This document shows positions 1 to 64,000 of a stretch of 64,000 nt of DNA, one piece after another. The notes under the pieces were generated by a model that saw only the letters and a list, made by a program, of their open reading frames with translations, made no database searches and was not told the DNA's origin. Origin of the DNA: Melioribacteraceae bacterium (GTDB lineage: Bacteria > Bacteroidota > Ignavibacteria > Ignavibacteriales > Melioribacteraceae); contig JAIOZI010000021.1 in the NCBI GenBank assembly GCA_021740785.1, positions 824-64,823 of the forward strand. Direction: 5' to 3'. Numbering within the stretch: position 1 is the stretch's first letter; the number at the start of each line of letters is the position of its first letter. The position numbers were made by a program, and so were the translations under genes.

Positions 1-1011
1 CAATATTTTCACACGCTCTTCAGGATAGGTAATGTGATTTTCACCTTCGGGTACGGGACTCAAAAACTGTCCGCCAATACAAACAAACTTAAACGGAGCA
101 CGTGATGATACCAATTCATCAATCAACCATTGGATTTGTTCATCACCCAGCATTTCTCTTTTGTTAAACTCCCTATAATTTGGCGATTTAAAGTAACGGT
201 TATCAAGCATAAAAAATGCGGCATCTCCCCATTCAAAATAATTGGTTATTCCCGGTTGTCCGTTAACTCCAAAAGTTGGATTTGACCAAAATAACTTAAA
301 AGCCTTCAACGTTTTCTCTTTACCCCACCAACTTCTATCTGCATTATTCGGACCAAAATCATGATCATCCCAAATTGCATAGTGATGCACGGAACCTAGT
401 AAAGGCTGCAATTCCGGTAATGATCGTGTATGTGTGTATCGTTCGACAATGCCGGTCCATGAATTCCAATCGGCTTCTCTCAAATAAGTATTATCACCGA
501 GCCAAATCATGAAATCCGGATCTTGTAAAAGAATATTTTCAAAAATTTGATACTGCCCGCCGTAAGGTGTTCCCGGACGATCATAAATTTCTTCATTAAC
601 ATAAGCGCAGCTTCCCGCAACAAATGAAAATTCAGGCGGTTCTTCCCGCCACTGCCAAAGTTTTTGAGTCTGGAATTCAAGATTATACGATATATTTATT
701 TTACTGTCATTAATCCAGAGTTGATAAAAATATTTTTTCCCGGGTTCAACACTGTCGGCAAATAATTTTGCGGTGTATGCTTCTTCTTTAATAGTTTGGT
801 AACTATCGGTAAAATATTTTTTATCCGGATTGCTTTGTTCCCAGTATTCGATTTGAACATCGGCGGGTTCTGTTGTCTGCACCCATAAACAAACTTCACG
901 CATTGTCGAGTAACCAACCATCGGTCCGGATTGAAGTAATTCAACTTGACCAAAATTTGCAGTATTAACTAAAAAAAATAGTACCGATATGAAAAAGAAA
1001 TTTTGTAACAT
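1..1011 (-). CDS. PhoD-like alkaline phosphatase / metallophosphoesterase, secreted; 3' end runs off the window
   Basis: Absent from the ORF track because there is no stop inside the window. My minus-strand translation from the ATG at 1011..1009 stays open to base 1. It reads MLQNFFFISVLFFLVNTANFGQ (signal peptide) ... FSFVAGSCAY ... MIWLGDNTYLREADW ... HHYAIWDDHDFGPNNADRSWW ... FFMLDNRYF ... PEGENHITYPEERVKIL. These are metallophosphatase/PhoD-type metal-ligand blocks. The listed ORF 696..953 is an out-of-frame artefact inside it. Confidence 0.7.
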   Translation of the reverse strand, partial: MLQNFFFISVLFFLVNTANFGQVELLQSGPMVGYSTMREVCLWVQTTEPADVQIEYWEQSNPDKKYFTDSYQTIKEEAYTAKLFADSVEPGKKYFYQLWINDSKINISYNLEFQTQKLWQWREEPPEFSFVAGSCAYVNEEIYDRPGTPYGGQYQIFENILLQDPDFMIWLGDNTYLREADWNSWTGIVERYTHTRSLPELQPLLGSVHHYAIWDDHDFGPNNADRSWWGKEKTLKAFKLFWSNPTFGVNGQPGITNYFEWGDAAFFMLDNRYFKSPNYREFNKREMLGDEQIQWLIDELVSSRAPFKFVCIGGQFLSPVPEGENHITYPEERVKIL

Positions 1012-1106
1012 TTTTGCTCCATACATTGTACAATTATATTTTAATCTAACAATTTTTGATATCTTTCGTTGATAAATAATTCAAAAAAAATTACTTATAA
1101 AAACTT

Positions 1107-1532
1107 ATGCCGACTCAAATAAAACTCCAGTTCATTTTATTAACTATTTTTTCAGCATTCATTTTTTTTATTTCATGCGACGATACAGTAACAGGAGATG
1201 ACATAGACAATAGAGTGATTCCCGATAGTAATGTCAGTTACAGCAAACATATTCAACCTGTGCTTAATCTTAAGTGTACAAGTTCCGGATGCCACGATGA
1301 CGCCGCAAGAGCCGGTGGTTTAAGCTTAACCACATGGTCTAACACTACTTCCGATCCGAACATTGTTTTTCCCGGGAAACCCGAGAACAGTGTTTTGGTT
1401 TGGTCAGTTGAAGGATTAAACGGTGCATCTCTTATGCCTCCTCCTCCGCCCGAAGGAAACGTTCCACCGTTTACCGAAAATCAAGTTGAAGGCTTGAAAA
1501 CATGGATTCGTGAAGGTGCAAAAAATAATTGA
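1107..1532 (+). CDS. small lipoprotein with PSCyt1-like (planctomycete cytochrome c-type) domain
   Basis: Signal peptide plus lipobox (FIFFISC). Then IQPVLNLKCTSSGCH..GGLSLTT..VFPGKPENSVL..MPPP..LKTWIREGA, the PSCyt1 pattern, but with C-x4-CH instead of CxxCH. Confidence 0.45.
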   Translation: MPTQIKLQFILLTIFSAFIFFISCDDTVTGDDIDNRVIPDSNVSYSKHIQPVLNLKCTSSGCHDDAARAGGLSLTTWSNTTSDPNIVFPGKPENSVLVWSVEGLNGASLMPPPPPEGNVPPFTENQVEGLKTWIREGAKNN

Positions 1533-1980
1533 TGTCAATTTTGGAGTTTATCTTCTTGAACTGAAGCTCGAAGATAACTTTCTGTTTTCCACCGGTAAAT
1601 TTTCCGGGTTAAAGATTCCAAAAGGATTTTATTATTATGCCGGAAGCGCTCAGAAAAATCTCAAACAGCGAGTCCGGCGGCATCTAAGAAAGAATAAAAC
1701 TATTTACTGGCACATTGATCACCTAACATGCGGAATGAAAACAAAAATCACAAGTATCTATTTATTACCCGGAAATGATAAGTCAGTGGAATGTGAAATA
1801 GTAAGATTTTTACGAGATGAATTATTACTTACATTTCCACTAGCTGGATTCGGGAATTCGGATTGCCGAAACTGCAAATCACATTTACTTTTTTCAAAAA
1901 CAAAAATTGATTACAACCATTTCATTTCACGATACCAATCAACAGTACGCTTTATTCCCTCTTCTAACGAAACTTTCTGA
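1510..1980 (+). CDS. GIY-YIG / DUF123 (Uri-superfamily) endonuclease-like protein
   Basis: GVYLLEL...GFYYYAGSA...LKQRVRRHLRKNKTIYWHIDHL matches the DUF123 pattern (GxY.Y.GSA...R..RH.....WHIDyL). GTG start overlaps the upstream stop. The 3' end overlaps the convergent SDR gene by 70 nt. Confidence 0.55.
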   Translation: MKVQKIIDVNFGVYLLELKLEDNFLFSTGKFSGLKIPKGFYYYAGSAQKNLKQRVRRHLRKNKTIYWHIDHLTCGMKTKITSIYLLPGNDKSVECEIVRFLRDELLLTFPLAGFGNSDCRNCKSHLLFSKTKIDYNHFISRYQSTVRFIPSSNETF

Positions 1981-2909
1981 GTATAACCCAAATCCTGCTT
2001 TGCTTTTGAAACATCAATCGTCCAAAAACTCTGAACAAAATCTCTAGCTTTCTCAATATTAAAAGTAGCAGCCTTCGAGCTAAACATGGCAAAAAATTGA
2101 GCAATGCCTGCAACAGTATAAACTAGCGAATGTGGAAGTCTCAGATTAATGGCTTTCTTTCCGATCGATTTATGCATCTGCTCAGCAACTTCGCCCCACG
2201 TATAGGAATTTTCTGATCCTATAAAATAAATTTGACCTTCGGCTTTATCTGTAATTGCTGTTAAATAAATTCCTTCGACAAGATCGGCAACATGAACAAG
2301 ATTAACTTTCTTCTCGTCAAAACCGATCAGAGTCATCAACCCTGCTTTATAGGTTTTGAATACTAAATATATTTCAGTATCTCTTTCACCAAAAATTGCA
2401 GGCGGGCGCACGATTGAAATCGGGAGTTTATCCTTAAAATTCAGAGCTAATCTTTCCTGTTCATATTTACTTTTTCCATAACGTGTTATTGGATGAGGAA
2501 CTGTTTCTTCATTACACGGTTCATGTTCTGATGGTGAAGGTCCGCATGCAGTTTGACTGCTGACAATTACGATTCTATTAATTCCGGGATTTACCTCCGC
2601 CAATACATGCAGAAGGTTTTCCGTAGTCTTCACATTACCGTTGTAATATTCTTCCTCGGTTTTTGCTTTCACTACTCCGGCAACATGGAATAAATAATTG
2701 GCATCTTTTAATACTTCCTTCATTCCAACTTTATCAAATAATCCGCAGTCGTAAATTTTGAACGGTTTGTCTTTAAGCCATTTTCTATCGCTTGTTTTTC
2801 TTATCAAACATCTCACTTCGTGTCCCTGCTCTAACAAATAATCTGCAAGGTGGCTGCCGACAAATCCGTTCGCACCGGTTACAACCGAGATTTTCTTTTC
2901 ATTCATCAA
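1911..2909 (-). CDS. NAD-dependent epimerase/dehydratase-family (extended SDR) reductase
   Basis: Rossmann motif VVTGANGFVGSHL at the N-terminus, catalytic YxxxK (YGKSK), 332 aa. Divergent from the alpha-oxoamine synthase gene. Confidence 0.8.
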   Translation of the reverse strand: MMNEKKISVVTGANGFVGSHLADYLLEQGHEVRCLIRKTSDRKWLKDKPFKIYDCGLFDKVGMKEVLKDANYLFHVAGVVKAKTEEEYYNGNVKTTENLLHVLAEVNPGINRIVIVSSQTACGPSPSEHEPCNEETVPHPITRYGKSKYEQERLALNFKDKLPISIVRPPAIFGERDTEIYLVFKTYKAGLMTLIGFDEKKVNLVHVADLVEGIYLTAITDKAEGQIYFIGSENSYTWGEVAEQMHKSIGKKAINLRLPHSLVYTVAGIAQFFAMFSSKAATFNIEKARDFVQSFWTIDVSKAKQDLGYTQKVSLEEGIKRTVDWYREMKWL

Positions 2910-3044
2910 TTACCAAACTCGAAGTTTCGTTTTGTGTTTTATTTGATTTTATTTACCTATAGTAATAAATTACTATATTTGGATATATTATAGCAGCAAT
3001 TTAGTTAAAATTACATTTAATTCGAATTCATGGTGGAGGAATAA

Positions 3045-4235
3045 TTGGATTTATTCAAGAAGTGTTATGAGTTTACACGTGCTGATGAAATTAAGGCGCT
3101 GGGTGTTTATCCTTACTTTCGAGCGATAGAAGAAAACGAGGGACCGGTTGTAAGTATAGAAGGACGTAAAATAATAATGGCAGGATCCAATAATTATCTA
3201 GGATTAACAGCTCATCCAAAAGTAAAAGAAGCTGCAGCTACTGCATTGGAAAAATATGGAACCGGATGTTCTGGTTCGAGGTATCTTACCGGTACATTAG
3301 ACTTGCATATCGAACTGGAAGAGAGACTTGCAAAGTTTTTCAACAAAGAATCTGTTCTATTATTTAGTACTGGATATCAAACTGCACAAGGTATTATCCC
3401 TACGTTAGTCCAGCGCGGTGATTACGTAATTTCCGATCGTGACAACCATGCATGTATTGTTGCCGGGAATTTAATGGCTAGAGGCGCCACTGCAGAATTA
3501 CTAAGATACAAACACAACAACATGGATGACTTGCAGAGAGTGATGCAGAAAGTTCCTAAAGATGCTGGTAAATTAATTGTTAGTGACGGTGTTTTTAGTA
3601 CGGGCGGTGAAATTGTTGACTTACCACGGCTAGTTAAAATTGCAAAAGAATTCAATGCAAAAATATTAATTGATGATGCACATTCGGTCGGCGTTATCGG
3701 AAAAGGCGGAAGAGGAACGGCGAGCGAATTCGATTTAGTTGATCAAGTTGATTTAACAATGGGAACATTTAGTAAAACATTTGCATCTTTAGGCGGATTT
3801 GTTGCCGGTGATGCCAAAGTTGTTGATTACATTAAACATCATTCTCCTGCCCTTATTTTCAGCGCATCCCCTACTCCTTCATCTGTTGCTGCTGCATTAG
3901 CCGCACTAACTATTTTGGAAGAGGAACCGGAGAGGGTTGATCAATTGGTTGGAAATGCGGAGTATATAAGAAAAAATCTTAAAGACCATGGTTTTAATGT
4001 TATTGAAGGAAGAACCGGTATTGTTCCGGTAATTGTTGGCGATGATGCGCTCTCATTCCAAATGTGGCGAAGACTTTTCGACGAGGGCGTATTCGTAAAT
4101 GTATTTATTTCACCCGGTGTACCGCAGGGCAGACAAATGATGCGCACCAGCTATATGTCTACACATGAAAAAGGACATCTCGATTTCATCATTGATACAT
4201 TTGTAAAAGTAGGAAAAGAAATTAATCTGATTTAA
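3045..4235 (+). CDS. PLP-dependent alpha-oxoamine synthase, serine-palmitoyltransferase/KBL-like
   Basis: TTG start with GGAGG about 8 nt upstream. Motifs [18 protein letters not shown], and the PLP-lysine context [12 protein letters not shown]. 396 aa. Confidence 0.8.
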
Positions 4236-4300
4236 AATTAACTAAAAAGGGGTTGCTATTGATTTTTTAATTGCGCCCTTTTTTATTTCGGGAGATATCA

Positions 4301-5425
4301 ATGAGTTCCGTTACAATTAAAAAAGTTGCCGATAAAAAAGACCTGATGACATTTATTAAAATGCCGTGGTCAATTTATAAAAATGATCCATATTGGGTTC
4401 CGCCTTTGCTGATGGAGAAGAAGGACATTTTAAATAAAAAGAAAAATCCCTTCTTCAAACATGCAGAGATGGATAACTTTCTCGCTTATAAAGATAACAA
4501 TCTCGTTGGCAGAATCTCCGCAATAAAAAACGATCAGCATAATAATATTCATAACGAGAACATTGGTTTCTTCGGATTCTTCGACTCCATTAATGATCAA
4601 GAAGTTGCTGACGCTCTTTTTGATGAAGCAAAAAAGTGGTTGATTGAAAAAGGAGTTGACGAAATTCGCGGTCCGGCTAATCCGTCATCAAATGATGAAT
4701 ACGGTTTACTCATTGAAGGGTTTGACGATTCCCCTCGATTAATGATGCCTTACAATTATAAATATTATATGGATTTGATTGAGAATTATGGTTTTACAAA
4801 AGCAAAAGATCTGTATGCATATAAAATTTCTCAGGAGCTACTTCTAAAATCAGAAAAAGTCGTGAGGATTTCTCAACTGGCAGCTAAAAGAGCAAATCTG
4901 AAAATCCGTCAAATCGATATGAAAAATTTTAAAGAGGAATTGGAAATCGTAAAGTATGTTTATAATAAAGCTTGGGCTCCTAACTGGGGCTTCGTTCCAA
5001 TGTCCGATGATGAAATCGATCTGCTTGCATCTCAACTCAAACCAATTGTTGAACCGAGTTTAGTCTTGTTCGGTGAAATTGATAATAAGGTTGTAGGTTT
5101 TGCATTGGTAATGCCCGATTATAATCAAATTTTTAAAGAGATGAACGGAAGACTTCTGCCATTTAATTTTATAAAACTTTTTACAAAGAAAAGGACAATT
5201 AAATGGGCAAGAGTAATCACTCTTGGAATTATTCCCGAATATCAAAAACGAGGCTTGGATGCAGCCTTTTATTATGATGTGGTTCAGCGAGCTGATAAAG
5301 TTGGAATTAAACTCGGTGAAGCTAGTTGGGTTCTTGAAGATAACGATATGATGAATCGCGGCGCGAAAATGATGAACGGAGAGATATATAAAAAGTATAG
5401 AATCTACTCCCTGATGCTCAAATGA
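4301..5425 (+). CDS. large GNAT-fold N-acyltransferase-like protein
   Basis: ORF opens at 4271, but the ATG at 4301 has a GGGAGA SD. C-terminal lobe has the GNAT acyl-CoA loop context (GIIPEYQKRGLDAAF). About 375 aa, so larger than a simple acetyltransferase. Confidence 0.55.
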   Translation: MSSVTIKKVADKKDLMTFIKMPWSIYKNDPYWVPPLLMEKKDILNKKKNPFFKHAEMDNFLAYKDNNLVGRISAIKNDQHNNIHNENIGFFGFFDSINDQEVADALFDEAKKWLIEKGVDEIRGPANPSSNDEYGLLIEGFDDSPRLMMPYNYKYYMDLIENYGFTKAKDLYAYKISQELLLKSEKVVRISQLAAKRANLKIRQIDMKNFKEELEIVKYVYNKAWAPNWGFVPMSDDEIDLLASQLKPIVEPSLVLFGEIDNKVVGFALVMPDYNQIFKEMNGRLLPFNFIKLFTKKRTIKWARVITLGIIPEYQKRGLDAAFYYDVVQRADKVGIKLGEASWVLEDNDMMNRGAKMMNGEIYKKYRIYSLMLK

Positions 5426-7401
5426 AAACACGGCTGATACTTTTAATATTCTTATCTTCTTTTTCAATTTCATATGCACAGTTCACTTCTGAAGATTATG
5501 AATTAGCTAAAGCTAATTTTACTCGCAATTATGAAAGCCCGGTTTTTAAAACCTATCTCAATTCTTCTGATCAGAATAAAGTTGCCGCCTCATTATTAAG
5601 CATTGCTCACAGCGCCGATACAAATTTTGTGAACGATATAATTAAACTCAATTACGATGAGTCCGGAGACTATATTGCGTTTGCTTTGGGTCAGATTGGT
5701 TATTCCAAAACAAGTATTAAATATTTATTGGATAAAATCTATTCACCGCAAAACAAATTCGAGAAAGAATGTTTTGATGCTCTTGGAAAAATATTCACCG
5801 TTAAGGAATATCAAAAACTCTGTGAAGATTATTTGGATAACAAAATATCGCAAACAAATTACTTTGCTTTGACTATTGCCAACGCAGCAATTCGGGGTTT
5901 GGAAATCAATACTAAGTTACGGGCCAAAGTTTTAATTAAAATCATAGGTAAGGGAAATCTTGACAATAAGTTTTATGCACTTTATGCATTGTACAGGTCC
6001 GGCGGAAGTAGACAAGCTGATAAATATTTGCTGGATATTCTTTCTATGAAAGATGAAGAAATACTATTCCCTCATAAAATTTATGCATTGTCATGTTTCC
6101 GAAGAGTTGAATCATTTCCGGGTAAATTTGATTTAGTAAAACATTTTATAAATCATAGATCATGGCAGTTAAGAACCGAAGCGGCAAGAACTTTTATTTA
6201 CTACAATTTTACAAATCAAAATGAAATTGATGAATATCTTGCTTTGCTTAATGATGTTAATCCAAATGTATCAAGACAGGCTGCTATTTCGATTAAGTTG
6301 ATGAAACCGAATGGAAATTTGAAAAATCATTTAATTCATCGAATTGAAGAATTTCTCGATGAAAATTTACTTACAAATAATTCATTCGGAGAACTGCTGC
6401 TCAGTTATTCAGAGCTGACCGATGCTGATATATTACTCCTGATTGAAAAATATAAAAATAAACTTGATCAAAATTTTATTCTGCTGTTATTAACAAAATT
6501 GAATACCAATTGTGACTTAAAACTCAAGTACCTTTCTAAATTTGAACCGGTTACAAATGATATCGTAGTAAATTGGACAACTGCATTGATATCCATGCAT
6601 GACTCACTTTATAATTCTGATAAATATAAAAACCTTGTTTTAAAATCTTTGGCGAGCGACTCACCTGAAATGGTAAATATTGTTGCAACCAATTTAGATT
6701 CGGAATTTATTCAAAACAATCTCAATGAGATAAAAATAATTTTGAAAAAATATATCACTGAGTATTCAAATAATCCGGATTTCCTTGAAACCACGGTTGC
6801 AATAATCAATTTAGCACCCGGCTTGGGAGAAGATTTTTCGAATAATTTATTTACGGAATTATCCGAAAGTAAATTACCGGGAGTTATAAATGCAATTGCC
6901 GGAATTACCGGTGAAAATATTCCGTTTCAAAAGACCAATAGAAGATTTGATATTTTCTGGGAATTCGCATTTAATTATTCTGCAATAAAATTTACAACGA
7001 ACAAAGGTGAATTCACTATTAAACTCTACCCTGAAATTGCACCCGTTACGGTTGGAAATTTATTATATCTGTCTCACAAAGGATTTTATAACAATGTAAG
7101 TTTTCACCGTGTTGTTCCGAATTTTGTTATTCAAACGGGCGACACTTCCGGTACGGGCTGGCGCGGTCCGGGTTATGATATCATTTCCGAATTTTCGTTT
7201 TTACCATTCGAAGAAGGTTATGTTGGAATGGCAAGTGCCGGTAAAGATACCGAGGGTTCGCAATGGTTTGTAATGCATTCAAACTTCCCGCACTTAAACG
7301 GAAGATACACTAATTTCGGAAAAGTCATTTCCGGTTTTGATACTGTTTCAATTATTGATCAAGATGATTTTATTATTAGTGCGGAACTAATTAAAAATTG
7401 A
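5422..7401 (+). CDS. secreted HEAT/ARM-like repeat protein with C-terminal cyclophilin-type peptidyl-prolyl isomerase domain
   Basis: Signal peptide. C-terminal 160 aa reads FTTNKGEFTIKLYPEIAPVTVGNLLYL..FHRVVPNFVIQTGD..GMASAG.DTEGSQWFV, which are cyclophilin signature blocks. Start overlaps the upstream stop (ATGA). Confidence 0.8.
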   Translation: MKTRLILLIFLSSFSISYAQFTSEDYELAKANFTRNYESPVFKTYLNSSDQNKVAASLLSIAHSADTNFVNDIIKLNYDESGDYIAFALGQIGYSKTSIKYLLDKIYSPQNKFEKECFDALGKIFTVKEYQKLCEDYLDNKISQTNYFALTIANAAIRGLEINTKLRAKVLIKIIGKGNLDNKFYALYALYRSGGSRQADKYLLDILSMKDEEILFPHKIYALSCFRRVESFPGKFDLVKHFINHRSWQLRTEAARTFIYYNFTNQNEIDEYLALLNDVNPNVSRQAAISIKLMKPNGNLKNHLIHRIEEFLDENLLTNNSFGELLLSYSELTDADILLLIEKYKNKLDQNFILLLLTKLNTNCDLKLKYLSKFEPVTNDIVVNWTTALISMHDSLYNSDKYKNLVLKSLASDSPEMVNIVATNLDSEFIQNNLNEIKIILKKYITEYSNNPDFLETTVAIINLAPGLGEDFSNNLFTELSESKLPGVINAIAGITGENIPFQKTNRRFDIFWEFAFNYSAIKFTTNKGEFTIKLYPEIAPVTVGNLLYLSHKGFYNNVSFHRVVPNFVIQTGDTSGTGWRGPGYDIISEFSFLPFEEGYVGMASAGKDTEGSQWFVMHSNFPHLNGRYTNFGKVISGFDTVSIIDQDDFIISAELIKN

Positions 7402-7550
7402 TTGATGCTTTATCGGAATTTATTAAACTCTCACCAAACAATCATTTCGAATTATTTTTTTCTAACAGCAATTCAATAAACTGCTGATCTATAAATGTTT
7501 CTAAAAAAGAAAAAGATTTTATACGATTTCGATCCACCCGGATGTTATAA

Positions 7551-8438
7551 TCACGAACGAGCATCAATTGCTTCATTGTATTTCGCCGTATGCGGAGGAT
7601 CAATCTTTTTTAATTTTTCAAAAATTTCAACTTCCCTGTAGCTTTTAAGATACTCAACAATTTCTCCGCTTTTGGCATCGAAAAAAGTTTTCATTAAAAC
7701 ACTGCGCGGGTTCAGTTTATCTTTCTTTTCGGCAAGATTATTAATCAATTTTAAGAAATTCTTTTGTGCTTCCCCGGGATATTTGAAAAATATGTCAATC
7801 CCGTTGTAGTGGTAATCGAAATAATCCTGACGGAACTGTTGAAAGATTGTGTTGGACAAATCATCCACTAATCCTCTTCTGTTGTAAGATGAAGAAGATG
7901 ACTGCCAACCGTTGGATGAACCGGAATTAGCACCCAGCACACTGATCTCCATCGCTTTTGAGAAAAATGGTGAACCGCTTAAAGGTTCGTATGAATCAAA
8001 ATCCAAACCGATAATCACGTACGCATAAAAATCTAAAAAACTAAGTAATGGATTAAAATTGGTGGGATCGAAATACATCGGTTGTCCGGATTCATATCTA
8101 AAATCCCAATTTTCATCTCTGACGTTTAACATTAATGAACTTCTCTGCACTCCATAGACCGGTCTTTGACTTGATATCACAACCTGTGCACTGTAGCTTG
8201 TTTCATCAGCCGAACCTGTGAAGAATATATTGAAACTACACTTGATTTTTTCATTCTCCCAATAATCACCGGTATAACGATTATTATTCAAATAGTTTTC
8301 AATAGCGTTCGTGAAACCGTCAAGTCGTTCTTTACTTTGATTGGTCAATTGTTCAACATTCATCGTAACAGTTGCACTAAGTTCCTGCGCAATTAAGAAT
8401 GTTGGAAATAATAAGAGTGCCAGAATAATGTTTTTCAT
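7551..8438 (-). CDS. DUF4835 / PorD-like T9SS-associated protein
   Basis: Likely start is MKNIILALLLFPTFLIAQ at 8438; the ORF track starts at 8513. AQELSATVTMN..., KIKCSFNIFF, ISSQRPVY, LSFLDFYAYVIIGLDFDS and NRRGLVDDL match the DUF4835 family pattern as I remember it. Confidence 0.6.
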   Translation of the reverse strand: MKNIILALLLFPTFLIAQELSATVTMNVEQLTNQSKERLDGFTNAIENYLNNNRYTGDYWENEKIKCSFNIFFTGSADETSYSAQVVISSQRPVYGVQRSSLMLNVRDENWDFRYESGQPMYFDPTNFNPLLSFLDFYAYVIIGLDFDSYEPLSGSPFFSKAMEISVLGANSGSSNGWQSSSSSYNRRGLVDDLSNTIFQQFRQDYFDYHYNGIDIFFKYPGEAQKNFLKLINNLAEKKDKLNPRSVLMKTFFDAKSGEIVEYLKSYREVEIFEKLKKIDPPHTAKYNEAIDARS

Positions 8439-8518
8439 TCGATTACCAGTTTTAATTGATCGGAATACTAAAATATAAATTTGCGATTTACAAAACAATT
8501 TTTTAAACTTCAATTGTC

Positions 8519-9376
8519 ATGCGGGGAGTTTCAATAATATTAATGATACTTTTGATTAATTCAATTTGTTCCTCACAAATTAATCCCGGGTCGAGGCAAA
8601 TTGCATTATCTCATTCCACAACTGCGCTTTCAAATGATGTCTTCGCAATTTTCAATAATCCATCAGGATTAGCACAGTTAAATTGGCGTGAACTCGGTGT
8701 GTATTATTCCCCGTCCCCCTTCGGATTGAAGGAGTTAGCAAACGGGTATGCTGCATATAACGAACCGTTCGAATTCGGAAATCTTGCAGCCGGATTTATG
8801 ACTTATGGATTTGAACTTTACAGAGAAAATAAATTCCTTCTCTCATTCTCGAAAAGATTTTATGATAACTTCTTTGCCGGAATATCTTTGATTTATCAAT
8901 CACTAAAAATTGAACGCTACGGCAATGACGGTGCATTCAATATGGTTATTGGCGGACTCGCATATTTATCCCCCAATATTCGGCTCGGTTTTTCAATTGA
9001 GAATTTAATGCGGTCAACCTATGGAAATGAAGATGATCAAATTCCGGTCATTTATAATTCCGGTTTGAGTTACAATCCCTTAACGAATATTTCTTTAAAT
9101 ATTTCGGCACAGAAGGAATTGAATTACCCTGCTTCATTTAGATTTGGAATCGAATACAATTTACTTAAATACGTTTATATTCGAAGCGGTATTATGAATG
9201 AACCCGATAGTTATTCTGCCGGGATTGGGATCAATTATCTTTTCTTTAATTTGGATTATGCAGTCTTTACTCACAATGATCTCGGATTAACTCATCAAGC
9301 CGGACTAATAATATATTTCAACGATGATACACCACGTGAAGAAAAAATTAGGCGTCACTTAAATTTAGAAATGTAA
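8519..9376 (+). CDS. outer-membrane beta-barrel protein, PorV/PorQ/FadL-like
   Basis: Signal peptide. N-terminal GSRQIALSHSTTALSNDVFAIFNNPSGLAQL resembles the G.R..alGGa....D.sa...NPAgL plug motif. Alternating beta-strand pattern throughout. Confidence 0.4.
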   Translation: MRGVSIILMILLINSICSSQINPGSRQIALSHSTTALSNDVFAIFNNPSGLAQLNWRELGVYYSPSPFGLKELANGYAAYNEPFEFGNLAAGFMTYGFELYRENKFLLSFSKRFYDNFFAGISLIYQSLKIERYGNDGAFNMVIGGLAYLSPNIRLGFSIENLMRSTYGNEDDQIPVIYNSGLSYNPLTNISLNISAQKELNYPASFRFGIEYNLLKYVYIRSGIMNEPDSYSAGIGINYLFFNLDYAVFTHNDLGLTHQAGLIIYFNDDTPREEKIRRHLNLEM

Positions 9377-11355
9377 TGCGATTTATTTTTACGGCAATTA
9401 TTTATCTATCTGCTGCCTCATATATTATTCCGCAGATTGATACTAACTTTATCTCAAAAGATTTTATCGATCAATTATTGGAGGATTCTTCCATTGAAGA
9501 AGAGGATTCCGAATTATACGATCTAATCGAGTATTACTATAATAATCCCGTAAACATTAACTCTGCGGATTACAATTCACTATCGGCGGTTCCGTTCCTC
9601 AACGAAGTAACTGCTGAGGCAATTATTAATTACAGGAATCAAAATCAAAAATTCTTTTCAGTTTCTGAATTGAAATTGATTGAGGAAATCGACAACCAAT
9701 TATTCCAAAAAATTAGATTATTTGTATCCGTCAAGAAAAGAGAAATCATGGTTAAAGAGCAGCCAAAAAGTTTTTACTCCGAAATAGATCTTGAAATCAG
9801 GAACAGGGTAATAAGTAATTTGCAAAACGCAAAAGGATATATTGATAAAAATTATTCAGGGAATAAATTAAAAAGTTACAACCGGTTAAAAGCCGGGTAT
9901 AAAAATTACAAAGCCGGAATACTTATTGAAAAAGATGCGGGCGAAATGAGTTACACGGATTATGTATCCGCACACATTTCGATTGAAAATTTTTCCATAT
10001 TTCGTAAAATCATTCTTGGTGATTACTTAGTGGAGTTCGGACAGGGTTTGGCGATGTGGAGCCCTTATTCGTTTTCCAAGGGAAGCGATGCCGTGGGTAC
10101 TATCAATAAACGGAACAGGGGAATTATCCAATATACAAGTGCAGACGAAAATAATTTTTTGCGCGGAGCTGCCGTAAAATTTGAATTTGAGAATCTTACA
10201 CTAACAACATTTCTCTCAAAAAATGAAGTCGATGCAAATATAGATCCAGTTTCTAACGTAATTACATCTTTGCCGGTTACCGGTTATCATCGAACAATAA
10301 ATGAGATTAATAATAAAAATAGACTGACCTTAAACACGTTCGGAGCTTCGGCTGATTTTCATCCGTTACAAAACATCAGTTTGAGTTTATTAACAATACA
10401 GAATAATTTCAGTTCAGAATTTCCGGATGATAGTCCGTTCGATTTATCAGGCAACGAATTCAGGCAGTATTCATTCGCATATACATTTTTCATCGATAAA
10501 GTTTCATTAACCGGGGAGACATCATTCAATTCAGTGTCGGTTGCGAATCTTCACAATCTCAAGCTATTTATTAATGATAATCTTACCTTCGTCACTTCTG
10601 TAAGAAATTATCCCAGAAACTTTTTCACGGTCTTTGCAAATGGATTCGGGGAATCAAACAACACACAAAATGAATTCGGTTTTTATTCCGGTCTGCAATT
10701 AAAAATAAATCCGCTCAGAATAAATATTTATTACGACCACTTTAAATTTCCTTTTGCATCATATTTAAATCCGCTCCCCGCTTCCGGGAACGAATTTATG
10801 ACAAACATTGAGTACAAACTAAACCGGGATATATTTTTTACGTTTCGTTATCAGAATGAAACAAAAGAAATAAGTTACGTGACCGCTTCCGAAGAATTAA
10901 TCACAAAAAGATTAACCAATAAATACCGCATTGAAATGAAAAACCGGGCTGCTAATAATTTATTTTTAAAGACGCGAATTGAATACCATACTTTTGAATT
11001 GGACGAACTAAATAATTTCGAAGATGGTTTTTTGATTTATCAGGATATAAAAACAATTCCGTTCGATAATCTATCCGCATATTTCCGGTTCGTAATATTC
11101 AACACGCAAAGTTACAATACCCGCATCTACGAATTTGAAAATGATTTATACGGAATGATGAGTAATACTGCACTGTTCGGTGAAGGTTACAGATGGTATC
11201 TATTGATAAAGTATAAGGTCTTTAACATGCTGACATTTTCTATAAAATATTCGGAGACAATCAAACCCGCAGAAGAAAGTTTCGGTTCCGGCAATTCGGA
11301 AAAATTCACCGATCACGATAATTATCTTAACCTGCAATTCGATCTCAAATTTTAA
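9376..11355 (+). CDS. ComEA-like helix-hairpin-helix domain fused to a large predicted outer-membrane beta-barrel
   Basis: NPVNINSADYNSLSAVPFLNEVTAEAIINYRNQNQKFFSVSELKLIEEID is a ComEA-type HhH pair. The remaining ~500 aa is aromatic-rich alternating strand sequence ending in LQFDLKF (C-terminal Phe). ATG overlaps the upstream stop. Confidence 0.55.
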   Translation: MRFIFTAIIYLSAASYIIPQIDTNFISKDFIDQLLEDSSIEEEDSELYDLIEYYYNNPVNINSADYNSLSAVPFLNEVTAEAIINYRNQNQKFFSVSELKLIEEIDNQLFQKIRLFVSVKKREIMVKEQPKSFYSEIDLEIRNRVISNLQNAKGYIDKNYSGNKLKSYNRLKAGYKNYKAGILIEKDAGEMSYTDYVSAHISIENFSIFRKIILGDYLVEFGQGLAMWSPYSFSKGSDAVGTINKRNRGIIQYTSADENNFLRGAAVKFEFENLTLTTFLSKNEVDANIDPVSNVITSLPVTGYHRTINEINNKNRLTLNTFGASADFHPLQNISLSLLTIQNNFSSEFPDDSPFDLSGNEFRQYSFAYTFFIDKVSLTGETSFNSVSVANLHNLKLFINDNLTFVTSVRNYPRNFFTVFANGFGESNNTQNEFGFYSGLQLKINPLRINIYYDHFKFPFASYLNPLPASGNEFMTNIEYKLNRDIFFTFRYQNETKEISYVTASEELITKRLTNKYRIEMKNRAANNLFLKTRIEYHTFELDELNNFEDGFLIYQDIKTIPFDNLSAYFRFVIFNTQSYNTRIYEFENDLYGMMSNTALFGEGYRWYLLIKYKVFNMLTFSIKYSETIKPAEESFGSGNSEKFTDHDNYLNLQFDLKF

Positions 11356-11356
11356 A
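11242..11356 (+). repeat. direct repeat copy 1 (last 115 nt of the 9376..11355 CDS plus stop)
   Basis: Aligns base for base with 17024..17138. I count 6 mismatches in 115 nt and no gaps. Confidence 0.9.
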
Positions 11357-11783
11357 TCGATAAAGCTGACCGTAAGAACTAATCTCTGGTTTTGGGAAGC
11401 TTTATCCCTCTTAACTGATAAGTGTATGAGGGACTTCCCGGAACTGCTTTCTGTTTCATTTGATTTCTTTTCGAGAGCTCGCTCTCCTCTCTGAAAAGGA
11501 AAGGTTAATTCGTAGGGACAGAAAATATTCTGTCCCTACAGCCATTTTGGAATTAAAATAATATTCCCCTTTTCTCCCACTCAAAATCAATAGAAAACAC
11601 TTCTCCTTCCCTGATAAAAAACATCTGAGCGGGTCTGTCGAAATGAAAATATTTGATTTTGAGATGGTTTGTGTGAGCCTTTACGCCCGAGGTATTGATT
11701 CTCGAACATCTTAGATATTCAAATTTTTGTAGAGAACCATTTTCATTAACCCAGATTTTCCATTGGAAAATCTGCCCTTCGGG

Positions 11784-11879
11784 CCGACAATTTGTAAGTT
11801 AGGAAATATCAGATATTTAGTCATATAGAAATTTTAGAATTTGTTATTTAAGTAAAATATTTATCTTACAAATTGTCGG
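11784..11879. repeat. 96-bp element with perfect 15-bp terminal inverted repeats (MITE-like)
   Basis: ccgacaatttgtaag (11784..11798) and cttacaaattgtcgg (11865..11879) are exact reverse complements. The interior is AT-rich. Confidence 0.7.
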
Positions 11880-12905
11880 GGTTAACCCCGCAATCTAAAA
11901 TGTTTTATTAAAACATTTTATGAGCGGCCAACGGCAAAAAGTTCATTTCCAATGAATTTTTTGGGTTTAACAATCAGATCATTGGAGATGATCAATAAAA
12001 TCATATCCACAGATTGTTTTCAATTATGAATCCTCTACAAGGATTAAATCATATGGTCATTTCATCAGTCTAAAATAATTTTAACCTCTACGAGGTTGAC
12101 AGTTCTTTCAGTGACGGGAACTGTTACCCAAATCAACTATGATTTATGGCTTATGCTCGAGTGTCGTAAACCTTTATCCGTTGTAACTAACAAGTGTAGG
12201 CGGGATTTCCCGACACCATGCTTTATGGCTTATCTATCGTCATGATGTGGGTCTTGACGACCTAGATATTGGGCTAAAGCCCACTTACTTTTTTCAATTT
12301 ATCTATCTCCGCCATAAATGACGGAGCTATTTTAGTGAACGAGTGATTAAGATTCAGAAACTGTTTTTTCTTTTGCTCTTTATCTTATTCTTAATCTTCT
12401 ATGTCCGGGTGTCGGGAACCTATATCCCTCGTAACTGATAAGCGTATGAGGAACTTCCCGACACTGGTTTCTGTTTCATTTGGTTTTCAGATTTAGTTTT
12501 TTGTAAACTCACCTTTATCTCGTCAGAGTCCACCGAAGTTCGTAGAATCTCGTAGAGTCCGAAAGACGCTTCGGAGTCTTTAGACCGTTAGATTCTATCC
12601 GACAGACCTCGTCGGTTTGTTCGAGACCGAAGGGCGGAATCTAACGATCTGCCGACCTCCCAACCTTCATTTTATTATAGTTGGTAAATCTTCATAAGAG
12701 GGGACAGATTTGTATAAATCCGAAAACCTAAGTTTCTTTTCAAGAACTCGTTCCCCTCTCAAAAAAGAGAGGGGAAAAGTTGGGGTGAGTTATGAATTGC
12801 TTTTTAGCAATCTATCTTTTGGTTTTGCAATAAGTTTAATTGGCAATACCGGAATCTCAATTGCTGCTACGGATGCGCGAATGGTTGTTCAGTTGTTTAG
12901 TAATG

Positions 12906-12980
12906 TAGAGCCGATCGCCTGATCGGCTCTAAAAATTCTTTCATTCAAATTAATTTTAGCGATTCAGCGAATCGCTCTAC
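12906..12980 (-). terminator. pair of convergent GTAG-headed hairpins directly 3' of the 12983..14626 CDS
   Basis: tagagccgatc-gcct-gatcggctcta (12906..12931). On the minus strand, gtag-agcgattc-gct-gaatcgct (12980..12958) starts 2 nt after the stop codon. No clean U-tract, so this may be an REP-type mRNA end rather than a classical terminator. Confidence 0.4.
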
Positions 12981-12982
12981 AA

Positions 12983-14626
12983 TCATTGCATCAACACAAA
13001 CTTCTTACTAGCCGAAAACTCACCTGACGTTATTCTATAAATATAAACACCGCTGGAAAGTTTGCTGCCGTCAAATGTGAACTCGTATCGTCCTTGTGTT
13101 TTGAATTCATTCACTAGGGTTTGTATTTCTCTGCCGAGTATGTCGTATAATTTTATTACTACTCGTCCTTCTTTAGGAAGCTGATACACGATGTTGGTAG
13201 TTGGGTTGAAGGGGTTAGGATAATTCTGATACAATTCATATTCATCCGGAATCTTTACTACTTTTTCTTTTACATCTGTTTCCACATCAGGGGTGTAAAT
13301 TATACTGAAATCCTCTCTAACTCCATCAACTGTTTGACCTTGGTTAATAAATATTTCTTCCCACCCATCATTATCCATATCATACATGGTTGCACCAAAA
13401 TACTTGCCGCCATTATTTGCCCGCGGATTTTTCTTATAATAATATATCTCATAATTGTGTTGATTAGAATTACCGGTAAATTTTAATATTATTACTCGTT
13501 GATCTACACAAATGAATAATTCCTCCGTTCCGTCTTTGTCGATATCTATTGCAAAACTGTTGCCCGCCCAGAATGAAAACACACCCACAATATCAATAAT
13601 ATGTACCGGGAGATAAGAATTATCCCCTATAGCTTCAAAGCATGTAAACCTTGTGATAGGAACTCCGTTGTAATATGCATCTCCCCCCACCCAGAACTCT
13701 TTAAAACCATTCTTGTTTATATCATTTGTAGCAATATGATGATAAATGTTATATGTGGATACGTAAGACTGCCAAGTCACCCGGTATCCACTTGAGGGAT
13801 CATATTCAATTATTTCTACTTTACCTTCCGGGTCGCCGAACACAATTTCTTCATATCCGTCATTATCAATATCCTTAACTGAAAATCCAACCGACCAATT
13901 CAGATCCTCATAATCATAGGTAAATGTAGTATCAAAATTATTTTTAATTTCATTATACTCAACAATTCTAACTACAGTTGGTTCAGATCCAACCGTAACA
14001 TAAACCATATCTTGAATACCATTTTTATCAAAATCACCGAAGGTCGGATTGTTAAACTGAACATTAGGACGATAAATAAAATCTAATTCCGTCGGAAGTG
14101 AATCCGGAGCGGGTTGTTTATAAACATATCCGGCATATCCCAGCCATGTTGACATTGTGGAAGCCATCAATCTATTTGGTATATCGCTATTCTCAGCGCT
14201 GAAAACACCAAGCATACCGCCTATCGTGTCCTGATACACATACTTTTCTTTAAACACTTCTTCTAAAGAATCGTACTCCATAACAAAATTATACGATACT
14301 AACCCTTTGGAAAGTAGCACATATCTCCCATATAGTTCTGTTTGATTATCATTATCAAAATCTGCAATAGTAATTGTTCTAAATGAATTCATTGATACAT
14401 TAACTCTGCTATGAAATAAATACTTTGAACTGTATAGACTAGTATCTATATCGGCAAGAAAAATAGTAGTCGTATCAATTGCTTTATCTGAAAGGTTTTT
14501 ATCATTGTTGAAATCCCATGATATTTTATAAGGCATATCTTCATTCAAAATACTTTGCTGTGCTGAGAGAATTATTGTAATTGATAACATACAAACTAAG
14601 TATAATAATTTTTTCTGTATAAACAT
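12983..14626 (-). CDS. FG-GAP/VCBS-like repeat protein with T9SS C-terminal sorting domain
   Basis: Signal peptide. Repeated Ca-binding-type loops: DFDNDNQTELY, DFDKNGIQDMVY, DIDNDGYEEIVFG, DINKNGFKEFWVG, DIDKDGTEELFI, YDMDNDGWEEIFI. C-terminus YPNPFNPTTNI...GVYIYRI...KFVLMQ is a T9SS type A CTD. Confidence 0.75.
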   Translation of the reverse strand: MFIQKKLLYLVCMLSITIILSAQQSILNEDMPYKISWDFNNDKNLSDKAIDTTTIFLADIDTSLYSSKYLFHSRVNVSMNSFRTITIADFDNDNQTELYGRYVLLSKGLVSYNFVMEYDSLEEVFKEKYVYQDTIGGMLGVFSAENSDIPNRLMASTMSTWLGYAGYVYKQPAPDSLPTELDFIYRPNVQFNNPTFGDFDKNGIQDMVYVTVGSEPTVVRIVEYNEIKNNFDTTFTYDYEDLNWSVGFSVKDIDNDGYEEIVFGDPEGKVEIIEYDPSSGYRVTWQSYVSTYNIYHHIATNDINKNGFKEFWVGGDAYYNGVPITRFTCFEAIGDNSYLPVHIIDIVGVFSFWAGNSFAIDIDKDGTEELFICVDQRVIILKFTGNSNQHNYEIYYYKKNPRANNGGKYFGATMYDMDNDGWEEIFINQGQTVDGVREDFSIIYTPDVETDVKEKVVKIPDEYELYQNYPNPFNPTTNIVYQLPKEGRVVIKLYDILGREIQTLVNEFKTQGRYEFTFDGSKLSSGVYIYRITSGEFSASKKFVLMQ

Positions 14627-14647
14627 GCTTTTTACCTTTAATATATT

Positions 14648-14670
14648 AACTCCCCCGGGTTGGGGGAGTT
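14648..14670 (-). terminator. GC-rich hairpin after the 14685..16361 CDS
   Basis: aactccccc-gggtt-gggggagtt, a 9-bp perfect stem 15 nt after the stop. Weak U-tract. Confidence 0.4.
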
Positions 14671-14684
14671 GATAGTTGAATTAA

Positions 14685-16361
14685 TTACTTTTGCAATATC
14701 ATTTTCGATGTGGATACGAAATCACCTGCAATAAGCCTATAGATATAAATACCGCTCGAAAGATTACCGCCTGTGAAAGGAACTTCATAAATTCCTTTTT
14801 CAAGATTGTCGTTTACCAAATCAGCTATCTTTTCTCCTAAGTTATTGTAAACAGCCAAATGAACATCGCTGGCTTTCGGCACTGCAAAACGTATGTTCGT
14901 TGTCGGGTTGAATGGATTCGGGTAATTTGAGTACAGTTTATATTCTTTTATCTCCATTTGATTTTCAGAAATGTCGATTCTTTTCCAAAGGTAATCTGTG
15001 GTCCCGGTTACAGATTCAACATCTGTGTAATCAGATTCGTGATTATTTTTATCTACTGCTTTAATTTTATATTCAATCGTGTAAACCGGGTCAAATTTAC
15101 CGAGTTTATCAACATAGAGATCAGTCCATGTAGATACAGTGCCGGAAACATAACCTGTTTGTGCCCAGCCGGTTTCACCTACTACTCTTTTATAAATGTC
15201 ATAAGTATCTATATCCGGTTCTGAATTTTTGTCCCAATTTAATACCGGGTGAGCGCCGCCGGTAAAAGAAGCGTCAAAGTTTTGCGGCACAAAAGGTACT
15301 GCATCATACTGCTTAAATTGATAGCTTGTCTCATCCCAGCATACAAATATCTCGTTATTCACAGCAAATGCTCTTGCCAAATACGAATCATTTGAGGATA
15401 AAGTGGAAGGACTTGACCATGAACTCCCATTGAAAGTACGATATACTAAATCTTCATCAAGTTCCTGATAAAATACATATTCAGTACCATTATAGCACTG
15501 GACGAAAGAAACTAAGTTTTCATAAGTTGCTGCTTGTTCTAACCTAACTGGTGTGGCCCAGTTTGCACTTCCGTGATTTCTCCATGTCACATATAAGTCA
15601 TTGTGGAAATTGTTCATACCTGCTACGAACTTATAATAAAAATGGAATAGTTGTGATGAAGTAGAAAACAACTTTTCTACACTTGATCCATCAGCTTGTG
15701 ATTGCTCCGGATTATCCCATGTATCACTAGTTATTGTACATTTCCTTAGCTTAGTATTTCCGTAATTACTATAAGGGTCGTTGTAATCACCTGTATTATA
15801 CCCTATATAAACACTATCTTCACAGTATGTTATTGAAGGAAGTGTTCCTACTTCATCTACTACATCAGTTACATGTTTATACCCTTCTTGACTATGATTT
15901 ATATAATCATATCTTTGGTAATAGGTTTCGTAATCCCCGCTTACTTTCTTAGCCCAAGTAACATTTATTCCATCAGGAGTTAAAACTGCATCAACACCAC
16001 CGCAATCTGTTGTACCCATGCTAATTGCAGTAACAAGACTCCAATTACTACCGGAATCTGTGGAATACTTTATTCTAACATAGCTGCTCTTCTGATAAGC
16101 TAAATAAATTCTATTATTATCACCGGTTATGCTTATAAATTTCGAGATACTTGTATCAACGTTTGTCTCAGTCTGTACTGCGCCGGAAGAGTTCAGAAGA
16201 TAGTACTTAAGATATTTTGTTCCGCTAACATCTTCGTATGCAGCAACATGAATTCCATCATCATTCGCGAATATTTCATGTCCGCCGTTTAGCCCATACG
16301 AATGGTACAAATCTATATCATTTATTGTTACTGTTGAATTCCAGCCTTGAGCAAACAACAT
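14685..16361 (-). CDS. secreted BNR/Asp-box plus fibronectin-III-like protein with T9SS C-terminal sorting domain; 5' end disrupted by a tetranucleotide repeat
   Basis: Asp-box YSTDSGSNWS. FN3-like segment PQNFDASFTGG..LNWDKNSEPDIDTYDIYKR. CTD YPNPFNPTTNIRF...GIYIYRL...KMILQK. The listed Met (16361) lies inside the signal peptide; see the finding on 16366..16461. Confidence 0.7.
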   Translation of the reverse strand: MLFAQGWNSTVTINDIDLYHSYGLNGGHEIFANDDGIHVAAYEDVSGTKYLKYYLLNSSGAVQTETNVDTSISKFISITGDNNRIYLAYQKSSYVRIKYSTDSGSNWSLVTAISMGTTDCGGVDAVLTPDGINVTWAKKVSGDYETYYQRYDYINHSQEGYKHVTDVVDEVGTLPSITYCEDSVYIGYNTGDYNDPYSNYGNTKLRKCTITSDTWDNPEQSQADGSSVEKLFSTSSQLFHFYYKFVAGMNNFHNDLYVTWRNHGSANWATPVRLEQAATYENLVSFVQCYNGTEYVFYQELDEDLVYRTFNGSSWSSPSTLSSNDSYLARAFAVNNEIFVCWDETSYQFKQYDAVPFVPQNFDASFTGGAHPVLNWDKNSEPDIDTYDIYKRVVGETGWAQTGYVSGTVSTWTDLYVDKLGKFDPVYTIEYKIKAVDKNNHESDYTDVESVTGTTDYLWKRIDISENQMEIKEYKLYSNYPNPFNPTTNIRFAVPKASDVHLAVYNNLGEKIADLVNDNLEKGIYEVPFTGGNLSSGIYIYRLIAGDFVSTSKMILQK

Positions 16362-16385
16362 TGAACTAAATAGAATAATGATTAA

Positions 16386-16432
16386 GAGTGAGTGAGTGAG
16401 TGAGTGAGTGAGTGAGTGAGTGAGTGAGTGAG
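16386..16432 (-). repeat. tetranucleotide microsatellite: (GAGT)11 + GAG on the plus strand, (ACTC)n on the coding strand
   Basis: Counted directly: 11 full GAGT units from 16386 to 16429, plus GAG at 16430..16432. Confidence 0.95.
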
Positions 16433-16660
16433 AATCTAACCGGATGCGATATCTTTTCCATTATAATTTCTCCTAATTATTTTAATTATAGTAATTAATT
16501 TACTTTTAGTCAATTCAATTGGACCTGCACATAGTTCAGCATCACAATCAAAGCTATATAAACCCAGAAGTAAATATTTGAAAACCAAGCAGCATGCACT
16601 GCCCTGCTATTTTGTAATTAGAGTTAAGATGAATATAAGAATAAATAAGCGTCTGCGCAT

Positions 16661-16694
16661 CCGTAAATTTACGGAAAGCCTTCCGTAAATTTAC
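16661..16694. promoter_or_regulatory. 14-bp perfect palindrome CCGTAAATTTACGG followed by a second TCCGTAAATTTAC half-repeat
   Basis: ccgtaaatttacgg at 16661..16674 and ttccgtaaatttac at 16681..16694, about 200 nt upstream of the ATG at 16461 on the minus strand. Operator-like, function unknown. Confidence 0.3.
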
Positions 16695-16992
16695 TGAAGA
16701 CTATTAAACTATATGTTCTTTAAGTATGCGCATTTCTTGCGTTTTCAGTCTAAAACGCAAATTCTTTGTTAAGACTTCCATAATCAAACTGCGGGCATAA
16801 AAAAAAGAATAAATTTGGCGATGCTTTTCAAATTCCAATTCACTCATTTCATTTCTTAACATTTCTGGTTGGATTTATTCAAGAATTTCGAGAACTTCTT
16901 CCCTTATTTTTCGCAACCTTCATTATATAGCGGTAAGTAAATCTTAACAAAAGAGAAAATATTATTTAATTCCGAAAACCTTTTTTATCTCG

Positions 16993-17018
16993 GGTGTCGG
17001 GAACCACTTCCCGACACC
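16993..17018. repeat. perfect 11-bp hairpin ggtgtcgggaa-ccac-ttcccgacacc (same family as 12409..12474)
   Basis: Exact reverse-complement arms. The gtgtcgggaa / ttcccgacac arms are also the outer stem of the 12409..12487 element. It sits 5 nt before direct repeat copy 2. Confidence 0.85.
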
Positions 17019-17023
17019 GGCAC

Positions 17024-17138
17024 ATAAAATATTCGGAGACAATCAAACCCGCAGAGGAAAGTTTCGGTTCCGGCAATTCGGAAAAATTCACTGATCGCGA
17101 TAATTATCTTAACTTGCAAATTGATCTCAAATTTTAAA
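17024..17138 (+). repeat. direct repeat copy 2: orphan 3' gene fragment
   Basis: Encodes IKYSETIKPAEESFGSGNSEKFTDRDNYLNLQIDLKF*, versus ...TDHDNYLNLQFDLKF* at the end of the intact gene. No upstream ORF is attached. Confidence 0.9.
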
Positions 17139-17308
17139 GCGGTAGTGTTAATTGCCTTTAAGCTGAAAATCTAAAAATCATAATTAGCAGCTACTCATTC
17201 AATAATAAACTTGCAATCGTTATTATTTTCCCTATTTTCCTTGCTAAATAAGTCATGTCTCTCTAATTTTGATCAAACAAATTCTTCATATTTATTGAGG
17301 TGAAAGTA

Positions 17309-18487
17309 ATGAGAACAATCGTTGCCCTGCCCGGCGATGGGATCGGGAAAACTGTATTACCGGAATCAATTAGATTACTGGATGCTGTAGGTTTTGAAGC
17401 AAATTATGTACACGGAGATATTGGCTGGGAATTTTGGCAGAAGGAAGGGAATGCACTTCCTCAAAGGACAATCGACTTACTGGAAGAACATAAAATCGGA
17501 CTATTCGGAGCCATTACAAGCAAACCGAAAGACGACGCTGTGAATGAATTAGCGCCTGAACTTAAAGATAAAGGTTATGTTTATTTTAGTCCTATCGTTG
17601 GATTGCGCCAGCATTTTAATTTGGATATCTGCATCAGACCTTGTAAAGCGTTTAAAGGCAATCCCCTTAATTTTATCAGAAAAGACAGCACAGGCGGATT
17701 TGTTGAACCGCCGGTTGATACTGTTATCTTCAGGCAGAATACAGAGGGAATGTACGGCGGAATAGAATGGACAAACCCGCCGCAAATAGTTCGCGAAGCT
17801 TTTGAAACTCATCCTAAAATGAAAAAATTCGCACATGTAAAGAGTGAGGATCTGGCTATTTCTACAAGAATAGTTTCCCGGCAGGCTACCGAAAGGATAT
17901 TCAGGGCAGCTTTTGAATATGCAACAAAATTCGGGTATAAGAACGTTACTGTATGCGAAAAACCAAACGTACTTAGAGAAACTTCCGGGATGTACATAAA
18001 GATTGCAAGACAAATACATAAAGAATATCCCGGAATTCAATTGTGGGATACTAACATCGATGCACAAATGATGTGGCTTACTAAGAATCCCGAAGATTAC
18101 GGAGTAATTGTTGCTGAAAATATGTTCGGTGATATCATCAGCGATGGTTTTGCTGGTTTAGTCGGCGGATTGGGATTTGCATGCAGTGCCAACATAGGCG
18201 ATGAAGTTGCGGTTTTCGAACCAACTCATGGATCAGCACCGAAATATGAAAAACTGAATCCCTCAATCGTTAATCCTATTGCAATGTTTCTAAGCGCTTG
18301 CATGATGCTCGAACATCTCGGAGAAGCAGAGAAAGCCGAACAAATTAGGAAAGCAATTGCCGAAGTTATTGAAGAAGGTAAGGTGCAGACTTATGATATG
18401 AAAAAACTTAGAGGCGGAGCGGATGTGTTTGAGAATGGAGCCTGTACTACCCAAGAAATGACCGATGCAGTAATTTCTAAACTATAA
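17309..18487 (+). CDS. beta-decarboxylating dehydrogenase of the isocitrate / homoisocitrate / isopropylmalate dehydrogenase family
   Basis: LPGDGIG, RQNTEGMYGG, NMFGDIISD, FEPTHGSAP family blocks. ATG at 17309 follows GAGGTG; the ORF track starts at GTG 17300. Substrate not assignable by eye. Confidence 0.75.
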   Translation: MRTIVALPGDGIGKTVLPESIRLLDAVGFEANYVHGDIGWEFWQKEGNALPQRTIDLLEEHKIGLFGAITSKPKDDAVNELAPELKDKGYVYFSPIVGLRQHFNLDICIRPCKAFKGNPLNFIRKDSTGGFVEPPVDTVIFRQNTEGMYGGIEWTNPPQIVREAFETHPKMKKFAHVKSEDLAISTRIVSRQATERIFRAAFEYATKFGYKNVTVCEKPNVLRETSGMYIKIARQIHKEYPGIQLWDTNIDAQMMWLTKNPEDYGVIVAENMFGDIISDGFAGLVGGLGFACSANIGDEVAVFEPTHGSAPKYEKLNPSIVNPIAMFLSACMMLEHLGEAEKAEQIRKAIAEVIEEGKVQTYDMKKLRGGADVFENGACTTQEMTDAVISKL

Positions 18488-18491
18488 ACTA

Positions 18492-18607
18492 ATGTTACGC
18501 ATAACTGTCATTCTGAACGAAGTGAAGAATCTCAAAGTTTATAATTTGCACAATTTTGAGAAATTTCGCTCCACTCAATATGACAAAATGAATAATTTGC
18601 GTAACAT
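18492..18607. repeat. ~115-nt nested imperfect inverted repeat in the dehydrogenase-cstA spacer
   Basis: Outer arms atgttacgc (18492..18500) and gcgtaacat (18599..18607) are exact. Inner ~30-nt arms are gtcattctgaacgaagtgaagaatctcaaa (18507..18536) and tttgagaaatttcgctccactcaatatgac (18555..18584), about two-thirds complementary. Confidence 0.7.
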
Positions 18608-18631
18608 GCGTTATCAAGTAATGAGGAAATC

Positions 18632-20266
18632 ATGACCGCAATAATACTGATACTTGCGGCTGTCGTTATTTATTTTATTAGTTACAATACTTACGGGAAA
18701 TTTATATCCGGTAAAATTTCAATTGATGATAATCATGAAACTCCGTCGCATACTCAATACGACGGAGTTGATTACATTCCTGCCAAATCACCTATCTTAC
18801 TCGGACATCATTTTGCATCAATTGCCGGAGCCGGACCAATAGTAGGACCCGTAATTGCCGTTGCTTTCGGATGGATCCCTGTGTATGTCTGGATTTTAAT
18901 CGGTGCAGTCTTTATTGGCGGCGTCCATGATTACACAACAATCATTGCATCAGTCAGACATAAAAGTAAATCAATCGGACAAATAATTGAAGCATACATC
19001 GGTATTTCCGGTAAACGCATGTTTCTATTTTTTGCATGGGCAACATTAATATTAATTATTGCCGTGTTTGCAATTATTGTCGGTGATACTTTTACGAGCA
19101 TACCTGCCGTTGGAACATCGGCAATCCTGTTTATCCTTCTCGCCATTGTGTTTGGTTTAACAATCTACCGGTTTAATATTCCTTTGTGGATTGCCACAAT
19201 AATTGGTGTCACTCTTTTATTTTTATCGGCTTATGCTGGACAAGTTTTCCCGATTTATCTCAGTAAAGAATTGTGGATGATAATCATATTCGCTTACATT
19301 TTCGTTGCATCAATCACGCCGGTTTGGATTCTGCTTCAGCCTCGAGATTATCTTAATTCATTTTTTCTGTATGCTATTCTCATTTTGGGTGTGTTGGGAA
19401 TAATCTTCGCAGCTCCGGCATTAAATGTTCCGACATTTACACAATTCCATCTCGATAAACTGGGATTCCTCTTCCCAGCCCTATTTGTTACCGTTGCATG
19501 CGGAGCAATCAGCGGATTCCACTCAATAGTTGCAAGCGGTACAACAGCAAAACAATTGGATAAAGAAAGCGATGCCCGGCTGATAGGTTACGGGGGAATG
19601 TTAATTGAAGGCGTGCTGGCGGTACTCGCAATGATCGCAGTTGCATCTCTTGATCATGATGTATTTCTTAATACATTGCAAAATAACGGACCGGTTGCCG
19701 CATTTTCATTGGGCGTTGGTAATTTCATATCGGCAGTACCGGTTTTAAATTTATCATTTGAAGCTGCACAGGCTTTTGCTGCGCTTGCAGTTGCAGCCTT
19801 TGCATTAACTACTTTGGATACCGCAACCAGGCTGGCTCGATATTCGTTCCAAGAATTTTTCGAAGTTTCGACAAAAGAAGAAAATCCCAAATGGAATAAC
19901 CGATTCACTGCAACTGCTGTTTCGGTATTTGTCGGCATTGCTCTTACATTCAGCGGACAAACAATGGCAATCTGGCCTATCTTCGGAAGTGCAAATCAAA
20001 TGTTGGCTGCTTTAGCATTACTGGCAATTACCGTTTGGCTGTCACATCTTAAGAAAAGCTATACATTCACAATTATTCCGATGTATTTCATGTTCGCAGT
20101 AACATTAGCGGCGTTGTTGATGCTTTTTTATAATAACTTGGTACATAATAATAATATTGTTCTTGCGCTGATCTCTTTGTTTTTATTTTTATTGGCAATT
20201 GTTTTAGGCGTGAAAGCATATAAAGCAATAAGACTTGAAGAATCCTTAATCAAACCGATTACCTGA
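18632..20266 (+). CDS. cstA: carbon starvation protein A family transporter (peptide/pyruvate uptake)
   Basis: 544 aa, polytopic. N-terminal YGKFIS..., LGHHFASIAGAGPIVGPV, GGVHDY: CstA signature region. Confidence 0.85.
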   Translation: MTAIILILAAVVIYFISYNTYGKFISGKISIDDNHETPSHTQYDGVDYIPAKSPILLGHHFASIAGAGPIVGPVIAVAFGWIPVYVWILIGAVFIGGVHDYTTIIASVRHKSKSIGQIIEAYIGISGKRMFLFFAWATLILIIAVFAIIVGDTFTSIPAVGTSAILFILLAIVFGLTIYRFNIPLWIATIIGVTLLFLSAYAGQVFPIYLSKELWMIIIFAYIFVASITPVWILLQPRDYLNSFFLYAILILGVLGIIFAAPALNVPTFTQFHLDKLGFLFPALFVTVACGAISGFHSIVASGTTAKQLDKESDARLIGYGGMLIEGVLAVLAMIAVASLDHDVFLNTLQNNGPVAAFSLGVGNFISAVPVLNLSFEAAQAFAALAVAAFALTTLDTATRLARYSFQEFFEVSTKEENPKWNNRFTATAVSVFVGIALTFSGQTMAIWPIFGSANQMLAALALLAITVWLSHLKKSYTFTIIPMYFMFAVTLAALLMLFYNNLVHNNNIVLALISLFLFLLAIVLGVKAYKAIRLEESLIKPIT

Positions 20267-20280
20267 ATAATGGAGAATAT

Positions 20281-20832
20281 ATGAAAGAAGAATTAAAAAA
20301 TATCTGGCCGGAAATAGAATGGATAAAAGATAATGAACTAAAAGAAAAAGTTTATAAATGCTGGGAATACGCAATTGATAATAGTGTTCTCACAATTGAA
20401 GATTTGGAAATAATTCCCTTTTCCCTTTTGATTGATAACTGCAGCATCTCTTTTATGAATCACAAACGAACCGCTGTACAGCTCTCGGTTGAGATTGCCA
20501 AAATTATGCAGAATAATTTTAATGATGATGTTAATATCGATATGGATTTTCTAATAGCCGGCGCAATTTTAATTGATGTAGGCAAACTGCTTGAATATGA
20601 AAAAGTTGACGGCAAATTGACAACCAGCAAGGAAGGGAAATTATTACGTCATCCTTTCAGCGGAGTTTCGATTGCCGATAGATTCGATCTTCCTGTTGAA
20701 GTGCAGCATATAATTGCATATCATTCAAAGGAGGGGGATTTAGGAAAGCGTACAATTGAATCGATAATTGTTCATCACGCTGATTTTGTAAGCTTCGAAC
20801 CCTTCAAGGATTCAGCATGTTTAAAATTATAG
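20281..20832 (+). CDS. HD-superfamily-like protein with degenerate HD motif
   Basis: NHKRTAVQL...AGAILIDVGK...AYHSKEG...VHHADF resembles the HD/HDIG layout, but the canonical LHDiGK reads LIDVGK (His lost). Confidence 0.4.
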   Translation: MKEELKNIWPEIEWIKDNELKEKVYKCWEYAIDNSVLTIEDLEIIPFSLLIDNCSISFMNHKRTAVQLSVEIAKIMQNNFNDDVNIDMDFLIAGAILIDVGKLLEYEKVDGKLTTSKEGKLLRHPFSGVSIADRFDLPVEVQHIIAYHSKEGDLGKRTIESIIVHHADFVSFEPFKDSACLKL

Positions 20833-20862
20833 TTTATTAAAGAAAAGTTTATTGAGGAACAG

Positions 20863-22836
20863 ATGCCACAAAATATGATAGAAAAAATAGTACAGAAATT
20901 TGCAGTTGGACTGGATGAGGGACAAATCGTTAAATCCGGTGATTACGTATCAATAAAACCCGCTTACGTTATGACTCACGACAACACAGGCGCAGTTATT
21001 CCTAAATTTAAAAGTATCGGTGCAGAAAAATTTGCCGATCCGCGTCAAGTTGTTCACACTCTCGATCATAACATCCAGGATAAGAGTGAAAAGAATCTGC
21101 AAAAATATCAGAAGATAGAAGAGTTTTCCAAATCAATGGGTGCGGATTTTTATCCCGCCGGTCGCGGAATTGGTCACCAAATTATGTGTGAAGAAGGTTA
21201 CGCCTTCCCGGGAACTATGGTTGTGGCTTCGGACAGTCATTCCAACATGTACGGCGGATTGGGCTGTTTGGGAACTCCGATAGTTAGAACCGATGCGGCT
21301 GCTATTTGGGCTACCGGAAGAACATGGTGGCAGATTCCGCCGGTCGCAAAAGTAGAATTAAAAGGTAAGCTTAACCCGGGAGTAGTCGGGAAAGATGTGA
21401 TAATTGCACTTTGCGGATTTTTTAATAATGACGAAGTTCTCAATCATGTTATTGAATTCACCGGCAGCGGTGTAGAGTACTTATCGATTGATCAAAGATT
21501 ATCAATTGCAAATATGACAACCGAATGGGGCGCGCTTGCTGGTGTTTTCCCAATTGATAATAAAACAATCGATTGGCTTGAGAATCGTACTGAATTTATA
21601 TCGGAGCGAGGACTCGCAGGAGTTAATTCTGATTCAGACTCCAACGGAATTCATCCCAGAATTAATAAATCTAAAATTGAACAGCTCAAAAGTACGATGG
21701 ACGAGATCAAACCGGATGAGAATTCATATTATGCAAAAACACTAACCATTGAATTGACAACAATAGAACCGCATATATCCGGACCGAATTCAGTAAAAGT
21801 GATGAACCCGGTTTCCAAATTAAAATCTGAAAGGATTAAAGTTGACAAAGCATACCTGGTTTCGTGTGTAAATTCCAGGTTGGAAGATATAGCCGAAGCG
21901 GCAAATGTAGTTAAGGAAAAGAAAATTGCCGATCATGTTAAATTTTATATTGCGGCAGCTTCGAGTGAAGTTCAGGCTGAAAGTGAAAAGTTGGGATACT
22001 GGCAATTATTAATTGATGCCGGTGCAATTGAGCTTCCTCCCGGATGCGGACCATGTATCGGACTTGGAACCGGTTTGCTCGAAGATGGTGAAGTCGGGAT
22101 TTCAGCAACAAACAGAAATTTTAAGGGAAGAATGGGATCGCGTGATGCCGCCGCATATTTGGCTTCTCCGGCAGTTGTAGCGGCTTCTGCTATATCAGGA
22201 TTTATTGATTATTATGGTGATATTTCTCCAACAAATATTAATGCCGGGATGATTGAAAATGAAAGTCAGGATGAAGGAGCTTCATCGGTAAAAATCCTTG
22301 ATGGTTTCCCGGGGAAACTTGAAGGCAGGCTGTTGTTTTGTCATCAGAATAATTTAAACACGGATGGGATTTATCCTGGTAAATATACATACGTAGATGA
22401 CTTCACACCGCGACAGCAGGCTGATGTGGTGATGGAAAACTATGATCCCGAATTTAAGAAAATTGTTCTAGAGGGAGATATTTTAGCAGGCGGATTCAAT
22501 TTCGGCAGCGGCAGTTCAAGAGAACAAGCTGCCACCGCATTGAAATACCGGGGGATTCAATGTGTTATCGCAGGTTCGTTCAGTGCTACATATATGCGGA
22601 ATGCTATAAACAACGGCTTTCTTGTAATCGAATGCCCGAAACTTGCTAAAGATTTGTTAACCGAATTTGGATCGGATAAACTAACAATAAACACCGGTCT
22701 GCCTGTTACAATTGATTTTCAAAAATCGGTTGTGTCGTTCAATAACAAAGATTACAAAATTCCGCCTGTAGGTGAGGCTGCTCAGGAATTAATAATCGAC
22801 GGCGGATTGGAAAATTGGGTAAAGAATAATTTGTAA
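20863..22836 (+). CDS. single-chain aconitase-family hydro-lyase, homoaconitase (fungal LYS4)-like
   Basis: 657 aa with catalytic and swivel domains fused. VMTHDNT, HTLDHNIQDKSEKNLQKY, VASDSHSNMYGG, Fe-S cysteine contexts SCVNSR and GCGPCIG, swivel GSGSSREQAA. Length and N-terminal blocks resemble LYS4 from memory rather than AcnA/AcnB. Confidence 0.65.
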   Translation: MPQNMIEKIVQKFAVGLDEGQIVKSGDYVSIKPAYVMTHDNTGAVIPKFKSIGAEKFADPRQVVHTLDHNIQDKSEKNLQKYQKIEEFSKSMGADFYPAGRGIGHQIMCEEGYAFPGTMVVASDSHSNMYGGLGCLGTPIVRTDAAAIWATGRTWWQIPPVAKVELKGKLNPGVVGKDVIIALCGFFNNDEVLNHVIEFTGSGVEYLSIDQRLSIANMTTEWGALAGVFPIDNKTIDWLENRTEFISERGLAGVNSDSDSNGIHPRINKSKIEQLKSTMDEIKPDENSYYAKTLTIELTTIEPHISGPNSVKVMNPVSKLKSERIKVDKAYLVSCVNSRLEDIAEAANVVKEKKIADHVKFYIAAASSEVQAESEKLGYWQLLIDAGAIELPPGCGPCIGLGTGLLEDGEVGISATNRNFKGRMGSRDAAAYLASPAVVAASAISGFIDYYGDISPTNINAGMIENESQDEGASSVKILDGFPGKLEGRLLFCHQNNLNTDGIYPGKYTYVDDFTPRQQADVVMENYDPEFKKIVLEGDILAGGFNFGSGSSREQAATALKYRGIQCVIAGSFSATYMRNAINNGFLVIECPKLAKDLLTEFGSDKLTINTGLPVTIDFQKSVVSFNNKDYKIPPVGEAAQELIIDGGLENWVKNNL

Positions 22837-22959
22837 TATAATTACCGATTTAGATTGACAGTTTCCGAAATTTTGATTTATTGTAGGTAACTGAATTTTG
22901 TTGTTTATTTCGCTCACTCTGGTAAATAATAAAATAAATAAATTAAATGGAGGTGAGCT

Positions 22960-23427
22960 ATGCAATTCGTACATGAATTTCAAAATCCGCGTAACCTTTA
23001 TGAAAAATTGATTCGTGATTATGAACAGTTAGATATGGTAATCAGCGGAGATAATATTTTTAATTTTGTTACTTCAGCCTACTTAATTCTTGAATGGGTT
23101 AAAAAATGCGACGTTTCCGAAGGAATGAAAAGATTTCTGAAGAGAGCTTCGTCTGATAAGAATGTAAAAATCTGTAAGGATATTCTTTTCTGCAAAAAGA
23201 AATTTACCGTATTTATTGAAGACCCGAATTTAGAAGACGGGTCTGAATTCAAACACAAAAGACGCGTATCCGAATACGATATACATGCGTATAAAAACGG
23301 GACTAAAAAATTTCTTCTACGGATAGATGATGAAGAATATGATCCGTTTCAATTCAAAGAAGACATTATAGAATTGTATGATGTCTATTTCAAATTAAAA
23401 GGCTATTCCCGTTCCGAAATGTTATAA
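22960..23427 (+). CDS. hypothetical protein (orphan, 155 aa, Lys/Glu-rich)
   Basis: ATG preceded by GGAGGTGAG. No recognisable motif. Flanked by 123 nt and 458 nt of non-coding DNA. Confidence 0.5.
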   Translation: MQFVHEFQNPRNLYEKLIRDYEQLDMVISGDNIFNFVTSAYLILEWVKKCDVSEGMKRFLKRASSDKNVKICKDILFCKKKFTVFIEDPNLEDGSEFKHKRRVSEYDIHAYKNGTKKFLLRIDDEEYDPFQFKEDIIELYDVYFKLKGYSRSEML

Positions 23428-23885
23428 ATAGAATGGTTTCTATTTCGGATCGATACTGTTTTAAATCATGGCTGTAATTTCTGTAAATGAAATGAAAATT
23501 ATACTGCCGGTAATGATGATCAGCGGATATTTGTGTTCATTGCCGGTATTTTTTTTGATCACGAATGCTCTCACAAAAATCATTTGAACCACAATAAAAA
23601 ATTTACAGCACTACATAAATCGCCTGAATTTGTATCGATCGAATTAACCCGGATTATTCAATAAGAATAATAGCACGGCGCAGTTTATAATCCTATTATT
23701 TCTGTATCGTGTTATAAAGCATAATTCCGGATTAAACAATAATACAAGAATCTGACAATTTTAGTGACTCGGATATCATAATTTTTCTCAAGAATTATTG
23801 TTTTATTCATCGCTTTATTCTGCTTATTTTACCGGGATTATTTAAGTTAGAATATCAAATTATTCTAAAATAGCGGGGACATTTT

Positions 23886-25319
23886 ATGGGAAAATCAATA
23901 TCTAGAATCATTTCCGAATTTGCGGTTAACCTCAAATATGAAGACCTTCCACAAAATGTAATTCACGAAGTAAAGAGATTTCTCTACGACTCTATCGGAT
24001 GTGCATTCGGCGGATTTCACACGAAAGATGTAAATATTATGCGTGATATTTATAAGGAAATTGGCGGTAAGGAAGAAGCAATTGTTATAGGATTCGGTGA
24101 TAAAATTCCGGCTGTTAACGCTGCACTTGTAAATTCATTAGCTGTAAGATCGCTTGATTTTAATGATATTTATTGGAAAGAAGATCCGTCTCATCCGTCT
24201 GATTTAATTCCCGCTGCATTAGCTGCCGGTGAAATGGTAAACGCATCAATGAAGGAAGTAATTACAGCAATAGTTTTAGCATATGAGTTTGAGCAGAGAC
24301 TTTGTTTATTTGCAGCACCCGGAATAAGGGAGCGTAAATGGCATCATGCAACTTTAACTCAATTTGTTTCACCGGTAGTAGCGAGCAAAGTGATGGGTTT
24401 AAGTGTTGAACAAATGATTAATGCTATTGGAATCAGCGGTTCGCATAACCATACAATCGGATGCCCAACCGCAGGCAAATTAACAATGATGAAAAATACC
24501 GTTGACCCAATGGCTGTGCAATCCGGTGTATTTGCTGCATTGATGGCGAAGAAAGGTTACAGTGGCACCGAGAAAGTTTTTGAAGGTAAAGAAGGATTTA
24601 TGGATTGTTTTATGGGATGGGATTCAAAAAATGAAACTGTAAAACCTGTCAATATGGAAGGAAGGGAAGGACAAAGTAAATGGGGTTGGAATGTTGAAGC
24701 GCTTACCAGTGGACTTGGTGAAAACTATAAAATTCTTGAATGCAGTATGAAAGCTTTTCCAACTGAGGCGCTGACGCATACACATATCAGCGCAACATTA
24801 AAGACGGTAATAAATAATAATATTTCTTATGACCAAATTGATGAAGTAACGGTAACTACAATTGCTCGTGCTTGCGATATACTTTTCGATCCGCATAAAT
24901 ACAGACCGGAATCTCGTGAAACTGCAGATCACTCCCTACCCTATTGTATTGCCGCTGCATTGGTCGATCATAAAATTTCAACACAGTCATTTAGTGACGA
25001 AAAAATGCAAGACCCGAAAATTTGGGAAGTGATTGATAAAATTAAAGGGGAAGCCTCTGAAGAATTTGAAAAAATGTTCCCGGTAAAACAACCTTCGAAG
25101 GTAGTCGTGAAAACAAAAGACGGAAATGTGTATTCGGAATATTTAGAATATCCTAAAGGTGACCTGCGTGAACCGATGACGCAGGATGATCTTGATAATA
25201 AATTTGAAGGATTATCTTCTGAATTGGTGAGCAAAGAAAAGCAAAAAGAAATAAAAGAAATGATCTTCAACGCCGAAAAATATTCTGCAAAAGAATTTAT
25301 GAATAACTTGGTTTTTTAA
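23886..25319 (+). CDS. MmgE/PrpD-family dehydratase (2-methylcitrate dehydratase-like)
   Basis: 477 aa. The N-terminal FAVNLKYEDLP..V....K..LYDSIGCAFGG layout and overall length are typical of PrpD/MmgE. Confidence 0.75.
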   Translation: MGKSISRIISEFAVNLKYEDLPQNVIHEVKRFLYDSIGCAFGGFHTKDVNIMRDIYKEIGGKEEAIVIGFGDKIPAVNAALVNSLAVRSLDFNDIYWKEDPSHPSDLIPAALAAGEMVNASMKEVITAIVLAYEFEQRLCLFAAPGIRERKWHHATLTQFVSPVVASKVMGLSVEQMINAIGISGSHNHTIGCPTAGKLTMMKNTVDPMAVQSGVFAALMAKKGYSGTEKVFEGKEGFMDCFMGWDSKNETVKPVNMEGREGQSKWGWNVEALTSGLGENYKILECSMKAFPTEALTHTHISATLKTVINNNISYDQIDEVTVTTIARACDILFDPHKYRPESRETADHSLPYCIAAALVDHKISTQSFSDEKMQDPKIWEVIDKIKGEASEEFEKMFPVKQPSKVVVKTKDGNVYSEYLEYPKGDLREPMTQDDLDNKFEGLSSELVSKEKQKEIKEMIFNAEKYSAKEFMNNLVF

Positions 25320-25655
25320 AGAGAAATGAATGTAAGGTAAGATGAGAGCGTATGAAAAAACAATTTACTGAATTTGATTTGACTTGCTTTATAATCGGAA
25401 AACATTTTTTATTATCTTAATGCGATAAAATAATATGAGCATATAATGACGGAAATATTATTTCAATCTCAGGTTTATTATATCCAATCGGCAATAAATA
25501 AATGGGACAAACAACATTCAGACAATCAAGAAATCAAACAATCTTTTTGTTTACCCCTTTCGCATAGTTGCGATTGCGGCGAAATATAAAATTGATATTG
25601 CAAATAATTGTCCGTAAATTATGTCAGTATTCTGTCATTATAACTAGGTGAATCT

Positions 25656-25922
25656 ATGCAGACGATTCAATACACGGATGCAAGGAATAAATTAAATAAA
25701 CTTATTAATTCTCTAGACGAAAACAGTGAACCGATAATAATTGTGGGATCAAAAGGGAGAAAGGATGCCGTGATTATGTCCAAAGAGGATTATGATAATC
25801 TCGTTGAGAATTTATACATCTTATCAAATCCGAAATGGATTAAAAGTGTTGAAAAAGGATTGAAGGAAATAAAATCCGGGAAAGGTAAAAAACTAAATCC
25901 GAAAGAAGTTCTGGGGATTTAG
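25656..25922 (+). CDS. yefM: type II antitoxin, Phd/YefM family
   Basis: 88 aa. MQTIQYTDARNKLNKLINSLDENSEPIIIV...DAVIMSKEDYDNLVENLYI is the classic YefM N-terminal fold. Immediately followed by the toxin gene. Confidence 0.85.
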   Translation: MQTIQYTDARNKLNKLINSLDENSEPIIIVGSKGRKDAVIMSKEDYDNLVENLYILSNPKWIKSVEKGLKEIKSGKGKKLNPKEVLGI

Positions 25923-26204
25923 TTGCCGAAAAAACGAGACATAATTTGGTCTCCAGAATCCCTACGGCAAATCAAAAAAATAAAATCAAATATCCCGGAT
26001 GCCGAAAAGTATTTACAAAAAATTGCAGCATTATTAGAGAGTGTTCAAAAATCACCATTTAAGGGAATTGGGAAACCGGAACCATTGAAGCACAAATTCG
26101 AAGGCTGCTGGTCAAGACGGATTAACATCAGGGATAGATTGATTTATTCAGTTGATAAAAACAGTATAAATATTATTTCAATATTAGGGCATTACGATTC
26201 ATGA
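25923..26204 (+). CDS. yoeB: type II toxin, Txe/YoeB family mRNA interferase
   Basis: 93 aa, TTG start abutting the yefM stop. GKPEPLKHKFEGCWSRRINIRDRLIYSVDKNSINIISILGHY is the YoeB signature. Confidence 0.85.
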   Translation: MPKKRDIIWSPESLRQIKKIKSNIPDAEKYLQKIAALLESVQKSPFKGIGKPEPLKHKFEGCWSRRINIRDRLIYSVDKNSINIISILGHYDS

Positions 26205-26226
26205 ATAATTTTAAAAACGGTTTGAA

Positions 26227-27450
26227 ATGAAAAACAAAATCACAAAATCATTTGCAGGTAAGCGGGGTGATAAAATTAAATCTGATTGCTACATTGAGTT
26301 GAAAAAGAAATCCGCCGGCGGAATAAAATTAAAATTGGAGAGCAAAGTAAGTTCAATGTACGGCAGCCAGATTGAGGATTTAATTTTTGACATGTGCCGC
26401 TCATTTCGCTTGAGACACGCCGAGATTATTATTAATGATTTCGGCGCACTCCCCTTCGTTATTGCTGCCAGATTTGAATCAGCAGTACGGCGATCGGAAC
26501 CGGAATTCAATTGCGAATACCTCCTTGAAATTAGCAAGAAGAATAAGTATAAATCATCCAAAGAAAGAATGCGCCGCAGCCGTTTATATCTTCCGGGAAA
26601 CGAACCGAAATTTTATCCCAATGCCGGGTTGCATCAACCCGACGGAATTATCTTGGATTTGGAAGATAGCGTTGCTCATTCCGAAAAAGATTCCGCTCAA
26701 ATTCTCGTTAGAAATGCTCTCAGAAGCGTTGACTTTTACAAAGCCGAGAGGATGGTTAGAATTAATCAGCTTCCAAAAGGTTTGGATGATCTAAAATTTA
26801 TTGTACCGCACAATGTTCATGTAATCTTGATACCAAAATGTGAATCGGCAGAACAAATAAATTTGGTTGAAGAAGAAATCGGCAGATTGAAATCAAAACA
26901 TAAAATTAAGAATGACATTTTCTTTATGCCTATTATCGAAAGTGCGCTGGGCGTTATTAATTCATTCGATATTGCCTCTGCATCGAATATGAATTGTGCC
27001 CTGGCTGTTGGACTTGAAGATTACACCGCGGATATCGGGGTGCAGCGAACGGATGAAGGTAAGGAAAGTTTGTGGGCAAGATCAATGATTATTAATTCAG
27101 CTAAAGCAGCAGGTATTCAAGCCATCGATACTGTTTATTCCGATGTAACAAATATGGAAGGTTTGCATGAGAGTGTGATCGAAGCAAAAATGCTGGGATT
27201 CGAAGGAAAAGGTTGTATTCATCCACGGCAAATTAAAGTCGTTCATGAAGCATTTGCTCCAACGAGTGAAGAAATTGATAAAGCAAAAAAAATTGTTATG
27301 GCATTTGAAGAAGCCGAAGCAAAAGGAATTGGTGTAGTTTCAATCGGCAGCAAAATGATTGATGCCCCGGTAGTAAAACGAGCGAGAAAAATTGTGAAGC
27401 TTGCAGAAAATAATAATTTGCTGTCAAAGAATTGGAGAGAAGAGAATTGA
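26227..27450 (+). CDS. citE: fusion of citrate lyase acyl-carrier (CitD, gamma) and citryl-CoA lyase (CitE, beta) domains
   Basis: Residues ~1-95: FAGKRGDKIKSDCYIEL ... INDFGALPFVIAARFESAV align with CitD (AGTLESGDV ... DDKGALDCILRARLE), including the prosthetic-group Ser. The rest is HpcH/CitE-like (RSRLYLPGNEPK, DLEDSVA, MPIIESA, GLEDY). Confidence 0.7.
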   Translation: MKNKITKSFAGKRGDKIKSDCYIELKKKSAGGIKLKLESKVSSMYGSQIEDLIFDMCRSFRLRHAEIIINDFGALPFVIAARFESAVRRSEPEFNCEYLLEISKKNKYKSSKERMRRSRLYLPGNEPKFYPNAGLHQPDGIILDLEDSVAHSEKDSAQILVRNALRSVDFYKAERMVRINQLPKGLDDLKFIVPHNVHVILIPKCESAEQINLVEEEIGRLKSKHKIKNDIFFMPIIESALGVINSFDIASASNMNCALAVGLEDYTADIGVQRTDEGKESLWARSMIINSAKAAGIQAIDTVYSDVTNMEGLHESVIEAKMLGFEGKGCIHPRQIKVVHEAFAPTSEEIDKAKKIVMAFEEAEAKGIGVVSIGSKMIDAPVVKRARKIVKLAENNNLLSKNWREEN

Positions 27451-27452
27451 AA

Positions 27453-29003
27453 ATGAAATTGATAAAAAATGCAGCGGGCAGATTAGTACCGGGAATAGTT
27501 AATAATCAAAAACAAATTCCATTTAAAGGAATCGGGAAACACAAGCCAACCGGCAGAAAGGCAAAACCAATGATAAAAAGTTGTGCCGATTTCCCGGAGG
27601 ATGGAAACAAGGTTGTGAAGAATCTCAAAGATGCTTTGAAGAAATCCGGGTTGAAAGACGGGATGACAATATCAACGCATCATCATCTTCGAAACGGTGA
27701 TGTTGTAACCAACTACCTTTTTGATGTAATAAAATCTATGGGTATAAAAAATATCAGGTGGTATCCGACTGCATCATTCCCCTGTCATGAACACTTAATA
27801 AAATATCTTGATGACGGAACAATTCACCACATCGAAGGCAGTATGAACGGACCTTTGGGCAGATATACTTCTCACGGGAAAATGAAGGGTATTGGCGTAC
27901 TCCGTTCACACGGAGGCAGATATCAATCAATTCAGGATGGTGAAGTTCATATTGATATTGCAGTGATTGCCTCACCAACCGCAGATCAATTCGGTAACGC
28001 TACAGGTGACCGGGGACCATCAGCGTGCGGCTTACTTGGTTTTGCTCTCGCAGATTCGGAGTATGCAGATAATGTGATTGTTGTTACAGATAATTTGGTT
28101 GAATTCCCTTGTTACCCATGGCAGATTCAGGGCAACAATGTTGATCATGTTGTAAAGATTGATTCATTAGGCGATCCGGCTAAGATTGTAAGCGGAACTA
28201 CGCAGGTAACTAAAAGCCCGGACAGACTACTAATAGCCGAATACGTTGCACAATTTTTGGATGAATCCGGAATCATGAAAAATGGATTTTCATTTCAAGC
28301 CGGAGCCGGCGGGACTAACCTGGCATTTGCTCTTTACTTAAAAGAAAGAATGATAAAAAAGAATGTGAAAGCTAAATTCATTCGCGGCGGAAGCACAAAA
28401 TATCTAGTTGAAATGCTTAAAGAAGGATTAACCGAATATATACTGGATGGTCAAACATTCGATCTTGATGGTGTTCGTTCGATGCGTGAAAATCCGAATC
28501 ATGTTAACACTTCCCCGTTCACAAGTTATAACTATCACGGTAAAGGAAATTTTGCATCGATGGTTGATGCTGTTGTTTTAGGCGCAACCGAAGTAGACTT
28601 AAATTTTAATGCTAATGTTGTAACTCACTCCGACGGTTATTTATTACACGGAATCGGAGGCTGGCAGAATTGTCTCTTCTCTAAATGTACAATACTTGCT
28701 ATCCCGTCTTTTAGGGACAGAATACCTGTTATTGTTGATGAAGTAACAACATTAGTCGGACCCGGTGAACTGATTGATGTAATTGTAACAGAACGTGGTA
28801 TTGCAATCAATCCTAAACGGAAAGATTTGCTTAAAGCTGTTAAAGGAAGCGGTCTGCCGGTAAAATCAATTAATGAAATCAAAAAAGAAATAGATGATAT
28901 CTGCGGTGTTCCGGCAAAACCAAAATTGAATAAAGATAAAGTTGTTGCTGTAATTAAATGGGTTGATGGTACTTTGCTGGATTCAGTTTTTCAGGTTGAA
29001 TAA
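27453..29003 (+). CDS. citF: citrate lyase alpha subunit (citrate CoA-transferase)-like
   Basis: About 516 aa. ISTHHHLRNGD block and CoA-transferase family length. ATG at 27453 lies 3 nt after the citDE stop; the ORF track opens at TTG 27432. Confidence 0.7.
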   Translation: MKLIKNAAGRLVPGIVNNQKQIPFKGIGKHKPTGRKAKPMIKSCADFPEDGNKVVKNLKDALKKSGLKDGMTISTHHHLRNGDVVTNYLFDVIKSMGIKNIRWYPTASFPCHEHLIKYLDDGTIHHIEGSMNGPLGRYTSHGKMKGIGVLRSHGGRYQSIQDGEVHIDIAVIASPTADQFGNATGDRGPSACGLLGFALADSEYADNVIVVTDNLVEFPCYPWQIQGNNVDHVVKIDSLGDPAKIVSGTTQVTKSPDRLLIAEYVAQFLDESGIMKNGFSFQAGAGGTNLAFALYLKERMIKKNVKAKFIRGGSTKYLVEMLKEGLTEYILDGQTFDLDGVRSMRENPNHVNTSPFTSYNYHGKGNFASMVDAVVLGATEVDLNFNANVVTHSDGYLLHGIGGWQNCLFSKCTILAIPSFRDRIPVIVDEVTTLVGPGELIDVIVTERGIAINPKRKDLLKAVKGSGLPVKSINEIKKEIDDICGVPAKPKLNKDKVVAVIKWVDGTLLDSVFQVE

Positions 29004-29005
29004 AA

Positions 29006-29027
29006 AAGACGGGCGAATACCCGTCTT
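29006..29027. terminator. bidirectional rho-independent terminator
   Basis: aagacggg-cgaata-cccgtctt flanked by an A-run (5') and aataatttt (3'). It lies between the convergent citF and ferredoxin-like genes. Confidence 0.7.
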
Positions 29028-29034
29028 AATAATT

Positions 29035-29223
29035 TTATCTTTTGCAATCAGTGCAAGTAAAAACACTGCAAGCATAAGTGCATTTTCCGCATTTAATACA
29101 CTTTTCCTCGTCGACTATAGGCGCATCAAATACTGTCTCTTGTTTGATTGCATCAACAGGACAAACACGAATAACAGGGCAGCTATGGTTTTTGGGGCAG
29201 TAATCCGCTTGAACATTTACCAT
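29035..29223 (-). CDS. small 4Fe-4S ferredoxin-like protein
   Basis: 62 aa with CIKCGKCTYAC (CxxCxxCxxxC) and CPKNHSCPVIRVCP. Preferred over the overlapping plus-strand ORF 28963..29253, which has no motifs. Confidence 0.55.
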   Translation of the reverse strand: MVNVQADYCPKNHSCPVIRVCPVDAIKQETVFDAPIVDEEKCIKCGKCTYACSVFTCTDCKR

Positions 29224-29351
29224 TACTTTCTTCCATCATTAATTATACAATAAAATCCTAATCAGTGATTTGATGCAGAAATTGTAATAAGGTTTCTCAT
29301 ATTTTGTAGCCTTACCCAATCGAAATAGGAATTTATTCCAATTCCTTTTTT

Positions 29352-30293
29352 TTATAAAATAAAGTAGTTAACACCGATCCCAATTTTGCTGAAGGAGTAA
29401 TCAACAGGTAAGGAATCTGCAAATTTTTTCATATATGGAACGGTACTTGTTTTATAAAACAATTTGAAAAATAGATTTTTAAGCATCGGCTTTCTTCTAT
29501 CGAACGGAAAATATGTCAGTTCAAATGTCAATTTATTTCCATCCAAGCGCATCTCATCGCCCGTACCTTTAATAAAGTAGTACCAATCATATTGAACCAA
29601 CAGCATAGCCAAATCGCCGGGGAATATTTGCGTAACATAACCGATGCTGGGACCGAAGTATAGATCAACTGCTTCGTTAAAATTGACCAAGCCTGTACCA
29701 TCATTATTTATTTCACTTGGTTCATGTCCTTCCTGAACCTTTGCAAAATGAACTCCGAAATTTCCAACCCCGCCCTGAAATCCAAGCATAACCGGGAGGT
29801 TAAGGAAATCCTGCATTGTGCCGGCATATGCTAATCTTAGAAAATCCATATCCAAAAAGCTGGCTTCAAGTCCAAAGTTTCCTCCGGCAATTGAATTGGT
29901 TTGCTGCGATACAGAATTAGCACCATCCAGTACCGGGACGTATCCGTCCGCCCATGAATCTCCCGAATATGTTTTATCAGTTGAGTATTTATATTGCTTA
30001 TTAGAATTCAACAAATTCATAACTCCCACAACAAGTTCATGAAGTGCGTAAGATGAAAATTCCGAATAACCGTTTTCTGAATAGGAGGCATAACCGAACG
30101 GGAAATACACGTGTGAAGTATTATCGGAAAATCCCTGTACTGATAATGGATTTAGAGGATCGGTACCGCCAACAAAAACATAGGGATTTGTATGTGAAGT
30201 CGACTCATATTGAACACCAACCATAAGTCCGGATCTTGTTTGTGCAATCACAGTAAAAGTAAACAGTGTAAGTACTATTAATATCTTTTTCAT
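29352..30293 (-). CDS. predicted outer-membrane beta-barrel protein (hypothetical)
   Basis: Signal peptide MKKILIVLTLFTFTVIAQ, Gly/aromatic alternating strands, C-terminal ...GVNYFIL. Confidence 0.45.
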   Translation of the reverse strand: MKKILIVLTLFTFTVIAQTRSGLMVGVQYESTSHTNPYVFVGGTDPLNPLSVQGFSDNTSHVYFPFGYASYSENGYSEFSSYALHELVVGVMNLLNSNKQYKYSTDKTYSGDSWADGYVPVLDGANSVSQQTNSIAGGNFGLEASFLDMDFLRLAYAGTMQDFLNLPVMLGFQGGVGNFGVHFAKVQEGHEPSEINNDGTGLVNFNEAVDLYFGPSIGYVTQIFPGDLAMLLVQYDWYYFIKGTGDEMRLDGNKLTFELTYFPFDRRKPMLKNLFFKLFYKTSTVPYMKKFADSLPVDYSFSKIGIGVNYFIL

Positions 30294-30311
30294 TTTTTCT
30301 CCTTTTTTTAA

Positions 30312-31319
30312 TTAATCTAAATCATCAATTATATCATCAAATTCTGAATCCATATCGTCAAGAAAGTCGTCCATAAAGTCATCGAAGTAATCAATAAAAT
30401 CATCGCCGGTGAATGATTTGTCAAAATTGTATGTGGCAACAACCCAAATATTATTCGGTAAATCAGTGGGAATTAAAACATCAATCTGCGGATTTCCCTC
30501 CGGTTTGTTCTCTTGTGCATACGTCTTTAATTTATCAACAATTGAGGCATCATTAGAGTGATCATCCGGCAAAAAATCCTCATAGACTAGCTCTATTCTT
30601 TTACCGTGATTTCTAACTTCAACATCAATCCCTCTTAATGTGTAACCGTAACTTCCTTCGGTTACAGCAGCATCTTCTTTAGCATACTTCTCAAAATTTT
30701 CATTAGGCATCAAGCTGTTCAAATCATATCTTGATAAATAATCAAGCTGTATATCCTCTAATTCATCTTTCCAGTCATACATCGTAATTACATTTTGTTC
30801 TTTGATTTTATATGATATTCGTTGAGCGGTTGCCATAAGAAAGTGAATTCTATCCTGAATATCACCTCCGTCATCATTATAAAAATATTTTGCCGTTAGA
30901 TATATTTTACTGTTGTTATCGATAACCCATGTTGGATTTATATCATCATATTCATCTATGTAATCTTCTTTAATATCCTCAAGTTCTTCTAATATTATAT
31001 CCTTAAATTTTGGTTGAAATGCAGGTGAGTAATAAGCAAATGTGAAATACTTACCATAATTCAAAAATGCTGAAGGTGTATATTCCCAGAATACATCTGT
31101 CATTCCATATCCACCGGGAGCATACTCTCCGTATATATATGCTCTGAATGCGTTTACTGTGTTATCAATTACAATCTCTTCCGTTTTAAGATTAGTCACA
31201 TTATTGCACGCACGACTAAAAATATCAGAAAAGTATCTTGCATCAACATACTCTTGTGCATATATATTGAACGAAAAAATTAAAAAAAATACGACTATTA
31301 CTTTGTTGCTGACCATCAT
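30312..31319 (-). CDS. secreted, highly acidic hypothetical protein
   Basis: Signal peptide ...NIYAQ. C-terminal tail DDFIDYFDDFMDDFLDDMDSEFDDIIDDLD. Confidence 0.45.
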   Translation of the reverse strand: MMVSNKVIVVFFLIFSFNIYAQEYVDARYFSDIFSRACNNVTNLKTEEIVIDNTVNAFRAYIYGEYAPGGYGMTDVFWEYTPSAFLNYGKYFTFAYYSPAFQPKFKDIILEELEDIKEDYIDEYDDINPTWVIDNNSKIYLTAKYFYNDDGGDIQDRIHFLMATAQRISYKIKEQNVITMYDWKDELEDIQLDYLSRYDLNSLMPNENFEKYAKEDAAVTEGSYGYTLRGIDVEVRNHGKRIELVYEDFLPDDHSNDASIVDKLKTYAQENKPEGNPQIDVLIPTDLPNNIWVVATYNFDKSFTGDDFIDYFDDFMDDFLDDMDSEFDDIIDDLD

Positions 31320-31330
31320 ATTGATTCCCC

Positions 31331-32617
31331 TTACTTTGTTAAAATAAATTTTCTAGTTTGATTAAACCCATTAGTTCTTAGCCGATAAAAATATACGCCG
31401 CTTGATAATTCCATATTCAGCGTTGATTTATCAAACTTGATTTTATAACTGCCCGGTGATAGTTCTTGATTTATAAGAGTTGCAATTTCATTCCCCAGAA
31501 TGTCATAAACTTTTAACGAGACAAAACTACTTCTTGGAATTGAAATTTGGATGGTCGTTGAAGGATTGAAAGGATTGGGGTAATTCTGATGCAATACATA
31601 TCCATCAGGAATAACATTATTTTTTTCTACTGAAGTAGTGACGAGATTTATTCGCCATAATTGACCTGTTCCGCTTGCATATTGACCGGCGTAAAGATAT
31701 GAATCATTTGCAGAAAGTACCGTCATATTATTAGGACGGATACCTGAATCCTGAAGCACAAACCAATTTGATCCATCATCATCCGAAAAGTAAACATGAC
31801 CACCAGTTGCAGCGTATAATTTACCGTCATGTTTTATTAATGTATGTACTGAAGCAGAATCATTGCCCTGAAATCCGCTTACCGCAGCCCATGTGTCACC
31901 TTCATCTGTTGATTGATAAATTCCCGTATTCTGAGCAACTGCAATTAAATTATCACCGGAAGCCATCAAGTTCGAAATGGAAATAAACGGGAGGTTAGTG
32001 TTTTCAGTAATGCTCCAATCAAAACCATCGATGGATTTATATACTTTTTTATAACTGCAATAGAAGTATGTTCCGTCGTAAGTTACATCATAAATACTTC
32101 CGCCAACCGGAAGCCCGTTTGTTGATTCTATCCAGTTCTCACCTTCATCATCGGAAACAAAAAGTTTATGGGCAGATAAGAAAAGCTTTCCATCATATGT
32201 TCCAAGTAAATTATTTCCGGTAATTCCAAGCGATTCATCTGCAAGACCATTTGACAAGGTATCCCAATTCTCCCCATCATCATTTGATACGAAAACACCA
32301 ATACCAGTCCATGAAGAGCCTGCAAACAATTTATTGTTTAAAACCGCAGTACCGTTAAAATCCGGACCTTTCGGATAGGTACCAACCGGTCGTCTCCATG
32401 TGTCGCCGTTATCATCACTTATGTAAATATCATTATCTATTGTTGATAATATAACTTTGTTATTGATCGTCCCTATCGCTGAAACTTTGATCTGGTATGA
32501 TGGTAATCCTTGAGGTGTACCAATCTGCTCCCACTGTGCATTTAGATTAGAAAAAATAATTAATATAAAAATAATTAATAAGTACGGTCGCATATAACAT
32601 CTCCCCGTTTTGTTCAA
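31331..32617 (-). CDS. BNR/Asp-box beta-propeller protein with T9SS C-terminal sorting domain
   Basis: Five Asp-boxes: SDDNGDTW, SNDDGENW, SDDEGENW, STDEGDTW, SDDDGSNW. CTD YPNPFNPSTTI...GVYFYRL...KFILTK. The likely real start is MRPYLLIIF at 32593. Confidence 0.75.
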   Translation of the reverse strand: MNKTGRCYMRPYLLIIFILIIFSNLNAQWEQIGTPQGLPSYQIKVSAIGTINNKVILSTIDNDIYISDDNGDTWRRPVGTYPKGPDFNGTAVLNNKLFAGSSWTGIGVFVSNDDGENWDTLSNGLADESLGITGNNLLGTYDGKLFLSAHKLFVSDDEGENWIESTNGLPVGGSIYDVTYDGTYFYCSYKKVYKSIDGFDWSITENTNLPFISISNLMASGDNLIAVAQNTGIYQSTDEGDTWAAVSGFQGNDSASVHTLIKHDGKLYAATGGHVYFSDDDGSNWFVLQDSGIRPNNMTVLSANDSYLYAGQYASGTGQLWRINLVTTSVEKNNVIPDGYVLHQNYPNPFNPSTTIQISIPRSSFVSLKVYDILGNEIATLINQELSPGSYKIKFDKSTLNMELSSGVYFYRLRTNGFNQTRKFILTK

Positions 32618-32846
32618 ATTGGGGAATTAACTCAAATAGCATGCCATATCTTATTTTGTTCAATAGGATAGAATAAAAGACAATGTGTTGCATTATGCCG
32701 ACAAATACCGTCTATAACATGTTTCAAAATTCAGACAGTATAATTACAAAGATATTTTAGTCTAATAAAAGGATGTTGGTTTTTGAGTAGAAAGGTTAAC
32801 AGATATGAAAGCTCCCGAATCAACAAAATTCAGGAGCTTTTGTGAA

Positions 32847-34379
32847 TTAAATATCGAATTTAATACCTTGTGCAAGAGGCAGTTCAGTACTCCAGTTAAT
32901 TGTGTTAGTTTGGCGGCGCATATAAGCTTTCCATGCATCGGAACCGGATTCACGACCACCGCCGGTTTCTTTCTCACCGCCGAATGCTCCACCGATTTCA
33001 GCTCCGGATGTTCCAATATTTACATTAGCAATTCCGCAATCCGAACCGGTATGCGATAGAAATTCTTCCGCTTCTCGCATATTTAAAGTGAATATCGCCG
33101 ATGATAATCCTTGAACAACATCATTATGAATTTTTATCGCTTCGGAAACTTCACCTTTGTATTTAATCAGATATAAAATTGGTGCGAATGTTTCTTCCTG
33201 AACAATCTGATAATGATTTTCAACTTCGACAATTGCCGGTTTAACGTAACATCCCGATTCATAACCTTCACCATCAAGCACTTCACCGCCGTAAATAACT
33301 TTTCCGCCTTCTTCTGCTATCTTCTTCTGAGCATCAACGAACATTTCAACTGCAGCTTTATCAATTAGCGGACCCATATGATTATTTTCATCCAACGGCG
33401 TTCCAATCTTAATAGAGCCGTATGCTTTAACCAAAGTCTCTTTTACCTTATCGTAAATTTCTTCATGAATAATTAACCGGCGAGTTGTTGTGCATCTCTG
33501 TCCGGCAGTTCCAACAGATCCAAACACAATAGCCGGAATTGCCATTTTAAGATCTGCGCTTGGAGTCATGATTATTGCATTGTTGCCGCCGAGTTCAAGA
33601 ATGGTTTTTCCAAATCTTTTTGAGACAACTTCTGCTGCATGTTGACCAACAGCGGTGGAACCGGTGACGGAAACCAGAGGTATTCTTTTATCATTCAGCA
33701 TTTTTTCACCGACGCTCGATCCCCTGCCGATTATCAGTGAGAACAATCCTTCCGGCAGGTTGTTCTCTTTTATAACATTAGCTATTATTTTCTGAACTGC
33801 GATTGCAGTCAACGGAACTTTTGATGATGGTTTCCACAAATTTGAATCACCGCAGACAGCCGCGATCATTGCATTCCAAGACCATACAGCAACCGGGAAA
33901 TTAAATGCACTGATTGTAGTTACGACTCCCAACGGATGATATTGATCATACATTCTGTGTTGGGGGCGCTCTGAATGCATTGTAAAACCATATAATTGAC
34001 GAGATTGCCCAACTGCAAAATCACAGATGTCTATCATCTCCTGAACTTCTCCTAATCCTTCTTGAATTGATTTTCCCATTTCGTAAGTAACCAAAGCTCC
34101 GAGAGGTTCTTTATATTTTCGTAATTCCAATCCAATTTGTCTAACTATTTCACCGCGTTTTGGGGCGGGAACCATTCTCCAATCTAAATATGCTTGATGT
34201 GCTTTTTCAACTACATTATCATAATCTTTTTCAGATGCGAGGTAAACCGTCGCAATTAATTTTCCATCAACAGGAGAATGAACCTTCAGTTCACCCTGGT
34301 CATTTGTACTGTTCCATTCAGTGCCTGTAGATGCGCCCAAATTAAACTCCTCAATTCCGAGCTCTTGCAAAAACTCCAT
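32847..34379 (-). CDS. ALDH7 (antiquitin)-type aldehyde dehydrogenase, likely 2-aminoadipate-6-semialdehyde / piperideine-6-carboxylate dehydrogenase
   Basis: PAPKRGEIVRQIG..LR, EMGKSIQEGLGEVQEMIDICDFAVGQSRQLYG (the ALDH7 hallmark), ELGGNNA, GQRCTT catalytic Cys. Confidence 0.8.
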   Translation of the reverse strand: MEFLQELGIEEFNLGASTGTEWNSTNDQGELKVHSPVDGKLIATVYLASEKDYDNVVEKAHQAYLDWRMVPAPKRGEIVRQIGLELRKYKEPLGALVTYEMGKSIQEGLGEVQEMIDICDFAVGQSRQLYGFTMHSERPQHRMYDQYHPLGVVTTISAFNFPVAVWSWNAMIAAVCGDSNLWKPSSKVPLTAIAVQKIIANVIKENNLPEGLFSLIIGRGSSVGEKMLNDKRIPLVSVTGSTAVGQHAAEVVSKRFGKTILELGGNNAIIMTPSADLKMAIPAIVFGSVGTAGQRCTTTRRLIIHEEIYDKVKETLVKAYGSIKIGTPLDENNHMGPLIDKAAVEMFVDAQKKIAEEGGKVIYGGEVLDGEGYESGCYVKPAIVEVENHYQIVQEETFAPILYLIKYKGEVSEAIKIHNDVVQGLSSAIFTLNMREAEEFLSHTGSDCGIANVNIGTSGAEIGGAFGGEKETGGGRESGSDAWKAYMRRQTNTINWSTELPLAQGIKFDI

Positions 34380-34533
34380 TTATAACTCCTTGTTTTCTTT
34401 TCTGAATAACTTCCTTTTACTTTTTCAATTTCTTGATCTTTCACTTTATGGTTTTTATGTGTCATCATTAAATGACATTGATCAACTTTCACTCATAAAC
34501 GGATTGATCAAACTCAACCAAGTCAATATGAAT

Positions 34534-35862
34534 TTAACCCAGAACCTCTTTCGTCTCTTTAAATTTGATATTCATTTTCTCAAGTTCATCGAGCAGCGGT
34601 TCATAAATTTCAGGCATAACCGGCACTTGCACACCTGTTATATTGATTTTTCCATCAACAATTAATTTTGTTGCAATTGCAGCAGGCAGACTCACTGTTC
34701 TAGCCATTGCCGAATCACCGTTCGGTATTCCGAAATCGATCAACAGAGAGGTGATATGTTCCTTTTTATTTCCGTCATATTCGGCAATAAAATCATGCTG
34801 AAGCACTATCATATCCCTTTCACCTTTTTTGTAAGGCATCATTTTTAACATTCGATTTGCAAGAATATCAAGATAAGTTACGGGGTCAGCATCGATTTTC
34901 TCATCACTTAATAATCCAAGCCATTCAAATCTCTTAATGATTTCAGAATCTGCTTCAATACCAAGATGATCAGCAACTTTAGACTTTATACTATCCGGGC
35001 TATCAGTTCCAATTAATTTTGCTGCAACTTCTGCAAAAGTTTTATCCGCAAGTTCCGGTCTTTCAGTATCATCAAGATAACCGAGTTTCGCAATGTTAAG
35101 CAGAGTACTGCACCATCCGGGATTTCTGAAAGTACCTCTAAAAATAGTTTCTGCATCATTTAATTGATAGAGCGGTTTGTAGATCATCGAATCCCTATTG
35201 GGATAAACTTCGAGAGTGCCGAGAGTTTCAACATCTTTATTCCAGTGATTCTTAAATAAATCCTTCCCTTCAATCGATTTTTCAATCCCGTCTTTTAAAT
35301 AACGCGCATTATTTCTACCCGCCATCACAACACCGCGGGGGCTCCATGAAAATTTATAACCGAATGGATTATCATTCGCTTCAGGTGCAGGCAATCCGCC
35401 GCAAACCGATTCGAATGAGACAATCTTTCCACCGTTTTTTTCAACATCATGAATTATTTTCATTGCGCTCATATGATCAATACCGGGGTCCAATCCTATT
35501 TCATTCAGAAGTAACAATCCCTTTTCTTTTGCTTCATCATTAAGTTCATTCATCGCATCGCTGACGTAGCTGGTCGTAACCAGATTAACGCCATGTTTCA
35601 AACACAATTTAGCAACCTTAACATGATACGTATAAGGAAGCAGACTAATAGTTACAACTGAATCTATTACTAATTCTTCCAATTTCACGTCATCTTTCAC
35701 ATTCAATTCAATTGCTTTGCCTTTCGGGTGATTTTCAATTAAGGCTACGGCTTTACTTACAGTTCTACTTGCAACGATTAATTCAATTTCCGGTTGTTCC
35801 AGAAGATACCTTACCAAGGGTTGTGTGACTAATCCAGCTCCTAATACAAGTACTTTCTTCAT
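34534..35862 (-). CDS. saccharopine dehydrogenase (L-glutamate-forming, LYS9/SDH-type)
   Basis: MKKVLVLGAGLVTQPLVRYL Rossmann fold, 442 aa, GLDPGIDHM block typical of saccharopine reductase. Confidence 0.75.
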   Translation of the reverse strand: MKKVLVLGAGLVTQPLVRYLLEQPEIELIVASRTVSKAVALIENHPKGKAIELNVKDDVKLEELVIDSVVTISLLPYTYHVKVAKLCLKHGVNLVTTSYVSDAMNELNDEAKEKGLLLLNEIGLDPGIDHMSAMKIIHDVEKNGGKIVSFESVCGGLPAPEANDNPFGYKFSWSPRGVVMAGRNNARYLKDGIEKSIEGKDLFKNHWNKDVETLGTLEVYPNRDSMIYKPLYQLNDAETIFRGTFRNPGWCSTLLNIAKLGYLDDTERPELADKTFAEVAAKLIGTDSPDSIKSKVADHLGIEADSEIIKRFEWLGLLSDEKIDADPVTYLDILANRMLKMMPYKKGERDMIVLQHDFIAEYDGNKKEHITSLLIDFGIPNGDSAMARTVSLPAAIATKLIVDGKINITGVQVPVMPEIYEPLLDELEKMNIKFKETKEVLG

Positions 35863-35908
35863 AAAATACTCCTTAATAGATTGTCGATTATTGATATATC
35901 ATTTACGA

Positions 35909-37213
35909 TCATTTTAATTGATCGAGATATTCCTTCAAATGTTTGTAATTAGGTGTCAGTTCACCCTTGTACACAATTACTGCCCTTTTAATCTGTTCCG
36001 GGTAATTTACTTTCTCGAACGTAAGTGAAAGATCAGCATTTACGATACCGGGAACAAAGGGCATCAAGGATTTGCTGAACTCAATCGATGAATTTCTAGG
36101 AAGTTCAGTCGGCAAATTATCAACCGAGATGTCAACCACACCTTCACCTTCGTAGCCATCGGTTATTTCATCAGTCGAAGGATTATATACAAATGCCGGA
36201 TTATCAGATTCAGTTGCTTTGACGGTAAACTCAATTCCCCCGTCAATATCGCAGCTTATATCGGCGATCACCAAAAGTTTCAGATCATCAATATTCTGTT
36301 TTACAAATTCCTTTGTTACGATACGCGGGTAACGTTCATCCCAGTAGACAGCATTTACAAGGAGCGTTACATACTTGAGATATTTTTCGAACTTTGATTT
36401 GTATTTATGCGGGTTATCATAATAATCCTGTAACTCAAATTTATTCGAACTTTCAACCGGTTCAACCAAGTCATTTTCTTTAAAGATAACTTTGTAAAAT
36501 TTCCTGGTGTTTGTATTTTTTAGCGTGAGTAATTCATCCGGAGTGATTTCTTCATACGGAAGTGCGGCAAAAACCTCTTGAGCGCCGTTGGAAACATTTC
36601 CGTATCCGGCAAATCCAAAAACATAAGGCGCAAATTTTTCAGGTAATCCTTCGGATGCTATTTCCTCACCGACTTTTGCAATTTCATCTATCGCTTCAAC
36701 AACGTCTTTGTACTCATAGGCTGATTTAATTTTTAGGAGAGGTGTATCATAACCCAATGCTTTTAGTCTTAATCCAAAACCATGCAGACCGTCAATCATT
36801 CCCGCCAAACCTGCATATTTACCGAAGAAAACCAATCTTCTTCCGGATTCGTTAGCAATGCATTCGTAATCAATCAATGTGCATTTAAGATCAAGAAGTT
36901 TTTGGAGCATCGGCATATTGTAATCTTGACCTTTGATTGTATGAGAAAAATAGATGTATGTTTTCTCTTCTTTCAATAATTCAGTTGGAATTTCTTTTAC
37001 TGCAAAAATTACAGGCGCTTGATCAATAATTTCGTCGACACTTGCTCCAGCATCAATAAATTCCTGATCACTGAAAGCTCTTTCAGGAAAAGGTTGAATT
37101 ATTGTTTTTATTTTATGATTATCATGAAGTGATTTGATGTGTTCAGGAATTAATGGTACGCGTTTTTCCCAGATATTTTTATCTTCGCGTCGAATTCCGA
37201 TAAATTTTTCCAT
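35909..37213 (-). CDS. lysine-ketoglutarate reductase / saccharopine dehydrogenase (L-lysine-forming) of the alanine-DH/PNT fold
   Basis: N-terminus IGIRREDKNIWEKRVPLIPEH...IIQPFPERAFSDQEFIDAGA matches the LKR domain of AASS-type enzymes. Confidence 0.7.
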   Translation of the reverse strand: MEKFIGIRREDKNIWEKRVPLIPEHIKSLHDNHKIKTIIQPFPERAFSDQEFIDAGASVDEIIDQAPVIFAVKEIPTELLKEEKTYIYFSHTIKGQDYNMPMLQKLLDLKCTLIDYECIANESGRRLVFFGKYAGLAGMIDGLHGFGLRLKALGYDTPLLKIKSAYEYKDVVEAIDEIAKVGEEIASEGLPEKFAPYVFGFAGYGNVSNGAQEVFAALPYEEITPDELLTLKNTNTRKFYKVIFKENDLVEPVESSNKFELQDYYDNPHKYKSKFEKYLKYVTLLVNAVYWDERYPRIVTKEFVKQNIDDLKLLVIADISCDIDGGIEFTVKATESDNPAFVYNPSTDEITDGYEGEGVVDISVDNLPTELPRNSSIEFSKSLMPFVPGIVNADLSLTFEKVNYPEQIKRAVIVYKGELTPNYKHLKEYLDQLK

Positions 37214-37365
37214 AGTCGAACCTCGGCTAAAAAGAGAATTTTTTCATCATAAAACTTCGCCAAAATCGCCCAGAACTCCAAGTAAAAAGGGTTTCCGATG
37301 CAATATTTACAGCAGTTCTGTAATAAAAATGATAAATTTCATGAACACTATATTGGTTTTGAGAA

Positions 37366-38052
37366 ATGAGTTATTCCGGTAAAATATTTGTTATTGCAAC
37401 CCCGATTGGAAATCTTGGAGACATTACGTTGAGAGCTCTCGAAACTCTTAAAAATGTCGATTTTATTCTTTGTGAGGATACGCGTACATCCGGGAATCTC
37501 CTCAGACATTACGAAATTTCCAAAGAATTGATTTCACTAAATGCAAAAAATGAAAGAGGGAAAATCGATTGGATAACCGGTAGAATAGAGAAAGGAGAAT
37601 CGGGTGCGCTAATTTCCGATGCGGGAACGCCCTGCATTTCAGATCCCGGGATTAGATTGATTAATTCGTTAATAAAAAACGGGATTGATATTATCGGCAT
37701 TCCCGGAGCAAATGCAGCTCTTCTCGCACTTAGTATTAACGGTCTTCCTACCGATTCTTTTTTATTCGAAGGGTTTCTACCGCAGAAAAAAGGTCGGCAA
37801 AAAAAATTAAAAGAGCTGGCTGAAGAAAAACGAACTCTTGTGTTGTATGAATCCGTGCATAGAATTGAAAAACTATTAAATGAAATATCTGAATATATGC
37901 CGGATCGTACAATTGTTGTTAACCGCGAGCTTACCAAAAAATTTGAAGAAAGCTGGCGCGGTACAGCATCCGAGATTATTGAACAACTTCCCGGCAAAAC
38001 AATAAAAGGTGAATTTGTTGTTGTTATTTCACCAATAGATTGGAGAGAATAA
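37366..38052 (+). CDS. rsmI: 16S rRNA (cytidine1402-2'-O)-methyltransferase
   Basis: IFVIATPIGNLGDITLRALETLKNVDFILCEDTR, SDAGTPCISDPG: RsmI tetrapyrrole-methylase-fold signature. Confidence 0.85.
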   Translation: MSYSGKIFVIATPIGNLGDITLRALETLKNVDFILCEDTRTSGNLLRHYEISKELISLNAKNERGKIDWITGRIEKGESGALISDAGTPCISDPGIRLINSLIKNGIDIIGIPGANAALLALSINGLPTDSFLFEGFLPQKKGRQKKLKELAEEKRTLVLYESVHRIEKLLNEISEYMPDRTIVVNRELTKKFEESWRGTASEIIEQLPGKTIKGEFVVVISPIDWRE

Positions 38053-38087
38053 TAACAGGCAAATGATTTATAAATTGGATTAATTAT

Positions 38088-38618
38088 TCAATTCACGCTT
38101 TTATAATCTTTCACAAATTCAAGAACAGCAATAGCCAGAGCTGTTTTCAATTTTTCGCCGAGATTTTCCGGATTAGTTATTCCCATGGCATCACGTTCCC
38201 AGGTAATACTCGAATAATGAAGCACTGTCCGGTCACGGTCTAAAATCACATCCTGAATAAATCTTAAGATTGCAGAGTATGCAATTTCAGATTGGTCTTC
38301 ATTATATGCTACTCTCAACTGTAGTTCCAAACTTGGAGACCCTTTTAATCTATTTGCCTCGGAAAAATCGATAACTTTTATCCCGGCAGTTTCCAACTGC
38401 ATACGTATAAAATCCTCGTACACTTTATTGTTTATATTTTTTCCAAGATCAAGGTCTTCCAATCCCCAAACATATACGCCGACCTCAGGTAAATCTTTGA
38501 GCGCCTGCAATTGAAACTCTTTAAATTGATCAATAGAACTTTGAGCATTCACAATATTTGAAAGAAATATGAATACAACAATATAACTACAGGTAAGATT
38601 CTTTCGATTAAAATGCAT
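38088..38618 (-). CDS. secreted hypothetical protein
   Basis: Signal peptide ...SNIVNAQ. No motif recognised. Confidence 0.4.
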   Translation of the reverse strand: MHFNRKNLTCSYIVVFIFLSNIVNAQSSIDQFKEFQLQALKDLPEVGVYVWGLEDLDLGKNINNKVYEDFIRMQLETAGIKVIDFSEANRLKGSPSLELQLRVAYNEDQSEIAYSAILRFIQDVILDRDRTVLHYSSITWERDAMGITNPENLGEKLKTALAIAVLEFVKDYKSVN

Positions 38619-38627
38619 ATTTATTTC

Positions 38628-39149
38628 CTATTCGCTGTCGTAATTTATTAAAGAGTGAACATCATACTTTTCTAATCTATTTCTCCCTTTAAGAAATGTT
38701 AATTCAATCAAAAAGGATATTTGCACTACCTCACCGCCCAATTTCTCAATTAACTTACATGCGGCTTCCATTGTTCCACCTGTTGCGAGTAAATCATCAT
38801 GCAGTAAAACTTTATCACCGGGATTAATTGCATCTTCATGAATTTCAATTGTATCCGTACCGTATTCAAGTTCATAGGATTCGCTAATTTTCTTATAAGG
38901 AAGTTTGCCGGGTTTTCTAACCGGAACAAAACCCGTATCTAATTTTTCTGCAAGTGCGCCTCCGAAAATAAAACCACGAGATTCAATTCCAACAACTTTT
39001 GTTATTCCTTTACCTGAGGCTAAATTATATAATTCTTCAAGAGTTTGTTTAAAACCATCCTTGTCCATCAGCAAAGTTGTAATATCTTTGAAAACTATAC
39101 CTTCTTTTGGAAATCCGGGAATATCTCTAATCAATTTTTCAAGGTCCAT
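38628..39149 (-). CDS. apt: adenine phosphoribosyltransferase
   Basis: IPGFPKEGIVFKDIT, GIESRGFIFG, PRPP loop VLLHDDLLATGGT. 173 aa. Confidence 0.9.
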   Translation of the reverse strand: MDLEKLIRDIPGFPKEGIVFKDITTLLMDKDGFKQTLEELYNLASGKGITKVVGIESRGFIFGGALAEKLDTGFVPVRKPGKLPYKKISESYELEYGTDTIEIHEDAINPGDKVLLHDDLLATGGTMEAACKLIEKLGGEVVQISFLIELTFLKGRNRLEKYDVHSLINYDSE

Positions 39150-39158
39150 TTTAATCTC

Positions 39159-40841
39159 CTAGTTGAATTTTCTTTTGATTTTTCTATTGAGAAACTTCTC
39201 AAATTCAGATTTACTAAAGCAATTTATAACTTCAGAAGATTGCAATCCACCCTTCCGAGCAATTTTTATCCCGAAATTTATATCATGAATCCCGCTAGTT
39301 GAATGTGCATCTGGATTAATAGAAAATAAACATCCTTTTTCTCGGGCATAATAAATGTGCCGCCAGTCTAAATCCAGCCGGTTTGGATTCGCATTAATTT
39401 CGATTGCTACATCATTTCGGGAGCACGCATCAATAATTTTATTGATATTCACTTTATACGGAGCACGTGATAAAAGCAGCCGACCTGTTGGATGCCCCAA
39501 TAAATCGGTATTTTCATTTTCAATTGCAGTGATGATTCTTTGTGTCATATCTTCTTCACTCATTCCAAAGTTAGAATGCACAGATGCCACCACAAAATCA
39601 AATATTTTTAAAATATCTAAATCATAATCCAAATTTCCATTTCGAAGAATATCACTTTCAATTCCATGATAAACTTTCAAATCAGAGTTTGAATTGAATA
39701 CTTTTATATGTTTGTTTTGTAATAAGATACGTTCTTCATTTAATCCATTTGCATAAAAGGCTGACTTACTATGATCGCATACTGCTAAATATTTAAATCC
39801 GATCTTCGATGCTTCATCAGTCATTTCTTCTAACGTATTTAATCCATCCGAATCTGTTGTATGAAAATGCAGTAATCCTTTGAATTTATTTAACTCGAGG
39901 TCTGAATTGGTTTGTAAATTTTCCGGAGCAGCAAAATATTCATGCTCCCTCATTTCTGGTATGACAAAATTCATATTATTCTCATCAAAAATCTCTTGTT
40001 CGGTCTTGAACTCTTTCTCTAGTTTTGAAAAATTATTCTCATGCAAAAATTTATCAGAACCGGTAAGTCTAAACTGAATTCTATGAAATGCTGATTCTTC
40101 TGTAACACAATATAAAAATACAATCTTGGATTCGATCAAAAACTTCAATGTAAAGAACTCTATTCCTTCAGATAATAATTCATAATCGTATATTTCTTTT
40201 AGTTCACTTTGGAACTTAGTTTTTTCCTTCACAATAAGAATTAGTTCTACTTTAGATAATGTTTCCACACTCCTTCTAAGTTCACCGGTGAATTGGATGT
40301 CTGAAACCGAATCAATATTTTTTAATTCGCTAATTATTTCATTTCCCAATTGGATAGCTTTATGCAGCAGAATTTTACCGCGTGCTCCGGTAATTCTATC
40401 AATTTCTGCTAATATCTTTTCCTGTGTTTTTCTCCCGAATCCTTTCGTAGCGGCAATTTTGTCATCCTTGCAAGCTTGCTCCAATTCTTGTAGATTCGAA
40501 ATGCTCAATTCCTCATTGATCTGTTTTACTTTTTTTACTCCCAATCCTCTAATTGAAAAAATTTCGAACATACCTTCAGGAATTGATGCACGGAGCTCTA
40601 TATAATCATTTACAACACCGGTTTCATAATATTCTTTGATTACTGTTTGAAGTCCTTTCCCTATTCCTTTAACTTCTTTTAATTCATTATTTTCAATCAT
40701 TTCAGCTAAATCTTTTTCAAGCTGCCTCAACACATTCGCGCCATTTCTAAATGCATTTATTTTAAACCGGTTCTCTCCCCGGAATTCCATCAAATCCGCC
40801 ATATCTTCCAATACAGTAATTACTTCTTTTTTTAGTGACAT
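39159..40841 (-). CDS. polX: family X DNA polymerase with C-terminal PHP phosphoesterase domain
   Basis: N-terminal HhH (NAFRNGA...KGIGKG), 560 aa. PHP motifs LHFHTTDSDG, CDHS, GIESD, SVHS, NPDAH. Confidence 0.8.
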   Translation of the reverse strand: MSLKKEVITVLEDMADLMEFRGENRFKINAFRNGANVLRQLEKDLAEMIENNELKEVKGIGKGLQTVIKEYYETGVVNDYIELRASIPEGMFEIFSIRGLGVKKVKQINEELSISNLQELEQACKDDKIAATKGFGRKTQEKILAEIDRITGARGKILLHKAIQLGNEIISELKNIDSVSDIQFTGELRRSVETLSKVELILIVKEKTKFQSELKEIYDYELLSEGIEFFTLKFLIESKIVFLYCVTEESAFHRIQFRLTGSDKFLHENNFSKLEKEFKTEQEIFDENNMNFVIPEMREHEYFAAPENLQTNSDLELNKFKGLLHFHTTDSDGLNTLEEMTDEASKIGFKYLAVCDHSKSAFYANGLNEERILLQNKHIKVFNSNSDLKVYHGIESDILRNGNLDYDLDILKIFDFVVASVHSNFGMSEEDMTQRIITAIENENTDLLGHPTGRLLLSRAPYKVNINKIIDACSRNDVAIEINANPNRLDLDWRHIYYAREKGCLFSINPDAHSTSGIHDINFGIKIARKGGLQSSEVINCFSKSEFEKFLNRKIKRKFN

Positions 40842-41444
40842 TTAAGTGTTCAAATTTGTTAGAAGTATAATTTGTAAATAAGTTAATACAATACCGAATA
40901 GTATTCCAGCTAAAACTTGAGCCGGAGTGTGGACTTTAAGTTTTAGTCTCGACCAGCTAATGACTGCTATCACTAATAGATAATAAATTGAGCTTGCTCC
41001 GTAAATATAAATCAATGCTCCCATTGGGATTGATGCTCCGATAGCATGAGCGCTAATTTTCCAAAATTTATTGATTAGAATCATTAGAAAGGTATTTGAG
41101 GCATAGATCAGCCATAGAAAAATAGAAATACTGCTGGTTCCAAAGGAGTAAAGTGTTAACGCTGCTGATAAACTGAGTATGATCCCAATTAAGTAAGGAA
41201 CTGTTCGTTCTTCTTTTATTGTAGCATCAATGTTAGATACCTTGCTCCATTTACGAAGTATAACGAAAAATATAATCGGTAAGATTAATCCGTAAAAAAG
41301 TCCGGATAACAATACAATCCATTTCCCATTAAATTCACTTTCAAAAGTGAGTGCAGCCAATAAAAATAAAAGAAAAGTAAATGAGGGCGGAACAAATATG
41401 TTCGAGATTATTCTGGCTGTTTTATAAGAGAGAGATTTTTTCAA
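40842..41444 (-). CDS. PAP2-like integral membrane phosphatase
   Basis: Six hydrophobic segments. KISAHA (PSGH-like) and SRLKLKVHTPAQVLAG (SRx5Hx3[D/Q]-like). Confidence 0.4.
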   Translation of the reverse strand: MKKSLSYKTARIISNIFVPPSFTFLLFLLAALTFESEFNGKWIVLLSGLFYGLILPIIFFVILRKWSKVSNIDATIKEERTVPYLIGIILSLSAALTLYSFGTSSISIFLWLIYASNTFLMILINKFWKISAHAIGASIPMGALIYIYGASSIYYLLVIAVISWSRLKLKVHTPAQVLAGILFGIVLTYLQIILLTNLNT

Positions 41445-41455
41445 AGTATTTTATT

Positions 41456-42457
41456 TTATTGAATTACGTTTTGTAAATCTTGATGCGTTTTCAGGTAATC
41501 AATGTAATTGAATAATATTTCTTCAATCGGAGCATATTCTTCATGTTTCATAATTTCCGAACGAATAGAAGATGCATTGTATAATCCTTTCAAATATCCT
41601 GTATAAAATTTTCTAAAGGGTATAATTGCTCTTCTTGGTTCATCCTTGCATTCAATTTCATACCTGAGGTGCCTCAAACAAGTCTGAATTTTATCCTCAA
41701 AAGTTATTTCGGAAGTATATTCAGCTCCCAAGATTATTTCTTTTGACTGCTTAAAAATCCATGGATTACCAATCGCTCCTCTAGCTATCATTATTGCATC
41801 CGCATTAGTTTCAGCGAATGCGCGCTTAGAATCCTCAGCAGTGAAGATTCCGCCATTTAAGCCCACGGGAATATCAACAACTTCCTTAATTCTGGGTATC
41901 CAATTCCAGTCTGCATCGCCTTTATGCCCTTGTGCACGAGTCCTACAGTGAATTGTAAGAGCTTGAGCGCCGGCATCTTCCAATCTTTTTGCGACTTCAA
42001 GAATCATAATGTTATCTTCATCCCAGCCGATTCGTGTTTTTACAGTAACGGGCTTTTCCACAGCTTTAACTATTGCTTCAACCATCTCCTGCATGTAAGG
42101 CGGATCAAGAAGCAGACCGGCGCCGGCGCCTCTTCTAGCTACCTTTTTAACCCAGCAGCCTGCATTAATATCTATCAAATCAGGATTGTTATCCCCGGCG
42201 ATCTTTGCAGCTTCAACCATAGAGTTGATATCATTTCCATAAATTTGAATTCCGACAGGACGTTCTTCATCGTTAATTTCCAGTTTCTTCTTAGTTTTGA
42301 GATTATTTCTAATTAATCCATCCGAATTCACAAATTCCGTGTAAACAATATCAGCGCCGAATTCCTTACATAATTTTCTAAATCCGATTGATGTCACATC
42401 TTCCATCGGTGCAAGAAGCAGCGCTTTATTTATCTCAATATTTCCAATTTTGAACAT
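41456..42457 (-). CDS. tRNA-dihydrouridine synthase
   Basis: LAPMEDVTSIGFRKLC, DINAGC, TVKTRIGW, HCRTR: Dus family blocks. Confidence 0.85.
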   Translation of the reverse strand: MFKIGNIEINKALLLAPMEDVTSIGFRKLCKEFGADIVYTEFVNSDGLIRNNLKTKKKLEINDEERPVGIQIYGNDINSMVEAAKIAGDNNPDLIDINAGCWVKKVARRGAGAGLLLDPPYMQEMVEAIVKAVEKPVTVKTRIGWDEDNIMILEVAKRLEDAGAQALTIHCRTRAQGHKGDADWNWIPRIKEVVDIPVGLNGGIFTAEDSKRAFAETNADAIMIARGAIGNPWIFKQSKEIILGAEYTSEITFEDKIQTCLRHLRYEIECKDEPRRAIIPFRKFYTGYLKGLYNASSIRSEIMKHEEYAPIEEILFNYIDYLKTHQDLQNVIQ

Positions 42458-42460
42458 CTG

Positions 42461-43654
42461 CTACCCTTTCCAACTCTCTTTCATTTTTTTTGAATTAAGA
42501 AATATAATACTCATTAAGAAAGTAATTAATGTAAAAGCAGCCCCGGTAAGAAACGGAGCTTGGTAACCAAGAAAATCATATGAGAATCCGCCCCATAACG
42601 GTCCTAGAACCCTCGCAAAAGATGCAAACGATTGATTAAGCCCGAGTATAGCTCCCTGCTCTTTATCCGGGGCATATTTTGATATCATACTTAAAATAGT
42701 TGGCTGCAGCAGACCGGTTCCGAGTGCTAAAATGGAAACAACTATTGCAACGCCCGTAAAATTCTGACCAAATGGAATCAAACCCAGTCCTATCATCATT
42801 AGAAAAGTACCAACAGTAATTAGAAAAGTATCTTCAAATTTCTTGGAAATATATCTAATTAATCCACCCTGCACTAATGCGCCAATTATTCCAATAATTC
42901 CAAACAGATAACCTGTTTGCTGATCAGTAAAATGATAAACCTTATAACCGAGAATTGCGAAAGTACCGTAAATATTAGCCATCGAGAAAACAATTATGAA
43001 GAAAAGAATTATCAACACTCCGACCGAGGGATGTTTGATAGTTTCAATCACAAATTTAGTGTCGAATAATTTTATGCTGATTTTTGTATCGGTCTTCTTT
43101 TCCTTTAAGGATTCAGGCAGAAAAAAAACAGTAAACAAAAATGCCATGAATGAAAAGGCTGCTGCACCGTAACCGGCATATGCATAACTGAATTTTGAAA
43201 GGAAACCACCGATCATCGGTCCGAAAACAAATCCCAAACCGAAAGCAGCGCCGATGAGTCCCATTCCTTTCGATCGCTGTTCTTTAGGTGTAATATCGGC
43301 AATGTATGCTTGGGCAACTCCAATATTACTTCCTCCTAAACCCGCAAGTAATCTTGAAAGAAATAAAATTAGGAATGAACTGGAGATACTGAAAATTAAA
43401 TAGGAAACCGCAGTAGTCAACAAGGAAATCAAAATTATCGGTCGTCTGCCGATTCTATCCGAAATTTTACCGAGAACCGGGTTGAATAAAAACTGCATCA
43501 ATGAATAGATTGCAACAACTGCCCCGATACCGAAATCGGAAATACCCAATTGTTTCGATGCAAAAGTCGGAAGAATTGGAATCAGAATACCGAATCCAAG
43601 AAGATCTATAAAAACGGTTAGAAAAATAACCGAAAGTGATGCTTTTCTATTCAT
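42461..43654 (-). CDS. MFS transporter (TCR/Tet-like)
   Basis: 12 TM segments. GKISDRIGRRP motif A between TM2 and TM3. Confidence 0.8.
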   Translation of the reverse strand: MNRKASLSVIFLTVFIDLLGFGILIPILPTFASKQLGISDFGIGAVVAIYSLMQFLFNPVLGKISDRIGRRPIILISLLTTAVSYLIFSISSSFLILFLSRLLAGLGGSNIGVAQAYIADITPKEQRSKGMGLIGAAFGLGFVFGPMIGGFLSKFSYAYAGYGAAAFSFMAFLFTVFFLPESLKEKKTDTKISIKLFDTKFVIETIKHPSVGVLIILFFIIVFSMANIYGTFAILGYKVYHFTDQQTGYLFGIIGIIGALVQGGLIRYISKKFEDTFLITVGTFLMMIGLGLIPFGQNFTGVAIVVSILALGTGLLQPTILSMISKYAPDKEQGAILGLNQSFASFARVLGPLWGGFSYDFLGYQAPFLTGAAFTLITFLMSIIFLNSKKMKESWKG

Positions 43655-43716
43655 AAAAGTATTAGGAGTATCTATCCAGATTAATTGTTTAATTTAAACT
43701 TACTAATATAGCAAAA

Positions 43717-44901
43717 TCATTTTACGGGGGCGAATTTAGAATTAGTCAATTTTTTCTGAATTAATTCGGTTAGTTTAATTTTAGGATTGGATATCATTAT
43801 TGATTTCGTATCTTCAAATTGTTCAGCCATTTTTGTGCTGTCTTCCGATGAAAAAAATGCGGGCAGGCTGGCATCAAGAGATAATTGTGACGGATAAATT
43901 ATATATTCTCTGCCTCTATCTGAATTTCCTTTGAAAATCCAAATAGGAAGAATCGATAAATCCGAGATATTAACAGAATCTTTTGTGAAATTTTTTGTTA
44001 CGGAAAAATTGAGAATTGCTCCCCCATCCGAATACCGCCATCTTTGATTCGATATAAAATTACCCAATGAATAAGCAACAAAACCTGTATCAATATTACC
44101 GGAGACTGATTCAAATAACTCAACAGGCTGCACAACATGCGGATGGCTTCCGATTATAACATCCGCACCATGGCGCTGTGCTAATTTTACAATATCAATT
44201 TGGTATGGTGTCGGTTCGGTTTTGTATTCATCACCAAAATGAAAATATACAATAATAATATCGGGATTTTGTGTTTTTGCATTTTGGAGTTCCTTAATTA
44301 TATCAGATTCATCGATCATACTCAGCATAAAACTTTTACTTTCCGGCATATGCATTCCATTATTGCTGTATGAGAATGCCAGTATCGCGGTCTTGATTCC
44401 ATTTAGATCGAATATCCTTATCGAATCTCGATCTTCCTGCGATAAATAAGTACCGAGATGAGTCATTCCATAATCAGATATTTTTTCTATTGTTCTCAGC
44501 ACTCCCGAAAAACCTCTATCGATTGAATGATTATTGGCTGTAATCATTAAATCGAATCCAGAATACGATAATGCTTCCAAAAATTCGTCAGGCGTATTGA
44601 AGACCGGGTAACCGGAATACCCAGCTTTTTTACCTGCAAAAACCGTTTCTAAATTTCCAACGGTAAAATCGGAGTTACTGAGGTAAGGTAAAATCTCTCT
44701 GAAAACAGGTTTAAAATCAAAACTATCCCTTCCCACACTTGAATATTTATATTGGGTTGAGTGACACATAAGATCGCCGACAAATGAAAATGTAGCAGTT
44801 GTTGATGAATCGGGTTGAATAGAATGATTCGTCTGACTGAATATCCAAGCCGGATAAACAAAAATAATTAATAGAGCAATAAAGCTTCCAATAGATTTCA
44901 T
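43717..44901 (-). CDS. CapA-family metallophosphatase-like protein
   Basis: FSFVGDLMCH, GNLET, ANNHSID, VIIGSHPHV: CapA/PGA_cap pattern. Signal peptide present. Confidence 0.7.
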   Translation of the reverse strand: MKSIGSFIALLIIFVYPAWIFSQTNHSIQPDSSTTATFSFVGDLMCHSTQYKYSSVGRDSFDFKPVFREILPYLSNSDFTVGNLETVFAGKKAGYSGYPVFNTPDEFLEALSYSGFDLMITANNHSIDRGFSGVLRTIEKISDYGMTHLGTYLSQEDRDSIRIFDLNGIKTAILAFSYSNNGMHMPESKSFMLSMIDESDIIKELQNAKTQNPDIIIVYFHFGDEYKTEPTPYQIDIVKLAQRHGADVIIGSHPHVVQPVELFESVSGNIDTGFVAYSLGNFISNQRWRYSDGGAILNFSVTKNFTKDSVNISDLSILPIWIFKGNSDRGREYIIYPSQLSLDASLPAFFSSEDSTKMAEQFEDTKSIMISNPKIKLTELIQKKLTNSKFAPVK

Positions 44902-44965
44902 ATACTATATTTTAAAATTGTTTATAAGTGTGAGATGAGGTACAGCCTGTGAAGCAATACAATTG

Positions 44966-44992
44966 AAGATGCCGGAAAAACTCCGGCATCTT
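44966..44992 (-). terminator. hairpin after the Hc1-like gene
   Basis: aagatgccgg-aaaaact-ccggcatctt, a 10-bp perfect stem 50 nt after the stop of 45042..45230. Confidence 0.5.
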
Positions 44993-45041
44993 GCAAAATC
45001 ATTAAATACAAGAAATGAAATAAAAATCAGATATTTCCTAA

Positions 45042-45230
45042 TTAATCAGTTTTTCTCTGATTTTTTATATCTTGAACTTCATTGCGAAGGTCTTGTGCTA
45101 ATTTTTTTACTTCGCTTAATCCTTTTCTGAAACGTGTACCTGCAGCCGACTGACCTTTTTCGTAGAATTTCACTACGTCAGTCTCTAAGCTTTTTAAGTA
45201 CTCGATTAAATCATAATATTTCTGGCTCAT
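45042..45230 (-). CDS. histone H1-like nucleoid protein (Hc1 family)
   Basis: 62 aa. ...KFYEKGQSAAGTRFRKGLSEVKKLAQDLR... matches the Hc1 core (G..aAGTR.RK.l...K.LA..lR). Confidence 0.7.
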   Translation of the reverse strand: MSQKYYDLIEYLKSLETDVVKFYEKGQSAAGTRFRKGLSEVKKLAQDLRNEVQDIKNQRKTD

Positions 45231-45251
45231 AGCTACTCCTGTTTTAGTTGA

Positions 45252-47249
45252 TTAATTAAGGTTTTCCTGAATAATTTCAGCAATATCTTTTACTTCAACT
45301 TCATCTGCTTTATCAAATGTTTTTACCCCGTCATTCAGCATAGTCATACAAAACGGGCATGCCGAAGCTATTGTATCGGAGTTTGTTTCAAGAGCTTCAT
45401 TTGTTCTATTTTCGTTAATTCGCTGTCCCGTTGTTTCTTCAAGAAACATTCTACCACCGCCGGCTCCGCAGCAAAACCCTTTATCTCTCGAACGCTCCAT
45501 TTCCACCAATTCTAATCCGTTAATTTTCTTTAATGGATCGCGCGGTGAATCATAAATACCGTTATATCTTCCAAGATAACAAGAATCATGAAATGTTACA
45601 CGTTTTTTTATTTTTTCATCTTTAAGTTTTATTTTGTTTTCATCCAATAATTTTTCAATTAATTCCGAGTGATGAAGCACCTCAAAATTTCCGCCGAACT
45701 GAGGATACTCATTTTTAAGAGAGTTATAGCAGTGCGGACACGCGGTAACAATCTTTTTAACCTTATAATTATTGAGTGTCTCAACATTTTCCATCATCAT
45801 CATTTGGGCAAGATATTCATTGCCCAATCTTCTTGCTGTATCACCGTTGCATTTTTCTTCAGTTCCGAGTATTCGGAAATCTACATTACCTCTCTTCATA
45901 ATTTTTGTAAATGCCTGACTCACTTTCTGATATCTTGCATCAAATGATCCTGCACAGCCAACCCAGAATAAGTATTCACATTCCGAATCTTCTGCCATAG
46001 TTTTAACATCGAGACCTTCAGCCCATTGTGCTCTGTCCTGCCAGTTAAATGCCCAAGGTGTAAATTGTGTTTCAATATTTTTAAATACATTATTTAATTC
46101 AGGAGGAAACTGAGATTCCATCAGCACAAGATTTCTTCTCATATCAACAATTGAATCTACATGTTCAATCGTAACCGGACATTCATACACGCATGCATTA
46201 CATGTTGTGCAAGCCCACAATTCCTCATCACTGATATAATCATGAACTAATGTTTTATCAGTGATTCCCTCTTTCTCTTCACCGGCAAGAACATAGGGCG
46301 CTTTTTCTTCCGTACGCCTTCTGATATCAACTATAATCTTTCTCGGAGATAATAATTTACCTGTATTTGCAGCCGGACAAGCAGCCGTGCATCTTCCGCA
46401 TTCCGTACATGCATATCCATCAAGCATCTGTTTCCAAGTAAGGTGATCAACATCAACGGCGCCGAATTGTTCGATGTTTTCATCTTCTAAGTTGATTGAT
46501 TTTATTGCATACTTCTTTTCATCATACTTGGAAAAGAAAACATTCGGAATTGATGTGAATACGTGCAGGTGTTTTGAATAAGGTAGAAAATTCATAAATC
46601 CGAATACAACAAGAATGTGTATCCACCAAAATATTTCGAAATATAAATCTGCTGTTGAACTGCCGCCATTAAAAAAAACAGGACTTAATAAAGCAGTAAC
46701 CGGTCTGATTTCATAATCATGAAGTACAAAATTATTTTTCGCAATAGCAGCCATATTCTGACCGAACATTGACACAACAACTAAAAGAATCAATACCAAT
46801 ATAAAGGTTGCATCTAGTTTCCCGGCGGTACCTGAATCCAACCTTTCAATGTTTAATACATATCTTCTAAAAAGCGCTGACAATACGGCAATTATTACTA
46901 AAATGCCGAATACATCTTGAACAATAGTTATTGCAGAAAAAAGCGGTCCTAAAAATTGAAGTGTAAACGGAGAATAAAAACCCTGTATAATTGCTTCAAC
47001 AACGGCGAACAGGAATAGCATAAATCCCCAAAAAATCAAAAAGTGAATTGAGCCTGCGATTGGATCGCGTAATAATTTTGTTTGACCGAATGCTATACTC
47101 AATACTCTCTTTAAACGGGCGGGAATATTATCAAAACGATTTTCTTTAAGACCAATTGTTAGATAACTGATCAACCGCCTGATATTGTACGCAAGAAAAA
47201 CAAATGCCGAAATAAAAACAATTATAAATACAACGTTCTTCATCTCCAT
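45252..47249 (-). CDS. membrane-bound (Fe-S)-binding oxidoreductase, HdrD/GlpC/DsrK-like with N-terminal polytopic domain
   Basis: Five to six N-terminal TM helices. CTECGRCTAACP and CTTCNACVYECP ferredoxin motifs. Two CCG-type cysteine-rich regions (WVGCAG..., CCGAGGG). Confidence 0.7.
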   Translation of the reverse strand: MEMKNVVFIIVFISAFVFLAYNIRRLISYLTIGLKENRFDNIPARLKRVLSIAFGQTKLLRDPIAGSIHFLIFWGFMLFLFAVVEAIIQGFYSPFTLQFLGPLFSAITIVQDVFGILVIIAVLSALFRRYVLNIERLDSGTAGKLDATFILVLILLVVVSMFGQNMAAIAKNNFVLHDYEIRPVTALLSPVFFNGGSSTADLYFEIFWWIHILVVFGFMNFLPYSKHLHVFTSIPNVFFSKYDEKKYAIKSINLEDENIEQFGAVDVDHLTWKQMLDGYACTECGRCTAACPAANTGKLLSPRKIIVDIRRRTEEKAPYVLAGEEKEGITDKTLVHDYISDEELWACTTCNACVYECPVTIEHVDSIVDMRRNLVLMESQFPPELNNVFKNIETQFTPWAFNWQDRAQWAEGLDVKTMAEDSECEYLFWVGCAGSFDARYQKVSQAFTKIMKRGNVDFRILGTEEKCNGDTARRLGNEYLAQMMMMENVETLNNYKVKKIVTACPHCYNSLKNEYPQFGGNFEVLHHSELIEKLLDENKIKLKDEKIKKRVTFHDSCYLGRYNGIYDSPRDPLKKINGLELVEMERSRDKGFCCGAGGGRMFLEETTGQRINENRTNEALETNSDTIASACPFCMTMLNDGVKTFDKADEVEVKDIAEIIQENLN

Positions 47250-47262
47250 CAGATTACCTTAA

Positions 47263-47838
47263 TTATTTATGGGGAAGTTTAGGGTATTTTTTTGAGAACG
47301 ATAAATAAATTGAAATTGCCGCTCCAATTTTAATTACACCCCAAATTGAAAAAACAGCAGCACCCGCAATAAATGCTTCGCGCCAGCTATCCATAAAGAA
47401 TAATCCCAAATACATTGAGCCGAATAATAGTATTAAAAGCGAACCGGCGAGCATTGCAAGCATAACAGTAACAAATGATGAATTTTCTTTAACGATGTAA
47501 CCAACCATAAATGCTGCTAGAGGAAATGATAATAAATAGCCTCCTGTTGGTCCGAATAAAACTCCAATTCCTAAGCTGAAATTTGCAAAAACCGGAATTC
47601 CGACAACACCCATCAATACATACAATATTTGACTGATTGCGCCATTTCTTGCGCCGAGAAAAGCTCCGGATAAAAGTACCAGCATCGTCTGCAGTGTAAA
47701 CGGCACAGGTTGTACCGGTACAGCGACCTGAGCTGCCATAGCAGTAAATAATGAAAAAGTGATAATCCAAAATAACTGCGTGCTTACTGCCCTGCTCAAA
47801 ATATTTTTACTTTCAATCGATTTAACGTTTCCGTTCAT
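47263..47838 (-). CDS. bioY: biotin transporter S-component
   Basis: PVPFTLQTMLVLLSGAFLG, GPTGGYLLSFPLAAF: BioY signature. Confidence 0.85.
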   Translation of the reverse strand: MNGNVKSIESKNILSRAVSTQLFWIITFSLFTAMAAQVAVPVQPVPFTLQTMLVLLSGAFLGARNGAISQILYVLMGVVGIPVFANFSLGIGVLFGPTGGYLLSFPLAAFMVGYIVKENSSFVTVMLAMLAGSLLILLFGSMYLGLFFMDSWREAFIAGAAVFSIWGVIKIGAAISIYLSFSKKYPKLPHK

Positions 47839-47847
47839 TTTATTACC

Positions 47848-48723
47848 TCAAGAATTATTTAATTTCGTTTTGAAAAACTCATTAGTTTTTGCCAGAACCA
47901 GATCAAACTGCTCATTACTTCCTTCAAAAGGATGTTTGATATTAAAAGTATGTCCGGCTGATTGCACAATAAACATTTCTGTTAAGTTTTTGTCAGACCA
48001 TTCAAACAATTGTTCACCTTCATGTAATGGTACAGCTAAATCCTGATCTCCATGCACAATCAACAACGGTTTGTCTAAATCTCTTAGTGCGATTTTTAAA
48101 TTTAAGAAATCATTTCCATTTTCTTCAATATCTTTCAACAATTCTATGCCCAGCGGCATAATTTGTTTTGTACGTGCATTCTCAATTTCGAATACACCTT
48201 TTTCCTTCCAATCCTTTTTTTGTCGTTCTGAATAGCGATCCAGTTTGGCAATAGCTGACCAAGTTACGAGTGCATCAACATTACTGTTTTTTGAAGCTGT
48301 TAATATTGATACTGCTCCTCCCCTGCTGTGACCTAATAATCCGATTTTATTTTTTTGGTTATTGCCGAAGAATCCCGAATTATATGCATCGATGATTTCC
48401 GATAACTCACGAACTTCTCTCGAAAATGTATTTGTTCTAAATTTATGAAGTTCAGTGAATTCATTTTTTTCTTCACCAATTCCATTGTGAGAAAAATTAA
48501 AAGTAATAACAAAGAAACCTTGTGCTGCAAGGTAATTACCAAGATGCGGTCCGAAACCCCAATCCTTAAAACCCTTAAAACCATGAACAAAAATTATACA
48601 ATTTCCTTCAGAAATATTTTCTATTCCGAAACTGGTTATACGAATGGATTCGTTATCGGTGGTTCTAAAAAGAAATTCTTTGCTCATGCGCACAAATATG
48701 CTCATTAAGACGTGAAAAGTCAA
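47848..48723 (-). CDS. alpha/beta-fold hydrolase
   Basis: HGFKG oxyanion region, nucleophile elbow GHSRGG, C-terminal VHGDQD and GH. The real start may be MSKEF at 48687. Confidence 0.7.
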   Translation of the reverse strand: MTFHVLMSIFVRMSKEFLFRTTDNESIRITSFGIENISEGNCIIFVHGFKGFKDWGFGPHLGNYLAAQGFFVITFNFSHNGIGEEKNEFTELHKFRTNTFSREVRELSEIIDAYNSGFFGNNQKNKIGLLGHSRGGAVSILTASKNSNVDALVTWSAIAKLDRYSERQKKDWKEKGVFEIENARTKQIMPLGIELLKDIEENGNDFLNLKIALRDLDKPLLIVHGDQDLAVPLHEGEQLFEWSDKNLTEMFIVQSAGHTFNIKHPFEGSNEQFDLVLAKTNEFFKTKLNNS

Positions 48724-48850
48724 GATTCTATAATAGATATGATTCTTAAATTTTTCAGCCGATTTTTACCCGATATGTTCCGATGAAATTATTTTTTTAC
48801 GTTATTTTTATTAAATTCATTGTTTCATTCACAAAATTTAATTGGATTAT

Positions 48851-49996
48851 ATGAATTTCGATTTTACTGAAGAACAAAACATGCTGCGCGATATGGTACG
48901 CGATTTTACTGATAGTGAGATAAGACCATTAGCAAAAAAAATAGATGAAGACGAATCTATTCCTGTTAGTTTGATAAAAAAATTAGGAGAAGTTGGATTA
49001 TTAGGAACGGCATTCCCGGAGAAATACGGCGGAGGCGGTTTCGGTGAATTAGGTTACTGCATTGCTCAAGAAGAGGTAACACGCGCCTGCGGATCAACAG
49101 CGGCAATGATCGGGGCTCATCAATCTATTGGAACAAATGCAATTTACATCGGAGGCTCGGAAGAACTTAAAATGAAATATCTGCCGCAGCTTACTTCCGG
49201 TGAAAAAATTGCGGCATTCTGCTTAACTGAAGCCGGCGCAGGTTCCGATTCTTTTAATCTAAAAACAACCGCAAAAAAAGTTGATGATAAGTGGATTATC
49301 AACGGTGAAAAACTGTGGATTACAAATGGTGATATCGCAGATGTGTTTTCTGTTTTTGCCAGGACTGAAAAAGGAATTACGGGATTTGTAATCGATAAAG
49401 ATTTACCGGGTGTGGAAATTGGTCCGCCCGAAAAAAAACTCGGTATCAAGGGAAGTTCCACAAACGCTATCTCCTTCGAAAACGTTGAAGTTCCCGGAGA
49501 AAATATGATAGGTCAGGATGGCAGAGGATTTTTAATCGCGATGAAAACACTTGATGCGGGCAGACTTGGAATCGGGGCATGCTGCGTTGGAGCCGCAAAA
49601 GAGATGCTGGAAATTTCGGTAAATTTTGCAAATGAACGAAAGCAATTTGATCAGCCGATTGCTAAATTTCAGGCAATTCAATTTATGCTTGCTGAAATGA
49701 CAACTGAAATTTATGCCATGGAAAGTATGCTTTATAGAACTGCAAAAAAATATGATGATCAATTGGATACTTCAAAGGAAGCTGCAATCGTGAAATTATA
49801 TTGTTCGGAATCAGTCTCGGAGGTTGCTGATAAAGCGCTTCAAATTCATGGCGGGATGGGATTTTCAAAAGAAATTCCAATTGAGCGATTTTACCGTGAT
49901 GCACGAATATTAAGAATATTCGAAGGTACCAGCGAAATTCAGAAATTAATAATCGGAAGGAAAGTAATTAAAAACAAAGGCAAGTGGAAATTATAA
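48851..49996 (+). CDS. acyl-CoA dehydrogenase
   Basis: MNFDFTEEQ..., CLTEAGAGSD, WITNG, catalytic-base region IFEGTSEIQ. The ORF track opens at TTG 48842. Confidence 0.85.
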   Translation: MNFDFTEEQNMLRDMVRDFTDSEIRPLAKKIDEDESIPVSLIKKLGEVGLLGTAFPEKYGGGGFGELGYCIAQEEVTRACGSTAAMIGAHQSIGTNAIYIGGSEELKMKYLPQLTSGEKIAAFCLTEAGAGSDSFNLKTTAKKVDDKWIINGEKLWITNGDIADVFSVFARTEKGITGFVIDKDLPGVEIGPPEKKLGIKGSSTNAISFENVEVPGENMIGQDGRGFLIAMKTLDAGRLGIGACCVGAAKEMLEISVNFANERKQFDQPIAKFQAIQFMLAEMTTEIYAMESMLYRTAKKYDDQLDTSKEAAIVKLYCSESVSEVADKALQIHGGMGFSKEIPIERFYRDARILRIFEGTSEIQKLIIGRKVIKNKGKWKL

Positions 49997-50746
49997 ATGC
50001 CAGTATTAGTAATACCGTCTATTGACGTTCATCAAAATAAAACCGTTAGAGTTGTTCAGGGAATCCCGGAGCTTAATTGTCCGGAATATAAAAACGATCC
50101 CGTTGAAATGGCAATGATTTGGCGGGCTGAAAATGCAAAGATAATTCATGTTGTAGATTTTGATCACATTCACAATTACTCTAATATCAATCATAATATT
50201 ATTGAAGAGATTTGCGACTCGGTAATTATCCCGGTTGAACTCGGCGGCGGGATACGAAATCTTAAAGATGCCGACGAGGCTTTCAGTCTCGGTGTATATC
50301 GACTTGTAATCGGATCACTCGCATATAATGATGAAAATGAATTTATTAAGATTATTGAAAAATACGGTCCAAAAAAAATTTCCGCTGCAATTGATGTAAT
50401 TGATGATGAAGTTGTAGTACGCAGAAGAAGAATTAAAACCGGGATTGATCCTTTAATTTATGCGAAAAGACTTGCGGAATTGGGAATAGAACGTTTAATT
50501 GTAACCGACGTTAAAACGAATGGTATGATGCTCGGTCCGAATATTGAATTATCGGAAAAGACTGCTGAAGCCTCGGGATGCAAAGTAACACTCTCAGGCG
50601 GAATATCCGGTCTTGAAGATTTATTAAGAGTAAACGCAGCAACGGACAAGGGAATTGATTCGGTAATTATCGGTCGGGCATTATACGAAAATAAATTTTC
50701 CTGTCAGAAAATTTGGCGGGTAGCTGAATCGGGATTATTTAACTGA
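49997..50746 (+). CDS. HisA/HisF-family (beta/alpha)8-barrel protein, outside any his operon in this window
   Basis: VIPSIDVHQNKTVRVVQG, VVDFD, ELGGGIR, GSLA, SGGI: HisA-like phosphate-binding pattern. ATG abuts the upstream TAA. Confidence 0.6.
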   Translation: MPVLVIPSIDVHQNKTVRVVQGIPELNCPEYKNDPVEMAMIWRAENAKIIHVVDFDHIHNYSNINHNIIEEICDSVIIPVELGGGIRNLKDADEAFSLGVYRLVIGSLAYNDENEFIKIIEKYGPKKISAAIDVIDDEVVVRRRRIKTGIDPLIYAKRLAELGIERLIVTDVKTNGMMLGPNIELSEKTAEASGCKVTLSGGISGLEDLLRVNAATDKGIDSVIIGRALYENKFSCQKIWRVAESGLFN

Positions 50747-50758
50747 GGATAAAATATA

Positions 50759-51316
50759 ATGGCTTCTTCAAATAATTTAATTAAGAGGAGCAGTTTTTGG
50801 GCAAACTTATTTAAATCACCAACCGAAAAAAGTGACCTTGAAAACGTATTGAAATCAATGCCTCCTTTTTGTGAACTTAATAAAAAGTATATTAAGGCAC
50901 TTATTAAGATAGTTCACAACCGTGCGTTTACAAAGGATGAATTTATTTTCCTTCAGGGCGACCCGGGAATTGGTTTATACGTAATTCAATCAGGCTCGGT
51001 TGTTATTCGACAAAATACCGGGGATAACAATACAATAGACCTAGCAACATTCAACCGGGGTGATTTCTTTGGAGAGCTTGCGTTAATGGATGATGAAATA
51101 AGATCCGCATCTGCTATTGCTTTGTCGGATTCGGAAATCGGTGTAATATTTAAACCGGATTTGGATGAGTTTGTTGAAAAATATCCCGATATTGGTATAA
51201 AAATTTTGAGAGGGATTGCACATATTATCACAAAGAGACTTCATAGGCTGAATGACGACTATCTTACTCTTTACATAAAAACATTCAATAATAATTCGGA
51301 GAACGTCGATGTATAA
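50759..51316 (+). CDS. cyclic-nucleotide-binding domain protein
   Basis: FLQGDPGIGLYVIQSGSV...FGELALMDDEIRSASAIA is the cNMP-binding (Crp-type) beta-roll. Confidence 0.75.
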   Translation: MASSNNLIKRSSFWANLFKSPTEKSDLENVLKSMPPFCELNKKYIKALIKIVHNRAFTKDEFIFLQGDPGIGLYVIQSGSVVIRQNTGDNNTIDLATFNRGDFFGELALMDDEIRSASAIALSDSEIGVIFKPDLDEFVEKYPDIGIKILRGIAHIITKRLHRLNDDYLTLYIKTFNNNSENVDV

Positions 51317-51779
51317 AATTCAAAAAATATTAGTCCCGATTGATTTTTCCGATTATTCCAAGGGCGCCTTAAAATATGCAGTTGATTTTGCAAAGCATTT
51401 TGGAGCCAAGATGTACCTGGTTTATGTAGTCGAACCAATGATTTATCCTGCAGATTTCAGTTTGGGTCAGGTATCAATTCCCTCCGCTGATTTTGAAACA
51501 AACAAAAGAGCCGAAGAGGAATTAGAAAATTTGGCAAAAAGTGAAATCCCGGAAAGTATTGAAGTTGTAACGGTAATAAAAACCGGGAAACCCTTTATCG
51601 AAATCATTGAATATGCCGCTGAGGTGGATATTGATTTAATAATGATCGCAACTCACGGGCATACCGGCGTTGAACACATGCTATTCGGCAGTACAGCGGA
51701 AAAGGTTGTTAGAAAAGCCCCATGCCCTGTGATGACACTTCGTGAACCGATAAAAGGATTCAAGTTTCAAGGCGAGTAA
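51309..51779 (+). CDS. universal stress protein (UspA family)
   Basis: ILVPIDFSDYSK, DLIMIATHGHTGVEHMLFGSTAEKVVRKAPCPV: ATP-binding-type USP. Confidence 0.85.
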   Translation: MYKIQKILVPIDFSDYSKGALKYAVDFAKHFGAKMYLVYVVEPMIYPADFSLGQVSIPSADFETNKRAEEELENLAKSEIPESIEVVTVIKTGKPFIEIIEYAAEVDIDLIMIATHGHTGVEHMLFGSTAEKVVRKAPCPVMTLREPIKGFKFQGE

Positions 51780-52582
51780 TGAGTCGGATTTTGGATTTAA
51801 AACGGTTCCCGGATTTTGAGAATCTGAAAATAATATTGGATGATAATACCTCCGGGAGCAGCGAGCTCCTTTATAAAATTCAAAATTACCTGCACCAAAA
51901 TGCCGGTAATATTTCTGATTTAAATTCCTTTCTGTATCAGCTCAAAGATTATTTCAATGAGTTTCAGGTTATCACTTCTTTTTTAGATCGATTAATTGAA
52001 TCCGGAGGAAATTCGCTGGATAAAATAATCTCGGATTCTCAAGAGTTTTCTACTAAATGTTATCAAAGAATTTTCGATAATTTTAATAAGAACCATGATA
52101 TCCCGGAGAGGATAATAACAATTTCAAACAGTACAACCTTATTCGAGATATTCAAATTATTTTATAATGTAACGCAAAACCTGGAAATCAGAGTTTGTGA
52201 ATCCAGACCACAATTGGAAGGAAGAATTTTCAGCAGTAAACTTGCTGAACAAGGAATTGCCGTAAAATTAATTACTGAAAGTCAAATACCGGAATTTATT
52301 GTTGATTGTGACTGTGCAGTTATTGGGGCTGATAAAATTTTACCTGATAATAGTATTGTAAACAAAGTTGGAAGCCGGCTTCTAGCAATAACTGCAAATC
52401 ATTTTTCCGTACCGTTTTTTGTTTTTGCGAGTAAAAATAAAAATTCTGATTCAGATCACTTTGTGCCGGATGAAAGGAATACTGATGAGATTTGGGTCAC
52501 AAAAAATAATTTTATTTCAATAAAGAATTATTATTTTGAAACAGTCAATTCCAAATTGATTACCGAGATAGTGCAGGAATAA
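51779..52582 (+). CDS. eIF-2B alpha/beta/delta-family (sugar-phosphate isomerase-like) protein
   Basis: ESRPQLEGR, GADKILPDNSIVNKVGS: IF-2B family core. Confidence 0.6.
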   Translation: MSRILDLKRFPDFENLKIILDDNTSGSSELLYKIQNYLHQNAGNISDLNSFLYQLKDYFNEFQVITSFLDRLIESGGNSLDKIISDSQEFSTKCYQRIFDNFNKNHDIPERIITISNSTTLFEIFKLFYNVTQNLEIRVCESRPQLEGRIFSSKLAEQGIAVKLITESQIPEFIVDCDCAVIGADKILPDNSIVNKVGSRLLAITANHFSVPFFVFASKNKNSDSDHFVPDERNTDEIWVTKNNFISIKNYYFETVNSKLITEIVQE

Positions 52583-52624
52583 CTTTTATTTAATTGGTCG
52601 TTGTAATAATTATGAGGTTTGCTC

Positions 52625-53818
52625 ATGAGTAAAGCTCCTGATATACTAATTTTCTCCGATGGGAACGGTACTTCCGCAATTTATGAATCATTTGTTTCGA
52701 TGGGTAATTATTATGTTCATTTTGCTCAAAAAGATGATTCCGGGTTGAACAAACTTAATGCCCATGAATTTGATTTGATACTTGTTGAAATCTCTCAACC
52801 ATTGATGTCTGAAATACTTTTTATCGAACGAATTAGATTGATCAATGCTTACGTGCCCGTTGTAATTGTATCGGAATATTTTCGTGAGACGAAGAATTCG
52901 GTTTTTGGGAACAAAATATCCCAGTTCATCGATAAACCGCTCACGCTCGATAAACTTTATTCAACAATTCAAGATACACTCAACCCCGATGCGGAATCGA
53001 AAAAATATTTATCATCAGAAGAAGCTGCAATTTCCGACAAGAAATTATTAGTCCTTTACGAATTTTCAAAGAGACTCAATTCAATAAACGATTTCGATCA
53101 ATTACTGATGTCAATTATTGAACTGGCAACCGATGCATTAAAAGCCGACCGCGCCACGGTATTTGTGCTTGATAAGAAAAAAAATGAGCTTTGGTCTAGA
53201 GTCGGAACTGGAATTGAACGTAAAGAAATTAGATTTCCGAAAACAACAGGCATTGCCGGACAAGTAGTTTGCAGCGGCACCTCATTGATAATCGACGACC
53301 CTTACAGCAGCCCGCTTTTTAACCGGGAAGTTGATATTAAAACAGGATACAAAACAGAAAGCCTGCTCTGTGTTCCGATGCGCAACTTAAGCGGAGAAAT
53401 TGTCGGGGCATTTCAAGTGTTGAATAAAGAGAACGGGAAATTCAGCACAGATGATGAAATGTTTCTGAGCGCTATGGCTGCCAATGTTGCTATTGCTTTG
53501 GAGAATACGCTTCTGCATGATGACTTAAAATCAAAATATGAAGAAACACAAAGATTGTATGACGATCTTTACACCGCACAGAAAATGATTGTTTGGGATA
53601 CCAAGCATTCAACTATTTCAGAGATACAGGGAATGATCAACGAGATAAAACAATATGATGCCGTTCCGACGCAGGTTAAAAAGTTAATTGAAGCAAACGG
53701 CAAAGATAATGAAGTCGCCGATAAACTAATGAAGCTTCGGGCAAACAACGATAATATGTTCAAGCGTATTAATGCCAGGTTAACAGAAATGTTGAAAGAG
53801 TTGGAAACTGCATCATAA
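52625..53818 (+). CDS. atypical receiver (REC) domain plus GAF domain regulator with C-terminal coiled coil
   Basis: REC-like N-terminus with KP at beta5, but E where the phospho-Asp is expected (FDLILVEISQP). GAF core DRATVFVLD...GIAGQV...SLLCVPM. ATG at 52625 follows GAGG. Confidence 0.6.
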   Translation: MSKAPDILIFSDGNGTSAIYESFVSMGNYYVHFAQKDDSGLNKLNAHEFDLILVEISQPLMSEILFIERIRLINAYVPVVIVSEYFRETKNSVFGNKISQFIDKPLTLDKLYSTIQDTLNPDAESKKYLSSEEAAISDKKLLVLYEFSKRLNSINDFDQLLMSIIELATDALKADRATVFVLDKKKNELWSRVGTGIERKEIRFPKTTGIAGQVVCSGTSLIIDDPYSSPLFNREVDIKTGYKTESLLCVPMRNLSGEIVGAFQVLNKENGKFSTDDEMFLSAMAANVAIALENTLLHDDLKSKYEETQRLYDDLYTAQKMIVWDTKHSTISEIQGMINEIKQYDAVPTQVKKLIEANGKDNEVADKLMKLRANNDNMFKRINARLTEMLKELETAS

Positions 53819-53869
53819 CCCGCCCTATAAAATGTTTTATTAAAAAACTTTGTTCGGCGGCTATTTTGG

Positions 53870-55471
53870 TTAAAATCTTTTACTGATGTTTAAATAATAT
53901 CGGTTAAAGCTCCTTGCTTCTTCGAATGTGCCTTCATAGTTAAGAGAGAAATAAATTTTATAAATCAGCTCGCTTCCAATATCAAAAAAGAAAATGTTTT
54001 GAGCCAGCTTCTGATTTGTTTTTGTAAAAGTGTAGTCAACTCTTCTATACCCGGAACCAACATTTAACATTCCATCAAAAATATATTTATTGAATCTAAT
54101 TCCGTACGTGCCGCCATCAACATAAGAAGTCTGTAGAAAATTTAAATTTACGGTTGAGGATAAATCAACATACGGGATTCTTGAATAAGTTGTATACAGC
54201 CCATAATTTCTTGTTGAGCTTCTATCCCCGGATTGAAAACGATAACCAAATGAAGCGCCGACTGTAAAATATTTGAAAGGTCTGACATTTGTTCTAAACC
54301 GTAAACCCTGTCTTGTTTCGGCATCCAATAAACTATCTGCATAGCTTTGATATGTTTCGTAATAAATAACATTCTTTCGTGCATCGTATGAAGTGGTAAA
54401 AGACAACCATCTTTCAGGTGAATACCTGACGGAGAGATACAAACTGGTAAATTTAACTTTACTCTTCCCTACCCCGTTTCTCTTTTCATAAAGATCAAAT
54501 TCCGAAGAAAGAAATAAATGAATATTATTGATAATATTATTATTGTGCTGGAAATATAAAAAGCGTCTATCGGTATTAAAATTATTAGTCTGCTCCATCA
54601 CTGCGAGATTATTCTTCATAAACTTATTACTTACAGTATCTTCCCTTGAAACAAAAACTCCGTACTGGAACATCTTAATGTTGTATCCGTAATCCGAATA
54701 ATTTGGACGTGAGCCAACCACACCGCCAAACAAATAATTCTTACTTCTATGCTCATATTGAATTCCGTCGATGGAACCGATGTTTGCAATATTGGGATTA
54801 ATTCTCCTCCCGAAATAAAGTTTATTTTCAGTATTAAAATCATAACTGAGAGATAAATTATAAATTCTCAGCGCGTCACCAAAATTGCTTTTAACATCCT
54901 GCCACTCTTTATTTCTGTAAGAGAATCGAATATATGAATCGAAGGAAAATTTGGAACCGGAAACATTATCACCGTTCAGTGCAATTAAGTATCTCCAACG
55001 CTGGTCGTATTTACTATTAGAATAATTATTAATAGTCGAATAAGAAGAGACACTCACTCTTCCGTCAATATCACTTCTCTTTCTCGTAAGTTGTTTTCTC
55101 GGCGTAGTTATTTTTTCAATTATCCGGTCTTCAGTATTTTTTATTGAATCTTTATCGGTTTCTGCCAAATCATTTCGTTTATAAAACTTAACAAAAAAAT
55201 CATCGTCAACATTTACATCAATTTCAATAATTTTTTCAGCAGCGCAAGAGCGCGAAGAGATAAACTTTGCAATTAATGCAGGTGTAAATGTTTGTCCGTC
55301 TTTTTTATACAGTGTGTCATTTTGATTTATAAATGAAGTGTTGTCGAATTTCAAATAAACATATTGCGAAGAGAAATATGTTACTTTTCCGGGGATCCAA
55401 TCGTATCCTTCCTGGGCATCTACTTTTATAAATATTAATACAAACGATATGAGAAATAAAATCTTGTTCAT
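53870..55471 (-). CDS. predicted outer-membrane beta-barrel, last gene of the multiheme cytochrome operon
   Basis: Signal peptide MNKILFLISFVLIFIKVDAQ. About 120-aa N-terminal domain, then Tyr/Arg/Asn-rich alternating strands. C-terminal ...YYLNISKRF (terminal Phe). The ATG overlaps the stop of the 46-heme gene (ATGA). Confidence 0.6.
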   Translation of the reverse strand: MNKILFLISFVLIFIKVDAQEGYDWIPGKVTYFSSQYVYLKFDNTSFINQNDTLYKKDGQTFTPALIAKFISSRSCAAEKIIEIDVNVDDDFFVKFYKRNDLAETDKDSIKNTEDRIIEKITTPRKQLTRKRSDIDGRVSVSSYSTINNYSNSKYDQRWRYLIALNGDNVSGSKFSFDSYIRFSYRNKEWQDVKSNFGDALRIYNLSLSYDFNTENKLYFGRRINPNIANIGSIDGIQYEHRSKNYLFGGVVGSRPNYSDYGYNIKMFQYGVFVSREDTVSNKFMKNNLAVMEQTNNFNTDRRFLYFQHNNNIINNIHLFLSSEFDLYEKRNGVGKSKVKFTSLYLSVRYSPERWLSFTTSYDARKNVIYYETYQSYADSLLDAETRQGLRFRTNVRPFKYFTVGASFGYRFQSGDRSSTRNYGLYTTYSRIPYVDLSSTVNLNFLQTSYVDGGTYGIRFNKYIFDGMLNVGSGYRRVDYTFTKTNQKLAQNIFFFDIGSELIYKIYFSLNYEGTFEEARSFNRYYLNISKRF

Positions 55472-58400
55472 CAGTTCTTATAAATTTCCTTCAATTTTGG
55501 TTTTAGTAATTTATCACCTTCATCCCCGTTAGGATGACAGTCGTAACAAGCGGTACTTTCATATACATAATCAGCAACTCCGCTATGTTCATCATCCATC
55601 TCGGTCCTGCTATGTTCATGACAATTTATACATTCGTAAAAAGTGAAATCAGCTTGGTTAACATGGCAATCGGCGCAGGTATTCCATTCACCATTATGTT
55701 CACCGCTGTAAATTGGGAAATAAGCGGCATCATGTTCAAAGGTTGACGGCTCCCACGCTATCTGGGAATGACAATCTTGACATGTATGAGGAAAGAATGC
55801 TGCTAAATGATTCGGATCAGTTGCAGTATTATAATCTTCCTCATGACACCCGACACATTCCACCGGTGTATTGTTATAATCATTATTATGACAATCAATA
55901 CACTGATTTGAAATTGATGCATGCGCGCCGACTAACTCAAAAAATGAATTGTGAACTTCAAAGGTTGCAGGCTTCCAATCCGGTTGAGTGGAATGACACT
56001 GTGAACAATCATTTTCAAGTCCCAGTGAAATATGATCAGGATTTGTTGTTGAATTAAAATCAGTTTGATGACAATCAAAACAAACAGTTGAAGTACCGGT
56101 GAATCCGTTCTCATGACAATCACCGCACTCCATAATTTCAAGATGCGCACCAGTTAAAGGGAAATCAGTTTCATTATGATCAAAATGAGTTTCCTCCCAA
56201 TTAACCGGGGAATGACAAGTACCGCACTCGGTTGGGAAACCTTGAGCTAAATGATCTTCAGTAGCATTGTAATCTTCCTCATGGCAGGCAAAACATTCCG
56301 ATGAAACAATTTCCACCGTACCGACATGACAGTCGGAACATTGAATCTCAGCGTGTTGACCAAGTAATTCAAAACCGGTTTCAGCATGAGAAAATTCCGA
56401 AGGTATCCATGCTGTAGTGTTGTGGCAGTCCTCGCATACCTGTGATAACCCGGCATTAACATGATTAGGATTTACCGCAGATGTGAAATCCGTTTCATGG
56501 CATGAATTACAATCGCTGGCAGTACCGGAATAAACTTCCGTATGACACTCACTGCACTGAACATCAACATGTGAGCCGGTCAGCGGAAAATCTGTTGTTG
56601 CATGATCGAATGAAGTCTCTTCCCAGCCTATTGAGGAATGACACATTTCACAATCTGTCGGGAAATTTTGAGCAATATGATTTTCCGCGGTATTATAATT
56701 TTCTTCATGACAGCTTAGGCACTGCGGATCTGCCGTTGTAGTGTTGCCTTCATGACAATCACTGCATTGTTGAATTTCAGCATGCTTACCGGATAACTCA
56801 AAACCTGTCACCGCGTGAGTAAACTCTGAAGGTGCCCAATTGGTTGTATTGTGGCAGTCTTCACATACCTGTGATAACCCGGCGTTAACGTGATTAGGAT
56901 TTACAGCAGACGTAAAATCCGTTTCATGGCATGAATTACAATCGCCTGCAGTTCCGGAATAAACTTCTGTATGGCAGTCACTGCATTGAACATCAACATG
57001 TGAGCCGGTCAACGGAAAATCTGTTGTTGCATGATCGAACGAAGTCTCTTCCCAACCTATTGCGGAATGACACATTTCACAATCTGTCGGGAAATTTTGA
57101 GCAATATGATTTTCCGCGGTATTATAATTTTCTTCATGACAGCTTAAACACTGCGGATCTGCCGTTGTAGTATTGCCTTCATGACAATCACTGCATTGTT
57201 GAATTTCGGCATGCCTGCCGGATAGTTCAAAACCGGCTGCTGCTGTATGATTAAACTCTGAGTTTGCCCATTCCGTTGATGAATGACATTCATCGCAATT
57301 TTTAGATATTCCTGCCGCTGCATGATCCGGTATTAATGCAGTATTATACGACTCAATATGGCATGTCTCACATTCCGACGAAGTCCCGCTGTAACCCGAA
57401 ATGTGGCAGCCGGAACAATCTGTTGTGGAGTGAGCTCCCTCTAACGGGAAAGCTGACGAAGAATGATTAAATGCACCGTCTTCATCACCATTGGGATGAC
57501 ATGCGAGACATTCGGAACTTTGATACACATAACCGGATACTCCGCTGTGTTCATCGTCCATATCGGTTCTATTGTGCTCATGACAATTAATACATTCGAA
57601 AATAGAATAGTTTGTCGAGGAGGTATGACAGTCTGAACAAGCATCCCACTCCCCTCTGTGTTCACCGCTGTATATTGGAAAATACGAAGCATCATGATTA
57701 AAAGTTGATGGTTCCCATGCAGATTGAGAATGACACTCGGTACATTCAACCGGGAAATTTGCCGCCGCATGATTAGGATCGGAAGTTGAATTGTAATCGC
57801 TCTCATGACAACTAAAACATTCTTCGACCGTATTTACATAATCTCCTTGATGACAACTCTCACAATCGGAAATTATTGATGTATGAACTCCGACTAAATC
57901 ATAATGTACCGGGTAATCAGCAGGCTGCCATGCATTCTGATTGTGACATGTTGTACAGTCGGTCTCAAAATTTAATTCCACGTGATTTGGATTGGCAGTC
58001 GCATTAAAATCATCTTGATGACAGTAGGTACACTCTTCAATCGTATTAACATAATCGGAAACGTGACATGAATTACAATCACCTAAAATATCGAGATGAA
58101 TACCAGTCAAATCAAAATGAACAGGATAACTTGCAGGCTGCCATCCGGGATTAGTTGTATGACATTCAATACAATTAGTAGAAAAAGAAAGTTCTACGTG
58201 ATTTGGATTAGCGGTGCCTTCAAAATCCGGCTGGTGGCACGAATAGCAATCCGAAGATAACCCGGTAAATGTTGAAGTTTCATGACACTGGTAACAATCA
58301 GTAATATTATGCCCGCCGGTTAACGGGAAAAAATCATGAGTGATGGATGCAAAACTCCACTCTCGCTGGTCGAGCGAATGACATTCAGTACAATCTTGAG

Positions 58401-58920
58401 AAAAACCTGAAGCAGCGTGATTCGGATTATTTGTCGCGACATAATCTTCCCTGTGGCAATCGATACAATCAGTACCAATTGGTTCAAATCGTAATCCGCT
58501 GGATGAAACATGGCATTGTCCGCAGTCGGCAGTATTATGATTCCCGATCAAAGGAAAGCGTGCAAGCTGATGGATTTCTGTTATATTCTTCACAACCCAT
58601 GAGGATGGGTCATGACAGGTTTGGCATTCTTCACCCAAAGTATTTTCATGTACATCGGTATGACAACCGCTGCACATCATATCCACACCGGAAAAAACTA
58701 ATGATTCGTGACAGTCAATGCAATTTATGCTTTTGTGCTGCCCTTCCAGTTCGAATAAAGTTTGAGTGTTGTGATCGAATTTTAGATCTAGTGTTTTTAT
58801 CGCCCATGTTTCAGTTGTGTGACAAGTCGAACACTCGAGATCAAATCCGTCTCCGTGCGGTGACTGTGCATACATGACCGCAGAAAAAATTAATATTATT
58901 AAGAATGACAAGTTGCGCAT
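55471..58920 (-). CDS. giant multiheme c-type cytochrome (46 CxxCH motifs by my count)
   Basis: Signal peptide ...VMYAQ. 46 CxxCH in 1149 aa, organised as doubled-CxxCH units with recurrent NPNH and FPL(T/I)G motifs. Contains an internal tandem duplication. Confidence 0.9.
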   Translation of the reverse strand: MRNLSFLIILIFSAVMYAQSPHGDGFDLECSTCHTTETWAIKTLDLKFDHNTQTLFELEGQHKSINCIDCHESLVFSGVDMMCSGCHTDVHENTLGEECQTCHDPSSWVVKNITEIHQLARFPLIGNHNTADCGQCHVSSSGLRFEPIGTDCIDCHREDYVATNNPNHAASGFSQDCTECHSLDQREWSFASITHDFFPLTGGHNITDCYQCHETSTFTGLSSDCYSCHQPDFEGTANPNHVELSFSTNCIECHTTNPGWQPASYPVHFDLTGIHLDILGDCNSCHVSDYVNTIEECTYCHQDDFNATANPNHVELNFETDCTTCHNQNAWQPADYPVHYDLVGVHTSIISDCESCHQGDYVNTVEECFSCHESDYNSTSDPNHAAANFPVECTECHSQSAWEPSTFNHDASYFPIYSGEHRGEWDACSDCHTSSTNYSIFECINCHEHNRTDMDDEHSGVSGYVYQSSECLACHPNGDEDGAFNHSSSAFPLEGAHSTTDCSGCHISGYSGTSSECETCHIESYNTALIPDHAAAGISKNCDECHSSTEWANSEFNHTAAAGFELSGRHAEIQQCSDCHEGNTTTADPQCLSCHEENYNTAENHIAQNFPTDCEMCHSAIGWEETSFDHATTDFPLTGSHVDVQCSDCHTEVYSGTAGDCNSCHETDFTSAVNPNHVNAGLSQVCEDCHNTTNWAPSEFTHAVTGFELSGKHAEIQQCSDCHEGNTTTADPQCLSCHEENYNTAENHIAQNFPTDCEMCHSSIGWEETSFDHATTDFPLTGSHVDVQCSECHTEVYSGTASDCNSCHETDFTSAVNPNHVNAGLSQVCEDCHNTTAWIPSEFSHAETGFELLGQHAEIQCSDCHVGTVEIVSSECFACHEEDYNATEDHLAQGFPTECGTCHSPVNWEETHFDHNETDFPLTGAHLEIMECGDCHENGFTGTSTVCFDCHQTDFNSTTNPDHISLGLENDCSQCHSTQPDWKPATFEVHNSFFELVGAHASISNQCIDCHNNDYNNTPVECVGCHEEDYNTATDPNHLAAFFPHTCQDCHSQIAWEPSTFEHDAAYFPIYSGEHNGEWNTCADCHVNQADFTFYECINCHEHSRTEMDDEHSGVADYVYESTACYDCHPNGDEGDKLLKPKLKEIYKN
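56377..57234 (-). repeat. 2 x 429-bp near-identical tandem duplication inside the 46-heme cytochrome gene
   Basis: Units 56806..57234 and 56377..56805 each encode 143 aa with 6 CxxCH. I count 8 aa differences between the units. A diverged third unit follows below 56376. The antisense ORFs 56502..56741 and 56931..57170, offset by 429 nt, mirror this duplication. Confidence 0.9.
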
Positions 58921-60377
58921 TTAAATTCGTCGTATTTATAATTAATAAAAGAACCGGCATCAATTTGTACCGGTTTATGACATTGGCTGCATTGTAAATT
59001 TTTGTGTGCCCCGTCTAAAGGAAATCTTGTTGCTGCATGGTCGAATAATAACTTTTTCCATCCATTTGGTGAATGACATCGATCACAAATAGTTTTCCCT
59101 TTTTGTTTGAACTGTCCGAAGTGAACGTCATTATGACAGTCTTCACAAACACTGGTAAGTTCACTGAATACATGGATGATTTTTGATTCATCATCTTCAA
59201 GCAGGTGACATGTTCTGCACTCTACTTTTTGATGATTGCCGACCAGAGCAAATTCAGTCAATGAATGATCAAAATTATTTACTCTCCATGATTCGGATGT
59301 ATGACATTTTTCACATTCATTATTACCGATAAACTCTTTACTAATAGCATCACCATGTATATTTTCATGACATTCACTGCATCTAGTTGATTCAAATGTG
59401 AAGTCCCATTCTTTTTCTGTTTTATGACATTGCTGACATGGAACTGCCAAATGAGCCCCGCTTAAAGCAAAACCAAGCATTGAATGTTCTTGGATAGAAT
59501 AATTAGAAGGTATAAATCCGTTTAATGAATGACATTTACTACAATCGGTAATTACTCCCTCTTTCGTGAACTGTCCCTTATGAAAATCATTATGGCAATC
59601 CGTACATTTTTCATATTTCGGTTTATTGCTTAATCCGCCGATATGACAGCTCTTGCATTCAACTATTATATGTTTACCCTGCAAAGGATAATTAGTTAGT
59701 GAATGATCGAATTCATCCATTTGCTTAATTTGTTTGAAGGATGAAGTGGAATGACATTTTTGACAATTACTTCCAAACTTATTGTTGTGTACATCGTTGT
59801 GGCATGGGGTACAATTATTAAACTGAAGTCCTTTGAATAATTGGAACTCTTTATCATTACGATTTTCTTTCTTATGACATTTTTCACAATCAACATTAAT
59901 GTGGGAACCGGTAAGCTTATAAGCGGCTTTATCGTGGTTGAATTTGGGAGCAGGTCTGAACTTTTCAGAATTATGACATGACTGGCAATCATTTGAAAGA
60001 GTACCTTGATGATAATCCTCATGACATGATGAACACTCTTGATTGAGTCCGAGAAATGTACCGGTGCGTTTCTTTAATTCCTGGTCATCAATAAATTTTG
60101 GGATGTGACAATTTTCACACTTTACGGAAGAGTGTTTCCCTTCCAACCGGTAGCCGGTTTTATCATGATTGAACGAATCTTGATCAAAACGGGCAATTTC
60201 AAATTTTCGCCCATGATGCTCACTATGGCATTCAAAACACTTTTTCGATGTTACTTCATTATTAGAATGATATCCTCGATTAGCATCAGCTAATTTTTTG
60301 ATTTCGGTGTGACAGTCCAAACATTTGGAATCTAGAACTTCTTTACCAAGCTCATGACACTTTGTACAATTGCTCAT
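58899..60377 (-). CDS. multiheme c-type cytochrome (20 CxxCH); true start probably upstream at 60485 (ATT)
   Basis: 20 CxxCH in 492 aa. The listed Met has no signal peptide, but the in-frame upstream sequence encodes one; see the finding on 60378..60503. The 3' end overlaps the 46-heme gene by 22 nt. Confidence 0.85.
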   Translation of the reverse strand: MSNCTKCHELGKEVLDSKCLDCHTEIKKLADANRGYHSNNEVTSKKCFECHSEHHGRKFEIARFDQDSFNHDKTGYRLEGKHSSVKCENCHIPKFIDDQELKKRTGTFLGLNQECSSCHEDYHQGTLSNDCQSCHNSEKFRPAPKFNHDKAAYKLTGSHINVDCEKCHKKENRNDKEFQLFKGLQFNNCTPCHNDVHNNKFGSNCQKCHSTSSFKQIKQMDEFDHSLTNYPLQGKHIIVECKSCHIGGLSNKPKYEKCTDCHNDFHKGQFTKEGVITDCSKCHSLNGFIPSNYSIQEHSMLGFALSGAHLAVPCQQCHKTEKEWDFTFESTRCSECHENIHGDAISKEFIGNNECEKCHTSESWRVNNFDHSLTEFALVGNHQKVECRTCHLLEDDESKIIHVFSELTSVCEDCHNDVHFGQFKQKGKTICDRCHSPNGWKKLLFDHAATRFPLDGAHKNLQCSQCHKPVQIDAGSFINYKYDEFKCATCHS

Positions 60378-60466
60378 TCCCTCGAGGTTTTCGTGAGCAG
60401 TAGTCAGATCCCCCGGGGATATTTGAGCAATAAGTTGGTAAGATAATAGTAAAATAATATACAGAA

Positions 60467-61801
60467 TTAATTTCGATGCTTTAATACCGCCTCTCCGAAT
60501 TTAGTAGTTATTGATATTCCGATTTTTTCAAGGAATTTATTCGGCAATTCACCGCCTGCAAAAATATATACTAAATCATTATTAATTTCCGCTATCGAAT
60601 CATCGCTCATCTTCAATAAAACAGTATCATCTTTTACTTCGACTAAATTTGTATTATACATGATTTTTAGTTTACCGGAATCATTTGCAGCATTTACTTT
60701 TTCAAGATTCATTGGTTTAATACGTTTAAAAGATTCGCTTCGATAAGATAAAATAACATGATTCCCTTCATCGGCAAGCAGCATCGCCGATTCAACTGCT
60801 GAATCTCCGCCGCCTACAACTAATATTTTTTTCTTCTTAATTAATTCCGGGTCAAGAAGTTTGTAATAAACCTTTTCCTTATCTTCACCCTTGACGCCCA
60901 ATTTTCTAGGTGTTCCTCTTCTTCCAATAGCCAGCAGAACATGCGAAGTTTTATAACCGGATTGATTCGTAATCACTTCAAAACTATTCGCACTTTTTTT
61001 AATATCAATTACTTTTTCGGATTCTTGAATAACAATTTTATTTTTTTCGAGAACCTCTTTCCACAAATCAATTAATTCTGTTTTACTTGTTTCGTATAAT
61101 TTTACAATTCCATGTGTCGGTAATTCCATGGGTGAAGTCATCACAACTTTTGCCCGGGGAAATGAAAAAACAGTTCCGCCTAAAGTTTCTTGGTCAATAG
61201 TAATAAATTTAAGACCATGTTTTTTTGCGTTGAGGCTAGCGGCAATACCTGCCGGACCCGCGCCAACGATTACCAGATCATATTCATTATTATTTCTTTC
61301 AACCTTCTTTCTCACAATATTATCAACTGCTTGTTTACCCTGTTCAACAGCATTTTTAATTAATCCCATACCGCCGAGTTCTCCAGCGATGTACATCCCG
61401 GGAACATTAGTTTCATACTCCTGGGAAACATGCGGAAGATCGACACCGCGTTTCTCCGTCCCCATTACAAGTGAAATTGCTTCAACAGGACATGCATGAA
61501 AACATGCACCGTGACCAACGCAGCGTGATGCGTTAATTGTTGTAGCCTGCCCGTTTCGTATTCCTAAAATATCTTTTTCCGGGCATGCATTAATACATGC
61601 ACCGCTGCCGATACAAATATCGGAATCTACAACCGGGTGCAGCGAAACCGGCTCGTAAAAACCTTGTTCTTTTGCTTTATTTATTTTTGCTTCTACTTTT
61701 TTTGATGCGGAGGATTTACTTTTAAGATAATACCAAACAATTCCGGAAATCATCAAGACTACGATTAAGTATGCCGCTATATTTTCTAATAGTACTTCCA
61801 A
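60467..61801 (-). CDS. membrane-anchored 2x[4Fe-4S] ferredoxin-domain / FAD-NAD(P)-binding oxidoreductase
   Basis: N-terminal TM helix (IAAYLIVVLMISGIVWYYL). CIGSGACINACP and CVGHGACFHACP. Dinucleotide folds DLVIVGAGPAGIAAS and ILVVGGGDSAVE. Confidence 0.75.
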   Translation of the reverse strand: MEVLLENIAAYLIVVLMISGIVWYYLKSKSSASKKVEAKINKAKEQGFYEPVSLHPVVDSDICIGSGACINACPEKDILGIRNGQATTINASRCVGHGACFHACPVEAISLVMGTEKRGVDLPHVSQEYETNVPGMYIAGELGGMGLIKNAVEQGKQAVDNIVRKKVERNNNEYDLVIVGAGPAGIAASLNAKKHGLKFITIDQETLGGTVFSFPRAKVVMTSPMELPTHGIVKLYETSKTELIDLWKEVLEKNKIVIQESEKVIDIKKSANSFEVITNQSGYKTSHVLLAIGRRGTPRKLGVKGEDKEKVYYKLLDPELIKKKKILVVGGGDSAVESAMLLADEGNHVILSYRSESFKRIKPMNLEKVNAANDSGKLKIMYNTNLVEVKDDTVLLKMSDDSIAEINNDLVYIFAGGELPNKFLEKIGISITTKFGEAVLKHRN

Positions 61802-61804
61802 TTT

Positions 61805-62440
61805 TTACTTTAGTTTTTGTAATGAATTTTTAGCAAGTTCGGCAATTCGCAGATCATCTGTTTGATTTGATAATTCTTCCCAAATCGACCTAGCTTTTTC
61901 TTTATTTCCCTTTGTAGCTGATATAACACCGAGGTTATACTTTGCATTCAAGTTAGATTTATCAATTTCCAATACAATGTTGGTTAATCTTTCAGCTTCA
62001 TCAAATTTTTGCATCCTGTGATTAATAAAAGTCATTGCCATCAGTACATCAATACGTTTCGGATTAACAACCAATATTTTTTTATAATATTCAAGCGCTT
62101 TTTCCGGTTTATGCGCTGAGGCAAGCATTCTCGCATATTCCGATATTTTTACAGTATCCGCCGGGTTTTCATTAATCTCGTTTTCCAATTTATCCATTCG
62201 TTCTTTTACATTACTCATTACATTCGAAGACGAAGGAGTATTATCATCACCCATCATTCCTTTATGAATATCATCATTCGGCATTTCTGAATTACTCATC
62301 TCCTGTTGAGGTTCATCAGAGTTTTCTCCAACACTTAAAATTATTATAACTGCAAAAACTAATAATATCCCGATCATATATATATATAATGGTTTTATTT
62401 TCATTATTTCTCCCTTGTTAAAAAATCCATGTATAACCAA
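61805..62440 (-). CDS. membrane-anchored TPR-repeat protein (NrfG/CcmI-like candidate)
   Basis: TM anchor IYMIGILLVFAVIIILSV (likely start MKIKPLY at 62404), a low-complexity linker, then about three TPR repeats (ALEYYKKIL..., AKYNLGVI...). Confidence 0.5.
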   Translation of the reverse strand: MVIHGFFNKGEIMKIKPLYIYMIGILLVFAVIIILSVGENSDEPQQEMSNSEMPNDDIHKGMMGDDNTPSSSNVMSNVKERMDKLENEINENPADTVKISEYARMLASAHKPEKALEYYKKILVVNPKRIDVLMAMTFINHRMQKFDEAERLTNIVLEIDKSNLNAKYNLGVISATKGNKEKARSIWEELSNQTDDLRIAELAKNSLQKLK

Positions 62441-63293
62441 ATAGAATCGTTACCACAACATGTATTAACATAATAATTAACATTATAATAGCAAAAGGCA
62501 AATGTAAAATATGCCAGTACTTAAAAAACTTCTGCATCGAGCTCAACATTCCTATCCTTCTTTGAAGCAGTAATTTCTTTTTTGCAATTTTTATAACTTC
62601 ATGTAAACTTTCGTCCGAAAGTTTTGCAGTCTTCAATTCATTTTTTAGTGAATTAAAAAATTTTTTCTTCACAAAATAATCTTTTGTAAATGTGGATAGT
62701 GTTTGAATAAATCCGACATTTTTATAATCATCAATCGAAATAAATTCTTCCATCTTCAGAATAAGCGCTTCCGATACTGAAAATTCATCTCTCAATTTAT
62801 TACTCATTTCTTCATTCATCTTTTTTAACTCAGAATAATTGAGAGTCTGCCCCTGCAATGTTCTGGGGATTTGTACATAAATAAATCTCCCAATAACTCC
62901 GCTTAATGCAACAGCGACCATACTGTAAAAACTTACGGAAACGATGCCGCCGAATTTAAATGCAGTGTGATACAAAACTAAAATAGGACCTACGCCGCAT
63001 AGAAAAATGTGCAATTCAAGCCAATATTTCAATGCGCCGCTTCTAACAAATCGTTTACTCCTTTTACGAATCATGTAAATGGAAACACCAAGAAGCATCA
63101 TTAAAGAACCGATTATTCCAAAGCCATGTCCCCAATCACCGCTCGGCTTTAATGTGTTATGCATCGTATCGAAAAATCTTTCTTCAATAGGGGTGAAATA
63201 ATATCCGGCGCCTACCAATGCAATGTAAAGTGTAATTACACTCCCGATTAGGATGAACGAACCTATGTAAAAGTTATGTTGTGCTTTTGTCAT
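62418..63293 (-). CDS. five-TM membrane protein with two H-x13-H helices (di-heme cytochrome b-like)
   Basis: TM3 is WLELH-IFLCGVGPILVLY-H and TM5 is HILH-LPFAIIMLIIMLI-H, each with exactly 13 residues between the histidines. A ~100-aa Lys/Glu-rich soluble insert lies between TM4 and TM5. Confidence 0.5.
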   Translation of the reverse strand: MTKAQHNFYIGSFILIGSVITLYIALVGAGYYFTPIEERFFDTMHNTLKPSGDWGHGFGIIGSLMMLLGVSIYMIRKRSKRFVRSGALKYWLELHIFLCGVGPILVLYHTAFKFGGIVSVSFYSMVAVALSGVIGRFIYVQIPRTLQGQTLNYSELKKMNEEMSNKLRDEFSVSEALILKMEEFISIDDYKNVGFIQTLSTFTKDYFVKKKFFNSLKNELKTAKLSDESLHEVIKIAKKKLLLQRRIGMLSSMQKFFKYWHILHLPFAIIMLIIMLIHVVVTILFGYTWIF

Positions 63294-63350
63294 TGAAGTA
63301 ATCTGTATAAAACAAAAAATGAAAATTAAGTCGGGACGAATTTATGGAAA

Positions 63351-64000
63351 TTAATTTATCAATGCAACATTCTCAACAGCCCTCATAACTCTTAATAAAT
63401 TTAAGCCCCAAATTTTAGCTATCTGCTCTTCGGTGTAATCTCGTTTCAGTAATTCATATGTTATTTTCCACATATCTCTCATATCTTTTAGATCAGCTAA
63501 AACCGCACCGCCATCAAAATCACTACCTATTCCAACATGATCGATACCAATCAAATTTTTTATATAATCAATATGATCAACTAAATCTGAAACCGTTGCT
63601 AAGTTTGGCGGATACAATTCATTTATCCTCTCCCATTCTGCAGAGACCTTTTTCTTTTCGTCTTCCGGTAAGGACCTGTAATCAGGGTAACTTTTTCTAA
63701 GCTCGGTGTAAGCTGAATCAAGTTTAGGATTTGAAGGCAGGTCTTTTATATAATTACTGTAAAGACAAATTTGAATCACCCCATTTTTTTCTGCAAGTTT
63801 TTTCAGCATGTCATCAGAAAGATTACGAGGATAATCACACAGCGTGCGTGCACATGAATGCGATGCAATAACAGGTGCAGTGGAAACATCAATAACATCA
63901 TTGAATGTATCATCGGATACGTGAGATATATCAACCATAATTCCAAGTTGGTTCATCCTGTTAACGACTCGTCTTCCGAATTCAGTAAGACCGCCTGAGT
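63351..64000 (-). CDS. membrane dipeptidase (peptidase M19 family); 5' end outside the window
   Basis: The frame stays open upstream of the listed Met to the window edge (SGGLTEFGRRVVNRMNQLGIMVDISHVS...). ASHSCAR and GIGSDFDG are M19 metal-site blocks. Confidence 0.8.
   Translation of the reverse strand, partial: SGGLTEFGRRVVNRMNQLGIMVDISHVSDDTFNDVIDVSTAPVIASHSCARTLCDYPRNLSDDMLKKLAEKNGVIQICLYSNYIKDLPSNPKLDSAYTELRKSYPDYRSLPEDEKKKVSAEWERINELYPPNLATVSDLVDHIDYIKNLIGIDHVGIGSDFDGGAVLADLKDMRDMWKITYELLKRDYTEEQIAKIWGLNLLRVMRAVENVALIN

Follow-up and report, generated by a model that had tools for sequence, protein, structure and literature searches.

How might a bacterium that turns lysine into 2-aminoadipate make use of the product? 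The question is raised by a 64,000-nucleotide stretch of DNA (the window) from a Melioribacteraceae (Ignavibacteria) MAG. On its minus strand lies a complete operon, LKR-SDH-ALDH7, and on its plus strand a cluster holding a six-gene module that encodes an HICDH-like dehydrogenase, an HD protein, a LYS4-type homoaconitase, a PrpD-family protein, a CitD-CitE fusion and CitF. The first-pass annotation of this DNA had proposed that enzymes of the two clusters could run the aminoadipate pathway backwards to degrade lysine. All the genes that it listed were found, at its coordinates or a few codons away and in the families that it gave (Table 1; the CitF start codon is taken as in the NCBI record). 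Three genes within the plus-strand cluster had been overlooked, encoding a CstA-like transporter, the HD-domain protein and a YefM/YoeB insertion. The CitF and ALDH genes are 3.8 kb apart, and the three genes between the clusters, secreted or without known function, are unrelated to either. Terminators follow both the CitF and the ALDH genes, showing that the clusters are transcribed separately, as convergent units.

Table 1. Features of the two clusters, with positions counted from the first letter of the window
Feature	Coordinates	Strand	Basis
HICDH-like beta-decarboxylating dehydrogenase	17309..18487	+	Pfam Iso_dh, 273 bits
CstA-family transporter, optional module member	18632..20266	+	Pfam CstA, 550 bits
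Small HD/HDIG-domain protein, core module member	20281..20832	+	TIGR00277 HDIG
Single-chain LYS4-type homoaconitase (homoisocitrate <-> cis-homoaconitate)	20863..22836	+	TIGR00139, 873 bits (cutoff 530)
155-aa ORF, probably an insertion outside the module	22960..23427	+	No Pfam or NCBIfam match
MmgE/PrpD-family protein, putative (de)hydratase (cis-homoaconitate <-> homocitrate)	23886..25319	+	Pfam MmgE_PrpD_N and _C
YefM/YoeB toxin-antitoxin pair, operon insertion outside the pathway	25656..26204	+	Pfam PhdYeFM_antitox and YoeB_toxin
CitD(ACP)-CitE fusion, putative gamma and beta subunits of homocitrate lyase	26227..27450	+	Pfam ACP (PF06857) and HpcH_HpaI
CitF, acyl-ACP:carboxylate transferase (alpha subunit)	27453..29003	+	Pfam CitF, 463 bits
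Bidirectional hairpin terminator, end of module operon	29006..29027	.	9-bp GC-rich stem directly 3' of CitF stop codon
Hairpin terminator, end of LKR-SDH-ALDH7 operon	32808..32840	-	14-bp stem directly 3' of ALDH stop codon
ALDH7-type aminoadipate-semialdehyde/P6C dehydrogenase	32847..34379	-	NF050084, NCBIfam equivalog for L-piperidine-6-carboxylate (aminoadipate-semialdehyde) dehydrogenase, 818 bits (cutoff 730)
Saccharopine dehydrogenase (glutamate-forming; LYS9/AASS-SDH type)	34534..35862	-	Pfam Sacchrp_dh_NADP and Sacchrp_dh_C
Lysine-ketoglutarate reductase, AASS-LKR type	35909..37213	-	Pfam AlaDh_PNT_N and _C

The LKR is of the catabolic type represented by human AASS, unlike yeast LYS1: among solved structures it is closest to the AASS LKR domain (296 bits over the full length), and it matches LYS1 at only 49 bits. 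The closest solved relatives of the saccharopine dehydrogenase are yeast LYS9 (2axq; 336 bits) and the SDH domain of AASS (283 bits). No homologue of the window LKR exceeds 67% identity, whereas module proteins have relatives at 80-86%; the two clusters thus differ in evolutionary history, which speaks against the proposed pathway.

The dehydrogenase is HICDH-like rather than IDH-like, as the first-pass annotation had held. Its loop, Y-F-S97-P-I99-V100-G-L-R, equals the loop YSSPIVALR of Schizosaccharomyces pombe HICDH (3TY3), the two having the substrate loop SPIV in common, and SPIV is invariant in all 13 sequences aligned from three lineages. Between lineages, members of the subfamily are 66-85% identical. 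Ile99 is aligned to Asn115 of Escherichia coli IDH, an isocitrate-binding residue, and Val100 takes the place of Arg85 of Thermus HICDH. The top NCBIfam matches are AksF homoisocitrate dehydrogenases, below cutoff. Judged by its sequence, the aconitase-family gene product is a true LYS4-type homoaconitase and not an aconitase, scoring 873 bits with TIGR00139 versus just 194 bits with the mitochondrial aconitase model. Its sequence includes two Fe-S ligand motifs, SCVNSR and GCGPCIG, and its nearest solved relative is the large subunit of Methanocaldococcus jannaschii homoaconitase (235 bits).

The reverse route had been built on the premise that homoaconitase needs a partner, in agreement with the demonstration that homocitrate/homoisocitrate isomerisation in fungi requires two dehydratases (Fazius et al. 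2012, PMC3556520). Matching this need, the arrangements of Ignavibacteria, of the candidate division KSB1 and of soil/peat lineages place two distinct dehydratases beside the dehydrogenase: a PrpD-like protein with a LYS4-like one, or an aconitase-like protein of ~600 aa with a HacAB-like enzyme. The PrpD-like gene gives way to an additional aconitase-family dehydratase in the KSB1 and the "type E" loci. The window protein has the N and C domains of the MmgE/PrpD family, as had been claimed, but orthology to PrpD was rejected (90 bits with the PrpD equivalog, cutoff 575). Among solved structures it comes nearest to cis-aconitate decarboxylase (103 bits) and IDS epimerase, against only 50 bits for PrpD; by these comparisons it is closer to a decarboxylase and an epimerase than to PrpD, which counts against the proposed pathway. 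In the putative lyase, the CitD-CitE fusion scores 290 bits with the CitE equivalog, under its cutoff of 443, and CitF scores 513 bits with TIGR01584, the citrate-lyase alpha equivalog (cutoff 501), such that citrate may be a CitF substrate. The ACP prosthetic-group serine (Ser19 in the window) is kept in 12 of 13 sequences, yet the lyase activation genes citC, citX and citG were found neither in the window nor at any module locus, another point against the pathway.

More than 100 loci carry the six-gene module. They come from no fewer than five lineages and show four or more gene orders, spread over Ignavibacteria, KSB1, Bacteroidales and soil/peat lineages. Across the 89 loci longer than 8 kb, only its six families recur (HICDH-like, 69 loci; HD, 54; aconitase-family, 59; PrpD-like, 36; CitDE, 56; CitF, 60), the next family reaching 11. 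The module is strongly conserved: the key enzymes are accompanied by another dehydratase and by a lyase of the CitDEF type, and the annotated genes of the module loci include no homocitrate synthase and no gene of LysW or LYS2 type. Against the proposed pathway, many Bacteroidales loci have CitDE-CitF with HICDH-HD and no dehydratase within 10 kb. CitMHS-type transporters, CstA and an M20 peptidase lie beside the module in several lineages.

The expectation that the two clusters would be conserved together failed. No saccharopine genes lie within 10 kb of the module in ~15 related Ignavibacteria loci or in the closest relatives, and a true ALDH7 near the module was found in none of 80 further metagenome loci; the adjacency seen in the window is weak evidence for a lysine link. 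At the level of whole genomes, an LKR homologue (P0333) lies on the same contig, of 4,216,492 bp, as an HD protein of the module (P0051), which speaks for a link. Physical linkage of the module to lysine genes is confined to the window species and the KSB1 lineage. There, loci L029, L069, L075 and L080 carry the operon TrmB-ALDH7-classIII aminotransferase-HICDH-HD-Acn-HacA-HacB-CitDE-CitF, conserved among proteins only 60-80% identical. Its ALDH is above the cutoff of the equivalog for P6C dehydrogenase (753 vs 730), and its aminotransferase, with 7VNO as nearest match, is by homology a lysine/ornithine-type omega-aminotransferase. The KSB1 operon provides independent support, as a second link to the conversion of lysine to aminoadipate by a different upstream route. 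Overall, the reverse aminoadipate idea is sustained by the enzyme types, the module and the KSB1 link, but not by co-conservation with the saccharopine genes.

On gene neighbourhood and sequence comparison, the module looks built for lysine breakdown, and we assign a probability of about one half to the following pathway. Lysine would be converted to 2-aminoadipate by known chemistry, through LKR, SDH and ALDH7 in the window genome and through the omega-aminotransferase and ALDH7 in KSB1. A putative aminotransferase would yield 2-oxoadipate, which the HICDH-like enzyme would reductively carboxylate to homoisocitrate; the LYS4-type homoaconitase would dehydrate this to cis-homoaconitate, the PrpD-family protein (in other lineages, the second aconitase-family enzyme) would rehydrate it to homocitrate, and the ACP-dependent CitDE/CitF lyase would cleave homocitrate to acetate and 2-oxoglutarate. 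The 2-oxoglutarate made would restore one of the two spent as amino acceptors, and the net reaction would be lysine + 2-oxoglutarate + CO2 -> 2 glutamate + acetate. Such a route would be redox-neutral and would work without oxygen, CoA-dependent oxidation or radical enzymes. One carbon longer, the module would be the counterpart of the reductive TCA sequence 2-oxoglutarate -> isocitrate -> citrate -> oxaloacetate + acetyl unit. The first-pass annotation knew of no described lysine degradation route of this kind, and a search of 8 million full texts turned up none. If the proposal is correct, the upper part of the fungal pathway for making lysine, run backwards, completes bacterial lysine catabolism, giving bacteria of several groups from sediment and soil an undescribed, oxygen-independent means of digesting lysine.

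Exactly the two biosynthetically irreversible steps of the fungal pathway are replaced, homocitrate synthase by the CitDEF lyase and the ATP-dependent LYS2 reductase by the NAD-ALDH7, which favours the catabolic direction; the AASS-type LKR, the transporters, the M20 peptidase and the lack of biosynthetic lysine genes among those annotated at the loci would point the same way. Reductive carboxylation is uphill in energy, and the net module reaction is, by our own estimate from textbook values, close to equilibrium; thermodynamics leaves the direction unfixed. The same chemistry might run from 2-oxoglutarate and acetate to 2-oxoadipate or 2-aminoadipate, with the ACP-bound lyase as a homocitrate synthase independent of ATP and CoA and with the decarboxylating dehydrogenase providing the pull; the product might be destined for lysine synthesis or, as aminoadipate, for use as a solute or building block. 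The enzymes do belong to the type found in AAA biosynthesis, on the same estimate the reaction would go towards 2-oxoadipate when CO2 and NADH are low, most module loci are isolated from catabolic partners, and CitE-family enzymes such as malyl-CoA lyase have a condensing role in some pathways. To our knowledge, however, the CitDEF-type complexes described (citrate lyase, citramalate lyase) are all catabolic; the annotated genes of the loci include neither LysW/X/Z/Y/J/K nor an LYS2-like reductase or a homocitrate synthase; and transporters and a peptidase accompany the module. Moreover, the KSB1 ALDH7 and omega-aminotransferase make aminoadipate from lysine and are not reversible, so that a reversed module would bring two routes onto one product with no sink. 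We consider this direction quite improbable.

A different substrate, such as an alkyl- or carboxyalkyl-malate, would make the module a 2-oxoacid chain-length device working in either direction, its lysine links being coincidental or secondary. The dehydrogenase reaches none of the NCBIfam equivalog cutoffs for HICDH (283 vs 500) and contains insertions specific to its family, the chemistry of the PrpD-like and HD proteins is not established, few module loci are linked to lysine genes, and one (L110) adjoins a 2-hydroxyacyl-CoA dehydratase/beta-oxidation cluster instead. This alternative, which we consider unlikely but worth keeping in view, sits poorly with a homoaconitase far above its curated cutoff, with a dehydrogenase loop identical to that of fungal HICDH and with the conservation of the KSB1 operon specifically with an above-cutoff P6C/AASA dehydrogenase. 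Ordinary citrate fermentation, in which citrate lyase would work beside an aconitase and IDH supplying 2-oxoglutarate for glutamate synthesis, could account for the CitF score, for the CitMHS-family permease that follows HICDH-HD in some Bacteroidales loci, for the many Bacteroidales with CitDE-CitF and HICDH-HD only, and for the annotation of the dehydrogenase's closest solved structure as a putative NAD-IDH. It is very improbable given the HICDH loop and missing Asn115, the homoaconitase and CitE scores, and the lack of linked citC/X/G or oxaloacetate decarboxylase genes in Ignavibacteria; it would also render the second dehydratase superfluous and leave the ALDH7 and aminotransferase of the KSB1 operon without explanation.

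In the proposed lysine-degrading pathway, the intermediate may be (S)-homocitrate rather than the biosynthetic (R)-homocitrate, because, by analogy, CitE-family lyases take (S)-series substrates and PrpD takes what si-type synthases make; this argument leaves unexplained the KSB1 variant, in which a PrpD-like enzyme is missing. The HD protein, nearly always adjoining the dehydrogenase where it occurs, has no place in the pathway, which also counts against it. It belongs to a family with over 4,700 protein-database clusters, has an HDxGK motif without its first His, and gave an AF2 model (pLDDT 86) whose top fold match, the YhaM HD domain (TM 0.66), is uninformative on its role. Among the remaining genes of the plus-strand cluster, the CstA-family gene has counterparts at the matching position solely in L002, L003, L088 and L096, the 155-aa ORF has a homologue only in L001, and the YefM/YoeB pair is limited to L009, L013 and L083.

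All genes named by the first-pass annotation were found, in the families and at the positions it had assigned, although its list left out the CstA-like transporter, the HD protein and an inserted toxin-antitoxin pair (see the table). A hairpin terminator lies directly 3′ of citF, and between this terminator and the saccharopine operon lie three genes on the minus strand that encode secreted or unknown proteins; only one of them has family matches (BNR repeats, T9SS sorting domain). A promoter scan gave 57 hits against 60 expected. Immediately past the citF terminator, the NCBI record calls a small ferredoxin-like gene that is kept in three near-identical contigs (L066-L068).

Coordinates of module, lysine and accessory features (window positions unless a locus handle precedes them)
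Feature	Location	Strand	Remark
Iso_dh-family dehydrogenase (HICDH-like)	first gene of 17309-29003	+	family match
CstA-like transporter	second gene of 17309-29003	+	family match
HD/HDIG protein, 183 aa	20281-20832	+	
Aconitase-family protein, single chain, 657 aa	after HD gene in 17309-29003	+	
Orphan ORF, 155 aa	22960-23427	+	
MmgE/PrpD-family protein	between orphan ORF and YefM/YoeB pair	+	
YefM/YoeB toxin-antitoxin pair	25656-26204	+	
CitD(ACP)-CitE fusion, then CitF	end of 17309-29003	+	
LKR	35909-37213	-	first in saccharopine operon
Saccharopine dehydrogenase (SDH)	34534-35862	-	second in saccharopine operon
ALDH (ALDH7)	32847-34379	-	last in saccharopine operon, own terminator after
Ferredoxin-like gene, 62 aa	29035-29223	-	
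BioF/Kbl-family acyltransferase	3045-4235		
Acyl-CoA dehydrogenase	48842-49996		
Multihaem c-type cytochrome	58899-61801	-	
Gap insertions, Ignavibacteria modules	window 22960-23427, 25656-26204; L002 7328-8509; L003 6781-8502; L011 5661-8470; L081 9608-9946, 15054-20552		
ORF set upstream of CitDE, Bacteroidales	L018 5492-9849; L023 5794-9972; L032 7791-9967		
CitDE with two CitF paralogues	L018 10001-14520		
CitDE with altered ACP serine	L075 14500-15693		
Fumarase and Sacchrp_dh-family genes	L075 954-4062		
2-Hydroxyacyl-CoA dehydratase cluster	L110 669-9772	-	divergent from module

The window hydratase scored 873 bits against TIGR00139, the fungal-type homoaconitase model (cutoff, 530), compared with 194 bits against mitochondrial aconitase and 155 bits against AcnA, and its closest solved structure is a homoaconitase large subunit. 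It is a single chain, with Pfam Aconitase at residues 24-446 and Aconitase_C (swivel) at residues 466-592, and it contains the Fe-S cysteine ligand motifs SCVNSR and GCGPCIG. By score and architecture, it classifies as a LYS4-type homoaconitase. The dehydrogenase fell below all curated HICDH equivalogs (AksF, 283 versus 500; AksF2, 280 versus 540; iso_homocit_dh, 135 versus 680). Its top models are the methanogen homoisocitrate dehydrogenases; it forms a distinct subfamily with insertions of its own and, among solved relatives, ranks between a putative NAD-IDH and the Thermus HICDH. Its substrate loop reads Y-F-S97-P-I99-V100-G-L-R. In the HMMER alignment, Ser97 falls on Ser113 of Escherichia coli IDH and Ile99 on Asn115, so the dehydrogenase lacks the asparagine that binds the γ-carboxylate of isocitrate, and every IDH model scored far under its cutoff. 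Val100 aligns with Arg85 of Thermus HICDH. The deposited Schizosaccharomyces pombe HICDH (3TY3) has G-Y-S-S-P-I-V-A-L-R at the equivalent place, and the match of FSPIVGLR in the window to SSPIVALR in 3TY3 marks an HICDH-type loop, unlike the Ser-x-Asn of IDH or the Glu-x-x-Leu-Leu of IPMDH. A LYS12 sequence served only as bait in the PDB search that brought up 3TY3, and the deposited 3TY3 sequence alone is the evidence. S-P-I-V is invariant in 13 of 13 aligned module dehydrogenases, which come from three lineages and share 66 to 85% overall identity. Taken together, the hydratase score and the dehydrogenase loop make both proteins look like enzymes of the aminoadipate pathway rather than of the TCA cycle, an identification proposed by the first-pass annotation and now firmer than it could have known. 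Iterative, AksF-like elongation of 2-oxoadipate to 2-oxopimelate was considered and rejected, on the grounds that both the hydratase and the dehydrogenase loop belong to the single-round type of fungi.

The PrpD-like protein falls outside PrpD itself, scoring 90 versus 575 and 66 versus 458 with the PrpD equivalogs. It resembles cis-aconitate decarboxylase (103 bits against the solved structure) and IDS epimerase more than PrpD (35 to 50 bits), and its sequence places it in the MmgE/PrpD superfamily but no more narrowly. Between lineages, the PrpD-like gene and an extra aconitase-family gene swap for each other, which argues that the PrpD-like protein is a candidate (de)hydratase; the choice between PrpD and AcnD in the methylcitrate cycle is a precedent for such a swap. 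For the same reason, a role as a cis-homoaconitate decarboxylase, suggested by the similarity to cis-aconitate decarboxylase, was rejected as a lead. Two differing dehydratases accompany the dehydrogenase in the Ignavibacteria, KSB1 (a candidate division) and soil/peat arrangements, which fits the requirement of fungi for two enzymes to isomerise homocitrate to homoisocitrate (PMC3556520).

CitF passed the citrate-lyase alpha equivalog marginally (513 versus 501); CitE (290 versus 443) and CitD (47 versus 63.5) both missed theirs, with the Pfam domains present. The serine that carries the ACP prosthetic group (phosphoribosyl-dephospho-CoA) is Ser19 in the window, presumably the counterpart of Ser14 in E. 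coli CitD, and it is kept in 12 of 13 CitDE sequences. The remaining sequence, from the KSB1-type locus L075, has alanine (KADC versus RSDC); unless this is a sequencing variant, its ACP is inactive. Conservation of the serine fits poorly with the finding that citC, citX and citG are absent from the 64-kb window and the related loci examined. In other Ignavibacteria, the genes next in line after citF were considered as CitX/CitG and rejected, as they encode a patatin-like lipase and an uncharacterised small ORF. One Bacteroidetes MAG carries two CitF paralogues after CitDE, and several Bacteroidales have a conserved ORF set (approximately 136, 519, 124, 142 and 450 to 507 aa) directly upstream of CitDE.

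The HD protein is a core member of the module, paired most tightly with the dehydrogenase. Model and PDB fold searches returned a generic HD fold and no functional clue, and as a marker the protein gave thousands of clusters. Its alignment showed that the histidine of the canonical HDxGK motif is lost (I/C/A-D-V-G-K) and that H61, D99, H124, H143, H148, H165, H166 and D168 are invariant, which points to an unusual metal site and perhaps to an activity other than that of a phosphatase.

A scan of genomes with the CitDE fusion as query yielded 65 loci, and a metagenome scan with the dehydrogenase alignment yielded 80 loci and at least about 600 pattern-matched stretches; context look-ups added about 15 loci. 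When the ORFs of all 89 loci longer than 8 kb were clustered into families, the dehydrogenase recurred in 69, CitF in 60, the aconitase family in 59, CitDE in 56, the HD protein in 54 and the PrpD-like protein in 36; the next commonest family occurred in 11. This dominance of six families makes the module better conserved than could be seen from the window. At least five arrangements exist: HICDH-(CstA)-HD-LYS4-like-PrpD-like-CitDE-CitF in Ignavibacteria (A); TrmB-ALDH7-aminotransferase-HICDH-HD-Acn600-HacA-HacB-CitDE-CitF in KSB1 (B); CitDE-CitF with a divergent M20 peptidase and HICDH-HD, sometimes then a CitMHS-type permease, in Bacteroidales (C); HD-PrpD-like-LYS4-like-HICDH-CitDE-CitF on soil/peat contigs (D); and HICDH-HD-Acn600-(HacA)-CitDE-CitF (E). 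No dehydratase was found within 10 kb in the arrangement C loci. Homocitrate synthase was not found among the annotated genes at any module locus, and neither LysW-type genes nor an aminoadipate aminotransferase were found across the window or in related loci. In Ignavibacteria, the intergenic gaps of the module are repeatedly filled by differing defence or mobile genes (YefM/YoeB, SIR2-like, AIPR, a DUF4143 ATPase, YhcG nuclease, a 23S-rRNA-IVP/bAvd-like ORF, and a giant kinase with a multi-AAA protein), and the operon seems to be an insertion hot spot in which core gene order is retained. At locus L110, which has arrangement E, a divergent cluster encodes a 2-hydroxyacyl-CoA dehydratase D-component, a BcrAD/BadFG-type activator ATPase, an ADP-forming acyl-CoA synthetase, an SSF transporter, an enoyl-CoA hydratase, an SDR and a thiolase; its substrate may be 2-oxoglutarate/2-hydroxyglutarate or of the 2-hydroxyadipate type.

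The saccharopine genes of the window form a complete set of the catabolic type, in pathway order. LKR resembles the animal/plant catabolic AASS (human LKR domain, 296 bits; yeast LYS1, 49), SDH scored 336 bits against LYS9 and 283 against the AASS SDH domain, and the ALDH passed the curated P6C/aminoadipate-semialdehyde dehydrogenase model (818 versus 730). It was the closeness of these genes to the module that had motivated the idea of lysine catabolism, and this adjacency is not conserved. Module and saccharopine operon are convergent, separately terminated units; LKR, SDH and ALDH7 were not found within 10 kb of the module in about 15 other Ignavibacteria loci or in the closest relatives, and a true ALDH7 was absent from all 80 metagenome module loci. 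The top database homologue of LKR is 67% identical and the module proteins have relatives at 80 to 86%, in searches that, for LKR and the HD protein, were saturated by close relatives and inform distribution rather than deep phylogeny. Because of this gap, the saccharopine operon may have been acquired separately by this species, and for all these reasons the adjacency is weak evidence on its own.

Independent evidence for the lysine link is supplied by KSB1, where four loci (L029, L069, L075 and L080) carry the module, an ALDH7 and a class-III aminotransferase in a single operon of closely spaced genes, several of which overlap or abut in L029, with proteins 60 to 80% identical among the loci. 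The KSB1 ALDH passed the P6C-dehydrogenase model (753 versus 730), and the closest solved relative of the aminotransferase is 7VNO (402 bits), which we take to be a Pyrococcus enzyme of a group characterised as ornithine/lysine omega-aminotransferases. An omega-aminotransferase with ALDH7 constitutes the second of the known routes by which lysine becomes 2-aminoadipate; therefore, two upstream routes lie beside one downstream module in two phyla, a link stronger than the one originally drawn. LKR homologues are common in Ignavibacteria and are also found in KSB1, and one complete 4.2-Mb genome has LKR and the module at separate sites. In L075, the TrmB-ALDH7-aminotransferase-module operon is immediately preceded by genes for a two-subunit fumarase and a 382-aa Sacchrp_dh-family protein. 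An acyl-CoA dehydrogenase elsewhere in the window was rejected as a glutaryl-CoA dehydrogenase, being of the butyryl/acryloyl-CoA type.

Every step of the fungal pathway except the aminoadipate aminotransferase has its counterpart in the window, and the replaced steps are the two irreversible biosynthetic ones. A thioester-conserving CitDEF-type lyase would stand in for homocitrate synthase, whose driving force is the hydrolysis of a thioester, and an NAD-dependent ALDH7 for the ATP-dependent LYS2 reductase. The dehydrogenase would reductively carboxylate 2-oxoadipate with CO2 and NAD(P)H to homoisocitrate, which would pass through cis-homoaconitate to homocitrate, and the lyase would cleave homocitrate to acetate and 2-oxoglutarate. 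By either upstream route, the net balance would be lysine + 2-oxoglutarate + CO2 -> 2 glutamate + acetate, which is redox-neutral and so would suit anaerobes. CitE-family lyases act on the (S) series (the pro-3S arm of citrate, (S)-citramalate and (S)-citramalyl-CoA), and PrpD catalyses a syn elimination on the product of a si-type synthase. Because CitE is paired here with a PrpD-like enzyme, the intermediate is predicted by analogy to be (S)-homocitrate, not the (R)-homocitrate of homocitrate synthase and the aconitases. This would account for the use of a PrpD-type enzyme, and leaves the KSB1 variant, which has none, unexplained.

We give this reverse-aminoadipate reading of the module, first proposed from sequence alone, a probability of roughly 0.5: the enzyme identities, the conservation of the module and the KSB1 operon speak for it, and the adjacency that motivated it is its weaker part. 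The same chemistry could run forward, as biosynthesis. From textbook free energies (citrate synthase versus acetyl-CoA hydrolysis, aconitase and IDH), we roughly estimate that the net reaction of the module lies near equilibrium, so that high CO2 and a reduced nicotinamide pool allow the catabolic direction without proving it. All CitDEF-type complexes known to us are catabolic, ALDH7 cannot run backwards, and transporters and a peptidase accompany the module in several lineages; the catabolic direction is favoured on these grounds and the forward one appears unlikely. Slightly less unlikely, and still doubtful, is the same enzymology acting on another substrate. Only two lineages show the module linked to lysine genes, the Bacteroidales loci often have no linked dehydratases, and the core HD protein has no place in the proposed scheme, all of which fit the lysine reading poorly; the KSB1 operon, the homoaconitase score and the dehydrogenase loop are the evidence on the other side. 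Ordinary citrate metabolism, to which the marginal pass of CitF over the citrate-lyase cutoff could point, since it fits poorly with a homocitrate lyase, is improbable given the homoaconitase score and the HICDH-type loop. Slightly short of an even chance is the fuller form of the reverse-aminoadipate reading, in which many uncultured bacteria, anaerobic or from soil (Ignavibacteria, KSB1, soil/peat lineages and some Bacteroidales), would possess a new lysine route that proceeds by carboxylation, two dedicated dehydratases and homocitrate (possibly the unnatural (S) form) to a new ACP-dependent homocitrate lyase yielding 2-oxoglutarate and acetate, with the HD protein essential.

The module shares its LYS4-type homoaconitase and fungal HICDH loop with the upper alpha-aminoadipate pathway of fungi (LYS20/21, aconitase, LYS4 and LYS12) and of Thermus and archaea (HCS, HacAB and HICDH), and with the fungal version two separate isomerisation dehydratases (PMC3556520). 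Unlike that pathway, it has a CitDEF-type ACP lyase in place of homocitrate synthase, a PrpD-family protein rather than an aconitase as putative second dehydratase, and a conserved HD protein; its proposed direction is catabolic, and it occurs in soil bacteria and members of the FCB group with an anaerobic or facultative lifestyle. With citrate (pro-3S)-lyase and citramalate lyase it shares three functions, those of the CitE lyase, the CitF transferase and an ACP in which the serine for the prosthetic group is conserved, and citramalate lyase illustrates that the CitDEF architecture can cleave 2-substituted malates besides citrate. The module differs from these in its fused CitD and CitE, a CitE under the equivalog cutoff, the want of citC/citX/citG nearby, and lyase genes set among homoaconitase and HICDH genes, with homocitrate as the putative substrate. 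The methylcitrate cycle (PrpC, PrpD or AcnD+PrpF, AcnB and PrpB) likewise shifts a tricarboxylate hydroxyl with a PrpD-family dehydratase and an aconitase-family hydratase, and its PrpD/AcnD alternatives are mirrored by the swap between module lineages, whereas the module has a PrpD-like protein distant from PrpD, no PrpC, PrpB or PrpF, and a CitE-type lyase that is proposed to break the C-C bond of the tertiary alcohol. The reductive TCA segment from 2-oxoglutarate via isocitrate and citrate to oxaloacetate and an acetyl unit follows the same logic one carbon shorter, the module being its C6 analogue: Iso_dh reductive carboxylation, aconitase-type isomerisation and lyase cleavage would be common to both, whereas the module lyase is ATP-independent and ACP-dependent, the dehydratases are two distinct ones, and the purpose would be catabolic shortening of a C6 2-oxoacid rather than CO2 fixation. 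The upstream genes are those of ordinary bacterial lysine catabolism via 2-aminoadipate (saccharopine or LAT/P6C), but the fate of 2-oxoadipate would be new; a full-text literature search found no account of such a lysine route and only the fates via 2-oxoadipate dehydrogenase to glutaryl-CoA and via HglS to 2-hydroxyglutarate. Each of the families is already known; not previously known are their combination, the direction proposed for it and the putative activity as a homocitrate lyase. We classify the finding as a variant built from 2-oxoacid elongation enzymes and a citrate-lyase-type complex, not as a categorically new system.

If the reverse-aminoadipate reading is true, 2-oxoadipate would have a third fate, in addition to becoming glutaryl-CoA by oxidative decarboxylation or 2-hydroxyglutarate by an HglS-type reaction, and lysine a second anaerobic route, beside its fermentation by radical enzymes. 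Homocitrate lyase would be a new enzyme activity, a new homocitrate stereoisomer might appear in biology, and the module would be a natural reversal of 2-oxoacid chain elongation, because the two irreversible steps have been replaced. Metagenomes from sediment, peat and soil contain the module in abundance, and at present its genes carry the annotations isocitrate dehydrogenase, aconitase and citrate lyase; under this reading, the carbon and nitrogen flow of protein degradation would be mis-assigned whenever the metabolism of these uncultured groups is reconstructed. Such ATP-free, near-equilibrium chemistry would also be relevant to engineered production of adipate and 2-oxoadipate.

Two further window loci deserve mention. 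The class I/II "aminotransferase" near the window start was rejected as an aminoadipate aminotransferase, being a serine-palmitoyltransferase/BioF-type acyltransferase; its top model is the CFB-group serine palmitoyltransferase (503 bits versus a cutoff of 640), which hints that this Ignavibacteria lineage makes sphingolipids, and with its neighbours (GNAT, PPIase, DUF4835 and HHH_3) it is syntenic with close relatives. The multihaem cytochrome, which has c7/c3 and MtrC-like domains, adjoins an Fe-S/flavin oxidoreductase and suggests an anaerobic respiratory lifestyle, in line with the pathway's presumed anoxic setting.

Follow-up and report, generated by a model that had tools for sequence, protein, structure and literature searches.

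Six co-directional and closely packed open reading frames occupy positions 53870 to 63293, on the minus strand, of the 64-kb stretch of Melioribacteraceae DNA analyzed here (the window), and on balance we think that they encode a trans-envelope electron conduit like that of the PCC3 clusters, equipped with its own cytoplasmic input enzyme. PCC3 was described by He 2017 (PMC5566968) as a candidate cluster of Proteobacteria that comprises a porin, a ~21-heme periplasmic cytochrome and an extracellular cytochrome of 10–85 hemes, together with an inner-membrane protein (IMP) of ~300 aa that has five transmembrane (TM) segments, an SGxxG motif and two W-x3-H-x13-H motifs. The product of g1 has this full motif set in common with the PCC3/PCC4 IMP. 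The initial annotation had regarded the design of the operon as different from known systems, and in this it overlooked PCC3; the operon is a PCC3 variant, distinguished by its own flavin/iron-sulfur input enzyme. All six genes were present in our ORF check at the positions originally assigned to them (table 1).

Table 1. Genes and other features of the operon (positions are those of the window).
Feature	Position	Strand	Description
g1	62418..63293	-	291-aa inner-membrane protein, 5 TM, candidate di-heme b transmembrane electron carrier
g2	61805..62404	-	about 199 aa, one N-terminal TM helix plus TPR domain
g3	60467..61801	-	444-aa flavo-FeS protein, membrane anchor (TM 3-21), ferredoxin-like then TrxR-fold domain
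g4	58899..60485	-	528-aa, 20-heme c-type cytochrome, Sec signal peptide (cleavage A/Q), ATT start 60485
g4 translation start	60483..60498	-	GGAGAGG, 4-nt spacer CGGT, ATT; inside the 3' end of g3
g5	55471..58920	-	1149-aa, 46-heme c-type cytochrome, Sec signal peptide (A/Q)
Tandem duplication in g5	56341..57069	-	period 429 nt = 143 aa, two triheme modules, six hemes
g6	53870..55471	-	533-aa outer-membrane beta-barrel, signal peptide (A/Q), C-terminal ...RF

The genes g5 and g6 share a TGATG, a 1-nt overlap in which, as previously noted, the ATG of g6 overlaps the stop of g5; g4 and g5 overlap by 22 nt, and g2 and g3 are 3 nt apart. The ORF list starts g2 at TTG 62440, but the ATG at 62404, which is accompanied by the Shine-Dalgarno (SD)-like box AAGGGAGA, appears the more likely start and leaves a gap of 13 nt to g1. 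Whether every junction is an overlap or a gap of 15 nt or less, as first proposed, depends on the start of g4. From its first ATG the g3/g4 gap is 89 nt and the proposal fails there; the protein then lacks a signal peptide, and the frame is open further upstream. From the non-canonical ATT at 60485 the proposal holds, with g4 overlapping the 3' end of g3 by 19 nt (stop codon counted) and beginning with MKASKLILYIILLLSYQLIAQ followed by ISPG. About 20 distinct orthologues whose signal-peptide region lacks any ATG, GTG or TTG keep this ATT and its SD-like box, and translation of g3 and g4 may be coupled at this site. No NapC/NirT/CymA/NrfH-type gene was found in the operon, in agreement with the initial annotation for CymA/NapC/NrfH-type quinol dehydrogenases, or elsewhere in the window.

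The arrangement is conserved. Among 60 informative loci (those with at least 8 kb of upstream sequence), almost all from Ignavibacteria, g1, g3, g4, g5 and g6 are collinear in 55, and the same five-gene core is found on a plasmid of the cultured Emticicia oligotrophica and in high-GC lineages. The collinearity supports the view of the six genes as a conserved functional unit; g2 is missing between g1 and g3 in 18 of the 55 collinear loci. On the Emticicia plasmid there is no TPR gene, and ccsA lies directly upstream of the g1 homologue. The g2 product is indeed a membrane-anchored TPR protein, with one TM helix and matches to the TPR_2, TPR_19 and TPR_1 profiles; its score against TPR_CcmH_CycH is 25.5 bits, under the cut-off of 42. 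The TPR domain is predicted to be periplasmic, and g2 is accessory, probably an apocytochrome or assembly helper.

TM-segment prediction gives g1 five hydrophobic helices, with the motifs W91-x3-H95-x13-H109 in TM3, S131-G132-x2-G135 in TM4 and W260-x3-H264-x13-H278 in TM5. The motif residues, both H-x13-H pairs included, are invariant across 26 homologues, which bears out the original description of a five-TM protein with two H-x13-H helices. Judging from the charge distribution, the two His pairs lie close to opposite faces of the membrane, and a ~115-aa helical insert between TM4 and TM5 (about 141–255) is expected to be cytoplasmic. No Pfam or NCBIfam family matches g1 at threshold (weak profile matches are to DUF4405, in 14/26 members, and to PepSY_TM, at E 0.19), and its AF2 model (pLDDT 76) finds no fold match in the PDB; it is from the motifs that we infer heme b binding.

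The g3 protein combines a Fer4 dicluster (Fer4_10, 1.6e-10) with a TrxR-fold FAD/NAD(P)H domain (Pyr_redox_3, 3e-45) that lacks the redox-active CxxC; among solved structures it comes closest to YpdA/Bdr (7a7b, 1.5e-30), to thioredoxin reductases (TrxRs) and to ferredoxin-NADP reductases (FNRs) of the TrxR type. Its catalytic part is probably on the cytoplasmic side and would bind these cofactors there. Of the anchored 2x[4Fe-4S] plus FAD/NAD(P) oxidoreductase annotated at first, the anchor, the dicluster and the Pyr_redox_3 domain stand; 2x[4Fe-4S] is not established, since there are only six Cys, three in each of two non-canonical motifs (CxxSxxCxxxCP in 56/58 orthologues and CxxHxxCxxxCP in 57/58). 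Judged by these motifs, [3Fe-4S] and Ser/His-ligated clusters are equally possible.

Does g1 take its electrons from g3 or exchange them with quinones? It could be a cytochrome b-like quinol dehydrogenase or quinone reductase that links the cytochromes with the menaquinone pool and may run inward in the oxidation of Fe(II) or of a cathode; g3 would then have a secondary function, for instance in redox maintenance or in the reduction of a periplasm-directed cofactor. H-x13-H pairs are also present in quinone-reactive cytochromes b. He 2017 (PMC5566968), who likened the PCC3/PCC4 IMP to a di-heme ferric-reductase domain, put forward this same model of interaction with quinones for IMPs with identical motifs, and PCC3 is found in Fe(II) oxidizers (PMC5566968). 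However, both PCC3 clusters of Sideroxydans ES-1, the only relatives by design that have been tested, were down-regulated on Fe(II), the literature describes the Ignavibacteria as organoheterotrophs that reduce Fe(III), and the genes that accompany the IMP gene point elsewhere. Remote g1 homologues (29–33% identity, same TM segments and motifs) always have a multiheme cytochrome nearby, together with a flavo-FeS reductase of the NAD(P)H type that is anchored in the membrane. Such a reductase occurs with the IMP gene in six lineages examined, in two non-homologous forms, and is adjacent or overlapping in five of them. A Fer4 + Pyr_redox gene adjoins the IMP gene in Ignavibacteria, in Emticicia and at loci L083 and L088, and at L089 such a gene lies about 3.5 kb downstream within the locus; in an Acidobacteriota MAG (L087) and on Alteromonas plasmids g3 is replaced by a FAD_binding_6 + NAD_binding_1 + Fer2 reductase, which is membrane-anchored, of the FAD/NAD/[2Fe-2S] type and non-homologous to g3, and whose gene overlaps the IMP gene at L087 and on plasmid L091. 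Such analogous displacement is hard to explain unless flavo-FeS reductase activity feeds the IMP. The adjacency and the partner swap strengthen the flavo-FeS/heme-b input module of the initial annotation, and the swap points to an input that is split, NOX-like and independent of quinones; we regard a quinone-linked g1 as unlikely.

The CxxCH counts of the initial annotation are exact: 20 in g4 (58899–60377), which has 41 His, and 46 in g5 (55471–58920), which has 96. No other ORF of at least 100 aa in the window has even one CxxCH, so the two CxxCH-rich ORFs are not due to chance. Both proteins have about 25 aa and about 2 His per heme, and a His count about twice the heme count is consistent with bis-His ligation. 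Both match Cytochrome_C7 (8.9e-22 for g4, 6e-47 for g5) and, as c7-type polymers, are similar to the GSU1996 'nanowire', which is the closest solved structure to g4 (3ov0, 2.8e-6); g5 also matches Mtrc-MtrF_II-IV_dom (77.8 bits) and has no sequence match in the PDB. Repeat dissection resolves g5 into triheme units of ~72 aa; 'end' modules of the form CxNCHEH...CHPNGD occur twice, at 443/474 and 1097/1128. Its tandem duplication (two 300-nt copies in register, 86% identity; repeats 562–704 and 705–846 in the protein) shows how heme number is likely to change, and g5 orthologues have 17–91 hemes, the number being 3n+1 in 53/62 (85%). Heme number in g4 is 20 in 61 of 62 orthologues, and this invariance fits a periplasmic span of fixed length.

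The AF2 model of g6 (pLDDT 82, DSSP strands) agrees with the beta-barrel fold first assigned: a small, conserved N-terminal beta domain (23–97), which could plug the barrel, is followed by a disordered linker (100–131) and about 22 strands (135–532). With 22 strands the barrel resembles usher pores and TonB-dependent receptors and not only 16–18-strand diffusion porins; Foldseek returned only generic large barrels (FimD/PapC ushers, TonB-dependent receptors, Occ, AlgE) at TM-scores of 0.3–0.45. No Pfam or NCBIfam family matches g6, and the 1248 proteins of its family (483 loci among species-representative genomes) are all annotated 'hypothetical'. A g5-type cytochrome and a barrel also occur as a stand-alone pair at two loci (L050, L060), and this, with the 55/60 collinearity, supports an obligate pairing of the large cytochrome with the barrel.

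Less probable than a quinone-linked g1 is a purely periplasmic role, in which the cytochromes act as an electron store, as suggested for similar cytochromes (PMC7399161), or reduce soluble acceptors such as chelated metals, humic analogues, sulfur species or oxygen/ROS, and the barrel merely admits substrate. Neither a lipobox nor a surface-sorting domain was found in g4, nor a lipobox, T9SS C-terminal domain or known surface-sorting signal in g5; the N-terminal domain of the barrel is on the periplasmic side, and a variable heme number would fit a capacitor too. Against this stand the strict coupling of large cytochrome and g6-type barrel, stand-alone pairs included, the large-lumen class of the barrel, and the pairing of a 20-heme protein of constant heme number with a neighbor of variable length, which suits two separate spatial jobs.

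In the conduit that we favor, g3 at the inner membrane face would pass electrons from NAD(P)H to its FAD and on to its two ferredoxin-like Fe-S clusters, from there to a cytoplasmic-side heme b of g1 (His95/His264), and across the membrane to a periplasmic-side heme b (His109/His278). The 20-heme g4 would then serve as a fixed-length periplasmic wire to the modular 46-heme g5, which may sit in its partner barrel g6 for the outer-membrane crossing and form a variable-length outer wire whose reach is set by lineage; g2 would probably help the giant cytochromes to mature or assemble. An NAD(P)H-linked, electrogenic di-heme step makes electron transfer in either direction, as at first envisaged, unlikely. 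Porin-cytochrome conduits such as Mtr are bidirectional according to the literature. TrxR-type FNRs are reversible. Nevertheless, flow that starts at an external donor of low potential (Fe(0), a cathode or a syntrophic partner) and passes through g6, g5 and g4 to g1, g3 and NAD(P)+ seems very improbable, since established bioenergetics would set both the redox potential (about -320 mV is needed for NAD(P)+ reduction) and the membrane potential against it, and the window has no carbon-fixation or hydrogenase context.

What is new here is the conserved cytoplasmic flavo-FeS partner of a PCC3-like cluster. With this partner the net effect of the conduit would be a NOX-like oxidation of NAD(P)H that bypasses quinones, the acceptor outside being Fe(III)/Mn(IV) minerals, humics, electrodes or partner cells; since its transmembrane step would be electrogenic outward, the conduit would help to balance redox as a non-conserving electron sink and would not be a coupling site.

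The six minus-strand open reading frames proposed for the operon in the initial annotation are all present, and the CxxCH counts given there for its two multiheme cytochromes are exact, at 20 for g4 and 46 for g5; no other open reading frame of at least 100 aa in the 64-kb window, which belongs to a Melioribacteraceae (Ignavibacteria) MAG, contains a CxxCH motif. The remaining genes encode a five-transmembrane (5-TM) inner-membrane protein (IMP, g1), a TPR protein (g2), a membrane-anchored flavo-FeS protein (g3) and an outer-membrane beta-barrel (g6). Every gene had been described as overlapping its neighbour or lying within 15 nt of it. Such tight packing is indeed found at g5/g6, where the g6 start overlaps the g5 stop (TGATG), at g4/g5 (22-nt overlap), at g2/g3 (3-nt spacing) and at g1/g2, where 13 nt remain if g2 starts at an ATG with a AAGGGAGA box ahead of it; at g3/g4 there is an 89-nt gap to the first ATG of g4, which vanishes if g4 begins at an ATT. 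Ahead of that first ATG the g4 frame stays open for a further 41 codons, and the ATT, with GGAGAGG ahead, gives MKASKLILYIILLLSYQLIAQ/ISPGD. About 20 distinct g4 orthologues have no ATG, GTG or TTG in the signal-peptide region and have an ATT at the identical codon, behind the same Shine-Dalgarno-like box. Because the ATT start is conserved, we place the g4 coding region as listed in the table, with a 19-nt overlap with the 3' end of g3 (stop included). A start at the first ATG was rejected, since that form has no signal peptide and the orthologues are 525–530 aa long; so was a g3–g4 fusion by frameshifting, since g3 is cytoplasmic and g4 requires a signal peptide, and the conserved ATT with its Shine-Dalgarno-like box accounts for the open frame. 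Standard ORF callers will shorten g4 and drop its signal peptide. The initial annotation is corrected in three respects: g4 starts at an ATT, g2 starts at an ATG, and g3 has Fe-S motifs that are non-canonical (below).

Coordinates of operon features in the window and at compared loci (L numbers; L087 to L091 are remote or non-Ignavibacteria loci, the others g6-family loci)
Feature	Sequence	Position	Strand	Remark
Operon, g1 to g6	window	53870-63293	minus	
g2 start codon	window	62404	minus	ATG
g4 coding region	window	58899-60485	minus	528 aa; ATT at 60485
g4 translation start	window	60483-60498	minus	ATT behind GGAG-type Shine-Dalgarno-like box, inside g3 3' end
Conserved g4 ATT	L004, L005, L007, L010, L013, L017, L018, L023			
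Conserved g4 ATT, further loci	L031-L034, L038, L047, L052, L055, L058, L075			
g6 signal-peptide region	window	55415-55471	minus	
g5 signal-peptide region	window	58864-58920	minus	
g4 signal-peptide region	window	60420-60485	minus	
Downstream neighbours of operon	window	48842-53818	plus	convergent with operon
g2 homologue	L032	11674-12282		downstream of barrel
g2 homologue	L075	12924-13532		downstream of barrel
91-heme g5 orthologue	L006, CAVSWT010000031.1	~3000-9900		2290 codons
Emticicia module	L090, NC_018749.1	78197-89995		plasmid pEMTOL02
Alteromonas module	L091, NZ_OX335041.1	60559-65278		plasmid

A sigma-70 promoter scan returned 53 sites against 40 expected, FCB promoters lying outside its coverage, and a terminator scan returned 6 against 6 expected. 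The convergent neighbours encode acyl-CoA dehydrogenase, His_biosynth-fold, cNMP-binding, universal stress, IF-2B-family and response-regulator-GAF proteins; the first five of these genes also adjoin the cluster in the g6-family locus L001, and the response-regulator-GAF gene is extra in the window. A regulatory link between these neighbours and the operon is possible.

Both cytochromes are c7/c3-type polymers with about two His per heme (41 His in g4 and 96 in g5), as expected for bis-His electron-transfer hemes, and neither has a lipobox. The g4 protein, whose nearest solved relative is the dodecaheme GSU1996 (PDB 3ov0), has a Sec signal peptide and a near-invariant heme number, 61 of 62 orthologues having 20 hemes. 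At 25 aa per heme, g5 is made up of triheme repeats of about 72 aa, and a recent 429-nt tandem duplication has added six hemes to it; its orthologues have 17 to 91 hemes, a 3n+1 number in 53 of 62 (22, 25, ... 91). An end module, CxNCHEH...CHPNGD, is present in two copies in g5 (at about residues 414–480 and 1068–1135) and in one to five copies per orthologue. The g5 protein passes the PF22113 profile (Mtrc-MtrF_II-IV_dom; 77.8 bits, cut-off 30) without the lipobox Cys of the MtrC/OmcA outer-surface lipoproteins and with 46 hemes, not their 10, and this match may reflect heme-motif density. The longest orthologue, at L006, is a single open frame with 91 CxxCH, more than the 85 that was the largest number known to He et al. 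(2017); others have 79 (L011) and 70 (L045 and L059). The predicted signal-peptidase sites (slash) fall between A and Q in all three exported proteins (VDA/QEG in g6, MYA/QSP in g5 and LIA/QIS in g4), which recalls the "Q-rule" for Bacteroidetes Sec substrates. A mature N-terminus of the form Q-[ILV]-SPG is near-universal in g4 orthologues.

The barrel, g6, is 100% identical to NCBI K9J16_07585 and belongs to a family of 1248 members in the protein collection, all unnamed; searched against Pfam and NCBIfam it matches no family, MtrB_PioB included, at E 0.01 or better. Its AF2 model (pLDDT 82) comprises a signal peptide, a conserved small beta domain (residues 23–97), a disordered linker and about 22 strands, and it ends in ...RF. 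Foldseek aligns the model with generic large barrels only (TM-scores 0.3–0.45), FimD/PapC usher pores first and then Occ/AlgE channels and TonB-dependent receptors, and MtrB is absent from the best 50 matches; this result neither supports nor excludes a cytochrome-holding pore.

The g1 protein (291 aa, five hydrophobic helices) has two bis-His pairs, each with its members 13 residues apart, on two transmembrane helices. They lie in the motifs W91..H95..H109 and W260..H264..H278, which together with S131-G132-x2-G135 are invariant among 26 homologues and retained in remote ones; H56 and H261 are the other invariant residues. With a threshold of E 1e-3 the family extends to 2773 clusters of 50% identity, and all remote members examined retain SGxxG as well as the two W-x3-H-x13-H motifs. 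By the positive-inside rule, the N-terminus, the RKRSKRFVR loop and a helical insert of about 115 aa between TM4 and TM5 would be cytoplasmic, with H95/H264 near the inner face of the membrane and H109/H278 near the outer face. No Pfam or NCBIfam profile, Ferric_reduct included, matches g1 at threshold; a Foldseek search of its AF2 model (pLDDT 76, moderate) against the PDB gave nothing below E 0.8, and a profile search against PDB sequences gave coiled-coil noise only. Faint DUF4405, PepSY_TM and cytochrome b561 signals occur among the homologues, with DUF4405 in 14 of 26 (best 7e-5) and Ni_hydr_CYTB in two of 26 at about 0.1; g1 itself gives PepSY_TM at E 0.19 and DUF4405 at E 7.8. The NCBI name "PepSY domain-containing protein" hints at kinship with FoxB/PepSY_TM proteins, which the match at E 0.19 does not substantiate.

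In g3 an N-terminal TM helix precedes a Lys-rich segment, an arrangement that should place most of the protein, a domain of Fer4 dicluster fold followed by a TrxR-fold FAD/NAD(P)H domain, in the cytoplasm. The flavin domain scores 155 bits with Pyr_redox_3 and has YpdA/Bdr as its nearest structure (7a7b, 1.5e-30); it is also near thioredoxin reductases (TrxRs) and TrxR-type ferredoxin-NADP reductases, lacks the redox-active CxxC, and stays below the equivalog cut-offs for YpdA (169, cut-off 340) and TrxR (101, cut-off 343). The 2x[4Fe-4S] content assigned to g3 in the initial annotation does not hold as stated: Fer4 fold models match, but in place of two CxxCxxCxxxCP motifs (8 Cys) there are CxxSxxCxxxCP (56 of 58 orthologues) and CxxHxxCxxxCP (57 of 58), with 6 Cys in the whole protein. 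Remote homologues have the Cys back in the first motif and keep the His in the second.

A different reductase gene overlaps the IMP gene in an Acidobacteriota MAG (L087) and in Alteromonas macleodii plasmids (L091). It encodes a membrane-anchored FAD_binding_6, NAD_binding_1 and Fer2 protein, and a multiheme cytochrome gene then follows; the short proteobacterial IMP relative of the Alteromonas plasmid has 21.5% identity (E 1e-11). Because two unrelated NAD(P)H-flavin-FeS enzymes flank the same membrane protein, the IMP would be fed by a cytoplasmic pyridine-nucleotide dehydrogenase. Drawn from gene neighbourhoods, this displacement of one reductase by another is the strongest available argument for an NAD(P)H-fed IMP, and it bears out the idea that the operon has an input module of its own. 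The alternative is that the IMP is quinone-linked, as He et al. (2017) assumed for the candidate porin-cytochrome cluster type PCC3, which as published has four genes only; the two enzymes in the same position beside the IMP argue against it, as the less probable reading. The NAD(P)H-fed input module would be a NOX/FRE-like device split into subunits. At L091 (and on six sibling plasmids) this 252-aa relative of the 5-TM protein is encoded between the FAD/NAD/[2Fe-2S] reductase and a 7-heme cytochrome, and a [NiFe]-hydrogenase and hyp maturation cluster comes directly downstream of the module.

Species-representative genomes contain 483 loci of the g6 family, of which the best 80 are almost all from Ignavibacteria. 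The expected synteny is borne out: g1, g3, g4, g5 and g6 are collinear on one strand in 55 of the 60 loci with at least 8 kb upstream, and a 56th (L006) fails only since its 91-heme cytochrome pushes g1 beyond the fetched flank. At L050 and L060 a 43-heme cytochrome and the barrel stand by themselves amid housekeeping genes, and g5–g6 is therefore taken as the porin-cytochrome core. Two MAGs have two copies of the barrel and large-cytochrome unit, at L020/L046 (CAVUOL01) and L076/L079 (JABMPI01); at L046 the flavoprotein gene is truncated and the 5-TM and 20-heme genes are lacking. Farther afield, two high-GC metagenomic lineages have an IMP, a Fer4/Pyr_redox protein and two cytochromes, one with 20 or 23 hemes and the other with 46 or 63-plus; in one of these lineages (L088) there is also a barrel, with 22.6% identity to g6 (E 5e-16). 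The module is also carried by pEMTOL02, a 100-kb plasmid of the cultured Cytophagales (Bacteroidota) bacterium Emticicia oligotrophica DSM 17448 (EMTOL_RS21085-21110), with genes for the IMP (47% identity), g3 (61%), 23-heme and 40-heme cytochromes and the barrel (36%). A gene for a GW-domain protein comes after the module, and ccsA, encoding a system II cytochrome c synthase fused into one protein of 1028 aa, adjoins the g1 homologue on its upstream side; there is no TPR gene. Its plasmid location suggests horizontal mobility, and in a tblastn search of plasmids with g4 Emticicia was the only match.

The TPR protein g2 is single-pass, with its TPR domain oriented to the periplasm. It is accessory, its gene being absent from the g1–g3 interval in 18 of the 55 collinear loci; in two loci, L032 and L075, the gene is downstream of the barrel, staying with the cluster without a fixed position. 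With TPR_CcmH_CycH it scores 25.5 bits against a cut-off of 42, outside the CcmI/CycH/NrfG TPR chaperones by that profile. This weak similarity and the Emticicia plasmid, with its ccsA and without a TPR gene, suggest that g2 may be a maturation or assembly helper for giant cytochromes.

The initial annotation compared the operon with the Mtr and Geobacter Pcc systems alone, from which it saw the operon differ in sizes and order; its interpretation is largely supported, but the operon is less novel than claimed there, the closest precedent being PCC3. This candidate cluster of Alpha-, Beta- and Gammaproteobacteria comprises a porin, two cytochromes and an IMP (He et al. 2017, PMC5566968). The IMP is about 300 aa long, with 5 TM, SGxxG in TM4 and W-x3-H-x13-H in TM3 and TM5, and was likened to a ferric-reductase domain; the periplasmic cytochrome has a median of 21 hemes (PMC5566968), and the "extracellular" repeat-rich cytochrome has 10–85, with a median of 34 (PMC5566968, PMC10734462). 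Gallionellaceae PCC3 clusters encode 21/24/27-heme and 10–35-heme proteins (Hoover et al. 2023, PMC10734462). In a Burkholderiales case the heme numbers are 24 and 49, with indels of heme cassettes (PMC7399161), and Sideroxydans ES-1 down-regulates its two PCC3 clusters on Fe(II) (PMC8788666). The operon shares with PCC3 the barrel, the periplasmic cytochrome of about 21 hemes, the variable repeat-built cytochrome, a density of about 22–25 aa per heme and the 5-TM protein, in which g1 matches every motif of the PCC3 IMP; heme number changes in steps of three in both (21/24/27 in PCC3, 3n+1 in the operon's large cytochrome). The operon differs in that its IMP is partnered by a Fer4 and TrxR-fold flavoprotein and often a TPR protein, in its 20 periplasmic hemes (one below the proteobacterial mode of 21), and in its host, which is an organoheterotroph of the FCB group, PCC3 hosts being proteobacterial Fe(II) oxidisers or symbionts. 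By the published defining features, matched here by description (the g1 motifs, the heme number of g4, the variable repeats of g5 and a barrel adjoining g5), the operon belongs to PCC3. It is a variant of that kind, and what is new is the conserved NAD(P)H-type input enzyme. Our literature search found no link of PCC3 to Ignavibacteria or to a flavoprotein; the supplements of He et al. (2017) mention neither a PCC3 flavoprotein nor FCB taxa, and the genome and omics literature on Melioribacter roseus and Ignavibacterium album does not describe the cluster.

The likeness to MtrCAB, MtoAB and PioAB lies in a cytochrome gene directly upstream of, and coupled to, a large barrel gene, and the cytochrome-cytochrome-barrel order is that of mtrC-mtrA-mtrB. 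The hemes number 20 + 46 in the operon and 10 + 10 in Mtr, there is no lipoprotein MtrC, and the input would be a flavo-FeS/heme-b module in place of CymA and quinol. MtrB has 26 strands and g6 about 22. With the DmsE/MtrA decaheme model TIGR03508, g4 and g5 score 54 and 59 bits (cut-off 192), and by these profile scores the proteins fall outside the MtrAB families. The Geobacter Pcc complex (OmbB-OmaB-OmcB) has the same logic of a porin, a periplasmic and an outer cytochrome. A "Geobacter-like pcc" was described in I. album (IALB_1837-1840; Shi 2014, PMC4245776), whose periplasmic cytochrome has 14 hemes in 400 aa and whose outer cytochrome has atypical motifs. This is a different, smaller cluster: the operon has 528 aa/20 hemes and 1149 aa/46 hemes, canonical CxxCH throughout, and an IMP and flavoprotein in addition. 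The Geobacter c7-polymer "nanowires" of GSU1996 type likewise consist of concatenated triheme c7-like modules at about 25 aa per heme; GSU1996 has 12 hemes and is periplasmic, without a barrel or inner-membrane partner, whereas g5 has 46 and its orthologues up to 91.

NOX/FRE enzymes pass electrons from NAD(P)H through flavin and two (or one) bis-His hemes b across the membrane to an acceptor at the outer face; TM3 and TM5 hold the heme His residues, a separate protein can serve as the dehydrogenase, and Fre-MsrQ of E. coli is an analogous two-component NAD(P)H-flavin/heme-b case. The g1 protein has 5 TM, not 6, and does not match Ferric_reduct. In the operon an Fe-S domain would come between flavin and heme, and a chain of multiheme cytochromes would take the place of O2, an Fe(III) chelate or MsrP as acceptor.

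In the mechanism that we propose, electrons would pass from NAD(P)H to the FAD of g3 and its two candidate Fe-S clusters, then to the inner-face and outer-face hemes b predicted in g1, and from the latter through g4 to g5, held by g6, and on to an external acceptor. GSU1996 spans about 1 nm per heme, so 20 hemes would span about 20 nm, approximately the periplasmic width, which fits the invariance of g4; the cassette variability of g5 fits an outward-projecting part with no fixed distance to meet. Sending electrons out over a two-heme relay is electrogenic and runs down the membrane potential, as it does in NOX enzymes. This favours electron flow outward from NAD(P)H, and the pathway would serve as an electron sink, not a coupling site. 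Operation in either direction, as initially proposed, is disfavoured, since inward flow to NAD(P)+ would be doubly uphill. Taken as a whole, and tentatively, as a reading we think somewhat more apt to fail than to hold, this one operon would encode a complete quinone-independent wire that starts at cytoplasmic NAD(P)H and ends tens of nanometres beyond a Gram-negative cell, with a split NOX-like input, a fixed 20-heme bridge and a single-polypeptide heme cable that grows by triheme cassettes (22 to 91 hemes); it would be mobile (the Emticicia plasmid), would be the main device for extracellular electron transfer (EET) in Ignavibacteria, and would re-interpret the proteobacterial PCC3.

With a conserved NAD(P)H-type input enzyme, the model of the PCC3 class as a whole changes, and the enigmatic 5-TM protein that Fe(II) oxidisers and symbionts encode in their PCC3/PCC4 clusters acquires a definite role that can be tested. 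The plasmid-borne copy in cultured E. oligotrophica DSM 17448 makes genetics feasible and provides an experimental host in which the model can be tested, and the 3-heme cassettes offer bioelectronics a natural graded-length series of single-chain heme wires. If the mechanism is true, the operon would encode the first conduit across a diderm envelope to bypass the quinone pool; the process would be less a respiration than an electron sink, altering the energy conservable from EET. Sediments, aquifers, anode biofilms and anammox or wastewater reactors are rich in Ignavibacteria, which have repeatedly been suspected of metal or electrode respiration, for which we know of no mechanism. Should the operon function in the proposed way, it would provide the main route by which electrons leave these cells.
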